In this document: positions 1 through 64,000 of the stretch, piece by piece
Numbering within the stretch: position 1 is the first letter of the stretch
Layout: each line of letters begins with the position of its first letter
Assembly (NCBI GenBank): GCA_051530055.1
Contig: CM121341.1
Coordinates: 16,780,784 to 16,844,783 of the forward strand
Origin: Neoechinorhynchus agilis
Lineage: Eukaryota > Animalia > Acanthocephala
Direction: 5' to 3'
DNA: 64,000 nucleotides
Made by a program: the position numbers and the translations under genes
The notes under the pieces: generated by a model
Databases searched by the model: none
Told to the model about the DNA's origin: nothing
What the model saw: the letters and a program-made list of their open reading frames with translations, nothing else

Positions 1-728
1 ATTTGGTTGAAAATTTCCGTTATATATTTGTGCTGGCTGATACCACGGATTATAGTTCATGGCAAATGTATTAGGTGGGATATTATTATAAGTTTGAGAT
101 CTGAATTGTGGCAGCTGATTGTATCCATTGGGTGGATACAAATTTGGAGCTAATTGCTCCTGGGTACCATGGCTTTCGGTCGAAAACGGGTTGGGGAAGT
201 CTCCAGTTCTTGTCCGTGTAGGTCGCCGTCCTCTTCCCGGTCTACGTCCGTCACGCGCTCCATTCATATTTTCCTGTCCAACCCGAGGTCGCTTTGCTGG
301 ACGTTCCTTTATGTTGTTTGGATCGTACGTCCAATAGGATTCTCTGCAACCTGTGGCGCTTACCACCCTTACAAATTGATCATGGTGTGATAAATTGTGT
401 CTTATCGAGTTCTAAAATTGAGATATTATTGAAGTTTTAAAAAATGAATCATGGCGATGCTCACCTTCATTTGATCGATATCTCTTTTGACGGTCATTGA
501 TGCGAAATATTCAACATTACTAATCATCCAATTGTAGATTTCTTGTAGCGTTAGTCGCTGCTCTGCTGAGGTTGTAATCGCCAGCTGAATAAGTTCAGCA
601 TAAGTGGCGAATCCCCAAGGATTTTGTCGTCTCCCAGGTTTCCTTACAGTCTCAGTGGCCGCCTGTTCATGTGGATTTATTGTCGCTGAGGCATTCTCGT
701 AATTGTTTAATCGATTTAGATTGTTCAT
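1..728 (-). CDS. foxo: FoxO-type forkhead transcription factor, copy 1 (partial; exon 1 728-465, 53-nt intron, exon 2 from 411 running off the window start)
   Basis: Spliced translation RRQNPWGFATYAELIQLAI...LTLQEIYNWM...YF...QMK|NSIRHNLSHHDQFVRV...SYWTYNP. The GT-AG intron (AAG|GTGAGC ... TTTTAG|AAC) falls at the conserved FoxO xWK|NSIRHNL position. Nearly identical to 34622-35349 (offset 34621). Confidence 0.85.
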
Positions 729-1620
729 TGAAGTTGTTTGATCCTTGAAATTTGACGTTGTTACAAAGTTTAAGAATCAACGTGAATAGACGATCTTCAA
801 GTGTTAAGCGCAGCTTATATACTCCTGGATGTTTCTTGAAAACATTGACACCTAATCCAAGTGAAAAATATTGTATTTTTGAGTTCAAGTACACTTATAA
901 TTCGTAGTTAGAATTTTGAAACAGTTCGCCTCAGAATAAGCAGATAAATTTAAAATTACCAGACATTAATTAGTACTCACCGAAGATCGGCGTTTTTTAG
1001 CAATTAATAAATACACACGTTGATCCTCATCAGATTTAAACACTTACACGTCTGAATGTTCTGAAGGACGGGTTGTTCCTCATCGTTTGTGAGTTTATTT
1101 GGTATAAAATTCAATAAATGAGCTGTTCGAAAGTTAAAAAGCTGTTTACTTTAAAATGGGCCTTTTTTTGATCATAGATCAAAACATTTTTGCCTCTGTC
1201 AAATTGATGATCTCGTCAATAAACACTTTGCCTTGAAAGTTGTGATGAAATCAGAAGGAAACTATAATGCTACTTTATATGGGTTTTGGCTACAATCAGT
1301 AGTCTTCAAGAAAACCAAACAATCTGCTAATCATTTTTTTAATTTTTGTTGGCGACCAGCTTAACCGCTTTAAATCAAAAATTAAGCAATTTGAAAATCA
1401 CCAACATGGAACACGGTTTGTTGCTGGAATTTCACTTTGATTAACATACTTAAATTGCACTGTTCTGAAATACTTAGAAACGCCTCTGGTTTGAACGAAG
1501 CTTTTAAACACCCAGGAATGTATAAAACTGTATTTCAATTTCACATATTTCACTTTATTAATTTATAAAGTTTACTTCCAGGTAGACATTTAAAAAATAA
1601 AGTACTATCGCACTATATTT
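729..1620 (-). repeat. Shared FoxO upstream module (duplicated non-coding segment)
   Basis: Direct near-identical copy of ~35350-36250; inverted copies at ~29260-29998, 40310-40518 and 42760-43138. Confidence 0.9.
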
Positions 1621-1699
1621 TCCATCCGCATGATCGATCAGGTTTTTTATTGGCACTTGGACGGGCAGTTGTAGATATGAAGAAAAATCAATATTTTTG

Positions 1700-2030
1700 A
1701 GCATTCGACGTCTTACGGCTTCTTCAGAAATCTACAAAGGCACGTGGAGTTGTGAAGTGTGTTGAAGTAGCGACATCGAAACGGAAAGTTCGTCCCGCTT
1801 GTTGAGCAGTACTGTAGCTTTGCCTAGCTGATGTCCAGAACTCGCCCGCGCATTGTCCGCTAAAACGCTCGTTGCGAGGACAATCGGGACATCATTTCTC
1901 GGTCGTCGTAGCATTTTTCGAACGTGGCTAGTGAATTTTCACTCAGCGAAAATTGCGTTCACTAGCTCTATCGCCAATGATTTCTCCGTTAATGACGATG
2001 AGCAAACCAGCGCTGTCATTATCAGGCGGT
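1700..2030 (-). mobile_element. Penelope-like element fragment (RT thumb region)
   Basis: Reverse-complement copy of part of 39817-40310, which translates ...RTALVCSS...EILNEIFADNGY..., typical of the PLE RT C-terminal region. Confidence 0.7.
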
Positions 2031-2079
2031 CGACTTCCCGAGAAAGCGCACTTTCTAGAGAGAGCTGCTTCCCTTTGCC

Positions 2080-3080
2080 CGTCAAGTCCATGACCCGAAC
2101 CATTTGCAAAAGATGAGATGGCCTTTTTTAACTCTGAAATTTGAGTGGGTGTCCTGTCTTGTATGGGAGGTGGTGGAATTTCAAAACTGACACTACTTCA
2201 TGGATGTTATGACCGGAGTATTTGTAGTGTCGCGTTGTCTCCTCGTGCAAAACTGTCGGAGGATGACAATAACCGAACAACCCCCCGAACATCTCCGTCC
2301 GCAAGCTTCGAAGAGACACATTCAGTCAGTGATCGCTTTGAAAAAGGGCAACGAAACCCTTCCCTCGTGCGTCCTTTACGAACCTCGCAGTTCGAAAGAG
2401 GCCGCGCTTTCCTTGATTGTTGATGTCATCACTGGTGCAAAGAACCAAGCGCGGGAATGTGAAGAGCCGTGTCCATTATGGCGCACAGTTCTTTTGGAGG
2501 CAATCGTTGAGCATTCCTTTAAATGCGTTGGCGACCTGATATCGTGCACCCTTTGGGATCCGTTTCAGGACGTTCCTGGGCAGAAAGCGCACGATATCAG
2601 GTTTCGAAATAGAGTCCGTGGTGATCTGAGAGGTCCGAGGTATAAACAGATCGCTTGATTGTGGTGCAGAACCAGACTCGCTTCAGCGGAGATCCCGGGG
2701 ACCATGGGCAAACAAAACCCCAAATTGGTTAATTTATAAGACTTACCGCAAACCGAACACACACCAGTAGAGACGTGGGGGAGTCCGGCAAAGTTGATCT
2801 TCTCAGGTTAGCGTGATCGATAAGCGGCGCGTTGAAGGTGTCTGCGCCAGTAGCGTCGATTGTAGGCGATATGAACGCAGTTCGCTGCTTATTTTCAGTC
2901 GAGATTTTCTTTGAGAACTGAGCCTTCGAATTATCAGAATTTTCTGGCGGTTGCATTGATGGCTCGTTTTGGGTGGGCAAGTTTCCGTCTTCATATTGTT
3001 GTCTAACATGCAGGTTACGAGCGAAGCGAGGACGGTGTCGTCGGTGGTGGAGGCCGCAAATCATTTGCAACTATACAGTA
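2080..3080 (-). mobile_element. CRE-clade non-LTR retrotransposon, degenerate 5-prime part
   Basis: Cys-containing N-terminal segment (CSVCGKSY) and pre-RT region. Direct match to ~41685-41985 and ~42315-42680, which read ...KKAISSFANGSDHGLDGLRPQH, the CRE-type SF..GS.GG.DGLRPQH motif. Confidence 0.65.
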
Positions 3081-4960
3081 GACCTTTCAATTTGTAAAGC
3101 GTTGGATATTTTCACCAGCAATATTGTAATATTTCCAATCTTTTGTACTAAAAACTTCGTGAACATACTATTTACTTTTTGTAGGAAAATCTTTTCATAT
3201 CAATGATTTTTTAAAGACGACCGGATCCTTTTGTGATCCTCGATCTTTAATTCACTTTGCGGATGGCTAATAAATAAGGATGCAACGATGGTTGAAACCT
3301 AATTTTATAGCGGCAGGACATCGAATGCGAATTATAATGTGAATCGGATTATTTGTCAGATGTCCATATTTATTTTTGTAAGTAAAATACTGTAATACGC
3401 AATTCAAAAAACAGATTTTTCGAGCACTTGTGTATCTAAATGAAATATTCTTGTTTCTGCATAAGCGATCTTGTTGTTTTACTAGAAATACTATAAAACC
3501 AAAATGATTGGCAGAAAATGATTAACCCTTTTTATTATCTCGAAAACGCGTACACGTTGTAAACTAAGCAGAGCTGTCGTTGAAATTTTTTTACTTAATC
3601 TCAATTAAGTTAATCTTTGACAGAACGATTTATTTTAACGATTTTTAAGTTAAGCTCGCTTTGCTTCATAGTGAAAATTCAAAAGGACTTGCATTGGGCT
3701 GTAAAAGGTAAGTAGGGCACTGGAGGTTTTCCGTTGTGAGTTGAGGTAGGACTCACTTTTCAAAGAACATCAAAAGAGCATCGATTTTCGCTAACGATCT
3801 CGCACTGCGGAAAAGAGCTTTTTAACTTTCGGTTTGATTTCGAAACAATTTACAGTAAGTTTCGGCCACAGGCCAAAGCCCAATGACGAGTACAGTGTCC
3901 ATTTGGACGCTCCCGAGGGCATACGAAAAATAAAGAAAATTTATATGTAAATCGATTGAGATTTATGAAAATCATTGTTTTAATTCCCAAGATCAGGACG
4001 TAAACTTGGATTGAAAATGGATGTGTTATCCCGGACAATCAAATTCCAAAAGGAAATGGGTACGAATCTGTAAAAGCTAATTTTCGCATTAATGCAAAAG
4101 GTTTTGTAACCTTAGCTTTTCATTTCCAAAGGACGCAATACAATATAAAACTCGCAAAATTAAATAGAGCAAAACTTTATATTCCTTGCATTACTGAACA
4201 AAAGCATTTATTTTTACCTGCTGAAACGATTACATTAACGCTTTATTTTACTTGGATTTTTACAAACCCTTTAGGTCTCGAAATTTTTATGCAAACGTTT
4301 TATTGTTTCTAAAGAATACGTTATCGCTTCAATTGGAAAACACAATCGGGGCAATGCGGCCAGCATTTTGGCCAGCGCCGCTGAATGGGAGCGTTGATCA
4401 TCTGAATTGGAAGTATAAAAGTTCATGAGCCGTTCAATCTTCAAACGCGAAAAGAAAGATATGTTGTTTGTTTATGGCTTAAACAAAAACTAAAAGGCCA
4501 ACAACCAATTACAGCCATTAATAAATAAGCTGTGCAAATTATGCGCCCATTTTGTGGAGGTGTTTCTTGATCTGATATATTTTAGCGGTTTCCCAATTTT
4601 TCGGAGTTAGATAGTTGAAAAAATAGTTCTTAATGACATAATTTATGGTTGGCTTTTCGATACTTTCTTTTTTAATACGATAAATATACTCTTATTTGAG
4701 TTGAGGCAGTTTTGGAATGAAACTATTAATTTCACTTTTTGGTAACTGGGAGGTGCGATGCTCATTATATTCTACCTTTTTATCCGAGGCAACAAAACCA
4801 TCGTTAGTATTTATCCAATTTTTGTTAGGAATAGATGTTCCTTCATTATGAACAACCATATTTGGAACTTTTCCATTTGCAAATAAACCGTGGGAAGATA
4901 ACAACCCATCTTTATTATAACCAACAACGTTTGTGTGGGGGCCGGTTTAGAACGATCACC

Positions 4961-6885
4961 ACTTTGGATTTTTGTTCGACTTCATAAAAATCCCTCAAAA
5001 ACGTGCCTAGAAGTGCAGGGATCAAATGCAGGACCGCCGATGACTTTCAACCAAAGGGAACGAATTACCGCTGAATTGAGGAAATTCACTGATGAGTCTC
5101 GCCTCCTTGAGAGGTATCTGAGGATCTGGATGGATGTACAAACTCTTTACCGTAAGTTTCATTGTTTTAAGGGATTCAATCACTTCTCTGATGCAAGATA
5201 TCGATGTGGCTGTATGTCTAAAGGAAAAGTCGAGTAAGAGATGTCCTAAATCAGAATATTACATTCTATTAGAAATAAATCCCGAATTAAACCTTCATAA
5301 ACTATTTATCTTAACAAATAAGACTTTGAACAATCATTACTTTGGATTTTTGTTCGACTTCATAAAAATCCCTCAAAAACGTGCCTAGAAGTGCAGGGAT
5401 CAAATGCAGGACCGCCGATGACTTTCAACCAAAGGGAACGAATTACCGCTGAATTGAGGAAATTCACTGATGAGTCTCGCCTCCTTGACAGGTATCTGAG
5501 GATCTGGATGGATGTACAAACTCTTTACCGTAAGTTTCATTGTTTTAAGGGATTCAATCACTTCTCTGATGCAAGATATCGATGTGGCTGTATGTCTAAA
5601 GGAAAAGTCGAGTAAGAGATGTCCTAAATCAGAATATTACATTCTATTAGAAATAAATCCCGAATTAAACCTTCATAAACTATTTATCTTAACAAATAAG
5701 ACTTTGAACAATCATTACTTTGGATTTTTGTTCGACTTCATAAAAATCCCTCAAAAACGTGCCTAGAAGTGCAGGGTTCAAATGCAGGACCGCCGATGAC
5801 TTTCAACCAAAGGGAACGAATTACCGCTGAATTGAGGAAATTCACTGATGAGTCTCGCCTCCTTGACAGGTATCTGAGGATCTGGAGGGATGTACAAACT
5901 CTTTACCGTAAGTTTCATTGTTTTAAGGGATTCAATCACTTCTCTGATGCAAGATATCGATGTGGCTGTATGTCTAAAGGAAAAGTCGAGTAAGAGATGT
6001 CCTAAATCAGAATATTACATTCTATTAGAAATAAATCCCGAATTAAACCTTCATAAACTATTTATCTTAACAAATAAGACTTTGAACAATCATTACTTTG
6101 GATTTTTGTTCGACTTCATAAAAATCCCTCAAAAACGTGCCTAGAAGTGCAGGGTTCAAATGCAGGACCGCCGATGACTTTCAACCAAAGGGAACGAATT
6201 ACCGCTGAATTGAGGAAATTCACTGATGAGTCTCGCCTCCTTGACAGGTATCTGAGGATCTGGATGGATGTACAAACTCTTTACCGTAAGTTTCATTGTT
6301 TTAAGGGATTCAATCACTTCTCTGATGCAAGATATCGATGTGGCTGTATGTCTAAAGGAAAAGTCGAGTAAGAGATGTCCTAAATCAGAATATTACATTC
6401 TATTAGAAATAAATCCCGAATTAAACCTTCATAAACTATTTATCTTAACAAATAAGACTTTGAACAATCATTACTTTGGATTTTTGTTCGACTTCATAAA
6501 AATCCCTCAAAAACGTGCCTAGAAGTGCAGGGTTCAAATGCAGGACCGCCGATGACTTTCAACCAAAGGGAACGAATTACCGCTGAATTGAGGAAATTCA
6601 CTGATGAGTCTCGCCTCCTTGAGAGGTATCTGAGAATCTGGATGGATGTACAAACTCTTTACCGTAAGTTTCATTGTTTTAAGGGATTCAATCACTTCTC
6701 TGATGCAAGATATCGATGTGACTGTTTGTCTAAAGGAAAAGTCGAGTAAGAGATGTCCTAAATCAGAATATTACATTTCATTAGAAATAAATCCCGAATT
6801 AAAACTTCAATCTTAACATATACGACTGAATAATCACCACATTGAAATTTTTGTTCGACTTAATAAAGAACCCTCAACAAAGTGC
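4961..6885 (+). repeat. Tandem array, 378-bp unit, 5 nearly identical copies plus a degenerate tail
   Basis: Unit restarts at ~4961, 5339, 5717, 6095, 6473; the ORF track shows the same 74/84-aa ORFs every 378 bp. Confidence 0.98.
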
Positions 6886-7029
6886 AATTCTTTCATCCAT
6901 CCAGAGCATCGTTTTGCTTACTAGAGATTTCTTTTTATCCGTCACATTCAAGATATCGATATGTGAGGAGTTTACGCGATTTAATGATTTGAATTATTGT
7001 CTAGAAGTCTTCACACGGTAAATAACTCT

Positions 7030-7078
7030 TTTTAAGAACGTTTCGAACTTCTTGGGGTTCATCATCAGTTCTAAAATA
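7030..7078 (-). ncRNA. Minimal type I hammerhead ribozyme motif at a PLE 3-prime end
   Basis: Minus strand TTTTAGAA-CTGATGA-T-GAAC-CCCAAGAA-GTTC-GAAA-CG-T-T-CTTAAAAG: intact core, paired stem II, self-complementary ACGT stem III, ~70 nt downstream of the GIY-YIG stop at 7144. Stem I pairing is imperfect. Confidence 0.7.
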
Positions 7079-7143
7079 CAAGTTGTTAAATGGTTATTCC
7101 ACTCTCAAACGGACTTATTTTTGATTTTGTAGTTTCCTTTTTG

Positions 7144-7790
7144 TTAGCTTTGAAGACAGAGTTTGTAGCCTCGTTGGTCATTCAGGTCCGGTTTCTGTTC
7201 TTTGATTAAGAAAACTTCCTTAATAAAGCGTCAAAAGTTATTTCGTTCACTGTCTAAAACCATTATTTGGTTGTAATTGGCAACGAAGTGGCCAGTTTGC
7301 ACCTCGTTCAACGCGATAACGCCCTGAACCGCTCATTTTCTGCCAATTTCGTCTTAAAATTCCGACCTGTTTGTCCGATTTAATTGCTGTTGCATTTTTT
7401 TCTACAAGAAAATTTGTAGGCAACAACCCTCTTTTTTTACCTCTTGGTATTTCCTGGAAATGAGGTTTCGTATCAGTAGTGAAGGCCGAAAATAAAATGG
7501 GCATTTTTTCGGCAGATCGCTGTTCTTAATTATCCTCTAGATTTTGCAACGCCAACAGTTGGTTCGTGGTTCGCTGTCCGGAACTCTAATGCGTAGGTCC
7601 ATTCGATTCCGTCCCAGGGTGTTCCTCGCACGGTCCACTTGCTCTCGCGCTGAAGTAAGAATATCTTTTGGGTACTCAACTAGCTGAAAATTCGCTTTGG
7701 CTGTTGGATTTCATATGTGACGCACTCCTCGCTGCAGATATTGTAGGCACGATACAGAAAACCTTGGAAGGTCGTCGCTAATAATTCTTA
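7144..7790 (-). mobile_element. Degenerate Penelope-like element (RT thumb plus GIY-YIG endonuclease)
   Basis: Frameshifted minus-strand translation: GFLYRAYNICSEE...EYPKDIL...AYKFSCRKKCNSN*IGQTGRNFKTKLAE...VLDSERNNF*RFIKEVFLIKEQKPDLNDQRG. Confidence 0.8.
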
Positions 7791-7829
7791 TAGACATCAG
7801 TCCTTAATTTCACATGACTACTTGAGAAG

Positions 7830-8825
7830 ATGTCGTTATTGGTTTTTCGACGATTTCAGTCCGTCCGTTTCTCGTCATCCGTAGCTCCGATTTATAAATG
7901 GAACAAGCCGGGTTCTCCGGGACTCTCCTACTTTGTTCAAAAATCAGGAGGACGTGGATGCTTACCGAAAGTACCGCTTGCACCATCTCGAAATCTTGGT
8001 AAAGCTCTAAATGACTTCGGAAACCTGAGCACTGTTTGCGAGGAGGCCAAATGTCCAAACCGTGCTGAATGCTGGTCTCATGGAACAGCTACAATCATGA
8101 TAATGGGCGATGTATGTACCCGAGCGTGCCGGTTTTGTTCAGTCAAGACCAAAGCTCGTCCACCTCCTCTCGATTCTAACGAACCTCAAAAAGTAGCCGA
8201 AGCCGTGGCTAATTCCAATCTATTTGGCAAGCGAGCACTTCGGTACATTGTCATTACGACTGTCACAAGAGACGATCTTGTGGATCACGGATGTGATCAT
8301 TTCGTTCAATGTGTTAAGGAACTTAAAAAGCGGTGTCCAAACGTGAAAGTGGAATGCCTAACATCGGATTTTGGGGGAAATTTGGATTTGGTGAGGAAGA
8401 TGGCCATTGAAAGTGGTCTTGATGTTTATTCTCATAATGTGGAGACTGTTAGGGAGTTGCAGAGATTGATGAGGGATCGCCGTGCTTCGTTTGATCAATC
8501 ACTAAATGTTCTTAGGACGGCTAAAGAAGCTAAGTCTGATCTACTTACAAAATCGAGCCTTATGCTCGGAGTGGGAGAGACCGATGAGCAAGTAAAGAAC
8601 ACCCTTGTTGCTCTTAGAGGCATTGGAGTGGATAGCATCACATTTGGTCAATACCTTCAACCGACCAAAAATCATCTTAAGGTCAAAGAGTTCATAAGTG
8701 ATGAGAAATTCGAATACTGGAAACTGGAGGCTGAGAAGCTTGGCTTTGTCGGTGTTGCGAGCGGAAAGTTGGTAAGATCGTCTTATAGAGCTGATAAGAT
8801 CCTAGAAGCTGTGAACTTTTCTTAG
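7830..8825 (+). CDS. LIAS: Lipoyl synthase, mitochondrial (radical SAM), intronless
   Basis: [13 protein letters not shown] (CX4CX5C), CTRACRFC (CX3CX2C), [23 protein letters not shown] and C-terminal RSSY motifs. Confidence 0.97.
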
Positions 8826-9222
8826 ATTGAAGGCGAACATTAACGCCGAGATTTTTAATTGAGATTGGTGGCAAAAATTTCTGCTATCAGTTTTCTTAGG
8901 GGATTTCAATGGGGCAGAGATATCATAAATGGGTACCACGTTTTATCTGCCCCAAAGCGAGAATCGGGTATCTTTCGCTCAAAGAATGTACAAAAACATT
9001 GGAAGATTGCGGTAAAAACTAGTCTGTACGCAATGTAAACGCTCGATTCAATGCTTAGCAAATTTAAAATAAGGATCATCTGCGCCTTAAACGGATTTTT
9101 ATCTTACTTGTGGATCGTTAAAAAATGAACAAGAATTTGTGTTTCCTCAAGCGCTATTACTGTTTAAAAACTCATTAACTCAATATCATTGAATAATCTC
9201 CTTTCCTCTTAGTTCTTTAGAT

Positions 9223-11170
9223 ATGTCAATGCTCCTTGTGTTTGGTCCAATATACGCAATATACGTCGCTGTGCTATTCGGACTGCATTTTCGAATCAAC
9301 AATCAAATTTCGGATCCGTACATGGATGAGATATTTCATGTGCCTCAAGCTCAAGCGTACTGCGTTGGAAATTATAGCCACGTAAGAGAATTCCAGTTTA
9401 CGATTGCTCATTAAAGCACACAGTGGGACGGCAACATCACGACTCCGAGCGGTCTTTACTTTTATTCGTCAGCAATTGCATTTATCGAAAAAAGAGTTTT
9501 CAAAGTATGCGATTTAGGATGTAGTTCTTTACGATTCCACAATGTTTTTATTGGAACGATGATTCCTTTGATCATTATCAAAATTATAAAGGTATGTTAC
9601 GAACTTGTAAATCTGCTTAAGTTTATTTAAGGCCGATCATCTATTGGATTTCGTAGATTCTCTAAACATTGCCTTACACCCACCCATGTTTTTCTTTTAT
9701 TTTCTTTACTATACTGATTCACTGTCGATCGCGTTCTCTCTTCTGTCACTGCTGTTCGCGCTTCGTCGACGTCCTTGGGTTTCTGCACTTCTGATTGGAT
9801 ATGCAAGTCTCCAAGTAAGACAAACAAACATTGTATTTGTTCCTCTGATCGGATGGATCACCTTGAGGGAATGTATTCAAGTGAACAGAGAGTTCGCTAG
9901 GTTACCGCTCGGGGTACTGAGTGAAATTTTGGATTGTTTAGAATTTTAGAGCCATCAAAAGGAAAACACTAAACATTTATCTGCCTTCTTTATGGAAACC
10001 TGAGGTCTACTAATATTCTATAATTCATTGGCTACTCACAGAACGGTCGAAACACCTTATAGAAATTGTGATCTTTGATAAAAAAAATGTTTTCAATTGA
10101 ATGTGCTTTAATCGCTCAGTGCCCCGCGTTTACGGACTATGATGCGAAATCCTTCTTTGAGCCTCGATTATCTCAAAAGTCTGTTCACGGTTATGCCAGT
10201 GTTCAGAATATTACAAATACTCAATCCGTTCGCTATTGTAGTCGTCTCTTTTGCTGTTCATTTATGGATGATCGGCAAAGTTGTTCATGGCCACGCGGAG
10301 TATCACAAGCCACGTCTTCATTTGATGCAATTCTTTTACTTCTGTTGCTATTATTCAGCTTTCGAGTTGCCTGATATCATCTCTGGTATCAAGGACTTAA
10401 GCCCAAAACTTATGTTTTATTGCACTTTAGCTGGACCGATCATCATCAGACAGATTATGCAAAGGTTCATTTAAGAGTTTCAATTTTGGATACTGAGATT
10501 TGTTTTACTAGCACTATCAATTTATAAAATTCGTCCACGAAACATCAAATGATTTTAACAGATTGTTTATTTTTCAACGCTAACAAGTATTCGAAGCTTG
10601 ATAGTAGGCACGAAAACTTAACTTAACCCAAACACTGGTTATCACTCAAATAATGATTCTTTTTCCTCGCTGAAGATTTTTGTATACCAAATTTCATGTC
10701 TTCGATTTCCCTTAATGAACCTCGGCAATCAGTATCATTTTTCATTCGAGCATCCATTTCTATTGGCAGATAATCGCCATTACACGTTTTATATTTGGAG
10801 AAGAATTTTAAAACCAGAAAAATGGGCTGTACTTCCGATTTTATACACTGTATCCACAATAAGTTTCTTGAAAAGATTGTTGACGATACATCACAGTGCA
10901 GATCTTGGCTTATTTGTGACTGTTATTGGCCTTCTAATATCGGTGATTGTCGCAATCTGCTTTCATCCCTTATTCGAATTAAGATATTTTATCCACCCGT
11001 TTATTTTTTGCACGTTGCTCATACGAATCAACCGCTCACAAAAACGTTCAATGGCCAAGAGTATTATTCATCTCTTAATGAGTATTGGAACAAATGGCTT
11101 AATCATTTGGATATTCTTATACAAGACTTTCATTTATGCTGATGGAAGCATTGCAAGATTTATGTATTAA
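9223..11170 (+). CDS. ALG10: Alpha-1,2-glucosyltransferase ALG10/DIE2, about 5 exons
   Basis: PYMDEIFHVPQAQAYC, WDGNITTPSGLY, LYYTD, RQTNIV, HPFLLADNRHYTFYIW, ELRYF and terminal RFMY motifs. Introns 9382-9423 (42 nt) and 9592-9631 (40 nt) are clear; the later two are approximate. Confidence 0.92.
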
Positions 11171-11559
11171 ATTGGTTTGATTTTGCGACCAAAACAAAAA
11201 GGCCGTTGAATCGTTGTTTAAGTTTTGCCAATCATTAATAAGTTAGTGAAATCTACAAGGCCTTTATACTAAAGAGTACATTGAGCAATCATTCATTTGC
11301 TACATTAGTTTTATTTCGCTTAGAATCAATGCTTTCGAAATATCTTTATTTCGAACGTTATCCGAATTGGCCAATACGATTTCAACAATACTTTTTACGG
11401 ACAATGAACTGCTTAAAGAATAACTTTTAGATTTTTTAAAATGGTATCATCTAAACTAGCGATTTTTTTCACTTATTCGGGTACCAAGCGACTTAATTAA
11501 GATTTTGTTCGTCGCTCGCAGCCAGCAACATAAAATTCGCCTCCGTTGAACCGGAGGGG

Positions 11560-11850
11560 GAGCGGCAACCGCCGCTGAGGAACGCAAAAATACAAATGCA
11601 GGAACTTGGGTCGAAATCATTATTTTGTTCCCTTTGGCGTCGAGACGCTCGGGTCGTTTAGTACCACGGCGCAGGATCTGGTCAAGCAATTGTCCAAGCG
11701 ATTGAGACGAATCACTGGCGATCCGAGATCAGGAGCATTTCTCCTACAAAACATTAGTCTGGCTGTGCAACGGGGGGAACGCTGCAACCGCCCTTTCGAC
11801 CATTACACCACGACGGCAGCTGAGTGATCCAGAGCGGTGGCATGAATGTT
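11560..11850 (+). mobile_element. CRE-clade element, 3-prime end fragment
   Basis: FVPFGVETLGSF...RRITGDPRSGAFLLQNISLAVQRG, the RLE C-terminal motif. Confidence 0.85.
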
Positions 11851-12387
11851 TGTAAATACTTTTTTGTCCTTGTGAAGTTAGTCAAATCCTCTGCACTTTA
11901 TTCAGATCGACCATGAAATCATTACTTAATTTTCAACATTCTGACCTCATTTTTCAATTCATGAGACATTCTCCATTTCTTTTGTTCGTGTGTGAGTTGC
12001 GGGGCTATATGATCAAAAGAACACTTCTGCCCATTTCTTTTCCTTGACGCATTTAGATTCCTTCTACATTTCTAGACATTTCTAACAAAGGGCATTCGTT
12101 CTTAGCCTTCGCTGTTTACCAGTAATCCTTTTCTCAAACGCCTCCGATTGAAGCGAAAGTGAAGCGATTGATAAAAGAGCGGAGCCAGATGAACCAGAAA
12201 CGAGATATGCTCCGCTATTTCCAAATTGGTCGGCAAATAAGCAAAATAACTCAATATGTCAACGATGAACTCGAAAAGCAAGATGAAAATAAAATTACAG
12301 CGATTTCGAATCTTGTGCTTAAATTCCTGATTGTAGTTTGGCTTTTTCCCGATTTGACGAAATTTATTAAATTATTCAAAGTAAAAG

Positions 12388-12430
12388 GGTCAATATTTCG
12401 ACTCGCTCGTGAGTCTTCTTCAGGATGTCT
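12388..12430 (-). ncRNA. Minimal type I hammerhead ribozyme motif at a PLE 3-prime end
   Basis: Minus strand AGACATC-CTGAAGA-A-GACTC-ACGAGC-GAGTC-GAAA-TA-T-T-GACCC, immediately downstream of the GIY-YIG ORF ending at 12451. Confidence 0.75.
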
Positions 12431-12450
12431 AAAAAGAGTAGGAAAGTTTT

Positions 12451-14303
12451 TCATGTGATTGGAGTACTCATTTTGAGTACATAGTCCGCCTTATTGCCTT
12501 CCATTGTATCATATTGTTCAATAAAAATCGACTCAGCGATAACACGAACGTATCGAATGTCGCTACGGAATAAAACATTGTCAAAGTTGATTGTGTGTAC
12601 CGTTGCATCAACATGATTGACTATCGCTGAGTTCGCATCATTTCTCCTCAGTGCATACCTATGTTCATAGATTCTGCGGCAGAGACTGTTAGTTTGTCCT
12701 ATATAGGATCTGGCACAATATCCACACGGTATGCAATAAACCACACCAGTTGGTGGGTCAGCTCTTGCAGAACCTATGACAGCATTGAGGGATTTTCCTT
12801 TTGTCGTGTATGCCACTGCCTTAATGTTTTTCCCTTATATTTTTTGACAATCTGACTATTCAGACTGTCATTCTAGGTATCACTAATAAATGGGATATTT
12901 ATGTATCGCATTTCTTCGGGCTTTTGACCAACCCTCCTTTTCCATTGACTCAGGCTCTGCATGCAGCGTGAGATGTATTTATAGGGATAGCCTCTCTTCT
13001 TAAAAAGGATTTTTAAGTAATTTATTTCCAACTTCAAATACTCATCCTCCGAGCAATATTTAAACGCCCTTCTAAATAGTGCCGTCATTCTACTTATTTT
13101 GTACTTACTGGGCTGTGCTGATGTCCAAGGTACTGGTTGATTTGGAATGTGAGGTTTCCGAGAAACCTTTGTTCTGAAATATTCATAGCGTTCAACCAGA
13201 ACATCTAAGAATGGGAGGACATGATCTTTTTCCTTGTCAGCACTCCATTGGATTGATGAGTCTTTACTGTTTAGAATGTTACACAGAAAATCTACAGATA
13301 CTGTACTGTCTACCAGGAGAAATGTGTCGTCCACATAGCGAAGCCACAATTTTATGAATGGGAAATCAGGCACGTTGATACTCTCCTAATGACGCAGGTA
13401 GATCTCAGCCAAGACTGGAGCAATCGGACTACCCATTGATACACCATTCACCTGATCAAAATGACTGTCTTCAAATTGAAAATTATTTTGCCCAGTACAG
13501 AATTCCAAAAGCCTTTTCCGGTCTTATCTGGAAAGATTCCAGAATTTATCATTATTCATAGGCAATGGGATAGCCAAATCAATGGCCTTTTTTACTGGAA
13601 TCTTAGTGAATAGAGAGGCTACATCGGCTGAGATCATTTGGTGATCTATTAATTCAGTATGGACCCTAAGGGGCTCAATAAGTTCATGACCAGACGTAAC
13701 CACCTTATCACTGTATGGCATAAGTTCTTTCAAGATATTCGCTATACACCGCGACACCGAAGTCGCATAGGTTGAGTGTGCAGCTATTATAGGTCTTATA
13801 ATTTGACGGGATCTTTGTGTACCTTGGCTAGAAAGTACATTTTGGCGTATGAGCATCAACTGATCTGTGGGCTTTATAAAGAGTTTCACTTATTTTATCT
13901 CGTTTTTTGAGAGAAAGGAGGAACGCGTTAAAGGTATTTTCCCGTTTTTTGTTGGACAATTTGTCAACCTCTTAAATTCTGGTCCTAGAAGTATTTCATT
14001 TGTAAGGGATTTATAATGATTTTCGTTAAGGACACAAAATCCATGACCTCTATCTGTTTTTAGTATTTTTATACCTTTGATATTTTTAAGTAATTCTATC
14101 CCATGCCGCATTCTGGTTGGCATATTCGAGTTGCACTGAAATCGTGAGTTATAATACGACTTTTCAACCCTCCATTTTTCGAGCGATATCGCCGCAATTT
14201 TGTTGATTGCAATCCAACAACCATCGGTGGCATCTCTACCGGCAAGCATTTCCATATTTCTCAACGACTCAAACATTTCGATGGTTGAATGGATGATCAT
14301 CAC
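12451..14303 (-). mobile_element. Penelope-like retroelement, near full length but disrupted (RT plus GIY-YIG)
   Basis: RPIIAA, SADVASLFTKIP, GVSMGSPIAPVLA, WLRYVDDTF and LPFLDVLV RT motifs, then GVVYCIPCGYC..SYIGQT...EH...ES GIY-YIG; split by stops and frameshifts. Confidence 0.93.
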
Positions 14304-14454
14304 GGACCGATGGCTATCCGATTACTTACTAAACATTTTCGATCTCATACGTCGTCTGAACTAAGCAAAATAAAAGTTTAAACGGGTTTTTCAATTATAT
14401 TCTATTTAATGATGTATAATGTTGAAGAGGTTAATGGATGTTTCGTTTAATCAT

Positions 14455-15035
14455 TTACACCACCGCTCTGGATCACTCAGCTGCCGTATTGGTGTAACGG
14501 TCGAAAGGACGAATGCAGCGTTCCCCCATTGCACACCGGCTCGAGTCGAGCGGAAAACCCGGCCGTTGAGGCGACTTCCTTAATTATGCGGTTGACTGCT
14601 GAGTGCTGTGCGTGGCGAGTATTTGAACGCTTGCAGTCAAGGCCGTGAGTTCCCGACCTATTCACTGTCCCACCGCACCGGCATGTATATGAGCCTGAAA
14701 AATCGATGCCCAACCGAAGTCCCACAGCGACGGTGATGGCTTGGTCATCCAGCCTCGTGCCAACAACCGTGATCGGGAAAGCCTTCAAGAAGTCGCTGGA
14801 GTGTGGAGCCGAGACTGCCAGGAGACGAGCTCTTTCGGTGGGAGATGAGCATGAGTTAAGAAGCTGCTGATAATACGCAGTGTGGAGCAAGGCAGTCCAA
14901 CGTTTTTGGGAGTTTGTTTCCGTTGGAACTACCAGTCCGAACACTGACGTCCATTGAGCGTGCGCTTCAATCAGTCCAGCTGGTGGATACGACTCAAATC
15001 GAGTCTGTGGTGGGATGATTCTCAGCACCATGTCT
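14455..15035 (-). mobile_element. CRE-clade element fragment, internally deleted
   Basis: RARLLAVSAPHS...AVGLRLG...CRCG...GTHGLDC (CCHC) joined to a 3-prime end matching 11765-11850. Confidence 0.88.
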
Positions 15036-15752
15036 GAAGAGGCCGAAGTCGAAGGAGACTGTATTATTGTTCTTCATTTTGCCCATTTTAATTTATGGCT
15101 TTCAAGGACGCCGAAATTACAAAGACTAAATTATTAAAATCTTAATCCATTGAAATGGAGTTAATTTTTTAGGCACCTTTTCTTCCCTAAGCGTTCTTTG
15201 TGAAATGTTTTTAATGGGAAAGCTTTCGCCTTATTTTCTTTTAATGTGAGGGATGGTGGCGGATGCGAATCTCCTGTTTATTCCTTCGCTGAACCGCATA
15301 AAAACACAGCAACCAAAATAATATTTGTAAGGTTTGCAAGATTTCTTTGAAGATTAGAAAAAATTGCGCTAAAAATGAAATTGCGAATTTAGAAATTATC
15401 CAAAGCTTAGTTCTTAGTTTACTTTAATTACTTCGAAAATAAGTCTGAAACAGTTTAAAATAAATTTCGCTTTTTTGAGATCTTGCTTTTTACGTATTTA
15501 AAATTGCAGAAAAATTCTGAACCGGTCATTTTATGTTAGGACCGAAACTTTTCTTGTTTACAGAATTGATTTATTATAGTGCCGATCAAACATGGAAATG
15601 TTGGTCTCAAATCTTTAATGACGTTTTTCCAAACATTTAACTGGTTTAAATTGAAAAGGAATCCTAAAAACCGATAAATATTTGCAAAGATTGCCTTAGC
15701 AACGAGAAAAATCGAATGCTTACCAATTCGAGGTTTACAGAGAATCGACTGC

Positions 15753-16748
15753 ATGGGTCCGTTTTCGCTGACATTCACAATCGTCAAAAAGAGTTCATTT
15801 TACGATCGCCCATCAATGGAAAGGGACCGTACGGTCATTAGCGATCTGAAACCAAGTTTATGCACAGATTTCATCAATAAAGACGAAATCGACGACCACG
15901 TAATTCTTGAACATTCGTCTTCGTCGCCTTCTTCATCGCGGTCTTCTGATTCGATTTCCCAAATAATAGACAGCGTAATTGCTTTACCGTTTGTTAGTCA
16001 AGAGAAAGATTTGACAAAGAAAACCGATAAGATTAATTTGATTGACGTTGAACAATTTATTGAACGAAGCACTCAGACTTTGGATCTCGAAAGTTCAGTT
16101 GCTTTCACCAATGAACTCATGAAGATAAGCGTTGAAAATGTAGACAGTGAGTCCTCTGAAAAAGTACAACCAGCTCAGTTGACTTCAGAACATTTATCGA
16201 AACTCAATCTTTCTGAAGAATGTATAAAGAGTATGGCAACGTACAAACCGATCCAGGATTTATCTAATAAAGGTCAGATCGATCCTTCAGTTGAATCAAC
16301 GAACAAAGGAGGACAAATTTATCGTATTCACAATCTTGATTTGGCGAGCGCAGCAAAAGAACATCCAAAACCAACAAAACTCTCTAAGCCAACAAGAAAA
16401 TCTCCGTATGTAAAAAGATTGTACAGTTCTCTTGATAAACAATCGTCGTCAATGATGCTTCGAAGTCCAAAATACAGACGATTGATGGAAAGGAGCCTGT
16501 TGGATCAACACTTGACCGATATTCCGGGAGTTGGCCGCTCGACGATTAAACGACTGAATGATAAAGGAATTTTAACACCAAACGACTTTTTGAAGATCTA
16601 TCAGGATATTGAGAGGGGAGGTGGCTGTGCCAAAACTTTCGCCGCTTATTTGCAGAAGGAGTTTCGTTTCCAAGAAAGATTTGCACTTGAGAGCGCTGCA
16701 GCCATAAGGGATAATTTCTGCAAGTTTCTTATTAAGGATTTAAGTTAA
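15753..16748 (+). CDS. 331-aa intronless protein with a C-terminal barrier-to-autointegration factor (BAF)-like domain (~16460-16745)
   Basis: C-terminus SPKYRRLMERSLLDQHLTDIPGVGRSTIKRLNDKG...F..YL...AIRDNFCKFL aligns by eye with BAF SQKHRDFVAEPMGEKPV..LAGIG...KKLEERG...F.EWL...LREWCDAFL. The N-terminal ~235 aa is Ser/acidic/Lys low complexity. Confidence 0.75.
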   Translation: MGPFSLTFTIVKKSSFYDRPSMERDRTVISDLKPSLCTDFINKDEIDDHVILEHSSSSPSSSRSSDSISQIIDSVIALPFVSQEKDLTKKTDKINLIDVEQFIERSTQTLDLESSVAFTNELMKISVENVDSESSEKVQPAQLTSEHLSKLNLSEECIKSMATYKPIQDLSNKGQIDPSVESTNKGGQIYRIHNLDLASAAKEHPKPTKLSKPTRKSPYVKRLYSSLDKQSSSMMLRSPKYRRLMERSLLDQHLTDIPGVGRSTIKRLNDKGILTPNDFLKIYQDIERGGGCAKTFAAYLQKEFRFQERFALESAAAIRDNFCKFLIKDLS

Positions 16749-18389
16749 ATGTTTTTGAATAAAATAGGATCTATTTTCCTGGTTGACAAGAGGCTTGCCA
16801 TTATGATTTGGGTCGAAACCATTTAAATAAAGTGTATTCTGGAGAGTAAAATTGTCGATTGGTCAACTGTTTTTCGTTAGATATTTGATTAATATCCTTC
16901 CCTCCAGCTTTACGATATAAGATGTTCAAATTAGATATCCAACAGACTATTAAATTTATTATTTGAACAATATTATTAACCTAACGATATTGCGTAAAGG
17001 AAAAGGGACTTCAGTAATGATTTAAGCAAATGAATTTCAGTGTGAGTTGTCTGAAACACGAACTTGGTCTCTAGTCATTTGATTTGAGAATACATTATCC
17101 GGTAACTGCGGAAGGTTTTCGTCTATACTTTGATCAAGTGCTCCAAATTAGTTTCTTCACCAGAATATCCTGAATTCCATACCTTTTCAGCGTTCAATTC
17201 AGTTAAATAAACCGGCCGATTTTCAGAATGAGTAACATTAAGAAATAACATTTTGTTACGTTGTCAGCTGATTTTTTCCCGCATATATTTCTTTTTATTG
17301 ATGTGAATTGTTTCAGCACTTTCCGCGGCCGGGGAAATGTTGTTTTACATCAGAGAAGTGATATAACCACTTAAACTCTGATGAACCGTGAAGAGTTCTC
17401 GTAAGAAAGTTTAAATTTAATAAGATATGTTCAAAGGGGAACTTTTCGTTAAATTTTGAGCTTTTTAGAAATTAATAGTTTTTAATTCAGCCGCGGAACA
17501 TCTCACAAGTTGAAAAAACGCGCGACTTAGTTGTTCAATTTATTTGTTTTATTCCATTTGTCTATTGAGATTATAAATCTAGGTTCTATATTATCGGATA
17601 AGTTACTTTAAACAAAAACTATTTCGTTTGAAGTATCAAACACCGTTTAATGATCTTCGAAGATTACCACTGAAGCCTTTTAAAAAGATTGACGCCGATA
17701 ACGATTTTTTCAATCGACAAAAATTAAACGAACTAGTCTCTATAGGTGATTGTCGTGAGCTTCCCATATTGTTAGCTGAGCAAAACCATTTTAAATAGAA
17801 TATTTTCAAATAGCGATTATTTGTGTTACACAATTCAATTCGCATTCTACCTTGGATTAATGCATGCGAGTATTTTTGTACATTTAGCCGTGATACCAGA
17901 AACATTTGGAACTCTTGGGCAATCTCCGGCCTAATTTTTATGGTTCAACACGAAGATTACGCGAATAATTTGGCAAATTGTCTCTGTTGCGTAAAGTTTA
18001 AGACAACGCTTATAAAAGCTTAGGTCTTAGTTCACCGAATAGAATCCTACTTTTGCATAATTATAGATTTCTAGGTACAGGAAAAAAGGATGATTAAGCA
18101 ACCTTTTTTCGATTAAATGTATCCAAAACTCTAAGGGTTATTGCAATCACGGGTACTGAGCATTTCTTAAGCGATTTTAATCACTGTAAACACGGATAAA
18201 TCATTGGGTTTTCGCAGACGAATAAAATCCCTATTTTCTTGCTTACATGACTGTATGATACAAATCCCATTAAAAATGGTTAATATATGAAGAGAAAAAT
18301 GTTCAAAGAAAGCGGTGTCCTTTTAAAATTATAGCTTTATAATTTTTGTTCAATTAAAAAACAATAGAACGTTTATTTGTTAGTTCTGA

Positions 18390-18480
18390 TACAATCACCA
18401 CCGTCCACAAAATTGGAGCTTCTCTCCTTCCTCGGCTTTTGCTATCACGCTAGCAGCATTCCCTCGTTGTACTGCACAAT
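18390..18480 (-). mobile_element. CRE-clade 3-prime tip
   Basis: Encodes AVQRGNAASV and ends in GGACGGTGGTGATTGT. Confidence 0.7.
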
Positions 18481-18609
18481 TAAAGTGTAGAAATGAGAAA
18501 ACATTTTTACATTTGAAATTGATAAATAAAAGTTAAATTCGTCATTGTCTCGTTGGTGAAGTTTAATTTTCAAGTTTATTTCTAAGAAAAGCAGCCAGCA
18601 CTCAAGCGA

Positions 18610-19011
18610 TCAAATAGTGTTATGAACGATTAGTCGAAAGAAATCGTTGACGACGTACCACCGACCATCAGGTGTACATTTAAGTAGAAAAGATTGAGCG
18701 AAATCCAGGGGCAGATCATTATCCGCTTTCAGCCTTCCTGTGACCATTATGAAAATACCCGACTCGAGAGTACTGCTGATATCGCAACTGGTGATGCTAT
18801 GACTGACCGTTTTGAACGTAAACGTTTTGATTTTATTAAGAATGGCGTCTTGACCCCGACAAATCGTGCCTTCAAATGAAAGCTGAGACGATTCATTATC
18901 AGGAACGTAGAGTTGCAAAAGATTCTCTCTGTTTGGACCGTCGAATATTGAATAGTAACTCTGAACAAAGCTTTTTCCGAGATTGTTGATTTCTTCGTCC
19001 CTCGAAGTCAT
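18610..19011 (-). CDS. NUTF2: Nuclear transport factor 2, intronless
   Basis: LGKSFVQSYYSIFD..RENL..LY...S.LSFEG...G...I..K...VTGRLKAD.D.PL.F.Q.F.L...NDFFRL. Confidence 0.95.
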   Translation of the reverse strand: MTSRDEEINNLGKSFVQSYYSIFDGPNRENLLQLYVPDNESSQLSFEGTICRGQDAILNKIKTFTFKTVSHSITSCDISSTLESGIFIMVTGRLKADNDLPLDFAQSFLLKCTPDGRWYVVNDFFRLIVHNTI

Positions 19012-19529
19012 CCGAGATTATACTAGCAGCAGTTTTGAGTTTGCACGTGAAATCGTGTATATGTCGTCGCACAGCAGCAGCCAGGAAACGAAAGAAGCGA
19101 CTAAGCGCGAAGAAACGACGACTCGGATTTGAAATCGCAAGGGCGTTCAAGTTTCCTTACTCAATGAAAAATTGTAAACAATAATCTTAAGACGTTCGAA
19201 TACCTTCTAAACAAGTGTTGATGCGTAAATAGAGGTACCGGGTTAAATGATTAGAATTATTGTCTGGAAGATGAACTCGACGACGTAAATTCTTTACCGA
19301 ATGAAGACTTCTGAATAACACTTCTTAGAAAAAGCATCGGTCGTGACGAAATCACGAATCTTTTCTATGCAGAGTAGAACGGCATATGATCGAAAAATTA
19401 TTATTCTGAACTTTCGAATATTTAAAATAATTATAACAATTTTTTAAAGATTGAATTATTCATGTTTTCGTATAGGGAAAAATGAAGTAATTTATTAGGT
19501 CCGATATTTCGGAGACATAATCTCATGTT

Positions 19530-19710
19530 TTGGTCGAACTCGGTGTCGAAACACTCAAGTCGTTTGGTACCGCGACGCAGGACCTCGTAAAGCAATTGTC
19601 CAAGCGATTGAGACGAATCACTGGCGATCCGAGATCAGGAGCCGTCCTCTCGATCGTTACACCAGGACGGCAGCTGAGTGATCCAAAAAGGCGGTGGTGT
19701 GAATGATTTC
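19530..19710 (+). mobile_element. CRE-clade 3-prime fragment with internal deletion
   Basis: Close match to 11635-11850 lacking the middle; ends GCGGTGGTGTGAATG. Confidence 0.8.
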
Positions 19711-20609
19711 TGCTCCGAGAATAACGCACACGTTTCCGAAAAAAATGGGGAGCGAATTTTTTTATCAAGGTTTTTTTTGGTGTAGATACTCAAGGGATCA
19801 CGCAATTGCTTTTTATTGCAATTATCAATTTTCGCTCACGAGCTCTCGCCGCGAAAAACAGCTTCTTAATTTTCTCTCTTGTATCGAAACAATTTACAGT
19901 GACAACCTTGAAGAAATGTCGAAATTATTGGACGTAAAATATCGGAAATAAATTGGTGAATTTAAATCCGGAGACGCAAGACTATTAAAAGAAAATAATT
20001 ATTGACTGTTTTTATACTAGAATGCATAAAATGTCATAAGGAAACTCATGGAATCGCCTCATACTTTGCAAAGCGAATGAAATTAGTTAAGCACTTGAAA
20101 TTTTAATTATTTTCGTTTTTAAATAAGCAAAATTCGGAAATTTTTCAACCATTCTGCTCATTTTTCACGCAGAACGTCCTATTATATTCTGGATTTCGAC
20201 GACTTGTGGTTGTATTTTAAATCTAATAATTTGAAATCGTAAAAGATATTTCGGTTTGTTTTGTGACTTATCCAAAATAGTAATTTTGTTGCAAAGAAGT
20301 TGTCTGTGGATATATTTTGTTTTGTGATTGAGAAAATGGAGATTAATTTTATTAATTCAATATTTCGTCCATCTTGTCGGACTTGAAACAAAATAAATAG
20401 TGACTTTATGGTTGAAGAGCAATCATGGACTCAATATATAACAATTTTTTATTTAAAAATCGCAATGAGATTGATATTTAAATTTCTGCCAACCGATTTC
20501 TTTAAGATTCCAACGCATCATGAACTTTACTTTCTAAAGCACAATTTTTGTGCTGGATTATTATCTGTGATCTTCGTATAAATTATCAGAAACAAATGAC
20601 TCTTTATAG

Positions 20610-21596
20610 ATGTCAAAATCAAAATTAACTCAATTTCTTCAAGACCAACAAATCAATCGATCATTCTTCGATTGGTTTCCAGGTCACATGCGCGAAGCAA
20701 TGAGGAACATGCGTTCCCTTTTAGCTGGAATCGATTGTGTCATTGAACTACATGACGCTCGAATACCTCTGACTGGTCGCAATCCAAACCTGAGCAAGGA
20801 ACTCAACCATCGAGAGTGCTCACATTTATTACTTTTGAACAAATGTGATCTCGCACCTCAGAGAAAAATGAAATCGAATATTATAATGACTAGTCTTAAA
20901 CAGAATCCAAAAAAGAATTACATGCGCATCCGAGATTGGATCGTCCAGAATGTTGTACCTCGTCGATCCGCAGATATTTGGAACGGCATAAATGTGTTAG
21001 TTGTAGGAATTCCAAACGTTGGTAAATCTACACTTTTGAATATTTTACGAGAGCAGGCAATAAGGACTGGAAATATGGACCATGAGTCTCTGAAGAAACG
21101 GAGACAAGTTTGTGCTGTTGGGTTCCAGCCAGGAGTTACGCGTTCAGTAATGAATCGTATTAGGATTTCTACGAATCCTCTAATATACGCCATTGATACT
21201 CCTGGAATTTTACCTCCGTCTTCGAGTGAGACTAACGATGTAGATTGGCTCAGAGCTTCGTGTATATCCTGAACCGGTGAGTATCTCTTTCTTTAGGGCT
21301 GATGGAGAAACTCAGCGCAAAAACTGGTGCTTACTAATACAAGTCGCCCTCAAGGTCGCATAGCTCATGATATAACCACGGAGTTTTTGTTTCATTACAT
21401 GAGTGAATATGGATACACCGAGTTGTTTAATCAGAGATATGGAGTGAAGAAATCTATTCAAATGTTTCATGAGTTCATGTTGGTGATCGCAGGTAATGTT
21501 GACCAAATGGCGAATGCTGAACGAAGGTTTCTTAATGATGCTCAGACAGGTGCGATTGGGAGAATTTGTTTTGATGACGACATAATTCAAAACTAA
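20610..21596 (+). CDS. MTG1: Mitochondrial ribosome-associated GTPase 1 (RbgA/YlqF family), two exons
   Basis: WFPGHM, DARIPLTGRNP, NKCD (G4), GIPNVGKS (G1), PGVTR (G2), DTPG (G3); second exon 21316-21596. Exact donor is uncertain. Confidence 0.9.
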
Positions 21597-21658
21597 CTTT
21601 CAACCCGATTTTTTAATAAAAAGGCTAAGAAACTTAACTTTCAAGACGCACAAACCAT

Positions 21659-22174
21659 TTATTGGCAAAAGATCTGACTGAGTGGATCCTTTAAATATTC
21701 CTTCAGAGCGACCGCCTAAACACAATTAATTAGCTTCCTCTCCGGCCTGCTACCTTTCTTTTCACGATCCCAATCGGTGCCATATCGTCTGCACAAAGAC
21801 ATAGAAGGACACTTGGGTTAACTTTTGTCATGAACAGTTGGCCGTACTTTTCAGAAACGAAGAAATAAATGGTTTTGGAAATAATCAACCTTACATCGCA
21901 TCCAACTATCATGAACTCAAGATCTTGATTAAGAAACGAGCCTCCATTTCTAGAACTTGACTCCCATGAGTTGCTTGCAATTGCGGCCACTAATTTCGCT
22001 TCATTTTCACTTTCTCCTGCATACGCCAAAATGGATCCTTCTTCGTTTATTAATCTAGGCGATTTTTAAGATCGTCAGAAACATAACCCAAATGTTAAAA
22101 ATTTACATTGTAGATTTGATGTGCGAAGTGTTTGTTCTTTCAAGAGTTGCCGTCAAGGCTCTTTGACTGAACAT
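21659..22174 (-). CDS. LAMTOR2: Ragulator complex protein LAMTOR2 (roadblock/LC7), four exons
   Basis: Spliced MFSQRALTATLERTNTSHIKSTILINEEGSILAYAG...AAIASN.W...RNG...LLCL...GIVKRKAVALKEYLKDPLSQI. Introns 22106-22055, 21894-21847 and 21753-21716, all GT-AG. Confidence 0.93.
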
Positions 22175-23050
22175 TTTACACGGGTGGGTGAAATGTCTGA
22201 AATGATAGAAAGAAGTACTCAAGTTATCAATAAAGTCTAAAAATCGAAACCATAAGAGGGATTTATGAGAGACATTTGGGATTATTGTTGAACGACATTT
22301 ATCCTTTTCATTACCTTTTGTTCAGTTTTAAGAATTAGCATCCCTCCGTACTTCAAAGTAGTATGTCAAAATCGTAGTTGTCAAAGATTAAGATGCCCAC
22401 ATTGATCGTTTGTTTGACTTAGAACCATGTTTCGATAAGAACCATTTGGCCAACTCGAATACAAAAACACTATTGGTTCAAAACAAATATTCTGACGAAT
22501 GCAAAAGCTATGATGATTTTTTATTTCAAAAAATTGGTACAAATGCGGTAAAATACAATGTTTCTTATTACAGCACGAGAGCCTTTCCCTTAAGACCGTC
22601 GAAATGGTCATCTAAGTGTTCGATGCTTGGAGTTTTCTGTCGCCGAGCTATCAGAACCGAAATAAAGCCGAAGATCCCGCTAATGATGGCGAAACGGCCA
22701 CCTTTCAAGACAAAATCTCTCTGAAATCGGATATTTGGTTAAAGGACACCAGGACTTACTCCACAGAATTTGTCTTAAAATTGTGAATGTGGAGATATGG
22801 GATTTAGCGGTGCAACGCTGGATACCAAGTAAGATTATTGTTGGTTAGAAATATTCTACGCAGTTGTTTTACTCTCATCTTGCTCGATTGAGAGTACAAG
22901 CTTAAAGAGCGAGCGTGTTGGTTTCTTAGTCTTCTCATACTGCCTTTCCGATTTCTCGCTTTCAAACCTAATGTTTTCGCAAATAGCACTAATTAGAACA
23001 AGCGTATAAACTGCGATGCAATTCGTAATAAATTACTGATAGGTTTTTAA

Positions 23051-23240
23051 TTGGTTGTTTTATGGCGTAGAAAAATTAGAATGATTTTATTTTAAAATCC
23101 GATTGGTTTCGGCGAGGTAAGGTTGGGAAAAACAGCTTTATAACTTTCAATTTGATCTCGAAACAATTTACAACCTTGTGATAAACACTCGAATTTCTGA
23201 AAATAAAATCATTTAAATTTTTTACGCCAAAAAACAACCA
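23051..23240. repeat. MITE-like element with terminal inverted repeats (TGGTTGTTTTATGGCGTA ... TACGCCAAAAAACAACCA)
   Basis: Terminal inverted repeats are visible; related sequences at ~24554, ~60271 and internal fragments at ~3810 and ~19850. Confidence 0.6.
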
Positions 23241-23291
23241 CATTGCAAATATGATTTTTTCCTACATCACAGCAATTTAAAGATCTCGAAG

Positions 23292-23813
23292 CTATACTAA
23301 AAGATTAAACTCGAAAAATTTAATACGTATTTTTGATAAACTAAAACAAATCAGATAGATCATCGTCGACATCGTTAAAAAAATATCCTGTTAACTATTT
23401 ATGTACAAATAAAATGGAATAAAAGGCCGGAATACTCGCCTTCCCGAATTCTTTATCCATTTGTTTAGCTAATCCAATTGCTATATGACACATTCCTTGC
23501 TCTTCCAAGTTAATCTTGCTAATGATTGCTTTAATCCGCGTGGTGTCTTTATTCCCAAACGAAGGTGACTCCATCAACTTTAAGTAGAACGCTTTCTACG
23601 CACTTATAAAATGTAGAATTTTTTTATAACTTTACTAACCCTCGCCTCAATCTTCTTTAGTTTTTGTATTCCATGCTGTCTCCCATATTGATAAATTATT
23701 TGAGTTGAACGTAAACTTCCTCTGTCATGGGCTTCTCGAAGGGACCTTTAAAACTTTTTTTCTCTTTTAGACGACAAAAAATACTTCTCAAGCTCAATGG
23801 CAGAATCATTCAT
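23292..23813 (-). CDS. Putative small spliced gene, weakly dynein light chain LC8-like
   Basis: ATG 23813 with 39- and 43-nt GT-AG introns gives an open frame ending IAIGLAKQMDKEFGK (cf. LC8-family IKKEFDKKY / MDKKFG). The last exon YLICFSLSKIRIKFF would need a GC donor. Weak similarity. Confidence 0.4.
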
Positions 23814-24357
23814 TTCTGGAAATGATAAATCAATTAATTTAGAAAAATGAATTCGGCGATTGAGAATTACTCGTAAAAAACGTTTTGTATGCTAAAAATC
23901 TTGATTTTAACGCACACGATTATTGAAGATAAAATTTTATAGAAAAAACGAAACCCGATCCGGAATGTTTTAGTTTTTAAGATTGTGAACGAACAAATAA
24001 TCTCGTCCAAATGAAATTAATTCGCAATTGAAGACATCTTTGTTAATCTTCGTCTTTAACGCGATCTCTCTCGTGTTTCGAGGAGGATCAAGCGCAAAAT
24101 AATAACCCGAATGCAGTTTCCAAAAATTTAGCTAAAAATCGACCGGAACAATAAGTCACATTTTTAGCATTCTTTTAATGTATTACGCATTGCTGAGAAA
24201 TTTACTTCATTGATCACGAAAGAAATGTAAGATTTATTTTTATTTTCTATCGTTTTCCCATTTTGTGTTTAATCCCTGAGAAAGTATTATGTATTTTTTT
24301 GAGATAAGAAAAGTAGATATTGATTTTCTTTTTATAGCGAATTATAGTAATTGATTG

Positions 24358-24402
24358 ATTTGATAATTTTCGGCCTCCGCGTAGGCCTTCTTCAGTCTAT
24401 CG
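24358..24402 (-). ncRNA. Minimal hammerhead ribozyme motif inside a ~48-bp-arm inverted repeat (~24330-24450)
   Basis: Minus strand GATAGA-CTGAAGA-A-GGCCT-ACGCGG-AGGCC-GAAA-AT-T-A-TCAAA; self-complementary AATT stem III. Confidence 0.7.
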
Positions 24403-24553
24403 TTTGCAAGGCCGAAAATTATCAAATCAATTATTATAATTTGCTATAAAAAGTAAATGATGAACGTCTTTACAAGATATTGATTTATTTCGTCTCGTCG
24501 GACTTATTTAGGTCTAATCAATCTCTTTTTTGTCTCCAAAAAAATACATATTT

Positions 24554-24656
24554 TTGTTTATGGCGGTGAAAAATTAAAAGAATTTATTGCCGCAACCTTG
24601 TGATAAACGCTACAAGATTGTGCCTCCGAAAGATCGGAATCACCGCCATAAACAAA
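24554..24656. repeat. Short MITE-like element, same family as 23051-23240
   Basis: TTGTTTATGGCGGTGA ... TCACCGCCATAAACAA inverted ends. Confidence 0.6.
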
Positions 24657-24838
24657 GCATGAATAATTCAATCTTCAAATACGTATGAAGAACTTTACAA
24701 GAAAGATCATGCGGTCGTTAGGCCAATCCACGAAATTATTCCAGGACTGTCTTCTGGTCGCCAGTGGATTTTGGCGATTGGGTCCGATGAGTCCATGACA
24801 TTACGGCGTCCAGGTAATTATATTGGAACCGACTTTAG

Positions 24839-27092
24839 ATGCAAGCATCATTCGACTCCATTTCTCACATGCATCGTCTCGTGCTCGACGGAGGCCTCAA
24901 TCCGGCTGAATTACCCGATCGATACCAGCAACTATGTTTAGAAGTCGAACGTTCATGTAAAGAAAGCCCGGACACAATTCTGGTCAACGAGACCAATGAT
25001 CGATTTGACCAAGAACGTCTCACTTGGCTTCTTGTAGAAGCAATGGGATCTTCATTTTGGACAAGATCGAATGTTTCCCCTTTGGATATCGATCTCGCTA
25101 ACGTTCTCGTTCTCATTTTTGAAAAAGAAGCAAAACCTAGGGCCTCTTTATTGGCTCAAAAATTTCAATACCTTACAATGCAAATATGTGATTGGCCTTA
25201 CACTCGTAGACAAGTTCAACGATCTCGGGAACAGAATACTAATGAAACAAACTTGTGGGTTCATCCGGATTGCGAATGTTTAATGATAGAAGACAAGGTA
25301 GTGGATGCGAGGTTATTCGAGCTCGCATTTGCATTTATACGCTCTGGTCAACGTGAAAAAGCTTTGAGTTTGTTTGAAGACGTTGCCCAGATTTGGCGTT
25401 TTGCGATCTTGGCTGGAGCCGTAGCGTCAGGAAATGATTCCTCAAGAGTTGGTGATATGTTCAGGTTAAGTGTAAGAATTCTTCAAAAGGCTCCAACTTC
25501 ATACACGAGTCCGCATGAAAGCGCCTGTATGCATGTTCTCTGTGAAAGTGGTGATCCGATCTGGAGAATGTGTCCTATGGAATGTATATGGGATTATTGG
25601 TGGGCTGGTTGTGTCCAATATTTGGCTGCTTGCAAGAATCGATCAAGGAATAGCAGTGTACCGGTTGCTCTAAATGAAATATTCGATCACGTCAAAAAGG
25701 AAAGCGAAGTGAATTTGCATAAATGGTCCTTGATCGAAAGAGTTCAAGAACTGATTTGCCTTAAAATGCAAAGTCTCATCTAATAAGCCAACCCAAGAAA
25801 CTAAATGACGTTTTCTTACGGCACGTGTCGGTCCTGATTTTGTTTTTATAAACCGTGTAGTTTTTACAGGTCTAGTTCAATTTTTTGAAGCCCCGTCTTT
25901 ATACTTCATCCCACAAGCAAATCTTGAGACTTTTGCTATAATGCCATTTCGGACTGTTTTACACTCTTGTCCAGTTACATCGCCGAAACCATTAGACCAA
26001 ACCACGAATACACGGATGCAGAACTTCATACGAGTAGATTCTTTATTCATTTAATGATCGTCCTTGACCTCTTACTCCCCGATTCTCTTGGCACAAGATG
26101 GACGGAATACGACGCATCCCTATCTGCGTACATTAAACTGCTTTTGAACCAAGCTTTGTTAAGCACTTCTTTTAACACCGAATCGACTAATCGATACTTT
26201 GATTCAATCGCAACTTACGTATCGTTCTCTAAGAGCAAAGAACACGGCATTCAAATGGTGATAAGTCAGGCATGCACTTTATTCGGGGGGGGGATTTCGT
26301 GCATGTCCCGACAAAGATGCCTTCACTACTTTACCAAACTCGTGTCTTGTTCCATTCTCAAGATCAATCCGTAATCGATGTGAGATCGCAGAGGCTGCTT
26401 TAGCCACTTATACAGACCTTCTAAAATCTCGTGTCATTTACGAGGTCATTGAGAAACCGGAAATAGGTATTCCAAACGATGTATCCGAGCGATTGATTTT
26501 GAACCTGAATATACTTGAAGGAATCGCAAATGAAATCGTCCTTTTGGACTACTCAAATGCGATTGTTCGTATGTGTTTATTAGCTAATCTACGACCCCCA
26601 TCGGAGGACGCAACTGTTGTTCTAAAGTTTCAACGACATATCACTCTGAAAGCTAATTTAAGCGAGTACGCTGAGTGTCTCCGAACTGAAAGGACCGTCG
26701 TGAAGGAGCTTCTTAACATGAGCAGGATGGTTCAGATGGTTGAACATGATGAACGTCACGTTAACATGATTGTTGGTGAGGTTTCTAAGGTCATTGCGGG
26801 TTTAGTGAGTGAGTACAAAGTGGCTGAATTCGATGATCCTAAACGAAAAACTCAGGTGGAGTTAATGAAACGACTCTTATTGAGAATGCTTATGCAGTCC
26901 TTGATAGATCTTCTTGAAAAAGAGTTCCCGATGGAATTGGTGAAGTTGGTGCTGGATGAAGTGTTCGTCAATGATCGCTTATCGGATGCAATCGATCAAA
27001 ATACGGCCGTACTCCTTTTAGATAGCGTTTCAAGGGCATCCGCTTTGCTTATGCAGAGAAAACACTGTCCTCTTATGAACACTTTGACATGA
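24839..27092 (+). CDS. NUP107: Nucleoporin Nup107/Nup84 family, multi-exon, divergent
   Basis: QERLTWLLV, HPD...D...L...F..IRSG...A.....QIWR.AILAG, RFFIHL and AYIKLL patterns across three consecutive same-strand ORFs (24839-25783, 25967-26374, 26493-27092). Start and exon borders are uncertain. Confidence 0.8.
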
Positions 27093-27660
27093 AAATAAAT
27101 GAATATTCGTGTGTGGTGCGATTTTACACGCAAAAACTATATTTAAATTGCCCATTTATACGAGGTCAATTCGTGATCAAGTACTCACAATCTATCTATA
27201 AAATCTCAAGTCCCGAACAACAATACAGCAAACAGGTTACTGATGACAATAATCAATCAAGTTTTGGCTACTCATAATTTTTAGTTTTATTCATGAATCT
27301 CGATTATTTGTCTCGCCGTTATCTCAAAATACACAACCAACTCTTATGATTGTTTTGATTGTCTTAAAAAAGGTCTAAATATATCCCCAAAAATATATGG
27401 CTTAAATTAAATTGTGATATCTTTTTTGACAATGGGCATTTTCTAAAATTCAAGGCAGAATTTGCCATTCAAATAATCGAAAAAATTGTTCCAGGGAACT
27501 TGTGAACCAAACTATTCCGATTTTCATGTTTGTATATACTGGTGGAAACTTACTAAAGTTCAACGAACGAAATTCTGATTTTTTAAAATACAATTCGTAA
27601 TTTTTGAGTACTAAGAAATTGATTCGTAGAATGGACACCATTTTAAATCAGACTAAACAT

Positions 27661-27875
27661 ATTTTATTGATTAAGTGTTTTAGCTAATCTCCTAATCGGC
27701 TTTTCTTTTAAGCACACAGCTAACGTTATCTTGGATCAGGGAAGTGATTGAATTACTTAGCGTACGGTTAAAAGTCTAGGTGATTCAATCACTTCTCTGA
27801 TCCAAGATATCGATTGGATGTGTGCTTAAAGGAAAAGCCGAGTAAGAGATTAAATAAAACACTTAATTAAAAATA
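27661..27875. repeat. Foldback palindrome, ~93-bp arms, ~30-bp loop
   Basis: 27661-27753 is the reverse complement of 27783-27875 with few mismatches; one arm recurs within each 378-bp array unit. Confidence 0.85.
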
Positions 27876-28364
27876 ATCGGCTTGCCATAAAATATTAGGA
27901 ATATTTTATTGAAATATTTCATGAGGAAGCCTCCTGTATTATGATAACCACAACTGCAACTCTATCACCCGAAGGATTTTTTCTTCTTGATTTTAAATTA
28001 TAATTATTTCCGCCCCATATTCCAATCTCTTCTTTGGAATCTTATAGCTTGCACTGTTTGCAATTTCTTAAATTTTGCTTTCTCGTATTGCAAAGAGAAA
28101 CCTAAAAGTGTCTAGAATTTTGTATCAAAAATGCCTGAATTTGCACCACGGTGCCATTTCGACTGAAGAACCTATTACAATTTATACTTTCCCTCCTTTC
28201 CAAGTGTTTCGTGCGAACAGCTATAAAAATTTGCATTAATGATAAAAGTATGTTTCTCGTTGCTCTATGAGCATATTAAAGGAAATTTAAAGACTTTGAA
28301 TTTGATTTATAACTAATCTCAAACTAGGAAAAGAAGTTTTTTTCGTTTATTTAACAATTCCCAA

Positions 28365-28535
28365 TCAACAATTGTTCATCCACGAATAACACCTCACACG
28401 TGGTATTGATTTGATTACACTGCTCCGTTTTCTAAGTCGCAGATCATTAACACTGTTTCCCATGTTCCACTTAACAGGATTTGCAATGGTCAACGTTGCA
28501 ATCATTATGAGAACCACCAATGTGTAAATTTGCAT
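28365..28535 (-). CDS. Putative 56-aa secreted prepropeptide
   Basis: MQIYTLVVLIMIATLTIA (hydrophobic signal-like) NPVKWNMGNSVNDL RLRKR (polybasic site) SSVIKSIPRVRCYSWMNNC* (C-x6-C). Below the ORF-track cutoff. Confidence 0.5.
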   Translation of the reverse strand: MQIYTLVVLIMIATLTIANPVKWNMGNSVNDLRLRKRSSVIKSIPRVRCYSWMNNC

Positions 28536-29259
28536 TTGTATAATAAAAAAGAAAACTAGTTTGTCGCCTTTTTATCTTTTCAGAAATGTGAAACAAAGTT
28601 GCCTTGCCTACCAGAGCGAATAAGATAAAAAATTAAGGATTAACACGTTGTTGGGTTACTTAATTTCTTAAATATTGGATTGTGTATTCGTTTTTCGTTG
28701 TTGTTGTCAATTTCATACTTTAGCACTCATCTCAATTCATCACGAGATCACAATTCAATGTAGAAGGTAGAGCTTGTCCGTTAATCAACGGGAAAACAAA
28801 CTCAACAATTAAGACGAATAATTCGCCACTTTTCATCGGCGCAGGAACCATCAGTGCCTTTAAACAGGAACTCTCAAGTCGTTTCCTTTTCAAAAGAGCA
28901 AAACAATCCTAATCCCAATTCATTCCATCCTCTCCAAACCTCCCCCCCTCATTTTTCTATACTATCAACCGAAATGAAAAGAAGGAAGGACCCAACTTCA
29001 CAAGAATAACCACAAATTCTCACCCAACCGAACCCGTGATCCACCCCATAATCAACAATCGCATTCATTTAACCTATCAGAAATCGAGTGTTTATAAGGA
29101 ACCAAAGGTACATTGGACCTATTCTTTTTCGATCTTTCTCCTCTTTCTCTTAACGGATTTGGTAGATTCATATTCCGCATTTCATCAGTACAAGCGAATA
29201 TGAGCGGAACATTCATTTTCGCTGAAAACGATAAAAATGTACTCAAGCACGATGCATGT

Positions 29260-30112
29260 GAAATTGAAAAATAGTTTTATACATTCCTAGGTATCCAAAA
29301 GCTTTGTTCAAACCAGAGGCGTTTCTAAGTATTTCAGAACAGTGCAATTTAAGTGTGTTAATTAAAATGAAATTCTAGCAACAAATCGTGTTCCATGTTG
29401 GTGATTTTCAAATTGCTTAATTTTTGATTTAAAGCGGTTAAGCTGGTCGCCAACAAAAATTAAAAAAAAGATTAGCAGATTGTTTGGTTTTCTTGAAGAC
29501 TACTGATTGTAGCCAAAACCCATATAAAGTAGCATTATAGTTTCCTGATTTCATCACAACTTTCAAGGCGAAGTGTTTATTGACGAGATCATCAATTTAA
29601 CAGAGGCAAAAATATTTTGATCTATGATCAAAAAAAGGCCCATTTTAAAGTAAACAGCTTTTTAACTTTCGAACAGCTCATTTATTGAATTTTATACCAA
29701 ATAAACTCACAAACGATGAGGAACAACCCGTCCTTCAGAACATTCAGATGTGCAAGAGTGTTTAAATCTGATGAGGGTCAACGTGTGTATTTTTAAATTG
29801 CTAAAAAACGCCGATCTTCGGTGAGTACTCCTAATCAATGGCCTGCAATTTTAAATCTATCTGCATATTCTGAGGCGAACTGCTTCAAAATTTTAACTAC
29901 GAGTGATAAGTGTACTTGAACTCAAAAATACAATATTTTTCACTTGGATTAGGTATCAATGTTTTCATGATACATCCAGGAGTATATAAGCTGCTTCAAT
30001 GAACAATCTTAATCGATTAAACAACTTCACGAATTCGGCAGCGACAATAAATCCACATGAACAGGTGGCTAATGAGATTGTAAGGATACCTGGGAGAAGA
30101 CAAAATCTTTGA
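29260..30112 (+). pseudogene. FoxO locus copy 2: upstream module plus truncated exon 1
   Basis: MNNLNRLNNFTNSAATINPHEQVANEIVRIPGRRQNL* from 29999, ending just before the forkhead domain; ~75-bp deletion just upstream of the ATG. Confidence 0.85.
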
Positions 30113-30584
30113 ACCGAGGTTCGAGAAAACGGAACAACTATGTCCGGAACCCCTTGCTTCCTGCAGACCGATGTCATAAAACCATTATTAGAACCTTTTG
30201 TTACAAGATCGCACTTATGTTTGACCAATAAGCAATTTTATTTAATTTCAAAGAATCATGACTGATTAAATCATGGTCGGTTGGTCGCCCTGACCACATT
30301 AATCAATTAAAACACATTTGACGAAACTAAGATTTTTGCCGGTGATGCCAAAATACCATATTCCTTAACGGAAGCCTTTTTCCTTTAAAAATCATCGGGC
30401 TTTTTTTTCATGATCGACGGTGCCCTTATTTCCCACTCTTTACGTTTTGTGTTCAAGGTATTTTGTAAACATTTTCAATTGTAAATTTGAAATGCAAAAT
30501 TCACGATATTAAGTAATTTGCAATGAATCTTCAAGTTTTTTGTGATTTAAATTTACTAAAATTTACAAGTTCCGCGGTTTTCAT

Positions 30585-32520
30585 GTCGCTAGCAGCATTC
30601 CCTCGTTGTACTGCGAGGGAGATGTTCTGTTTAAGGAATGCTGTCGCACGCGGGTCCCTTTTCATCACCATCGACCTCCTTGTTATATCGGATACAAGCT
30701 GAAGTGCGGATTCTCCGAGGGCCCCTAACGTTTCGTTCCCGAAAGGCACTAAATGGAATCTCTCCATCAGCTCTGCGTATTTTGCCGCTTTCCGACGCTC
30801 CGCTGCGGTCGCTACAGCGCTGGGGCCTTTGCTGGCTATATCAGCGAAGTACTTGGCCATGCTGTCGGTGCAGGTTGCATCCTATAAGAGGCACTTCCCT
30901 CGGCTCCAAGAGAAGACTGACAAACCACTTGGTCTCTTATCATCAGACCTGCACAGATTACTCGGCTCCAAGATGTTTGGAATGTTGATGTGGGTCAGGG
31001 CTCCACTCAGGATCGCGTTGATTTCGGTATGTTTATGCGACCACCCGGCTGACCGAATGCAAATGATGGAGCATTTAATCCTTTGGCGTCTACTTGCGAG
31101 CCGCAGCGACATTCGTGTTGGAAGCAGATGGGAGCACCCAATCTCAAAGAGAAAGCTACCCGGAATGTTTCATTGTCCAAAAGAGTCCCCAACTTTTCGG
31201 CCGGGATAGCTACCAGCCAGGCGCCGGACCCTTGCATCGAGCAAGCCATGAGTCGCGCACGTGACCTATCTGCCAGTTTGTGTAGAAGTGATATGTGAAC
31301 ACTGCTTTTGGCACTTCTGGGGTGTTGTGGCTTGTCCTACTTTAGAGGTCCATAAGGAGAGAGCATTATTAAAATGCTCTTCGTTGGACTCCGGATAGAT
31401 CTTAAGGGAGTTCTCTCGACTAGCCGAAATCGAAGAAAGAAGAGGCCGGCAATGCGACGTCCTCCATGAGTCTGGATCCTGAACCTCCGTAGTTGGAGGT
31501 CAACGTCACTTGTTTCCACGAGGAATGGTTGAAATCGATATTGACGATTTGGCTGAGCTTATTCCGAAGAAGATCATCCCGACTCGAAAGATCATCATTG
31601 CACGTGAAGGCGGGTGCAGATCTCAGTCTGCAAAAACTATGGGATGTAGAGGCCGTTTTTAATAAAAAAACGGCTTCGTGAGACTTTAGCTCTGAACGTC
31701 TCTCACACAGCAAACTCAGGGTGGCAAAGATATTTGTTACGTCCTTCGGAACATTCTCCCTGAAAACGCATGAACCCAGGATACTTAAGTCGCAAATATT
31801 GATTCGTTTGATGCCCGGAGCGACACTTTTGAATTGCTTGTGTACCTGCGAGCTTTCTGTTTCGTCCATGTTCAGGAGCAACAATTCACAATTTGAGCTG
31901 TTCAACTCGAAGCCTATCTTGAAGCTGATCTCGATGATACGGTAAAGATCACCCTGAACAGAGAGAGGGCCGCCTCCCAGGGTGCCGTCGTCCAGGTACC
32001 ACGTGTTGAAGTTCGATTTCGGTGAAATGGAGAAGCCTATCGGGCCGAAGGAGTCACCCTGTTGCACTTCCCGTTGGGACCAGATAATGTTTCGATTATA
32101 AATCAGGGGTGAAGGGGCGCCGTAGGCTGTGAAGAAATATTGTAGTCTACGGGATGTGCATTTTAACCTCGTCAAGTAGGACATTCCGTTCCAGAGAACA
32201 GAAAGCATTCTTGAAGTCCGCCTTCAAGACTATGCATCGATCCGTCGACGTTTCAACGAAGTTCCTTAAGGCGTGAACGATTGCTTCGGCTACACAAGGA
32301 GAGCAACAGCCGAGTTGCGCTGGGAGCAGCAGGCAGCCAACAGTCGAAGAAACCCTTTTCGAAACGATTTTGGCCACTAAACGCCTGAGTGTATTGCCAA
32401 CAGCGATGGGACGGGTGCCACGGTTGGCAGAGAATAGAAGCTCAGTAGGAAACGATCCTAGATTGTGGTTAAGCAAGCGATCGAACAACTTTCGCAAGGC
32501 AAGTTTGACTGAGATGCCAC
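30585..32520 (-). mobile_element. CRE-clade non-LTR retrotransposon, degenerate (RT, CCHC, RLE)
   Basis: RPIAVGNTLRRL, KADFKNAF, VQQGD, WYLDDGTLGG, LRLG..C.HECRCG, KRPSG, VPFGNETLG and ISLAVQRGNA across frameshifts. Confidence 0.93.
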
Positions 32521-32734
32521 TCCCAGCTGAAGTGAAGGATACCATATCTATTTTCAAGTTTGTTTTCCTTTCATATTCAATTAAGAGAAAAAGTATGCAA
32601 TGACAATGTTTTAACAAATATAGGTCTATAAAGGTGAATGCAGCAAGAAACTTATTTAAGCAGTGGAAACCAACGGTCTTAAGGTAAACAGGTTGAAGAC
32701 GATATGCATGGAACCGGAAGCGTTGAAGTTAGGT

Positions 32735-33230
32735 GTGGATTTGACGATGAGAAGAACAGTGAAATATCTTGGCAGCGAAGTAAATAGGACAAATTACCTC
32801 GAACCCGAAATAACTGCTCCTATACAAAGCGAGTAGCTCAACTGGAGGAAGATGTCTAGTGTATTATGCGACAAAAGGATCTTACCGAAACTGAAAGGCG
32901 GCTGTTCGAGACGGTGGTGCGACCAGCCATGTCATATGGCGCCGAAATTTGGACGAGCGAGCAAAGCGACCTCAGAAGATTAGAAACGAACGAGATGAGG
33001 AGGGAGCTGTTCGGCACTTGCCGCTGTTCAGAGTTGATCGTCCAAAGAAGGTTATGCCGGCACGATAAAGTTTCGAAGTGCGAAGCATATCACATACTGC
33101 GCAGCACGGAGAGACTGGAAATCGCTGACGAGGAAGGACGAGGAAACGATGGGTGGGTTGCATTAAACAGGATAAATGGCTTGTCGATGGAACCACAACT
33201 TCTCGAAAGAGAGAAAAAATACGTGAGTGA
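32735..33230 (+). mobile_element. RTE-clade LINE fragment (post-RT C-terminus)
   Basis: KYLGSEV...W.KMSSVLCDK.I...LFETVVRPAMSYGAEIW...LETNEMR. Confidence 0.8.
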
Positions 33231-33369
33231 AAAAGAGAAGAACGTGATCAATTTTGATAACACGGCGTTAACAGTTCGAATACACCGATGGATTTATGTT
33301 TGCCAATAATCAACGTGAAAGTTAATTAGTTGTACACAATCGTAGGAACCAGCAGGCTTCATTGTCAAT

Positions 33370-35349
33370 CTATTGCGTACGATTATTTTGATTTCTGCTT
33401 TTAATTATTCCATCCAAGAGTCTCAGGATATCCGTATTCTTTACAAATATACTCGGATTTTCATGCTGCTGGTCAATAAATGAAGAATTTTCGCTCTGCT
33501 GTGTCAACCAGTCGTTATTTAAGGAATCCCGGAATCCATCACGATTATCGGCCTCAAACGAATTCCCTTCTTGTGCTTCTGCTGCACTATCGCCCTCTGA
33601 AATCGCATTCAACTGAATTTGTCGGATATACTCGTCATATTCGGTCGGCTCATTCCACCACTCATAAATCTCAGCTTGAGCGTTGACGAACATACCTTCA
33701 CCTTCCATAGGGTTACTTTTTATTGTCCTGGAACTTTGCTTGGCTGGGGGCGACAACAAATCTTCTTGAATTCCAGCATCTAACGCCCTTTTATGCGAAT
33801 GCGAGACTTCCTCTTTCAAAGGTGGTTCTTTTGAATTTCTATTACGCAATTGTGCGCTAGCAGCAGTTTGATCGTAGAAACTAATTGAGCCCTGTTCGTT
33901 AATATTTTCGAGCATTTGCCCAGCGTGAACCATTCGCGAGTCGTTTTTTTTTGTCACATGATTTTCTCCCGAACTCCTTGGTAGAATACTCAGCCCCTGG
34001 TTCTTTTAGTTCGCTAATGGCGCCCTCGGATGGTTCCATTTTCTGTTTCTTCGCATCGGCAATTATTTGATCAATGAAAGCTCCAACTTCATCTGGATTA
34101 GAACTAGTGTTTGGCGTTGTATTCATCTTTCGAATAGTGCATTGGATTCTAGAAAATGGATTCGTACGGACTATCCCAGAAACCTGATGTCCGGTTGGAA
34201 CACTTTCTCCGAGTATCATTTGATTTGAGTTTGTTTGTCCAATTGTTTCGTTATTAATATTTACAAATCCTTCTTGGCTCGAGCTGTTAACATGACCTTG
34301 AAAAGTATTTCCGACTGGATTCAATACCGTAGCCGTGGATTGGTTTGCAGAATTTGGATCCGCCGGCATAGTCATAGGACCTTGCAATCCCATTGGACCA
34401 CTTGCTCCGATACCCATTTGTTGTAGGCCGAAATTTGTAATATAATTTCCATTGTATGTGTGTACCGTTGGAGTATTCAGATTTGCTTGAAGGTAAGTAT
34501 TATTTATTCCAATTCCATTATTCATTTGTTGATTTGTGCCATCATAACCCCATTGTGTGTTCATGGTATTTTGAGTTATAATATTGTTTTGGTGCTGGAA
34601 TTCAAATTGTTGTCCAAGAGCATTTGGTTGAAAATTTCCGTTATATATTTGTGCTGGCTGATACCACGGATTATAGTTCATGGCAAATGTATTAGGTGGG
34701 ATATTATTATAAGTTTGAGATCTGAATTGTGGCAGCTGATTGTATCCATTGGGTGGATACAAATTTGGAGCTAATTGCTCCTGGGTACCATGGCTTTCGG
34801 TCGTAAACGGTTTGGGGAAGTCTCCGGTTCTTGTCCGTGTAGGTCGCCGTCCTCTTCCCGGTCTACGTCCGTCACGCGCTCCATTAATATTTTCCTGTCC
34901 AACCCGAGGTCGCTTTGCTGGACGTTCCTTTATGTTGTTTGGATTGTACGTCCAATAGGATGCTCTGCAACCTGTGGCGCTTACCACCCTTACAAATTGA
35001 TCATGGTGTGATAAATTGTGTCTTATCGAGTTCTAAAATTGAGATATTATTGAAGTTTTAAAAAATGAATCATGGCGATGCTCACCTTCATTTGATCGAT
35101 ATCTCTTTTGACGGTCATTGATGCGAAATATTCAACATTACTAATCATCCAATTGTAGATTTCTTGTAGCGTTAGTCGCTGCTCTGCTGAGGTTGTAATC
35201 GCCAGCTGAATAAGTTCAGCATAAGTGGCGAATCCCCAAGGATTTTGTCGTCTCCCAGGTTTCCTTACAGTCTCAGTGGCCGCCTGTTCATGTGGATTTA
35301 TTGTCGCTGAGGCATTCTCGTAATTGTTTAATCGATTTAGATTGTTCAT
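33370..35349 (-). CDS. foxo: FoxO-type forkhead gene, copy 3 (most complete): exon 1 35349-35086, intron 53 nt, exon 2 from 35032, with a +1 frameshift in an A9 run at 33944-33952
   Basis: Complete forkhead domain after splicing, followed by a Q/N-rich region. The downstream 33957-33370 frame is fused in-frame to the forkhead region in copy 4. About 641 aa if the run is A8. Confidence 0.88.
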
Positions 35350-36250
35350 TGAAGTTGTTTGATCCTTGAAATTTGACGTTGTTACAAAGTTTAAGAATCA
35401 ACGTGAATAGACGATCTTCAAGTGTTAAGCGCAGCTTATATACTCCTGGATGTTTCTTGAAAACATTGACACCTAATCCAAGTGAAAAATATTGTATTTT
35501 TGAGTTCAAGTACACTTATAATTCGTAGTTAGAATTTTGAAACAGTTCGCCTCAGAATAAGCAGATAAATTTAAAATTACCAGACATTAATTGGTACTCA
35601 CCGAAGATCGGCGTTTTTTAGCAATTAATAAATACACACGTTGATCCTCATCAGATTTAAACACTTACACGTCTGAATGTTCTGAAGGACGGGTTGTTCC
35701 TCATCGTTTGTGAGTTTATTTGGTATAAAATTCAATAAATGAGCTGTTCGAAAGTTAAAAAGCTGTTTACTTTAAAATGGGCCTTTTTTTGATCACAGAT
35801 CAAAACATTTTTGCCTCTGTCAAATTGATGATCTCGTCAATAAACACTCTGCCTTGAAAGTTGTGATGAAATCAGAAGGAAACTATAATGCTACTTTATA
35901 TGGGTTTTGGCTACAATCAGTAGTCTTCAAGAAAACCAAACAATCTGCTAATCATTTTTTTAATTTTTGTTGGCGACCAGCTTAACCGCTTTAAATCAAA
36001 AATTAAGCAATTTGAAAATCACCAACATGGAACACGGTTTGTTGCTGGAATTTCACTTTGATTAACATACTTAAATTGCACTGTTCTGAAATACTTAGAA
36101 ACGCCTCTGGTTTGAATAAAGCTTTTGGATACCTAGGAATGTATAAAACTATTTTTCAATTTCACATATTTCGCTTTATTAACTTATAAAGTTCACTTCC
36201 AGATAGACATTTGAAACATAAAGCATTATCGCATCAATTCGAAAAATCTT
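35350..36250 (-). repeat. FoxO upstream module, copy 3
   Basis: Direct near-identity to 729-1620. Confidence 0.9.
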
Positions 36251-36289
36251 GGGCAATGCAACTTGATTTTCCAGCCGCATGATCGATCA

Positions 36290-36540
36290 GGTTTTTTATA
36301 TTTTTGAGCATTGGACGTCTTACCGTCGTCCCGCCTGTTGAGCAGTACTGTAGCTTTGCCTAGCTGATGTCCAGAACTCGCCCGCGCATTGTCCGCGAAA
36401 ACGCTCGTTGCGCGGACAATCGGGACATTATTTCTCGATCGTCGCAGCATTTTTCGAACGTCGCTAGTGAATTTTCACTGATATATGGAACCTTGAAAAT
36501 CGGTTTTCCTCCATATCGATTCCGTGAAACATCGTCTTTC
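36290..36540 (-). mobile_element. Penelope-like fragment (inverted copy of ~39990-40310)
   Basis: Reverse-complement match, with a small internal deletion. Confidence 0.75.
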
Positions 36541-36790
36541 CTATTCTTTTACTCCAGAAGTGGGCCGTAAGATCAACGCCAAAAGTTCTGCTGCATTTTC
36601 TTGGGCATTATATCAAGGCTACCCTTCGTATTATACGTTTTAACCCACTGGACCAACAAAACGTTCAGTTGGGTCAATTCTGCACAAAATCGATGTTGTG
36701 TAACCGTCTGCGTTATCAAATATAATTCGGTGGCGAATTCATTATCGACGATACGGTCCCTGAACTTCGGGAACGGCGATCCATTGAACC
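36540..36790 (-). repeat. Inner left arm of the large inverted duplication
   Basis: Reverse complement of ~38490-38740, moderately diverged. Confidence 0.9.
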
Positions 36791-37650
36791 CGAGCAATAC
36801 TCAAATGTTGAGTAGCAAAAACAACGATAACATTGAACATATTGAATTCCTTGATATCAGCATGTCGCCTTAAACACTTTTTGTCATTTAGGGCGGTGCA
36901 ATGTTCACAACAATCGCCGCTGATGCTATGTTTAAGAGAGCGGTGTTAAGGGACCGACCAGTTATCCTTGATATCTCCCCAAGTCCTAGCAATGATCATG
37001 AAAATAATGCGCAGCAACCAACATATAATTGAAAATATTGAGCCCATAAACGTCCAAACTCAGATCAGGATGTTGTCTTATGTTTTAGCATTGAACCAGC
37101 ACTAAACGCCTCAATGTTAGGAGCAATGACTTTGGCCGGGCAGATGTCACCACTGGCGATAAACGTCTTCATAAGGCTTTCCGGTTATCCAATAAATAGT
37201 CAGACTATCCATTGACGGCGTCCATTAGGTCTTTAGAGGAGAGATAAAATAAAATAATTTGTATCGGGCACGTGAGAACCGTGGGTGAGAGATTTAATGC
37301 GTGCTAAATCACTGATCTCAAGTTGCACTAGCAGTTAAAAGCAACAAAAAGTATTGACCATGCACGCAATCCACATACCTGATTCTGTATTGTAAATCGT
37401 TTAATAGGCGGGTTAGTCTCAAGAAATAGATTATCAGACGTCTTCATTTTCTCACGTGAAGACAGTGCTAGAATCTAAGTTTTATAGTTCTGCTTAACCT
37501 GGCAATTATGATCGAATCAATATTTCCTTAATTTCGCTCAATACCCAGTCTAGCATGTGCTTTATACCAATCTCGGATTCTGTAAAGACGTAATTCGTGG
37601 ATATATTTTTTGTTTGGTGATGAGAAGCAGAGTTCAATTTATTGATTCAC

Positions 37651-37696
37651 TTTCACAATATTTCGTCCTTCTCGTCGGACTTCTTCAGGTCTAAAG
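37651..37696 (-). ncRNA. Minimal hammerhead ribozyme motif (orphan)
   Basis: TTTAGAC-CTGAAGA-A-GTCC-GACGAGAA-GGAC-GAAA-TA-T-T-GTGAAAG; decayed relatives at ~20355-20390 and ~24485-24515. Confidence 0.72.
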
Positions 37697-38394
37697 GGTT
37701 GATTAGGGTGGCTTTATTTTTTGCCAATATTAGCGTTTTTACAGTCGACGCTATTCAATTTTTGTGTCGTTCCTTTTGATTGAGATTTCTATTAATCGCT
37801 ATAAGATCCGCCATTCCCGAGGGAACTGTGATATTTTCGGTATTGGTAATAACAAACACTTCTACTAGACCAATATCTTCCAACGCAAAATATATTGCCT
37901 ATATCTTTTACGACGATATTTCCAGCAACAAAAATGTTCAAAGAGTCTAGCCAAGGAAGTGAACAAAAGTCTGTGCAGGGAGAGGAGTCGATTGCTGATG
38001 ATTCGAATTGTATTGACGATCAAAGTTATTGGCCTAGTGTAAAAGACGACCAGAAATCTCAGACTCCGTATTTGGACATTGGGGAGGATTCTAGCCAGGG
38101 AACAGATTCTATTGGTGAAGACGATTATTATCAATGATCTTACACGAACCCAGATGAATGCGACGGCTGGGGACGCCCTGCTGACTTTTTTTAGTCCGTG
38201 GAATATTTGGACGTAAGGGAATAGTACGATTGACAGTTCGATGTAATTGGAATTATGGAATAAATGTTGGTTTTAACAAGTAATACGATATGTCTCCCAT
38301 ATAATTGTTATTTCGCGTAAAAAGATATGTTCCTAACAATAGCATACTTTTGAATTTTGGTGATAATAATCGCGGTTAAAAGGTATTTTATTGT

Positions 38395-38438
38395 TAAGAT
38401 ACATTTCGCAAGGAAACCTCGCCTCATCAGTCATCAAG
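38395..38438 (-). ncRNA. Minimal hammerhead ribozyme motif (orphan, GCGAGG stem II family)
   Basis: CTTGATGA-CTGATGA-G-GCGAGG-TTT-CCTTGC-GAAA-TG-T-A-TCTTAA. Confidence 0.62.
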
Positions 38439-38489
38439 AAGGTTTCATGATTTGTTAGTTATTTGTTCTTTGCTGTTTTATGACTCGTG

Positions 38490-38740
38490 TTCACGGGATC
38501 GCAATTCCCGAAGTTCAGGGACCGTGTCGTCCATGATGAATTCGCCACCGAATTATATTTGATAACACAGACGATTACATAACATAGATTCTGTGCAGTG
38601 TTGACCGATCTGAACGTTTTGTTGGCCCAGTGGGTTGAAATGGCCAACACGAAGGGTAGCCTGGATAGGATGCCCAAGAAAATGCAGCGGAACTTTTGGC
38701 GTTGCTCTGACGGCATACTTCTGGAGTAAAAGAGTAGGCC
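38490..38740 (+). repeat. Inner right arm of the large inverted duplication
   Basis: Reverse complement of 36540-36790. Confidence 0.9.
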
Positions 38741-39499
38741 AGAGATAGCCAATGAGGACCATATTACTTTACACAATATGGCAGCAAGGCTGAGTCGCGA
38801 AACCCGTCTGTCCTTTGCTTTAGCGATTTTAAGAAACTTTTCAATTTTATGCATGTCAGGGGTCGCAGACGGATTACATGTCAGCGTGTATCTTATAATG
38901 TTTTATCTGTTGTATACGGGGTAAAAATCCAGATTCAAAATTCCGTTAGAAACTCTCTAATGTAACTTTTATCCATGGTAAATCGCGATTTGATTTAAAA
39001 AGTTCGTCCTTTGTCTTTTAAAAACAGTTTGGTGGTCATTTAATTTTTTTAGCACGCTCGCTAACTACCCAAATACTCGTATATAATTTGGTTTCTCGAT
39101 GACTACTGTCAAATCGCAGGCATTCATGATGATCGATGGATATGCTGTACAATCCATTACAATATACTGAGTGGCTAAACAAAATAAAATGGGCGATAGC
39201 AAGCAGTCTTGAGGTAACCCCTTAACCTGATAAAATTCGTTCCGGTAGTGTCATCTGCAAAGAAAAACGTCATCGATTTTAAGGTATTTCCCGGCGCCTT
39301 CGATCAGCACTCGGGGAATTCAATAAAACCTATCTGAGCTCTACGGCTAATATTTTTGATACAAAAGTAAAGACTCTGCAAGGTTTACGTTGGTCAATTA
39401 ACTCCTGCAACTGCAATGCTATAGGCCAAGTGCATCTATTGAAGTTTACCCGCTATGCCCATTATTTTGCAATGCAAAGTATCGCCGCTGCAATTTGTC

Positions 39500-40310
39500 A
39501 ACAATAACGTTTTTAAAGTTAAAGCAGCAATTTGATACAAGCAACCTAAAGGCGAAAAAATTTCTTAGATACGAGAGTCAAAGAGATTGTTTTTATCTGT
39601 TGAAAATTAAGTGGAAACGCAACCCAGATCCCTTCTCAAATTGGTCCTCTTCTGAATTGAATTATGTCCTAGACTCTATCAATCAACATCCATTGAATAT
39701 GAATTTGTCAGCTATATTTGTGTTTCAAAGTTAATGATGTCACTGATTTCAGTTGGTATCACAAACCGTGGCGTAAAAAGGATAATTAAGCATCGAGATT
39801 TCCATCAGCCTGGGTAATGAAACAGGTAATTTATGCTGAGATGTTAAGGACAGCGCTGGTTTGCTCATCGTCATTAACGGAGAAACGATTGGCGATAGAG
39901 ATATTGAACGAAATTTTTGCAGATAATGGATACAAACGTAACGAGATCATGCGGTTCCAGCAGCGGTGTAATTCAAGAGAGGAGAAACGGAAAGATGACC
40001 TTTCACGGAATCTATATGGAGGAAAATCGATTCTCAAGGTTCCATATATCAGTGAAAATTCACTAGCCACGTTCGAAAAATGCTGCGACGACCGAGAAAT
40101 AATGTCCCGATTGTCCGCGCAACGAGCGTTTTCGCGGACAATGCGCGGGCGAGTTCTGGACATCAGCTAGGCAAAGCTACAGTACTGTTCAACAGGCGGG
40201 ACGAACTTTCCGTTTCGGTGTCGCTAGTTCAACACATTTCACAGCTCGACGTGCCTTTGCAGATTTCTGAAGAAGCCGTAAGACGTCGAATGCTCAAAAA
40301 TATAAAAAAC
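39500..40310 (+). mobile_element. Degenerate Penelope-like element fragment (RT C-half and thumb)
   Basis: KFLRY..., FSWYHKP, KQVIYAEMLRTALVCSS, IFADNGY and LKVPYISE motifs. Confidence 0.75.
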
Positions 40311-40518
40311 TGATCGATCATGCGGCTGGAAAATCAAGTTGCATTGCCCAAGATTTTTCGAATTGATGCGATAATGCTTTATGTTTCAAATGTCTACCTG
40401 GAAGTGAACTTTATAAGTTAATAAAGTTAAATATGTGAAATTGAAATATAGTTTTAAACATTCGTAGGAATCCAAAAACTTTGTTCAAACCAGAGACGTT
40501 TCTAAATATTTAAGAACA
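40310..40518 (+). repeat. Distal part of the FoxO upstream module, copy 4
   Basis: Reverse complement of ~36090-36300. Confidence 0.85.
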
Positions 40519-40629
40519 TAGCTTCTCTCCTACCTCGGCTGCCGCTATCACGCTTGCATCGCCGGTCGTTTCTCTCAATTTCTTCGAGAGATCCTGGAGC
40601 AGAGTGAGTGCCGAGCTGCGACGGGCCAG

Positions 40630-40790
40630 TGACCTCGCCTCATCAGTAAACACGATCTAACGTCGTAAACACTTGCAAACAATGACTGATGAGGCGAGGT
40701 CACCTTGCGAGATATTTCAAAAAATCAAATGTGCTATTACCGGGTTTATTATCACCAAAATAATACCTGGACTAACCCGTAGGATTTTTT
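40630..40790 (+). repeat. Hammerhead-family repeat nested in the CRE element, with a 19-bp inverted repeat
   Basis: GTGACCTCGCCTCATCAGT ... ACTGATGAGGCGAGGTCAC; core CTGATGA-G-GCGAGG-TCA-CCTTGC-GAGA (GAAA mutated). Confidence 0.65.
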
Positions 40791-42159
40791 TATCGAATTC
40801 TCTATATTTTCGTAACTTCCTCCCTTCCGCTGCACTGGCTGCACCTCCAGGGATTTCGAGAGAGTACGGAATGTTGCTTACTGCGAGGGTGTCCACGCAC
40901 GTGGTGTCCCAGAGAAGGCATTTGCCCTCCCGCCGCGGAAAGACCGAAATTCTTCAGGGATGAACGGGTTCCAAGATGTTGGGAAGTTCGCCGTTCTCAA
41001 CGCCCGAGAAATTACGCCATTGATCTCAGAATGGCGTGAGAACCTTCCTCCAGACTTTCGGTAAACGAGATCGTGTCGCCCGAAAGCATCAACCAAAGAC
41101 CAACATCGACAGCGATGAGGCGTGCATATCGGGAGACCAAGTCTTAAGGGCACTGTGATCCTCGTTACCTCATCAGTGAGAAGAGTTCCCACAGATGCTA
41201 GAGGAACAGTCTCCAACCACACCCCCGATTCTCGTGTCGAAACTGCCAACAATCTAGCTCGGACGACCGCATCGCGAGAACCGGAAAGTAGAGAGCTGTG
41301 AGCTCTTGCGACGAGAGGTCTGTCCCAGACCGACCGTCTGAGGCCATTTACGGGAACGTGGTTAGCGCCTATCTGCTGGCACCATTCTTCAACTGCCACC
41401 TCAAAATCTTGGTCATGACAAAAATTTCCCCTCAGAATTTTCTTTGCTATCGGTTGACTCCCCTCATACGATCCAAGAAAGGCTGGCAAGGCAAGGACTA
41501 CTAGCGCCCGAATGCCCAACCATCCAGATGACACAGACAATGAAGCTTTTCGCCACGCCTCATTTGAGAGTTCGACATTTAAAATACGCTCGAGACAAGC
41601 CCTCACCTTGTCGTCGAGCTTAGCAATCCTTCCTTATGTTTCAAGAATGTTGCTGTGCAGTGCTGAGGCCTTAGCCCATCAAGCCCATGATCCGAACCAT
41701 TTGCAAAAGATGAGATGGCCTTTTTTAACTCTGAAATTTGAGTGGGTGTCCTGTCTTGTACGGTAGGAGGTAGCATTAAAAAACTGCCACTACTGCATGG
41801 ATGTTTTAACCAGTATATTTGTAGTGTCGCGTTGTCTCCTTGTGCAAAACTGTCGGAGGATGACAATAACCGAACAGCCCCCGAGCATCTCCGTAAGCAA
41901 GCTTCGAAGAGACACGTTCAGTCAGGGATCGCTTTGAAAAACGGCAACGAAACCCTTCCTTCGTGCGTCCCTAACGAACCTCGCGAAATTTCATTTCGAA
42001 ATGGTTATATAATAAAAACACGTTTTATTTATGTAAAAAATGCAAGATCTACACACTTGTCAGCATCTATCTTTGCTAAATGGTGTATGGATTACGGATG
42101 TTGAAAGCAAGGGAGGTGGGACTCCTTTTTGAAGGGGTATTGATGCGGGATCGGAGGCT

Positions 42160-42300
42160 TTGTAAAGGAGATGACATATTAGGAGTCTCCTTATTCTCCG
42201 GTTATTAAGGAAAGATTGCGCTTGAGGGAAGAAAGAATTTTGGTAGAGGGTGGTACGAGCGAGGGGGAAGAAAAGGGTTGGGGTTACGGGTGTCAAAGAC
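42160..42300 (-). mobile_element. LINE 3-prime fragment (CR1/L2/Jockey-like) nested in CRE
   Basis: ARTTLYQNSFFPQAQSFLN resembles the RT..Y..SFFP....N C-terminal motif. Confidence 0.5.
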
Positions 42301-43138
42301 ACCTAAGAATCATCACTGGTGCAAAGGACTAAGCGCGAAAATGCGAAGAGCTATTTCCATGGTGGCGTACAGTTCTTTTAGAGACAATCGTTGAGCAATC
42401 CCGTAAATGCTTTGGCGACCTGATATCGTGCGCCATTTGGGATCCGTTTCAGGACGTTCTTGGGCAGAAACCGCACGATATTAGGTAGCCAAATAGAGTC
42501 AGTGGTGATCTGAGAGGTCTTAGGCATAATCAGATCGGTTGATTGTAGTGATAACAAGACCCGCTACAGCGGAGATCCCGGGGACCATGGGCAAACAAAC
42601 CCCCAAATGGGTTAATTTAGAAGAACTTGGGAGCCCGGCAGCGTTGGTCTTCTCAGGTTGAGCGTGATCTTTAAGTTGCGCAATAAAGGTTTTTTTGCGT
42701 CAGTGATTTGAGGAACATAATTTAGGCGTGGTGTCCCGGTAGCGTTAGGCGTTTCCATTTTATGCCAAATAACCTCACAAACGATGAGGAACAACCCGTC
42801 CTTCAGAACGTTCAGGCGTGTAAGTGTTTAAATCTGATGAGGATCAACGTGTGTATTTATTAATTGCTAAAAAACGCTGATCTTCGGTGAGTACTAATCA
42901 GTGTCTGGTAATTTTAAATTTATCTGCGTATTCTGAGGCGAACTGCTGCAAAATTCTAACCACGAGTTATAAGTGTATTTGAACTCAAAAATACAATATT
43001 TTTCACTTGGATTAGGTGTCAATGGTTTCATGAAACATCCAGGAGTATATAAGCTGCGCTTAACACTTGAAGATCGTCTATTCACGTTGATTCTTAAACT
43101 TTGTAACAACGTCAAATTTCAAGAATCAAACAACTTCA

Positions 43139-43860
43139 ATGAACAATCTCAATCGATTAAACAACTTCCAGAATTCGGCACCGACAATAAATCCACATGA
43201 ACAGGCGGCCACTGAGACTGTAAGGAAACCTGGGAGACGACAAAATCCTTGGGGATTCGCCACTTATGCTGAACTTATTCAGCGGGCGATTACAACCTCA
43301 GCAGAGCAGCGACTAATGCTACAAGAAATCTACAATTGGATGATTAATAATTTTGAATATTTCGCATCAATGACCGCGAAAAGAGAAATCGATCAGATGA
43401 AGGTGAGCATCGCCATGATTCATTTTTTAAAACTTCAATAATATCTCAATTTTAGAACTCGATAAGACACAATTTATCACACCATGATCAATTTGTAAGG
43501 GTGGTAAGCGCCACAGGTTGCAGAGCATCCTATTGGACGTACAATCCAAACAACATAAAGGAACGTCCAGCAAAGCGACCTCGGGTTGGACAGGAAAATA
43601 TGAATGCAACGCGTGACGGGCGACAGTCCGCCAACTGTGACAGTCAAAGAAATTCGTTTGAGGCCGATAATCGTGATGGATTCCGGGATTCCTTAAATAA
43701 CGCTTGATTTGCACAGCAGAGCGAAAATTCTTCATTTATTGTCCAGCAGCATGAAAATCCGAGTATATTTGTAAAGAAAACGGATATTCTGGGAGTCTTG
43801 GATGGGATAATTAAAAGCAGGTATCAAAATAATCGTACGCAATAGATTGACAATGACGCT
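43139..43860 (+). pseudogene. FoxO copy 4 with ~1.27-kb internal deletion and premature TGA at 43705-43707
   Basis: Exon 1 43139-43402, intron 43403-43455, intact forkhead domain, then fused in-frame to NSFEADNRDGFRDSLNN; TGG in copy 3 corresponds to TGA here. Confidence 0.85.
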
Positions 43861-43899
43861 TGCTGGTTCCTACGATTGTGTACAAGTAATTAACTTTCA

Positions 43900-44485
43900 C
43901 GTTGATTATTGGCAAACATAAATCCATCGGTGCATTCGAACTGTTAACGCCGTATTATCAAAATTCATCACGTTTTTCTCCTTTTCACTCACGCTTTTTC
44001 TCTCTCTCGAGATGTTGCGGTCCATCGACAAGCAATTTATCCCGTTTGATGCAATCCACCCATCGTTTTATCGTCCTTCCTCGTCGGCGATTTCCCGTTA
44101 TTTATAGTCTCTCCGTACTGCGCAGTATGTGATGTGCTTCGTACTTCGAAACGTTATTGTGCCGGCACAACATGCTTTGGACGATCAACTCCGAACAGCG
44201 GCAAATGCCGAACAGCTCCCTCCCCATCTCGTTCGTTTCGCATCTTCTGAGGTCGTTTTGCTCCGCCGTCCAAGTTTCGGCGTTATATAACATGGCTGGC
44301 CGTACCACGGTCTCGAACAACCGCCCTTGCAATTGGGTGAGATCCTTTCGTCGCATAATACACTAGACATCTTCCTTCAGTTGAGCTACCCGCTTTGTAT
44401 GAGAACAGTTATTTCGGGTTCGAGGTAATTCGTGATATTTACTTCGTTGCCTAGATATTTCACAGTTCTTCTCATCGTCAAATCC
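43900..44485 (-). mobile_element. RTE-clade fragment, inverted copy of 32735-33230
   Basis: LFETVVRPAMLYNAETW; reverse-complement match. Confidence 0.8.
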
Positions 44486-44499
44486 AAGGGAAGTGTCTC

Positions 44500-44750
44500 T
44501 TATAGGATGCAAGCTGCACCGACACAATGTCCAAGTCCTTCGCTCGCTAATTTAGCCAATAAAAACCCCGGCGATGTAGCGACCGCAGAGGAGCGTCAGA
44601 AAGCGGCAAAATACGCTGAGCTGATGGAGATCTCACATTTTGTGCCTTTCGGGATCGAAACGTTCGGGCCCTCGGAGAATCCGCACTTCAGCTGGTTTCA
44701 GATATAGCAAGGAGGTCGATGGCGATGAAAAGGGACCTGCGTGCGACAAT
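44500..44750 (+). mobile_element. CRE-clade 3-prime fragment
   Basis: AEERQKAAKYAEL...FVPFGIETFGP; same subfamily as the 30585-32520 end. Confidence 0.8.
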
Positions 44751-45719
44751 TCAATGATTCGACCTTAAAAAAGGTAAAAATCAACAATAAAAAATAATCT
44801 TACATGTAAAGAACTTTTGTTCCATTCGTGCTGATTAGACGACAGTTTAGTATAGAAGCGTTTATATGTTGAATTTCGCAGGATTCCCAAATTAGTAAGA
44901 AGCGACGAATATGACTACTCATTACGGGGTACAATACCGATTAAAAGTGATATTAAGGCACAAAGATTAATGGTTGACATTTTGAAAAATGTGTCGTTCA
45001 GTGCATAGAGATTCGAATTCATCATCTACGTTTAAGATAGAGAACAGCAAGCTCAAATCGGTTGGGAGGTAAAAAGATACAAATTCTGCGGTATTAAATA
45101 ATTCATTTTACTCTTCTATTAATGTGTTCGATTATCGTTATGCAATAAGACATTTGATAGCTTAAGTATTTGCATTGATTTCCAATCTCAACATTTTGAG
45201 CACTTCATTTCCTTTAAAGGAAATCGATAAAGAACCTTTTTCTCCCTTTTAATTTAAAAAACAATAAATGTAAAATTTTGGTAAAATCGGAATATCTTAA
45301 GCGATTAAGAATATTGTCTAATTACGAAAATTAAATGGAAAGCGCAACTGTGATACTACGAAAAAACCTAATATTGCGACCTAACCATCTTGGCGTAGTG
45401 CCATCAAAACGACATTTGATAAAAGGTGAGCTTTTTTCAGAAATTCCGAATATACATTTGTGATTACTCAATAATATGCATTTCTCAGACGCTCTTCAGT
45501 TTCGTAATTTTGGCTTTTCCATCTTGACAAAGTGACGACAGCATCTCCAAACGATCGTTTTTCTGATGCTGAGCGGTGGTGTGAATGATTTCATGACATT
45601 TATAATAAATATCAAATATATTAAAGATAAATATTAAAAAAAATTAACATGGCACATTTTTTGCGGGCAACCCGTTTATTAAATTCTGCAATTGACAAAC
45701 ACAACAACAAAACGTATAA

Positions 45720-45805
45720 ACAATCACCACCGTCCACGAGGAAGAGTTATCGCTCTCCCCTCAGTGGTCGCGACCACACTCGCTCCGCTTTCTCCTTGGA
45801 TCGCG
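45720..45805 (-). mobile_element. CRE-clade 3-prime tip
   Basis: Ends GTGGACGGTGGTGATTG, as at 18390-18420. Confidence 0.55.
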
Positions 45806-45899
45806 AGACCTGATATGGCACATTATTAAAAATTAAAATTGACAAATAAACGAAAATAAAGCCCCAAAACAGAGAATTGAATTGATTTTTGTCAAAAAG

Positions 45900-46830
45900 A
45901 GCCCTTACAGCGTTCCTCGCCTCTTACCGAGCCAGCAAAACGTACGCGGAAGCCCTTTCCAACATGAGACAAAACTCCCAACATTATTTGGACGGTTTGT
46001 CGATCTGGCAATCCCAGACAGAGATCCCGCACCTTCCGGAAAATGACCACAAGCAGTAGGCCTGGTACCTTCCCCTCATAAAGAAGATTCACAAATCCTT
46101 TAGTGATCTTCTCGACGAGGTTTCCCAAGTTCGTCTTGCGGCGTGTTCTACAAAGGAATCGGGAGCCTGGCTAAATGCTCTCCCCGCCCCGACAATCGGA
46201 ACTCTTCTAGAGGATACGTTAAGGGTCGCAGTTTCTTTAAGATTGGGCCAGGATATTTGTATCCCGCATCGCTGTCGCTGCGGATCTATAGTTGAAGCCA
46301 ATGGCAGACACGGCCTCTGTTGTAAAATGTCCAGAGGGAGGATTCCAAGACACGCAGAGTTGAACTCAATTTTGAGTAAAGCCCTAGATTCCGTTCACGT
46401 GCCCAATATTTTAGAGCCAAGTAACTTGTGCCGCCTAGACAGCAAGCGACCTGGCGGTTTCACGGTTTCTCCATGGCGGGAGGAAAAACCGCTTTTATGG
46501 GATGCGACTTGCGTGGACACGCTTGCCCCCAGTAATTTTCAGTTTTCAAAAAAGAGCCCTGGAGGTTCAGCGGTCGTAGCTGAGGTCCGAAAACGTTCAA
46601 AATATAGAGAGCTCCTAAGGAATTACCATTTCGTCCCTTTTGCCGTGGGAACGTATAAAGCCTTCGGACCGTCAGCGCTCACTCTCCTCGACGATTTGGG
46701 ACGAAGGACGGATAGGATGACGGGGGAACCGCGCTCTAGAAATTTCCTCGCTCAACAAATCGCAATTGTGATACAGCGAGGGAACGCTGTCAATATACAG
46801 GCAACGTCAAGAAGTTCACAGGAATAAATT
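45900..46830 (+). mobile_element. CRE-clade element, 3-prime portion (CCHC plus RLE)
   Basis: ESGAWLNALP, LRLGQDICIPHRCRCG...GRHGLCC, KRPGG, WDATCVDT, FVPFAV and IAIVIQRGNA. Confidence 0.92.
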
Positions 46831-47109
46831 GTAATCGTTGTAAATTAATAAATTGTGGATTGGAAAAAAATAAACTTTAAGGCTTAGTCAATGCTCCCTC
46901 ATATGGCAGCAATAAATAAAAATAAAAATCGATCTAATAAATAAAATATAAAACGAAAACAAAACGAGGACGTTACGTAGCAAAACAACAACCATTCTTT
47001 CGTGTGGTAATCAGCCAGTTTGGTATATACTTTTTAGCGGAATGTTAAGATTTTTTCGCTACCAATAGTTCATTGTTTAATGACATTGGTCTCGCGATCC
47101 AAGGAGAAA

Positions 47110-47990
47110 GCGCAGCGAGTGTGGTCGCACTCTGACGAAGAGCTGTGGGCGAGATGATTGATCGTCAATGCGAACAGCAGTGGACCTAGAGGATCACCCC
47201 GTCGAACGCCCTCTGCTGATTCGACCTGGAACTCGCCGGACAGCAGCATGCTGGACTGGTCGTAGCACAAGGACACATACTGGTAGATTTCTGGTATGTG
47301 CTGGTGGACAACCTCTGTCATCGCGGTGCGGCATATTGAATTGAACGCGTTCTCCATGTCAAGCTTGACCATAGCCGTTCCTTTATTGATACCATTTCGA
47401 CTATACGCTCGTGCTGAGTGTACGACCGCCTCGGCTCCAGCAAGAACTCCGACTCCTAATTGAACCGGCAAGAGTTGATCGATCAATCGATCGGTGGCGA
47501 ACTGACACGCGACTTTGGATGCCAGTCGACGGAAGGTACAACCAACGGCAATCGGACGAACCCTCCACCTTTTTTGTGAAAGCGATCAGCTTGGCACCGC
47601 AGAGTAGACGAGCGTCTGGAGGAGGTACGGAACCGCGAATGATTACGCGTGCGAGCTCGGTGATTGCGTTCAGCAATCGCGTACCTTGAGCTCCTAAAGA
47701 GAAACAGGTCAAATCCCCTAAGTGTCTAGGGCTCAAACCATCATGCCCTCCAGCTGACGATAGCGAAAAGGATATCAGAGCGCAAGTGACGGTGGAGACT
47801 GTAATGGGTATGAGGGAGTCGCGGTCGGGCTCTGTGAACGACGGATCATAATTTGGCTTGAAGCAACTCCGTCTGTATGGAGGGTGCTTCAATTTTAAGG
47901 AGTCGAGGATGTCCTTGTTCGGCGCGAGTAGGCGGTCCGTTTCGCTTACAAGTCGAACGGCACCCCTCAGATCGCCGTCTTCCAGCTTGA
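47110..47990 (-). mobile_element. CRE-clade element, RT N-terminal half
   Basis: LKHPP, SAGGHDGLSPRHL, QLGVGV..GAEAVVH, KLDMENAFNSI and GVRRGDPLGPLLF. Confidence 0.92.
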
Positions 47991-48169
47991 AAACATAATA
48001 ATTTAATTTTAGATTCTTTCCTTCAGTCGTGAAATTCGCTCACACCTTGGACGGTTGCACGATTATCCTTTGTTATTCATGCCAATCGTAGAGAACAAAG
48101 TTATCTTCCCCAAAAACACTATTCCCGGAATTTTTTCCGTGTCAAAAAGCTGCGGGTAATTGACATGCC

Positions 48170-51100
48170 ATTAACCAATTAAAAGTTTGCGAACATTTGA
48201 GTTTAAGTAGCGCTTCCCTCCTTTTAAATCAGTAATTTTTTTATTTTTCGTTTTATCGATTTATCGATATATGATTGCTTTTATTCAATCTGAGCAGAAA
48301 TCAATTATATTTCTTGAATAACAATTACTTAATATCCTGTATTGCATTTCGCCCCCTGTTTAATTGTTTCGATAAATAATCGTCATGGTATTTACCAATT
48401 GAGAGTTTGCGAACATTTGAGTCTAAATAGCGTTTCCCTTCTTTTAGGTAAGTAATTTTTGTTCTTTTTCGATTTATTCGATTTATCGATTGATGCGATG
48501 ATGATTGCTTTTACGCATGCATGGCGCTGATCAATTTGTGATCGATAAAAAATCAATCTGAGCTGAAATCGATTATATTTTTTGAATAACAATTACTATA
48601 TGTCCTATGTAACATTTCGTCTTCTGCTTAATTGTTTCGATGAATACTCGGACATGGTATTTACCAATTAAACGTTTGCGAACATTTGAGTCTAAATAGC
48701 GTTTCCCTATTTTTATATCAGTTATTTTTGTTCTTTTTCGGTTTATTGGATTAATCGATTGATGCGATGATGATTGCTTTTACGCATGCATGGCACTGAT
48801 CAATTTGTGATCGACAAAAAATCAATCTGAGCTGAAATCGATTATGTTTCTTGAATAACAATTACTGAATATCCTATATTGCATTTCGTCCTCTGTTTAA
48901 TTGTTTCGATAAATCATCGGACATGATATTAACCAAATAATAGTTGGTGAACATTATAGTTACAATAGCGCTTCATTCCATTTAGAACACAAATTTTTGT
49001 TCTTTTTCGTTTTATTGATTAATGATTGCTTTTTCCATGCGTGGCACTGATCAATTTCTTATCGATAATAATTCAATCTGAGCTGAAATCGATTGCGTTT
49101 CTTGAGCAACATTTGCGTAATATCCTATATTGCATTTCGTCCAATGTTTAATTGTTTCGATAAATAATCGCATGGTATTTACCAATAAAAAGTTCGCGAA
49201 CATTTGAGTCTGAATTGCGTTTCCCTCCCTTTAGATCGGTAATTTTTGTACTTTTTCGATTTATTGGATTTATCGATTGATGCTATGATGATTGCTTTTA
49301 CGCATGCATGGCACTGATCAATTTTTGATGGATAAAAATTCAATCTGAGCTGAAATCGATTATATTTCTTTAATAACAATTATTGAATATCCTATATTGG
49401 ATTTCGTCCTCTGTTTAATTGTTTCGATAAATAATCGGACATGGTATTAAGCAAATAAAAGTTCGCGAACATTTGAGTTACAATAGCGTTTCCCTCCTTT
49501 TAGAGCAGTAATTTTTGTTCTTTTTCGTTTTATCGATTTTTTGATTGATGATTGCTTTTTGCATGCGTGGCACTGATCAATTTGTTATCGATAAGTATTT
49601 AATCTAAGCTGAAATCGATTATATTTCTTGAATAACAATTACTGAATATCCTGTATTGCATTTCGTCCTCTGTTTAATTATTTCGATAAATAATTGGACA
49701 TGGGATTAAGCAAATAAAAGTTGGCGAACATTTGAGTTTGAATAGCGTTTCCCTACTTTTTGATCAGTAATTTTTGTTCTTTTTCGATTTATTGGATTTA
49801 TCGATTTATGCGATTATGATTGCTTTTACGCATGCATGGCACTGATCAATTTGTGATCGATAAAAATTCAATCTGGGCTGAAATCGATTACATTTCTTGA
49901 ATAACATTTACGTAATATCCTATATTGCATTTCGTCGACTGTTTGATTGTTTCGATAAATAATCGGACATGGTATTAACCAATTAAAAGTTGGCGAACAT
50001 ATGAGTTACAATAGCGTTTCCCTCCTTTTAGAGCAGAAATTTTTGTTCTTTTTCGTTTTATGGATTTATTGATTGATGATTGCTTTTTCCATGCGTGGCA
50101 CGGATCAATTTCTTATCGATAATAATTCAATCTTAGCTGAAATCGATTATATTTCTTATATAACAATTACTGAATATCCTATATTGCATTTCGTCCTCTG
50201 TTTAATTGTTTCGATAAATAATTGGACATGGTATTAAGCAAATAAAAGTTGGCGAACATTTGAGTTACAAAAGCGTTTCCCTCCCTTTAGAGCAGTAATT
50301 TTTGTTCTTTTTCGTATTATCGGTTGATTCTATGATGATTGCTTTTGTGCATGCATGGCCCTGATCAATTTGTGATCGAAAAAAATTCTATCCTAGCTGA
50401 AATCGATTACATTTATTGAATAACATTTACGTAATATCCTATATTGCATTTCGTCCTCTGTTTAATTGTTTCGATAAATAATTGGAGATGGTATTAAGCA
50501 AATAAAAGTTCGCGAACATTTGAGTTACAATAGCGTTTCCCTCCTTTTAGAGCAGTAATTTTTGTTGTTTTTCGTTTTATCGATTGATGCGATGATGATT
50601 GCTTTTACGCATGCATGGCGCTGATCAATTTTTGATGGATAAAAATTCAATCTGAGCTGAAATCGATTATATTTCTTTAATAACAATTATTGAATATCCT
50701 ATATTGGATTTCGTCCTCTGTTTAATTGTTTCAATAAATAATCGGACATGGTATTAACCAAATAAGAGCTGGCGAACATTTGAGTTACAATAGCGTTTCC
50801 CTCCTTTTAGGTCAGTTATTTTTGTTCTTTTTCGGTTTATTGGATTAATCGATTGATGCGATGATGATTGCTTTTACGCATGCATGGCACTGATCAATTT
50901 GTGATCGACAAAAAATCAATCTGAGCTGAAATCGATTATGTTTCTTGAATAACAATTACTGAATATCCTATATTGCATTTCGTCCTCTGTTTAATTGTTT
51001 CGATAAATAATTGGACATGGTATTAAGCAAATAAAAGTTCGCGAACATTTGAGTTACAATAGCGTTTCCCTCCTTTTAGAGCAGTAATTTTTGTTGTTTT

Positions 51101-51590
51101 TCGTTTTATCGATTGATGGTATGATGATTGCTTTTACGCATGCATGGCGCTGATCAATTTGTGATCGATAATAATTCAATCTGAGCTGAAATCGATTATG
51201 TTTCTTGAATAACAATTACTGAATACCCTATATTGCATTTCGTTCTCTGTTTAATTGTTTCGATAAATAAATGGACATTGTATTAAGCAAATAAGAGTTG
51301 GCGAACATTTGAGTTTGAATGGCGTTTCACTCCATTCAGGTCCTTAATTTTTGTTCTTTTTAGGTTTATTCGATTTATCGATTTATGATTGGTTTTTTTG
51401 CATGCATGGCACTGATCAATTTGTGATCGAGAATAATTCAATCCGAGCTGAAATTGATTACGTTTCTTGAATAACAATTACTGAATATCATATATTGCAT
51501 TTCGTCCTCTGTTTATTGTTTCGTTGAGTAATTGGACATATTATTAACCAAATGGAGGTTGGCGAACATTTGAGTCTAAATAGCGTTTCC
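48170..51590 (+). repeat. Satellite array, about 13 diverged units of ~260-270 bp
   Basis: GCGAACATTTGAG-like anchor recurs 14 times (~48189 to ~51561); no spacers. Confidence 0.97.
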
Positions 51591-51799
51591 TTCCTTTGGC
51601 AATCTATTCCTGAAGTCCGCCATGAGTTCTTCAGGAATGTACAACGATTACATCAAAAACATACATTTTCAGACGCTTCCGAGTATTTGGAACTTTCGAT
51701 AAAAAGATGGCCTTTTTTCTATCTCACTTACGACCAATCCGATCCAAACATGTGATTTTCTTCACAAGCAATATGTAGCGCCATGGCCTAGATCTCTGA

Positions 51800-52740
51800 A
51801 AGATGACTACAGTTGAGTCGAATCGACTTCGTTCGAGATAACCTAACGACATCTTCGTTCTGCTTTCAATATATGGAAGTGAAGTTCTTCAAGGACCAGA
51901 TCTCGCAGCAGGGCGATTATACTTTCCCGAGGTGTAATCTTTGTAAAAAGTGGGGACATTTGGATCAGAAGTGCTCTTGTAAAAAGATTGTCTTAGCATT
52001 CTGCGCTGAGGATCATCATTCGTCCTCCTGCACATAAAACGATGTGCAAACTTTTGTTCTTCTGGGCACTGTGCATTCGCTGAAACTTGTGCTTCATTTT
52101 AGGATTACATCAAATGGGCTAAAGATAATTCGATTAAGATAATTTCGCGCAACACTAGAATTCAAGTCGCTCAGCGTACCGTTCCAGCTCCGCGTAGAGC
52201 CTATGGACGTTTCACCTTCTCACTTGAGCACTCGCGTCAATACCTCCAGCTCGTCAGAAGCAAGACTTGAGGAGTTCTCTGCTAACATTCTGAGCTTAGT
52301 GGAAACGAGGATATACAATGCAATCCAAGTATTAGAGAAGAGACTTGCTGTCCATTTTTGACGCGCTAGTCAACTTTATAAAGAATAGTTTGTCCGATTT
52401 ATGTAAAAACACCTTGGTGCCTCCAGAGGCACCAGCCAAAAGCGGTTTAACATCTTACTGAATGACATGACTGACACTCCGTCAGTGAACAGGGATGTCT
52501 TGGTTCTTAACAATGAAGATTATGTAAGACAGATCATTGAGGAGCAGAAACAGATAATTGCTAACGGAACTCATAAGATAATATCAAAGCCGCACAGGTT
52601 GTTCTCTAAACGTAAGGGCAGAGCGCGATGAGCCTTAGGTTAGTGCAATGGAATGCAGGAGGGCGGTCGTTGGACATTTCACATCTAAACCCGAACTAAG
52701 AAGGTATGACATGCTTTTATACAAGAAACCAAGTCCATTT
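51800..52740 (+). mobile_element. Jockey/I-like LINE 5-prime remnant: ORF1 zinc knuckles and start of APE endonuclease
   Basis: CNLCKKWGHLDQKC and CAEDHHSSSC knuckles; ATG at 52628 gives MSLRLVQWNAGG, then a frameshifted QET motif. Confidence 0.7.
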
Positions 52741-54217
52741 ACTCGCTGACCGATCTTCCAAGTAACCTTATTAGTTTTTATCACCCCTCCTTTTTTCGCC
52801 AGCTCACTAGGACTCTTAACGTTGTTTTGGCCATATTTCCTACCTAAACGTATCTCAGAATTGGTTTCCCCGAATATGTCTTATACGATTTTTTCCGTAG
52901 TCATTAATGGGAATGTCTTTTAGAATGTAATATTTACATCAGGCCCAATAAAATTCATTTATCTAAGCCCAAGGCTTAGAATCTCCTACTTTGTAAGAAA
53001 TTTGAACCCGGGTTCCTAAACATCCACCTCCACCGGTAACACGAGCAGAGATCAATAATTTTTTAATGTCCTCCAGCCCCGACTTCCTCACTACGGTCAA
53101 ACAAGTTAATCGCTTCTGCTAACCCCCGAGTGCTCTTTCCCTTTAGGGAGAAACTTAATATGTGAAACAAACAGGCAAATCTTCAGCTCTTAAATTCTGG
53201 TCTGTTTTATACTTTCTTTTTTTTCATTGCTTTTTTGGATAACTTTAGAAGTTATGCTCGGTAAACGAAAAGAACATTCCTGTATAGTTTTAAATTTGAA
53301 ATGTCATTTGGGCCTATCTTTCATTTGCATTGTTGTAACCTTGATTTGCACGAAAATATTTAATTTTTTTATGTATTTTCTTACGCATTACTCTTTTCTT
53401 GAAAGATCTTTTTTGAACTATGTGCTCTGAACGTTTATTCTCATTGTTACGACTTAAATTTCACGAAATGTGCTGCTCTTCGGCTCTTCTCATTTGAACT
53501 GAAATGGCGTAACTAATGAATCAGTATTGCCAGCGAGAAAAACAATCAAATGTTGCCATCCGAAAAGGAATGTTCACAATGCTCTATCATTCCAAGTGTC
53601 TGCAATGCATCGGTGCCGAATTGGTTTCCTCGCACCATTAAACGTTCACAAATATACAACTTTTGTTAAAAGAAGAATTGCGAGACCAATGCTTCGTTGT
53701 TTTTGCAATCATGCCCGAATTTCGGCCGAAGATAACGACACTTTTGAATGGCATTTAAATCCGTTGTATGTTGCTAAACGAAGCGTCGAAAAAGATCGCA
53801 TAGTGGACACATGTGAAACAAATGGGAAAATCGATCTTAATTTCGGGAACAATAAAGGCAGAATTACTGATTCAAGTAGAAGTAGCTTTTTGGTTTAATA
53901 AATGTTTTCCCTCCTTATGAATAATCTAAATTTCTTTTAGATAACATGGTACTGTAACGATAAGAAAGTTTATTTTTAATTATAACCTTTGAAGTGTGCT
54001 CAAAAAGTAATTAAATTCTTTGAAATTATTAGACTTAACATCGGATCACTTGCCATGATCTGCTGTACGAAATCGATACTTTTAACGGTTTTAAGACTGA
54101 ACCTAAATTATCCACCTTTTTTTAGACAAAGCTACTTCTTGGTCTTATTTTATACGAGGTTTCTCGAGACTTAGAGCATATTTATACCCCGCTGTTAAAA
54201 ATTTCCTTTGCAAGAGA

Positions 54218-54528
54218 ATTACACTTTCGGTGAGAATAATCCCGGTCATCACATATTTTATTTATTTGAACTATTTCGCGAGGTATCCTCGCCTATTCAG
54301 TCATTGTTTGTAAGTTTTTAACACTGAGAATAATCCCGGTCATCACATATTTTATTTATTCGAACTATTTCGCGAGGTATCCTCGCCTCTTCAGTCATTG
54401 TTTGTAAGTTTTTAACACGTGTTAAAAAAAACTTACAAACAATGACTGAAGAGGCGAGGATACCTCGCGAAATATTTCGAATAAATAAAATATGTGATGA
54501 CCGGGATTATTCTCACTGAAAGTGTAAT
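54218..54528. repeat. Zero-spacer palindrome (centre 54418/54419) with a tandem 94-bp duplication of the left arm
   Basis: Direct repeats start at 54231 and 54325, followed by the inverted arm 54419-54528 around AACAC|GTGTT. Confidence 0.95.
54440..54482 (+). ncRNA. Minimal hammerhead ribozyme motif in the right arm
   Basis: CAATGA-CTGAAGA-G-GCGAGG-ATA-CCTCGC-GAAA-TA-T-T-TCGAA; the two left-arm copies each carry a core or stem III mutation. Confidence 0.68.
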
Positions 54529-55934
54529 TTTATTATCCCGAAGGACTTTCTATCGATGGTTTTGCAAGAAAAGTTTAATAACTCTAAAATACGAACAATA
54601 CATCACGCTCTTTTAAGGATGCAAAGATGGAATTGTGTACACGTTCAATATTGGCACATAAAATATATTAGTTTTGCCATTTTTTGCTTATTTTCCCGTA
54701 CAGATGAATTTGAAATGCGTGGTGAAAAATAAGATTATCGTACTCTGCAAACTTGTTTTTTCTCTCGATATTTGCTAACAAAATAATCTTTTCTATTTAC
54801 CGAAGATGAATGCAAGTAACCTTTACAATGGTGTCTATATAAAACGATCAAAATGGTGGTTTCTTACATCTTGAGTGCATTCTTATTTCTAACCTCGATC
54901 GTAGCTTAGACGTTATCATTTAGCCCAATTAGAATTGACATGGCTGAGATACAAGAAATCTAAACTAACATTGGATACTTATTAAATAGCTTCATACAAA
55001 AAGACAAATTGACCACAAAATCGATTGAGCAATTTCTAAGTTGGACTAACTGTCATGATTCACAAGTGACAGCATTGATGACTAATGAATTTTAAATGTT
55101 CAATGAACCAAAACAGAATTATATGAACAATGATAAAAAATATGAATAGTGAAGAATTTACAGATGATGTACCCACGTCTCAGACATCAGTTAAAGAGGA
55201 CAAATTCAGGGACCCAACATTTAGTGATAACAAAACGAATACATCAATCAATTCCAAACCTTAGTTTCGAAAGAGCTTACACTTGATACTGATGCCACAT
55301 ATAAGTTTGACACTTCAAGTGGTCCAACGGAAATCTTATCCGATACACAATCATTTCTTTCCAATGATGAATCGGAATAAATAAGTTCGTTACCAACTAC
55401 AATGTCTGATATTGCAAATGTCACTGGAATTCTTAATAACTCAGTAATATTGATACATACGGATCAGGCGTTCTTGGCAAATAAATCAATTTAAAATCGT
55501 TCGCAGTGCGGATATTCAATCACTTTCTGAATATAATACCAAAAAGCATTAGGAAGAATGATAACATATTGACTGAGTCTCAAAAAGTAGACTTAAAATG
55601 CTTCGTCCCGAGTACTGCACCGATTTCCATTGATCAGACAACAACTTTGTCCTTATATTTGCAATCCAATGAGTATAAATCAAAAAAAGAGATTTGGTAA
55701 CATCGTTGACATACCTTTCTCGGATTTATTTGGAACCACATTTTTGCGAACCTTTGCGAAAATAACTGAGATTAAAACACATAAAAAGCAAGCCGTTGTG
55801 GACTAAAATCCGACGAGGCATAAGAGTTTATTCGATTGTCTCATTAGTCGTTATTTTAGATTTAATTAAACACATATATTAAGTGTTGAGGTGAACTTCC
55901 CTTACACGACTGATAATTTTCCTTGGGCACATAA

Positions 55935-56123
55935 TCCACCGATCGGAGCCGGGAAAGAGATTGAATCACTTAAATCCCTGAAACATACGGTTATGAGTTT
56001 TGTACATCCCTTGGGATCCTCAAATACCTCATAAGCAAGCGAAACTCATCAGTGATTTTCCTTCGTTCAGCGGTATATCGTCCTCTTTGGTTGTAAGTCA
56101 TCGGCGGTCGTGCATTTGAACCC
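55935..56123 (-). repeat. Single diverged monomer of the 378-bp array family
   Basis: Minus strand GGGTTCAAATGCACGACCGCCGATGACTTACAACCAAAG...CACTGATGAG...AGGTATTTGAGGATC aligns to the array unit. Confidence 0.88.
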
Positions 56124-57452
56124 TTTTTACACTGAAACAGTGATTCGGGCTTAAGTTCTACTTCAATGTTTTATAAAAAGTAACCAGCTAGCCCGGCATA
56201 AGATAAAAATTAAATATATATACTCCTGGAGTTGTTTCCGTGCTTGATTTTTCATTTTGTCTGATTGCGTCCAGACTTTCCTTATTTTTAACAAGCACTT
56301 GGTTATTCATAGAAAAATATTTATTTTAGGGGTACAAGACTTTAAACACTGCTCTTTAGTGCACGATTTACTCTTTAGTGACTTTATTTATAAACAACGA
56401 AATCAAGAAAAAGTTTATTCTTGGGCGTTTGGTTTAAAGCGATTGTAACTTAATAAATCGTTACTGCATTTGATTTTTTATATTACAATAAAGTGTTGAG
56501 GGCGCTTCAAGTTGTGGTTATGAAGATTTTTCTAATTGAAATTGAAGAGAAATCGTTTCTATGACAGCTAATTATCCTTAGTCTCGTACGAACGTAAAAG
56601 GTACTTAATAATTTCATCCAATTAAAAACTTAAATTTTACGAGCATTAACTTGGCTATTATGCGAAATTCAGACATTTGAGCAGGAATTCTTAAAGTATT
56701 TCACCAAGTACTGCGAATTAACCTTCTTATAGGAAACCAAATCAATAAGAAATTGCAATCGCCTTCCAAGGTCATTTTCATAACCTAGTCAAATGTCTTA
56801 CAATTCCCATTGCCTATTATCAATTATATTGCCCTTGAGCGTTATAGAATATAAATCATACGCAATTATTTCGATTTTGATTGACAAATGTAGGTTCCCC
56901 GTAGGAAACGTTTATATTCCACCAAAAAACCATTTTTATGTAATAAAATCGATTAATCTTCGCTTATTTTGATGCATGTTTCCGGGGAAAAACACGTTGC
57001 TCAAAGACTACCGTTGGCTTCCAAGCCTACTTATTTCGCCCATCGGGATACGATATTATCATGTAGGACTCCTCTACAATGCTGCTACTAAATTTTTCGG
57101 TTGTTTTGCAGAGATGTCTCTCTTATTGAATAATAATTCTTCGTTAAAGGTCAAAAAATTTGCGTTCGGAATCAGATAAATTAACTTTAAAGTCGGGAAT
57201 CAACACCGAGAAATCGTGATGGGCTTAAATTCTATTCTCGAAAAGCTATTCTAAAAACAACATGTTTATGTTTTTCTCAAATCGGATAAAGCAAATAAGG
57301 AATCTCCGTTCATTACACAAACAAATAATAGAAATACCGTCAATATCCGATTTGTTCGTATCTAAATATTTGGGAGCATCGTAACCTCGTCTTTTCTATC
57401 TGGTGAATCTTTGACTCGCTTTTATAGTGACAAACACTGAACACTCGCCTCA

Positions 57453-58256
57453 ATGCACTCCATCACATTTCTTGTCATGCTCCTCGGAATTCTGTTTAAA
57501 TTCCGAACATCTTATGCGTATACTCCACGGGTTTCCTACTGCAAACTGGACCAAAACCCAACTACGACCAAAAAGACAGAATCAACTACGTGCTTTTATA
57601 GGAGCGTACCAGTTATCACTAGTAAAAACCGGCAAAACTGTGCAGCATGTAAAGCTCACGTAGGCAAAATGAAAAAAAGGGAAAAATCGGTGCTTAAAGC
57701 AATACAAAAAGGAGCCCAGTTAAGTACTGAAAGGCCAAAACGCTTAACAACTACGGCAGTAACTGAACGAGCGCTTCCTTCGAGCACCAAGGTAGCTGCT
57801 AAACCCTACTACGATATGCAATCAGAGACCACTTTAATGGCCAAAACTTCAAATGCCCCTATTGTACCCAAAATAGAAACAAAGTACACAAAACTGGAGG
57901 ATTTCAATGTGACTTCACCTAAATACAAGGCTGTACCATCGAACACAACAACAGAAGCTATAGAAGTTCTTACAACACCCGTTTTATCTACACCATCAAT
58001 TACTCCAAAAAATACAACTAAGGAAAAGGTCGACATTGCTAATCAGATAGTCCGATTTGTTGAAAATGTGATCGATCATTCAGTGAAGCCAGCACTCCTA
58101 GCAAAATACGCTCTTATGAACCGCGTGAACCGCGTGTTCCCAATTGCAAGAATAGAATCAAGGCCTTTAGTTGAAGATTTACTAGATGCCGCTTATTATC
58201 CACCCCATCCCGAATGGATCTATCGCAATTCTCAAGAAAGTGGGCTTGATCATTAG
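57453..58256 (+). CDS. Hypothetical secreted Thr/Lys-rich protein, 267 aa, intronless
   Basis: Signal-like N-terminus MHSITFLVMLLGILF, four N-terminal Cys, mucin-like Thr/Pro middle; no recognised family. Confidence 0.6.
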   Translation: MHSITFLVMLLGILFKFRTSYAYTPRVSYCKLDQNPTTTKKTESTTCFYRSVPVITSKNRQNCAACKAHVGKMKKREKSVLKAIQKGAQLSTERPKRLTTTAVTERALPSSTKVAAKPYYDMQSETTLMAKTSNAPIVPKIETKYTKLEDFNVTSPKYKAVPSNTTTEAIEVLTTPVLSTPSITPKNTTKEKVDIANQIVRFVENVIDHSVKPALLAKYALMNRVNRVFPIARIESRPLVEDLLDAAYYPPHPEWIYRNSQESGLDH

Positions 58257-58949
58257 ATTAACTTATCCATTTTACTCTTTCATTATAATTCAAATAAAAA
58301 CATATATATGCTCTTCTTTGGGTGAAGTTTGCGTGATCCTTAGCAAAGGCGGAATTGGGCATAGTTTTATTATTCAAAGCTAGAAAAATAATCACACATA
58401 AAAGATAATGAAGGAAAATTATGTTTCTAGTATAAAACCATCATTCATATCTCAGATTAAGAAAACACGATCTCAGAGAGACATGCTTGATATTCTGTAA
58501 GCTGTTTGAAATGATCAAGGCAAGACCTATAACTTTACAATTTGAGAATACCACAATATTGTTGGATTCATGGTAAGTCATTCGAGTTCAGATGAATAAT
58601 CTTAATCGACTCTGATTTTTTCAACACAGATATGTTAATGTTACACTGAAAAGCTTCAATCCCAATATAAGTCGCTATTTGAGATAACAGTTTCGTTAGG
58701 AAGAATAAAATTGCTACACTTGGAAAAAATACAATAAGTATAGTTCGATTCGTAAAGCCATGACTGTGGTCATTAATTTCGAATAAAAACCTCCAAATGT
58801 ATTTGATTACCGTCACTTCGACCCTAAAATCGCTACTAGAAATTTACAACAAGTCGGTAAAATTATAAATTTCAGTACGAAATTTTCAAATGTCAATTAG
58901 CTTCATGACTCAATCATGCATTTGAAATATAAAGATTTTTTGAATTCCC

Positions 58950-59770
58950 ATGAATGGCCTCAGACAGTCGATCTGGGACGGACCTCTTGTCGCGAGAGCT
59001 CACAGCTCTCTACTTTCCGGTTCTCGCGATGGGGTCGTCCGAGCTAGACTGTTGGCAGTTTCAACACGAGAATCTGGGGCGTGGTTGGAGGCTGTTCCTC
59101 TGGCATCAGTGGAAACTCTTCTTACTGATGAGGTAACGAGGATCGCAGTATCCTTAAGACTTGGTCTCCCGATATGCACGCCCCATCGCCGTCGATGTGG
59201 GTCTTTGGTTGATGCTTTCGGGCGACACGGTCTCGTCTGCAGAAGGTCAGGAGAAAGGTTCTCACGCCATTCTGAAATCAATAACGCAATTTCTCGGGCG
59301 TTGAGAATGGCGAACTTCCCGAGCATCCTGGAACCCGCCCACCTTTGTCGACTAGACGGCCGTAGGCCCGATGGAATTTCGGTCTTCGTGTGGCGGGAGG
59401 GCAAATGCTTTCTATAGGACGCCACGTGCGTGGACACCCTCGCAGCCAGCAACATCCCCTACTCCCTCGAAATCGCCGGTGGTGCCACCAGTGCAGCGGA
59501 AGGGAGGAAAATACGGAAATATCTTCACTTATCGAGGGCTCACTATTTTGTCCCCTTTGGGGTAGAGACGTATGGAGCGCTCGGCAGCTCGGCACTCTCT
59601 CTTTGCTCCAGGATCTCTAGAAGAAATTGAGAGAGGCAACCGGAGACAAGAGCAGGCGTATTCCTTCGACAAAATATCTCGCTAGCAGTACAACGGGGCA
59701 ATGCTGCTAGCGTGATGGCGACGGTCGAGGAAGGACAAAAGCTGGAATTCGGCGGGAGGTGGTGAGTGTG
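58950..59770 (+). mobile_element. CRE-clade element, 3-prime portion
   Basis: RARLLAVSTRESGAWL, CCHC-like region, intact RRPDG (RLE), DATCVDT, FVPFGVET and ISLAVQRGNA; related to 40520-41400. Confidence 0.93.
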
Positions 59771-60270
59771 TTAATTGTCGAGAAATGAAGATTGATTGAA
59801 TTTCAAAAATTATACAGGCTAAAAAAATTTCTGATTTCATTAAAAGAAGCTTTCTTTAATTTTAAATGGGCAAAATAGCACATATTTTGAATAAAAAACT
59901 TTAAAATAGGAGAATGTGGGGATTTAAAAATATGTACAAATCAAAATGTGCAAATTTCACTTTTATACCTGAAAAAGTTTCAATTTTAAACTTTCCTTTA
60001 TTCGTTCGATCCGTTCCCTTTGCTTTACACTCACAAATTTTAATGAAATTTAACGGCTTTCGTCGAACTTTAGGGCGCAGAGAAAAAAGAAGTAATTATT
60101 TTAGTGCAAAGTAGGGCATCCGTTGCTGAAATTTAGGGTCGGAAGGCGAATTTTAGGGGCGAAAATTTGTTGCTCAGGAGTGTGAAAAGGCGGCTTTCAG
60201 AATGTATAATGTACGGAATGATTCGGTGGACATTTAATGTCCATTTGTTGGAAGAAGGATCACTTTAGCT

Positions 60271-60450
60271 TGGTTGTTTTCTGGCGAAGATATTAAAATG
60301 ATTTTAAAATCCGATATTTCGGCACAATTTTGTGCCTTTATCAAGGTTACTTTAAAAACTTACAAACATCCTTGATAAAGGCACAAAATTGTGCCAAAAC
60401 CAATCAGATTTAAAATAAAATCATTTTAATTTCTTCGCCAGAAAACAAGC
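60271..60450. repeat. MITE-like foldback, ~75-bp arms
   Basis: TTGTTTTCTGGCGAAG...GTGCCTTTATCAAGG / CCTTGATAAAGGCAC...CTTCGCCAGAAAACAA. Confidence 0.8.
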
Positions 60451-60633
60451 AATATGAACAATTCAATCTTCAAACGATCACTTTAGAATTTTTTCAGGCA
60501 TGAGGGGTAGATGCCATATAAAAAGCTATGATTTATAATGTGGGTTAGAGGGTCGAGAAGTTCGGGAATGATGCAGCGAAGAGCCCAGTTTGGGATTTCG
60601 GATTGAGAAGACAAATTTCGAGTTTTTTAATAA

Positions 60634-60676
60634 CAGTGACTGAGGAGGCGAGGTTACCTCGCGAAATATTTCCAAT
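60634..60676 (+). ncRNA. Minimal hammerhead ribozyme motif (orphan, GCGAGG family)
   Basis: CAGTGA-CTGAGGA-G-GCGAGG-TTA-CCTCGC-GAAA-TA-T-T-TCCAA; downstream flank matches 54480-54570. Confidence 0.65.
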
Positions 60677-61400
60677 AAATCAAATATGTTATGACCGGGA
60701 TTATTTTCACCAAAAGTATACTTTAATTAACCCGAAGGATTTTCTATCGATGGCAATATTTTATGATTGAGGTCAGTGAGGACATGGCTGAGGAAGGGTC
60801 ATTTTTGTTGACAGAGTGGAATGTGCGGATGTTAGAGTTGAACAATTTCATAAAATTTTGGATGTGATGATTACGTTTACCCCAGACGCGTAAATGAGGT
60901 TATTTTAAACGATGAAGTGGGGCGGAGGGAGTGATAAAGGCAAAAGAGTGGTCAGAGTTCGCGAGTTGAGGGAGTTTGCGTGGTAATTCGTCATCTATTT
61001 AAGCCTGGCGATCTTAGCTATGCTAATCTTGCTGTGCACTTCCAATAAAAAGGCTGTTTCGAAATTTGTTTAAGTTTTATTGATTATGTAAATTTGGGAT
61101 TTCGCTTATGAACAAATACTTGGACGTTGGTAGAAAAAGTAAGTATTTTCTAAGCCACTTATAATGGCTGTCCCTTGTTTAAAATGTAAATGCAGAGTTT
61201 GAACCACTCATGTATTAGATGTTTAAAAACATATAACAAACATCATGCACTTGATCGTAAACAACAAGCGTATTTATCAAAGTATTTGCCAATGTAAACT
61301 TGTGTCAGTTTGACATCATCCAAATTCCCCCTAGAAAACTAGTTAACGTCTTATAGGGTGTACTTTCCAATCACTACATCCTATCATAAAAACCCACGAA

Positions 61401-62315
61401 ATGTGCACCACTATGCTGTATGTATTCATCGCCACGATTTTTGCCCGAAATGTGATCTGCGCTGAAATGGAAACCTGCCACTACGGATCAAAAAGCTCAC
61501 TGAAATCAATGAATGCCCAACCACCATCTTTGTTATTACTGGTGCCTAACGGGGACATGAAGAGCATCCGTGTCGCTAGTATAAATGGTCCATACTTAGG
61601 CTTCGATGAATCTATCTTCAATTCATTGTTGGATATTCACCCAAAGATCATCCCGACTTGCAGTTCAGTTGAAGATTTGGATAAATCTGAAGAAATATCT
61701 GAGACCACGATGGAAGCCGATAGATCCTCTACGGATATGACAGGATTAACAGAAGTAAATACTTCAACAGACGAATCAGATGTTCAAACAAGCCCTGACA
61801 ATCAAGAATCTTCTGAATTATTAACTCAACTACTCTCTGATTTAATGATTGTTCAGGAGACATTCAACGACCAAATCCAAAAAGAAACAACAATCTCCGA
61901 AAATAGTGATGAAGAGATGGAAGATACTGACGAAGTAGAAATGACTACAAATGAAAAATTGGACGATGTCGTAGAAGTTGGAAGTCAATGCCAGGAAGCA
62001 GTCTCCAATTTCTTTGAATCAATATTCGATAGCATGAGCACATTATTTACATCGTGCATGAGTGAACTTCAGGGAATATCAAAAGCGAAAACGAGTCAAG
62101 CGTTCCTGAGAATGAAGGACGAGATTACAAGTAAACTTAGGAATAAACGAATGTGGCCCATGACATTTTCTCAAGAACAATTAGCCGAGATTAAACAATC
62201 TTTATGGTCTCTACTACCAGCCTTGACCGCGAACAACGATGAGTTATCAGAGGATTTTCGTAAACTAGCAAGTCGTCTAAGGAATACAAACAAGACTGAG
62301 CATCCTAGCGTATAG
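61401..62315 (+). CDS. Hypothetical secreted acidic Ser/Thr-rich protein, 304 aa, intronless
   Basis: Signal-like MLYVFIATIFARNVICA, acidic low-complexity middle, helical-looking C-terminus; no recognised family. Confidence 0.6.
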   Translation: MCTTMLYVFIATIFARNVICAEMETCHYGSKSSLKSMNAQPPSLLLLVPNGDMKSIRVASINGPYLGFDESIFNSLLDIHPKIIPTCSSVEDLDKSEEISETTMEADRSSTDMTGLTEVNTSTDESDVQTSPDNQESSELLTQLLSDLMIVQETFNDQIQKETTISENSDEEMEDTDEVEMTTNEKLDDVVEVGSQCQEAVSNFFESIFDSMSTLFTSCMSELQGISKAKTSQAFLRMKDEITSKLRNKRMWPMTFSQEQLAEIKQSLWSLLPALTANNDELSEDFRKLASRLRNTNKTEHPSV

Positions 62316-62570
62316 TTATAACCATTTATTAACCCTTATTTAGTCTATATTAAATTATTAACACCTATTTGAGTTTTGAAATAGAGATGGGAACAGTTAG
62401 GGCCGGATTAGGTTTGCACATCTATCCAACATGACCTTTAATTCAATCGGTAAGTTGAAAAAGAAAACAGAGCAAACAAGCAGTTTATTTTAAAATTAAA
62501 TCAAATTATTATCTTTTGTCTTAACTAAATTATCATAAAGGAATTCAACTTTCAGCTTTGTTTGTATTGT

Positions 62571-64000
62571 TTAAATTTGAAAATAAGGCAAAACTACAAG
62601 GTTGAAATTTACTCTGATTCGCGGCTCAATGCACGAACTCTTTTTCAAGCTTCCAAGAATGCGTAATTTTAGTGGAGTATTGGCATTATCCGCTCGCTTC
62701 TGATTCAAGGGGTTCATTAGATTGTTAAAAAATGATTTGAGATCCCTTCGAAGTTTACCTGAGCGAACCTTGAAGATACAGAACGATTTGGAGGGATTGA
62801 GGGATAAATTCATACGAGGTAAGACTACATTGAGGTAGTGGATGCACTGCTCAATCAAACTTTTGAGTTTGAAAGCTCTGTGCGCAGAGAATACGAAAGT
62901 TAAGTCATCCGCATAACAGGTTATAGAAACATTACGGGTTTTGAAATTTTTAACTATATACTGCGAAGCAAGTAGAAACAGGATCGGGGAAAGCGGTGAA
63001 CCTTGTGGGACACCCGTGGTCATGTAATAGGTTGATTTCGAAGCATCATCCTCGTAAAAGAAGGACTTGGTAAAAAGAATATTGTGAATTCGGGAGATCA
63101 AATTATGAGGAACGCTAAATAAATCCAGTATCTCGATAATAAAAGACAAAGATATCTTGTCGAACGCTTGAGATAGATCAACAGCCATTATGGCTTTCAA
63201 GGGTAGATTGGTGTTAGTGAAGTTATCGTAAATATTGGTTAAAGCAGAGTGTACGGATTTCCCCCTTTGAAAACCGTGGCAATTAGTCGATATGCAGCTA
63301 TTTTCTGTTATAAAGGCTCTCAAGCGAAGTGCTAAGGCTCGTTCGTAAATGGTTACAAAGGGGTTCTGTAGGGAAATTGGGCGGAGATCCTTAGGCTGAG
63401 AGACTGACTTTTTCCCATTTTTAATAAGAAAAATACGCCGAGCCACATTAATCTCTCTCCAGGCATAAGGGGAGCAGTTCAGCATTAATTCGGCCAGCCT
63501 TAGGATGCAGTCCCGGGGAAGTAAAGTAAAGATTTTGGTGCATGAGCTTGAGTTGGAGGATGCCAATTTCGGATTGTCGGACCATACTTTTAGGATGTCA
63601 CTTAATAAAATATCTACACGACCGGCAAAGACCCGTCGAAAGATTGTCACGGGTAAAGCATCCTTGACAGAGCCCTCTGAATGAAAAGAAAAAATGGCTT
63701 CCAAAATATCGTCTATAGACGTTGATTTTAACCAGCCGGAGATTTTCGATTTCCATGGTATGTATCTCTTCCTTTGAAAAGTGTGCCACCAATGTGAGGA
63801 AAAGGGTTTCAGGCTATTAAGAAGATTTGCTTTCTGTTGCATCCTCTGTCGACATTGGGCTGCCCAATAATGACTAGATAAGATTTTCGTGAGAAGTACG
63901 TCTCCAGAACGTTTGGCCAGAAAAAGTTGGCGTCCGAGAAAGCGAAGAGAGCGACTTTCGTAAGGACGAGAGAAAACCTTTACCGTTCGAAACAGGAAGG
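62571..64000 (-). mobile_element. Non-LTR retrotransposon reverse transcriptase ORF (uninterrupted, partial; frame open to the window end)
   Basis: RPISLQN, HGFQRGKS, AVDLSQAFDKI, GVPQGSPLSPILF, CYADD and LNPSKS. Manual translation finds no stop between 63842 and 64000. Confidence 0.93.

Follow-up and report, generated by a model that had tools for sequence, protein, structure and literature searches.

An amplified FoxO-type forkhead gene family in the acanthocephalan Neoechinorhynchus agilis

A 64,000-nucleotide stretch of chromosome CM121341.1 of Neoechinorhynchus agilis (about 16.78-16.84 Mb; "the window") holds members of what is very probably a lineage-specific family of fast-evolving FoxO-class forkhead transcription-factor genes, which has spread by DNA-level copying and evolves by birth and death. 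N. agilis is a thorny-headed worm (Acanthocephala) that parasitizes fish. Four copies of the FoxO-type gene lie in the window: c1 is intact, c3 is nearly intact, and c2 and c4 are broken. Sequence anatomy, class assignment, copy structure, mosaicism and constraint on the open reading frames (ORFs) are documented below.

The repeated unit consists of an upstream module (~750 nt of its own, with a TATA box), a 264-nt exon 1 of 88 codons, a 53-nt phase-0 intron (GTGAGC...TTTTAG) following codon 88, and a long exon 2 of ~550 codons. The original prediction had described this intron and placed the copies at 1-1620, 33370-36250, 42760-43860 and 29260-30112; both points hold, with self-BLAST putting the ends of each copy within about 20 nt. 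Positions 1-1612 match 34622-36233 on the same strand (98.45% over 1612 nt, E = 0), 245-1110 match 43622-42757 in inverted orientation (95.7%), and 810-1546 match 29994-29256, also inverted (94.2%). Shorter or weaker matches join 616-733 to 30111-29994 (87%) and 32736-33564 to 44486-43651 (89%). The features are as follows.

1-411, minus strand: c1 exon 2, 5' part, beginning at NSIRHNL; the gene runs on past the left window edge
412-464, minus strand: c1 intron, 53 nt, phase 0, between QMK and NSIRHNL
465-728, minus strand: c1 exon 1, 88 codons, ATG at 728-726; N-terminus and forkhead helices H1-H2
729-1612, minus strand: c1 upstream module, common to c3
29256-30111, plus strand: c2; upstream module 29256-29994, ATG at 29999, 37 codons, then unrelated sequence
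30205-33369, minus strand: block duplicated between c1 and c3, downstream part; 89-96% identity with the sequence that follows c1 (left extension L006)
31420-32617, minus strand: reverse-transcriptase fragments within that downstream part
32866-33309, plus strand: retroelement-like ORF within that downstream part
33370-35032, minus strand: c3 exon 2, full length apart from one +1 frameshift
35033-35085, minus strand: c3 intron, 53 nt, same sequence as the c1 intron
35086-35349, minus strand: c3 exon 1, same sequence as c1 exon 1
35350-36233, minus strand: c3 upstream module, with 15 c3-specific changes at -884 to -775
39842-40518, plus strand: fifth remnant, distal upstream flank of the unit only, matching L001 8698-9253; FoxO sequence absent
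42757-43138, plus strand: c4 upstream module, cut at -382
43139-43707, plus strand: c4 gene; exon 1 43139-43402, intron 43403-43455, exon 2 43456-43707
43708-44486, plus strand: c4 remnant, exon 2 3' end and downstream flank, 89% identical to c3 33564-32736

The full c1 product (P0023) is an intact ORF of 641 aa. The c1 upstream module carries TATATAAG at 814-821, and the distal ~150 nt of the module (1461-1612) are an older repeat that is also present at 39983-40518; further upstream, homology to copies on another chromosome runs to 3713 and into a 378-bp satellite. The c3 frameshift, as assembled, lies in an A9 run at 33944-33952 that is A8 in every other copy, and the public gene model P0001 spans it by an invented intron. 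Copies c2 and c4 had been called older and damaged, and the damage is evident. c2 is a dead fragment, cut off in codon 37, whose upstream module has lost 76 nt between the TATA box and position -5. c4 has lost about 1.3 kb in frame, from gene position ~484 to ~1775; with a premature stop as well, this leaves an ORF of 171 aa that comprises the forkhead domain and a 27-aa tail; the tail has an RQSANC insertion in common with copies at 14.1 Mb.

Sequence and predicted fold place the family protein in the FoxO class, as had been proposed. The Pfam Forkhead match scores 65.7 bits; in a PDB sequence search FOXO4, FOXO1 and FOXO3 score 77-86 bits, FOXM1 55 and other Fox classes 50 or less. Over 110 aa the family protein aligns to FOXO without gaps, the FoxO-specific five-residue H2-H3 loop included; every FoxO-type sequence has this loop, and the FoxF-type outgroups lack it. 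The AlphaFold model has pLDDT >90 at residues ~40-100 and winged-helix topology, and its top 14 Foldseek matches are all FOXO1, FOXO3, FOXO4 or DAF-16 (TM 0.63-0.92; crystal structures 0.81-0.92). The intron, also said to sit at the FoxO position, does so: the same site, between K and NSIRHNL, is used in two other N. agilis FoxO-type genes and in bdelloid rotifer FoxO, as the read-through models P0018 and P0020 show. In the tree, the place of the family within FoxO has a bootstrap of 46%. Membership of some other Fox class, with a superficial FoxO likeness, would fit the replacement of several otherwise FoxO-invariant residues (AWGN to PWGF, GWK to QMK, SLH to SHH, KSSWW to RASYW) and the lack of Pfam matches to the FOXO KIX-binding and TAD domains. 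It is nonetheless extremely unlikely, since FoxO comes first in sequence and structure searches with a lead of about 30 bits, the loop insertion and intron site agree with FoxO, a 12-residue stretch, AITTSAEQRLTL, is the same as in bdelloid rotifer FoxO, and NPWGF is common to the family and the conventional N. agilis FoxO. The replacements could mean altered or lost function.

That conventional FoxO is ACOME3_002151 (477 aa; one copy seen); a further FoxO-type gene, ACOME3_010026/010055 (339 aa), is present in two copies. Both resemble the family in genome, intron position and FoxO class. The derived motif NPWGF links the family with ACOME3_002151, and SYWT.D.NN links it with ACOME3_010026/010055. 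Unlike the family, ACOME3_002151 keeps the canonical AWKNSIRHNLSL and KSSWW and has a C-terminal FNFD motif and a 387-nt intron. The tail of the amplified family is absent from both genes, and an exhaustive HMMER search with residues 160-642 gave matches within the family only and none outside N. agilis. With a conventional FoxO also present in the genome, the family is, as suggested originally, a lineage-specific paralogue.

A genome-wide count, proposed earlier as a check, gives at least 12 copies at at least seven sites on two chromosomes of the assembly, among them 14.1, 14.3, 16.6 and 16.8 Mb of CM121341.1 and 1.5 and 2.2 Mb of CM121343.1. The family is locally amplified, with four copies in the window, but is not confined to this region. 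Birth and death show in the state of the copies: besides four intact ORFs there is one with a lone frameshift, while truncations, deletions or frameshifts mark at least seven more. Divergence between copies is 2-12%.

Intron, promoter and flanks were duplicated together (L001-L007, 8.1 kb at 94.8%; L001-L005, 6.3 kb; c1-c3, 5-6 kb), which points to segmental, DNA-level duplication as the probable route. The unit would be copied as DNA, not by retroposition, and would move along with adjoining dead retroelement pieces in 3-8-kb segments, both direct and inverted. New copies would land nearby, as with the four in the window, elsewhere on the same chromosome, or on the second chromosome; they would then swap sequence by ectopic gene conversion, and many have decayed via truncation, internal deletion or frameshift.

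It is also conceivable, if improbable, that the FoxO unit is a passenger of a composite mobile element, caught between retroelement pieces or transduced by a LINE- or Penelope-type element, and was dispersed by transposition. The same retroelement debris surrounds every copy (the upstream repeat, which stands alone at 39842-40518, and the downstream antisense reverse-transcriptase fragment), two chromosomes hold copies, and several copies end downstream at one point, L001 12314. This shared "end", however, is due to a difference within one clade; beyond it c1, c3 and L004a share a further 1.5-1.8 kb, and c4 extends about 270 bp. The upstream ends differ (L001 6678, 6799, 7709, 8912, 9018, 9109, 9175, 9607 and 9614), and the inverted repeats of 70-96 nt flanking the unit derive from coding parts of two separate element copies rather than being terminal repeats. 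The copies retain the intron, and unsystematic inspection of the unit ends turned up neither a poly(A) tail nor a target-site duplication.

Within the window the nearest relatives of the copies are one another (c1-c3, 0.019; c4 to c1/c3, 0.044; c2-c3, 0.058). The c1/c3 duplication had been put at 2.9 kb, which is too short: alignment of window 36233-30205 to L006 9110-14258 gives a block of about 5-6 kb that reaches downstream past the gene to include a reverse-transcriptase fragment in antisense orientation. Nor are the c1-c3 differences scattered, as had been thought; they are clustered, 15 in the upstream module and about 20 at gene positions 1075-1274. The upstream cluster in c3 looks like a conversion tract, and at gene positions 1161-1274 c1 has 9-10 variants of the 14.1-Mb copies, unlike its sister c3. 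By their variant patterns, the copies are mosaics attributable to ectopic gene conversion.

About 50 worms were pooled for the assembly, in which MaSuRCA combined ONT R9.4 with Illumina reads (PMC12690905); copy number and the c3 frameshift are given as assembled. Such pooled, R9.4-based data, and the identity of c1 and c3 in exon 1 and intron, would suit an uncollapsed haplotype or mis-joined repeat, with a true count of three copies in the window rather than four. The structure of the region argues against this, and the artefact appears very improbable. Six different single-copy host genes lie in the 34.6 kb that separate c1 from c3, and the outer flanks of the two copies are unlike; the c1 upstream flank is collinear for 3 kb with a copy on another chromosome and the c3 flank is not. 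The differences are clustered and lineage-informative, with the c1 tract typical of the 14.1-Mb copies. Furthermore, purge_dups had already been run on the assembly, and the window has no N gaps.

Compared with FoxO/DAF-16 proteins (human FOXO1/3/4/6, C. elegans and Brugia DAF-16, bdelloid FoxO), the family shares the recognition helix NSIRHNLS, the five-residue H2-H3 insertion, the phase-0 intron and a basic stretch after the forkhead domain; the domain is 44-48% identical to FOXO1/4 in a structure-based alignment, and the AITTSAEQRLTL stretch is identical in bdelloid rotifer FoxO. It differs in several respects: i) the N-terminus is only about 30 residues and is without the first Akt/14-3-3 site; ii) RRRAxS is missing after the domain, the classical Akt sites are unrecognisable, and a single conserved RxRxxT is found at 148-153; iii) the Trp of GWKNS is Met, and KSSWW is RASYW; iv) the FOXO KIX-binding and TAD domains give no Pfam match, and the tail of about 480 residues, N/Q-rich, acidic and largely disordered, is without homologues beyond the species; and v) the gene is present in at least 12 copies. 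Since the winged-helix fold and NSIRHNLS are retained, the tail is new and the Akt sites are unrecognisable, the protein would be expected to bind FoxO-like sites under a regulation unlike that of canonical FoxO.

Judged from substitution patterns, purifying selection acts on the intact copies but is relaxed. Overall dN/dS lies at 0.35-0.6, falling to 0.13-0.37 in the forkhead domain and, in some pairs, rising to 0.8-1.0 outside it. The divergence of exon 2 is close to that of non-coding flanks (0.034-0.039 vs 0.03-0.046), and third codon positions are only mildly enriched in changes, so that most of the protein is weakly constrained. These values, together with the many visibly broken copies (the majority) and the substituted FoxO residues, would suit a family of decaying junk in which even the intact frames are non-functional relics of a recent burst, open only through youth. 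This is unlikely. The four 641-642-codon ORFs are free of stops though 4.5% of random substitutions give a stop and pairs differ by 35-65; among them the sole coding indel is 3 nt and in frame, whereas each pair shows 10-16 indel events across 3.1 kb of upstream non-coding sequence. Exon 1 is less diverged than the flanks, by a factor of 3-8 relative to the upstream module in several pairs, and the forkhead dN/dS is low. On this constraint, working DNA-binding factors are the most likely products of the intact copies, which are presumably expressed.

In primates, FOXD4/FOXD4L are pericentromeric and subtelomeric, segmentally duplicated Fox copies. They resemble the N. agilis family as a Fox gene in repeat-rich segmental duplications, with numerous near-identical copies and pseudogenes spread over several chromosomes, and differ in Fox class and phylum. 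The view that FoxO is usually single-copy in invertebrates has exceptions among flatworms, with four copies in Stenostomum and three in Macrostomum (bioRxiv 10.1101/2025.01.09.632129; Pascual-Carreras et al. 2021, PMC7859237). There too a normally one- or two-copy FoxO multiplied independently in a spiralian lineage and its paralogues diverged. The flatworm duplicates are older and predate species splits, whereas the N. agilis copies are several times more numerous, very young, include many pseudogenes and lie in retroelement-rich segmental duplications. The lineage-specific FoxO expansion of N. agilis is genuine, previously undescribed and ordinary in kind, of moderate interest as a gene-family expansion of a known type.

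When the 64-kb sequence was compared with itself, all four regions of the original prediction were reproduced within ~20 nt, each a copy of one FoxO-type gene unit (upstream module, exon 1, 53-nt intron, exon 2; c1 to c4). Positions 1-1612 match 34622-36233 on the same strand (98.45% over 1612 nt), 245-1110 match 43622-42757 inverted (95.7%), 810-1546 and 616-733 match 29994-29256 (94.2%) and 30111-29994 (87%), both inverted, and 32736-33564 match 44486-43651 (89%). Chance is ruled out for these matches because all E-values are 0 or <1e-30.

Gene copies and host genes of the window
c1, - strand: ATG at 728; exon 1 down to 465 (88 codons); intron 464-412; exon 2 from 411
7830-27092: single-copy host gene block between c1 and c2-c4 (radical-SAM lipoyl-synthase-like gene, ALG10, HhH/BAF-like gene, NTF2, MMR_HSR1 GTPase, Nup84/107)
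29256-30111, + strand: c2, upstream module with a 76-nt deletion between TATA box and ATG
33370-35349, - strand: c3, one additional A in an A8 run (33944-33952), otherwise collinear with the intact paralogues
39842-40518: fifth remnant, distal upstream flank only
42757-44486, + strand: c4, upstream module cut at -382; exon 1 and intron intact

The c1 intron (53 nt, GTGAGC...TTTTAG) is in phase 0, and exon 2 opens with NSIRHNL. The copy extends past the left window edge; its whole product, P0023, is an intact ORF of 641 aa. In c2 the coding part consists of just 37 codons, followed by unrelated sequence. In c4 an in-frame deletion of ~1.3 kb and a premature stop leave a 171-aa ORF, the forkhead domain plus a 27-aa tail; if transcribed, it would give a protein with the DNA-binding domain only. 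The c4 gene (43139-43707, + strand) retains its start codon and both splice sites and is publicly annotated as a gene. The change from A8 to A9 in c3 causes a frameshift at codon ~450. In the deposited model, P0001, the shift (region 33911-33960) is masked by an artificial intron found in no other copy, and the annotated 607-aa protein is therefore probably no real product, a warning for genome annotators. Because the assembly combines ONT R9.4 with Illumina reads from pooled worms (a MaSuRCA hybrid; PMC12690905), the additional A may be either a genuine mutation or an assembly error.

An assembly origin was also considered for the c1-c3 pair as a whole, which might represent two haplotypes of one locus left uncollapsed. 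This is unlikely. Between the two copies lie 34.6 kb and six different single-copy host genes, their outer flanks are dissimilar, their differences are phylogenetically structured, and the assembly had been run through purge_dups. Several repeats lie elsewhere in the window: a 269-bp AT-rich tandem array (48283-51597; 12.6 copies, 84% matches, GC ~0.32); a retroelement remnant (12451-14303 and 14477-15031, - strand) whose ORFs carry VVYCIPCGY...YIGQT, a GIY-YIG-like motif of the type found in Penelope-like elements (weak NCBIfam match, E=0.03; no Pfam match); and a 423-aa ORF (62571-63842, - strand) with a near-complete reverse-transcriptase domain (RVT_1, 110.8 bits), which may be a young non-LTR element. 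An Rfam scan of the window gave no match.

The FoxO-type identity originally proposed for these genes was borne out by every test run: Pfam, PDB sequence search, Foldseek, the H2-H3 loop and the intron. The sole Pfam domain found is Forkhead (PF00250, 65.7 bits against a cut-off of 27). The AlphaFold model, confident only for residues ~35-120 (pLDDT >90), shows H1-H2-H3 and two strands in winged-helix topology, and its top 14 Foldseek matches in the PDB are exclusively FOXO1, FOXO3, FOXO4 or Brugia DAF-16 (TM 0.63-0.92; crystal structures 0.81-0.92). A phmmer search of PDB sequences gave 77-86 bits for FOXO4, FOXO1 and FOXO3, 55 for FOXM1, and 50 or less for every other class (FOXP <=50; FOXA and FOXL2 ~41). 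Beyond the family itself, the best database matches are FoxOs of rotifers, molluscs and fishes. The nearest of these are bdelloid rotifer FoxOs, which have the stretch AITTSAEQRLTL identically in common with the family; this is expected because N. agilis is a syndermatan.

Vertebrate FoxOs have a five-residue insertion in the H2-H3 loop (KGDSNSSAGWK). In the PDB search the 110-residue alignment to FOXO4 and FOXO1 is gapless, and the family thus has the five-residue loop that distinguishes FoxO; the outgroup non-FoxO Fox proteins have a gap of 5-6 residues there. The loop is divergent in sequence, SMTVKRDIDQMK. In a neighbor-joining tree of ~100 residues with two non-FoxO outgroups, which falls short of a full class phylogeny, the family groups within FoxO; its branching there has 46% bootstrap. 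In vertebrate FoxO an intron splits the forkhead domain just before NSIRHNL. The family intron, predicted to lie at this FoxO-typical place (xWK/NSIRHNL), is in phase 0 after QMK, at the same position as in rotifer and other N. agilis FoxOs. For the rotifers this follows from two unspliced bdelloid models, P0018 and P0020, which have an insertion exactly between GWK and NSIRHNL. The string NSIRHNLS, which keeps the base-contacting N-x-x-R-H-x-x-S of H3, is invariant across all intact copies; the broken copy P0003 has lost its NS. The DBE is GTAAACAA.

Despite this class assignment, the family is aberrant for FoxO. Usually invariant motifs are swapped: AWGN for PWGF, GWK for QMK, SLH for SHH and KSSWW for RASYW, the family's form being the second in each pair. 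FoxO proteins are characterised by three sites with the Akt/PKB consensus RxRxxS/T, one N-terminal, one where the forkhead domain ends and one downstream. In a strict scan for this motif the N-terminal site and RRRAxS were absent from the family, and the single RxRxxT is RGR[RG]PT at residues 148-153, conserved in all copies. By the same strict motif, one mollusc FoxO has all three sites and one bdelloid FoxO has none. The C-terminal FOXO KIX-binding and transactivation domains (PF16675, PF16676) gave no Pfam match at E<=1 in the family; the bdelloid FoxO P0010 likewise has no match to either. Residues 160-642 are N/Q-rich, then acidic, and are predicted to be disordered apart from three weak helices. 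By eye, the C-terminal TDILRLL is similar to a core motif, xxILRxxL / IIRSEL, that rotifer and vertebrate FoxOs have. In the upstream module only one FoxO-binding core, GTAAACA, was found, at -421; this lone core is too weak an argument for autoregulation. It seems improbable to us that the family functions as an Akt-uncoupled FoxO branch that acanthocephalans recruited for a parasite-specific programme (e.g. cystacanth developmental arrest or sex-specific growth), its copy number held high by ongoing segmental duplication and gene conversion, with c4-like deletion forms acting as dominant-negative competitors at FoxO sites.

Among 1.84 billion representative proteins, searched exhaustively with HMMER, only the forkhead region had relatives outside the family (<=47% identity, <=103 bits); residues 160-642 matched nothing beyond family members. 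A 130-aa rotifer FoxO forkhead query returned short proteins only (<=230 aa) and no N. agilis entry. The canonical N. agilis FoxO was located by screening the exhaustive HMMER matches for shared motifs, together with a cluster look-up. ACOME3_002151 (locus L008; CM121341.1 at 9.09 Mb; 477 aa) is a much more conventional FoxO with AWKNSIRHNLSL, KSSWW and a C-terminal FNFD motif; NPWGF is common to it and the family. ACOME3_010026 and ACOME3_010055 (locus L009; CM121343.1 at 6.39 Mb; 339 aa) are two copies of a divergent gene that has SYWT.D.NN in common with the family. Both further lineages (ACOME3_002151, ACOME3_010026) have the phase-0 intron at WK/NSIRHNL. Counting the amplified family, N. 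agilis thus has three FoxO lineages, although its genome is otherwise reported to be poor in genes. Because two other FoxO-type lineages are present in the genome and the tail matches family members only, the window family is an additional, lineage-specific FoxO paralogue, as first suggested.

The amplification is local only in part. The four copies in the window stand, and others lie elsewhere on CM121341.1 (19.4 Mb in assembly GCA_051530055.1; window at ~16,780,784-16,844,783) and on CM121343.1. Fetching the loci of paralogous proteins and searching them with tblastn and blastn gave at least 12 copies.

Copies of the family by location
CM121341.1, the window: four copies (c1-c4)
CM121341.1, 16.61 Mb: P0024 (locus L007), intact
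CM121341.1, 14.30 Mb: P0003, truncated
CM121341.1, 14.11 Mb: P0005, P0006, P0147; at least 3 damaged copies
CM121343.1, 1.50 Mb: P0002 (locus L001), intact
CM121343.1, 2.19 Mb: P0026 (locus L005, copy L005a), intact, and one frameshifted copy; head-to-head pair

Intact ORFs number four, each of 641-642 codons. Distances and clades were obtained from an alignment of the shared 5' region in which the non-homologous flanks of truncated copies were masked. The window's four copies are mutually closest relatives (c1-c3, 0.019; c4 to c1/c3, 0.044; c2 to c3, 0.058), a second young clade unites the CM121343.1 copies with L007, and the copies at 14 Mb are older.

The copies spread by DNA-level segmental duplication without retroposition. 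A retrogene or processed copy is ruled out, since every copy that reaches the site has the intron and all copies have the upstream module and flanks. Duplicated along with the genes were their intron, an upstream module of ~750 nt that has a TATA box, and long flanking stretches: L001 and L007, on different chromosomes, have 8.1 kb in common (94.8%), L001 and L005 6.3 kb, and c1 and c3 ~5-6 kb, of which 1.8 kb lies downstream and contains antisense reverse-transcriptase fragments. The c1 copy is collinear with L001 for 3 kb upstream, reaching into a 378-bp satellite. This satellite (4950-6809; 4.9 copies, 99% identity) lies ~3 kb upstream of c1; a partial unit occurs at the equivalent spot in L001 (6678-6755), so its seed belonged to the ancestral duplicated segment.

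Mobile-element explanations were tried on nine loci and rejected for these. A transposable element that had captured the gene does not agree with the upstream ends, which differ between copies in the nine loci compared. A DNA transposon with terminal inverted repeats was suggested by a 70-96-nt inverted pair, both members of which proved to be coding fragments from one retroelement family, oppositely oriented. Under LINE 3'-transduction the far end should be constant and the LINE side variably truncated, a pattern that the observed ends do not fit; the recurrent downstream end at L001 position 12314 is an indel specific to one clade. A Penelope-like identity of the upstream repeat (ORF 39817-40170) was not confirmed (no Pfam/NCBIfam match; BLASTP to the window's GIY-YIG element, E=0.21), and it is therefore named only a retroelement-like repeat.

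Inverted arrangements are frequent among the segmental duplicates: c2/c3 are tail to tail, c3/c4 head to head, and the copies at another family locus, L004, tail to tail. The two L005 copies (CM121343.1, ~2.19 Mb) abut head to head at 8254/8255 with asymmetric arms (L001 positions 7709 and 8912), as is characteristic of an inverted duplication made by fold-back or template switching. These arrangements suggest that copies may have arisen through such events within DNA rich in retroelements.

The copies also exchange sequence. Over the ~740 nt of upstream module nearest the gene, c1 and c3 have 3 differences, with 0 in exon 1 and intron and 2 in the downstream 330 nt, against ~20 differing sites in gene positions 1075-1274, where c1 holds 9-10 variants found otherwise only in the 14.1-Mb copies. 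In c3, 15 private changes make up a second cluster at -884 to -775.

Compared pairwise by the Nei-Gojobori method, the intact copies have an overall dN/dS of 0.35-0.6, with 0.13-0.37 for the forkhead domain. Divergence is clearly lower in exon 1 than in its flanks (e.g. L005a-c1, 1/264 vs 24/724); exon 2 as a whole diverges at about the rate of non-coding DNA. The integrity of the ORFs is a stronger signal of constraint than these divergence measures: the four intact copies have one coding indel in total (3 nt, in frame), whereas each pair differs by 10-16 indel events across 3.1 kb of neighbouring non-coding DNA, and 4.5% of random substitutions would create a stop. From the sequences, some copies can be read as being under relaxed but real purifying selection and others as decaying freely. 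A search for expression evidence in one supplementary file of the paper on the N. agilis genome and transcriptome gave no entry for forkhead, FoxO or the locus tags.

N. agilis is an eoacanthocephalan fish parasite. FoxO is a conserved output of insulin/PI3K-Akt signalling and governs dormancy, stress resistance and lifespan. Invertebrates normally have one or two copies; the original statement that FoxO is usually single-copy in them has known exceptions in flatworms, with three or four. There, Stenostomum has four copies and Macrostomum three (bioRxiv 10.1101/2025.01.09.632129), and multi-copy FoxO therefore has precedent. Fox families in general expand and contract (PMC9539403). Acanthocephalans show heavy loss of regulatory genes (PMC12256650; PMC12690905), and because their genomes otherwise lose such genes, a young, divergent, dozen-copy FoxO expansion goes against the trend. 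No mention of forkhead or FoxO genes of N. agilis or any acanthocephalan genome was found in the literature searched.

The FoxO expansion is thus real, specific to this lineage and undescribed until now. Its size, its youth and its occurrence in a lineage that otherwise loses regulatory genes make it notable, while the process is the familiar one of segmental duplication, gene conversion, and birth and death; the birth-and-death reading was correct, with intact, frameshifted, truncated and deleted copies coexisting. The family forms a natural series, from intact through nearly intact and forkhead-only to dead, on which the duplication of a core transcription factor, its escape from normal control and its decay can be studied.

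Follow-up and report, generated by a model that had tools for sequence, protein, structure and literature searches.

To our knowledge, BAF is in every characterised case a tiny, stand-alone dimer that is extremely conserved. Its roles in nuclear reassembly, envelope repair, and foreign-DNA defence require that binding to DNA be coupled to binding of LEM-domain proteins and lamin. A locus in the acanthocephalan Neoechinorhynchus agilis raises the question of whether a BAF fold can occur at the end of a much longer protein, and what such a protein would do. The locus lies in a 64-kb stretch of genomic DNA, analysed as a whole and referred to here as the window, and consists of an open reading frame (ORF) of 331 codons (Table 1). 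The deposited annotation of the ORF is hypothetical only, and its product shares 98% identity with a protein of the same species listed at NCBI as 'hypothetical protein ACOME3_003991'. The first-pass annotation, made from the sequence alone, had described an intronless, BAF-like domain fused to a long, low-complexity N-terminal extension and had suggested that the gene is a derived BAF paralogue and might be a retrocopy.

Table 1. Features of the BAF-fold gene and of its predicted product in the window (plus-strand positions)
Feature	Position	Strand	Basis or remark
Upstream region of ~700 bp, putative promoter/5ʹ UTR	15055..15752	+	Common to both genomic copies (blastn)
Annotated 5-nt exon of the deposited model	15155-15159	+	Model reconstruction
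Annotated 583-bp intron of the deposited model	15160-15742	+	Model reconstruction
Complete ORF, 331 codons plus TAA	15753..16748	+	ATG start; BAF-fold protein with disordered N-terminus
Residues 1-190, acidic Ser-rich region, predicted disordered	15753..16322	+	Composition; pLDDT 25-44 throughout
Residues 191-234, basic Lys/Pro/Ser-rich linker, possible nuclear-localisation region	16323..16454	+	Composition
Residues 235-328, BAF-fold domain	16455..16736	+	Pfam SAM_BAF, hhalign, AlphaFold, Foldseek
Residues 254-273 (LTDIPGVGRSTIKRLNDKGI), helix-hairpin-helix (HhH), predicted DNA-backbone-binding element	16512..16571	+	Aligns with BAF residues 20-39, including G25 and G27
AATAAA, likely polyadenylation signal	16758..16763	+	10 nt past the stop codon; kept in the sister copy (L001 11006)

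The coding status of the ORF is evident from its reading frame. When the N-terminal 702 nt were shuffled, none of 20,000 shuffles was free of in-frame stops, and each of the other five frames over this part contains 7 to 22 stops. The open frame is therefore not due to chance, and by this measure the ORF is a real protein-coding gene. The described lack of introns is true of the ORF itself, and a sister copy of the gene is annotated as a single exon. The deposited model of the window copy (336 aa) contains the whole ORF and adds an extra first exon (MEIDC in the protein) by way of the intron listed in Table 1; this 5-nt exon is doubtful.

The two copies of the gene, both intact, lie approximately 59 kb apart in inverted orientation; the arms of this putative inverted duplication are at ~16.726-16.748 Mb and ~16.787-16.798 Mb of contig CM121341.1. 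The suggestion that the gene arose as a retrocopy is not supported: no A-run of seven or more and no A-rich 20-mer is present within 850 nt downstream, the two flanks share no 11-mers that would mark direct repeats, neighbouring genes are likewise intron-poor (single-exon or with one intron), and the architecture of the protein is shared with a 39%-identical relative, described below. Fragments of reverse transcriptase, LINE-like, and Penelope-like elements are present in the window; nothing connects them functionally to the BAF-fold gene. Next to the sister copy, a lipoyl-synthase-like neighbour of the gene is decayed, while the BAF-fold ORF has remained intact in both copies.

The C-terminal part of the protein carries the motifs of BAF from end to end, as had first been noticed, and these are colinear with human BANF1, for which the reference sequence used is identical to PDB 1CI4. 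M235 aligns exactly with Met1 of BAF, S238-P-K-Y-R242 with S4-Q-K-H-R8, I257-P-G-V-G261 with L23-A-G-I-G27, and F325-L326 with the terminal F88-L89, after which five extra residues (IKDLS) follow. Over this length, 15 of 89 residues are identical to human BANF1 (17%), with a single 3-residue insertion. The Pfam family SAM_BAF (PF02961) scores 17.0 bits against the full protein and 20.7 bits against residues 235-331, below the gathering cutoff of 25, and despite the sub-cutoff score the latter match spans profile positions 3-82 of 88. Comparison of a two-sequence profile with 12 canonical BAFs by hhalign gave a probability of 83.9% and an E-value of 7.7e-6, with the alignment starting at BAF residue 1. 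A custom HMM of 12 mostly vertebrate BAFs gave only partial, weak alignments and told less than the curated Pfam model or hhalign.

Structure prediction points in the same direction. The AlphaFold model of the domain, which rests on two to three sequences and has a mean pLDDT of 71.7, reaches pLDDT 77-89 across two runs (83-89 in the core) and is reproduced in the full-length run. Searched against the PDB with Foldseek, it retrieves human BAF at ranks 1-8 without exception (TMq 0.74, TMt 0.84-0.86), with an rmsd of 1.8-1.9 Å over 88 columns and modest E-values of 0.05-0.45; the next matches are the HhH domains of RadA/RAD51C, at TMt 0.54 or less. A library of viral structures held no BAF-like match to the domain. 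The predicted fold is that of a complete BAF, consisting of an N-terminal helix, an HhH, helix 3, a pseudo-HhH, and a long C-terminal helix. Residues ~237-328 are thus shown, at the level of profile and predicted structure, to be a highly divergent BAF homologue.

A single relative, P0002, was found, and it is the only other database protein in which a disordered extension is followed by a C-terminal BAF fold. Its domain is 39% identical to that of the window protein over 96 residues (pairwise E-value 5e-17; 3.2e-9 across 1.84 billion proteins) and likewise lies at the C-terminus of an open frame of approximately 336-353 aa. Against SAM_BAF, P0002 reaches 27.9 bits over its full length and 31.6 bits for the domain, above the cutoff, and BAF is clearly its top family, the next family scoring 19.7 bits or less. 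Membership of the window protein in the BAF family therefore fails the cutoff by its own Pfam score but passes transitively through P0002. Since the architecture is common to a relative that is only 39% identical, it is old. A scan of metagenome contigs with the domain profile returned no relatives, and the literature searched for BAF-domain fusions, PF02961, and 'BAF-like domain' contained nothing relevant. We read the protein as a lineage-restricted BAF homologue. A loop insertion (IE-x-x-GG) and a helix (ES-A-x-AIRDN) are conserved between the two proteins and are signatures of this two-member family only.

The positions that confer the activities of human BAF have been mapped in detail and can be followed in the new domain, with the caveat that the mapping rests on a 17%-identity alignment. 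Mutagenesis identified K6, G25, G27, and L46 as essential for dsDNA binding and V51, K53, and K54 as residues that bind the LEM domain of emerin; the 53E mutant binds DNA but not emerin (PMC2173821). Contacts with emerin in structure 6GHD are made by F39, Q48, L52, L58, E61, and W62, and contacts with the Ig-fold of lamin A/C by V11, A12, P14, E83, A87, and F88 (PMC6212729). Contacts with DNA were judged against 2BZF (10.1101/2023.05.21.541616). The essential DNA-binding residues are kept in the window protein (K240, G259, G261, and L280) and in P0002 (K265, G284, G286, and F305). In addition, an Arg stands in place of E28 of BAF, and the pI of the domain is 9.6 versus 5.8 for human BAF. Because these residues are conserved and the domain is basic, BAF-like binding of dsDNA is the activity to be expected. 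Binding could be weaker or different, since R75 and the pseudo-HhH positions A71 and K72, which make secondary contacts, are not conserved.

The positions that bind nuclear-envelope partners have fared differently, and overall the LEM-domain binding positions are not retained in the alignment. V51 is replaced by D285 in the window protein and S310 in P0002, K54 by R288 and Y313, and K53 by glutamate in both (E287 and E312), a reversal of charge that in the human protein eliminates binding to emerin. Among the emerin contacts, Q48 is changed to Ile or Lys and L58 to Thr or Tyr, alongside the conservative replacements F39 to Ile, L52 to Ile, and W62 to Tyr. Of the lamin contacts, only E83 (as Asp) and F88 are retained; A12 is replaced by E246/K271, P14 by S248/K273, and A87 by Lys in both proteins. 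Canonical BAF is an obligate homodimer with G47 in the middle of its interface, and dimerisation allows it to bridge DNA. G47 is replaced by K281 in the window protein and A306 in P0002, and the L46 position is still hydrophobic; a lysine in this central position speaks against a dimer of the BAF type. The domain therefore probably docks neither LEM-domain proteins nor lamin, may form no BAF-type dimer, and probably binds DNA without the nuclear-envelope partners of BAF.

The reading that best accommodates these observations, to which we assign a probability of roughly 0.65, is that the locus is a real gene for a protein in which a disordered extension is joined to a divergent BAF domain that binds DNA and is uncoupled from the nuclear envelope. 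The domain would bind dsDNA non-specifically through the HhH hairpin and the N-terminal Ser-x-Lys motif, in the manner of BAF. With no LEM or lamin docking, and perhaps no dimer, it would act as a nuclear DNA- or chromatin-binding module separate from the envelope. The disordered region, acidic and phosphorylatable, would either modulate the basic domain of the same chain or serve to recruit further basic proteins of chromatin, although this last step is speculation.

A different history for the same domain is that the protein is the BAF orthologue itself, which evolved rapidly and was extended in a gene-losing parasite lineage and still serves the core nuclear-assembly role. The gene repertoire of N. 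agilis is reduced (PMC12690905; PMC12256650), and the searched supplements of these two papers make no mention of canonical BAF. By tblastn, no canonical BAF was found in the window or in loci L001 and L003, the only loci covered, and no acanthocephalan or rotifer BAF is among the 120 of 941 BAF homologues listed, which range from 79 to 155 aa. However, these negatives span three loci and 120 of 941 matches. Furthermore, canonical BAF keeps 75-90% identity between sharks and a snail, and 12 aligned sequences, including one from a snail, are 73-90% identical to each other. Given such constraint, a paralogue that has taken on a new role better explains the fall to 17% identity and the loss of the LEM, lamin, and dimer-core residues, and orthology with an unchanged role is unlikely.

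The extension on which the fusion depends agrees with its first description as Ser/Asp/Glu-rich and then Lys/Pro-rich with SP sites. Residues 1-190 contain 17% Ser and 16% Asp+Glu (pI 4.7, net charge -11), residues 191-234 contain 23% Lys+Arg and 9% Pro (pI 10.3, net +7), and S/T-P sites occur at positions 58, 217, 238, and 275 of the protein. The term low-complexity holds for short stretches such as SSSSPSSSRSSDS, to which low complexity is confined, but not for the region as a whole, which is better called predicted disordered, residues 1-236 having a pLDDT below 50 in the full-length AlphaFold run. Together, the basic linker and the domain carry a net charge of +13 versus -11 for the acidic region. 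P0002 is laid out alike, with an acidic Ser-rich region (pI 4.8, net -13) followed by a basic linker and a basic domain; its acidic region has the same composition yet is not alignable to residues 1-190. The linker of P0002, equivalent to residues 191-234, carries PKKRKLE, a motif resembling a classical monopartite nuclear-localisation signal, and from sequence we infer a putative nuclear-targeting role for the basic linker.

It is conceivable, and in our estimate quite unlikely, that the functional product is instead only the BAF-like part, as a separate short protein of ~97 residues whose translation begins at M234 or M235, the upstream 234 codons being a leader or an artefact of choosing the longest ORF. 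M235 coincides with the canonical BAF initiator, no Pfam family matched residues 1-190, and the two extensions share no alignable sequence. Moreover, the two copies of the gene differ at 12 of 702 positions in the N-terminal part (1.7%), the same as in the non-coding flanks (17 of 1006, 1.7%), versus 1 of 291 in the domain. However, an open frame of this length never arose among the shuffles, and P0002 keeps such a long open frame as well, with no Met at the position of BAF Met1 (NYHSKKY), its next Met falling within helix 1. The acidic-then-basic charge layout is common to both extensions as well. The pN/pS of the extension is 0.38, and that over all 13 differences is 0.43, neither significant. 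The original proposal of a BAF-type domain fused to a long disordered extension is supported, the BAF type by the span of the SAM_BAF match, the Foldseek result, and the score of P0002.

Several searches bear on whether the resemblance to BAF is confined to the hairpin. Full protein and domain alike failed to retrieve BAF from the PDB with phmmer, which gave only weak HhH matches (Dbh/Pol IV, Pol beta, and RadA), since searching with a single sequence is too insensitive here. An exhaustive phmmer search returned eleven multi-HhH proteins (E-values 6e-7 to 3e-4), with LTDIPGVGRSTIKRLNDKGI as the common segment, and no canonical BAF. In the window protein, HHH_5 (PF14520; 23.6 bits, cutoff 27) and IMS_HHH (PF11798; 21.7 bits, cutoff 24.4) both outscore SAM_BAF, but each covers only ~22-30 residues, and HHH_5, with 23.6 versus 20.7 bits over 30 residues only, is not the better match that the first-pass annotation had named as a possible objection. 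That the domain is a generic HhH module of the RuvA/RadA/Pol-X/Y type, BAF-like through its HhH motif and no homologue of BAF, is very unlikely, because such matches span only ~25-50 residues around the hairpin, the BAF alignment runs from the N-terminal S-x-K-[HY] helix to the terminal F-L, TM-scores to BAF far exceed those to the best HhH domains, and in P0002 HHH_5 and IMS_HHH fall to 15 bits or less, with all HhH families at least 12 bits below SAM_BAF.

The protein carries K53E and changes at G47, V51, and A12, substitutions that separate BAF activities in mutagenesis, and since the fold and the DNA-contact residues are kept while these partner-separating substitutions are present, it may be regarded as a natural separation-of-function variant. 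Such a protein could reveal what the BAF fold does alone and by what route a family under strong constraint comes to diversify in a gene-reduced parasite lineage. A more ambitious proposal, which we consider improbable, is that acanthocephalans, and perhaps Syndermata, possess a new class of chromatin protein, a probably monomeric, LEM- and lamin-free BAF-fold DNA module on a long acidic, phosphorylatable disordered tether that replaces a lost canonical BAF or joins it. It would be the first natural case in which the DNA-binding activity of BAF is uncoupled from the nuclear envelope. Its role would be, for example, germline or embryonic chromatin compaction or restraint of the abundant retroelements; retroelement control has no tie to the protein beyond the name of its relative BAF. 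The practical value is modest, as there are two known members, both uncharacterised.

Among known systems, generic HhH modules (HHH_5, IMS_HHH, the N-terminal domain of RadA/RAD51, and the thumb of Y-family polymerases) are akin to the domain in its hairpin, which is nearer to the classical HhH consensus than is the motif of BAF itself. However, this likeness is limited to ~30-50 residues, every HhH family stays below its Pfam cutoff, and the domain as a whole is not superposable on them (TM 0.54 or less). With BANF1 (PF02961; 1CI4, 2BZF, 6GHD), in contrast, the predicted fold is the same over 88-89 residues and colinear from Met1 to the terminal Phe-Leu. Conserved features include Ser4/Lys6, G25, G27, K33 (as Arg), L46, F59, W62 (as Tyr), and L63, as well as L81 (as Ile), R82, E83 (as Asp), and F88. 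Unlike BANF1, which stands alone at ~90 aa, the N. agilis domain forms the C-terminus of a 331-aa protein behind a 236-residue extension, and the two differ in identity, pI, and the loss of R75 as detailed above.

BANF2, or BAF-L, is a diverged BAF paralogue with 53% similarity to BAF that is reported to form a heterodimer with BAF and to bind DNA weakly (review PMC13443024). It provides a precedent for a BAF-fold protein that modulates rather than duplicates BAF. However, BAF-L is a stand-alone protein of ~90 aa that is restricted to vertebrates, lacks a disordered extension, and is far closer to BAF than is the N. agilis protein, and a specific kinship between the two is not expected. The acidic tail of HMGB1 exemplifies the combination of a basic DNA-binding domain with an acidic disordered region. 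The N. agilis protein likewise unites opposite charges in one chain, a functional analogy without homology, but compared with the HMGB1 tail its acidic part is N-terminal and much longer.

The BAF-like gene is an uninterrupted frame of 331 codons, from ATG to TAA, at ~16.7965 Mb on the plus strand of CM121341.1 (assembly GCA_051530055.1), with an ordinary AATAAA 10 nt 3ʹ of its stop codon. An exact match of the protein from the neighbouring radical-SAM ORF sets the window at ~16.781–16.845 Mb of this chromosome. In a homology search of 5.8 billion proteins, the window protein had one match only: ACOME3_003991, a "hypothetical protein" of Neoechinorhynchus agilis (Acanthocephala) that is 331 aa long and 98% identical. 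The product deposited at the ORF locus has 336 aa; as reconstructed, a 5-nt first exon and a 583-bp intron precede the entire ORF and place MEIDC before M1. This mini-exon is likely a gene-predictor artefact and is missing from the annotation of the sister copy; with or without it, the deposited annotation takes the full 331-codon frame as coding. In the 702 nt upstream of the domain, none of 20,000 shuffles was free of an in-frame stop, and each of the other five frames contains 7–22 stops. The open frame upstream of the domain is not due to chance.

The first-pass annotation had read the last ~95 aa as a BAF-like domain. In Pfam, SAM_BAF (PF02961) matches the window protein at 20.7 bits, below its cutoff of 25 bits, over nearly the whole model (profile positions 3–82 of 88), while HHH_5 and IMS_HHH, models of generic HhH motifs, score similarly but span only ~22–30 residues. 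BAF was not retrieved by a single-sequence phmmer search of the window protein against the PDB. An exhaustive phmmer search of 1.84 billion representative proteins gave one true relative of the domain, P0002, encoded on a contig of 1,464 bp in sequencing run ERR13848439. P0002 was called at 353 aa, or 336 aa when counted from the first ATG, and the matched part is its extreme C-terminus (39% identity, E 3.2e-9). The remaining eleven matches were multi-HhH repeat proteins with similarity confined to the hairpin, and no further family members were found among the 1.84 billion proteins or in a domain-profile scan of metagenome contigs. P0002 exceeds the SAM_BAF cutoff, scoring 27.9 bits over its full length and 31.6 bits over the domain alone, with each HhH family at least 12 bits lower. 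Furthermore, a profile of the two domains matched twelve canonical BAFs with 83.9% probability (E 7.7e-6) in a profile–profile alignment starting from BAF residue 1.

AlphaFold2, run with a very shallow alignment of two sequences, modeled the core at pLDDT 83–89, with the same result in the full-length run. Human BAF structures (7Z21, 6GHD, 1CI4, 7ABM, and 2EZX) occupy ranks 1–8 of a Foldseek search of the PDB, with modest E-values (0.05–0.45), TM scores of 0.74 (query-normalised) and 0.84–0.86 (target-normalised), and an rmsd of 1.8–1.9 Å over 88 columns, the entire BAF chain. The next-best matches, the N-terminal domains of RadA and RAD51C, reach a TM of at most 0.54, and a control search of a viral structure library gave no comparable match. 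The C-terminal domain is thus modeled with a BAF fold. Together, the Pfam match, transitive homology through P0002, the profile–profile match, and the predicted fold bear out the initial reading; no other HhH family fits better, because the end-to-end BAF coverage and the Foldseek ranking both favour BAF. On fold and transitive homology, the domain is accordingly placed within the BAF superfamily, as a divergent member whose own Pfam score lies below the cutoff.

Aligned to human BANF1 (identical to PDB 1CI4 chain A), the domain has no gaps along BAF 1–55 (window residue = BAF + 234) or BAF 56–89 (BAF + 237), and G290-G291-C292 form a 3-residue insertion after BAF 55. Identity is 15/89. The BAF landmarks noticed at first are all present (S238-P-K-Y-R, I-P-G-V-G261, and F325-L326), and the protein ends five residues beyond the F325-L326 match. 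In BAF, residues 6, 25, 27, and 46 are essential in DNA binding and residues 51, 53, and 54 in emerin binding, the 53E mutant binding DNA but not emerin; residues 46 and 47 are buried within the dimer interface (Segura-Totten et al. 2002, PMC2173821). DNA contacts in 2BZF include S4, Q5, K6, G25, G27, V29, L30, A71, and R75 (as summarised in bioRxiv 10.1101/2023.05.21.541616). According to Samson et al. 2018 (PMC6212729), emerin is contacted by F39, Q48, V51, L52, L58, E61, and W62 and lamin by V11, A12, P14, E83, A87, and F88, and the dimer interface is centred on G47.

The DNA core is conserved in the window protein and P0002, respectively (S4→S/S, K6→K/K, G25→G/G, G27→G/G, K33→R/R, and L46→L/F), and near the hairpin, E28, which is reported to disfavour DNA binding in BAF, is changed towards DNA binding (R/R). 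Secondary DNA contacts are not conserved (R75→L/A, A71→E/R, and K72→R/S). The LEM valley (V51→D/S, K53→E/E, K54→R/Y, and Q48→I/K), the dimer centre (G47→K/A), and the lamin surface (A12→E/K, P14→S/K, and A87→K/K) are altered. Both domains are basic (pI 9.6, net +6), compared with a pI of 5.8 for human BAF, and share two family-specific elements, the loop I-E-x-x-G-G and the helix E-S-A-x-A-I-R-D-N-x-x-K-F. Judged from sequence, the HhH and the N-terminal Ser-x-Lys would retain non-specific dsDNA binding, whereas the domain would no longer be coupled to LEM proteins and lamin as BAF is and might lack the BAF-type dimer on which DNA bridging is based.

Upstream of the domain, pLDDT in the full-length model is below 50 at every position of residues 1–236, the folded module beginning at ~237. 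Residues 1–190 form an acidic, Ser-rich part (17% S, 16% D+E, pI 4.7, net −11) and residues 191–234 a basic part rich in Lys, Pro, and Ser (pI 10.3, net +7), in agreement with the long disordered extension, Ser/Asp/Glu then Lys/Pro, of the first-pass annotation. No Pfam family matched the extension, and it is not alignable with that of P0002. In P0002, too, an acidic part (pI 4.8, net −13) precedes a basic linker, which includes the classical NLS-like motif PKKRKLE; layout conserved without sequence is as expected of a functional disordered region. Window residues 154–167 (SEECIKSMATYKPI; nt 16212–16253) and SEESSLHLYSPL of P0002 share a possible motif, S-E-E ... S-[ML]-x-x-Y-x-P-[IL]. This sole hint of similarity in the disordered regions is statistically unsupported (BLAST E > 10) and may be due to chance.

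A short product of ~97 aa may arise from an internal start in N. agilis, since M235 aligns exactly with the initiator Met of BAF. However, the upstream open frame is statistically improbable, and P0002 has no Met at the BAF Met1 position, its next Met lying inside helix 1. Transcript data for N. agilis are deposited as PRJNA1223661 (PMC12690905).

ACOME3_003991 is the second copy of the gene, at ~16.7366 Mb on the opposite strand. Window 7029–17248 is colinear with 2–11496 of the sister locus (L001), which is inverted and lies ~59 kb distant on CM121341.1 (~16.787–16.798 Mb versus ~16.736–16.748 Mb). At least 10 kb is duplicated, with 91–98% identity between the arms and several kilobase-scale indels, and the duplication may continue inward past the compared loci. 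Between the two ORF copies there are 13 nucleotide differences, of which 8 are nonsynonymous and 5 are synonymous (pN/pS 0.43), and with so few no selection contrast was significant. L330I, outside the predicted fold, is the sole change within the last 97 codons.

Because the assembly was built from pooled worms (PMC12690905), the second copy must also be considered as an uncollapsed haplotig. Against this, each arm has lost different genes. The lipoyl-synthase-like ORF is intact in the window, whereas its L001 copy (803–1694), annotated as a 154-aa gene, is spread over three reading frames, with a ~20-aa deletion and Tyr in place of Cys within the CPNRAECW motif, and is a probable pseudogene. 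Conversely, GCD14/TRM61-like and IPPT (tRNA isopentenyltransferase)-like genes stand directly upstream of the sister copy (L001 3448–4760 and 7804–9243), the latter divergent from it and ~750 bp apart; both are missing from the window arm (between 14398 and 15055), which carries retroelement fragments instead. This reciprocal decay favours a true segmental duplication, with the BAF-like gene the sole one intact in both arms.

The proposal that the gene is possibly a retrocopy is unsupported: no poly-A tract or A-rich stretch occurs within 850 nt downstream, no direct repeats were found flanking the ORF, and its lack of introns is uninformative because the genes nearby likewise consist of one exon or carry a single intron. 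Any retroposition would be ancient, because P0002 has the same architecture. The description of the region as retroelement-rich was correct, with RVT_1, Penelope-like, and LINE-like debris in the window, but no functional link between this debris and the BAF-like gene was found. Two nuclear-transport genes, the NTF2-like gene and the ORF with a weak Nup84/Nup107 match, adjoin the BAF-like gene, probably by coincidence.

Near-identical Forkhead-gene fragments (NSIRHNLSHHDQF..., FLNFVTTSNFK...) occur three times in the window and indicate further local duplications; the annotation of another N. agilis locus (L003) has a 641-aa Forkhead gene that overlaps the window start.

Features in the window (window coordinates)
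Feature	Position	Strand	Remarks
Forkhead-gene fragments	1-776; 33373-35397; 43091-43438	-; -; +	
Lipoyl-synthase-like radical-SAM ORF	7830-8825	+	331 aa; Pfam Radical_SAM 74.8 bits
Penelope-like arrangement	12454-13385	-	YVDD reverse-transcriptase motif, then weak GIY-YIG (16.8 bits); inserted in window arm only
Retroelement fragment	13527-14321	-	inserted in window arm only
LINE-like ORF2 C-terminal fragment	14480-15073	-	CCHC-like motif; ~700 bp upstream of BAF-like ORF; inserted in window arm only
Deposited mini-exon (initial coding)	15155-15159		
Deposited intron (reconstructed)	15160-15742		
BAF-like ORF	15753-16748	+	
NTF2-like gene	18613-19017	-	downstream, convergent with BAF-like gene
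50S-ribosome-binding-type GTPase ORF	20610-21269	+	downstream neighbour
ORF with weak Nup84/Nup107 match	24839-25780	+	23.2 bits; downstream neighbour
Open frames resembling non-LTR ORF2 C-terminal regions	32860-33306; 40881-41633; 46060-46824; 58944-59414	+; -; +; +	no Pfam match
RVT_1 reverse-transcriptase ORFs	47073-47585; 62574-63842	-; -	Pfam 33.9 and 110.8 bits

No canonical BAF was found in the window, L001, or L003, none is mentioned in the supplements of the N. agilis papers, and no Syndermata BAF was seen among the 120 matches listed of 941 BAF homologues; the BAF-like gene may be a paralogue or a fast-evolving orthologue of BAF. A literature search found no report of a long extension joined to a BAF domain. 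What appears new here is the joining of a putative divergent BAF-fold domain to a long, predicted disordered extension, the BAF fold itself being known, and the protein, one of two family members found, may represent a natural separation-of-function variant of BAF in a poorly studied phylum. Canonical BAFs are 79–155 aa long among the 120 of 941 matches listed, and the twelve aligned share 73–90% identity from sharks to snail. In architecture, conservation, LEM and lamin surfaces, and dimer core, the window protein departs from these and so is no canonical BAF; BAF-L/BANF2, like canonical BAF, stands alone, as a paralogue of ~90 aa.
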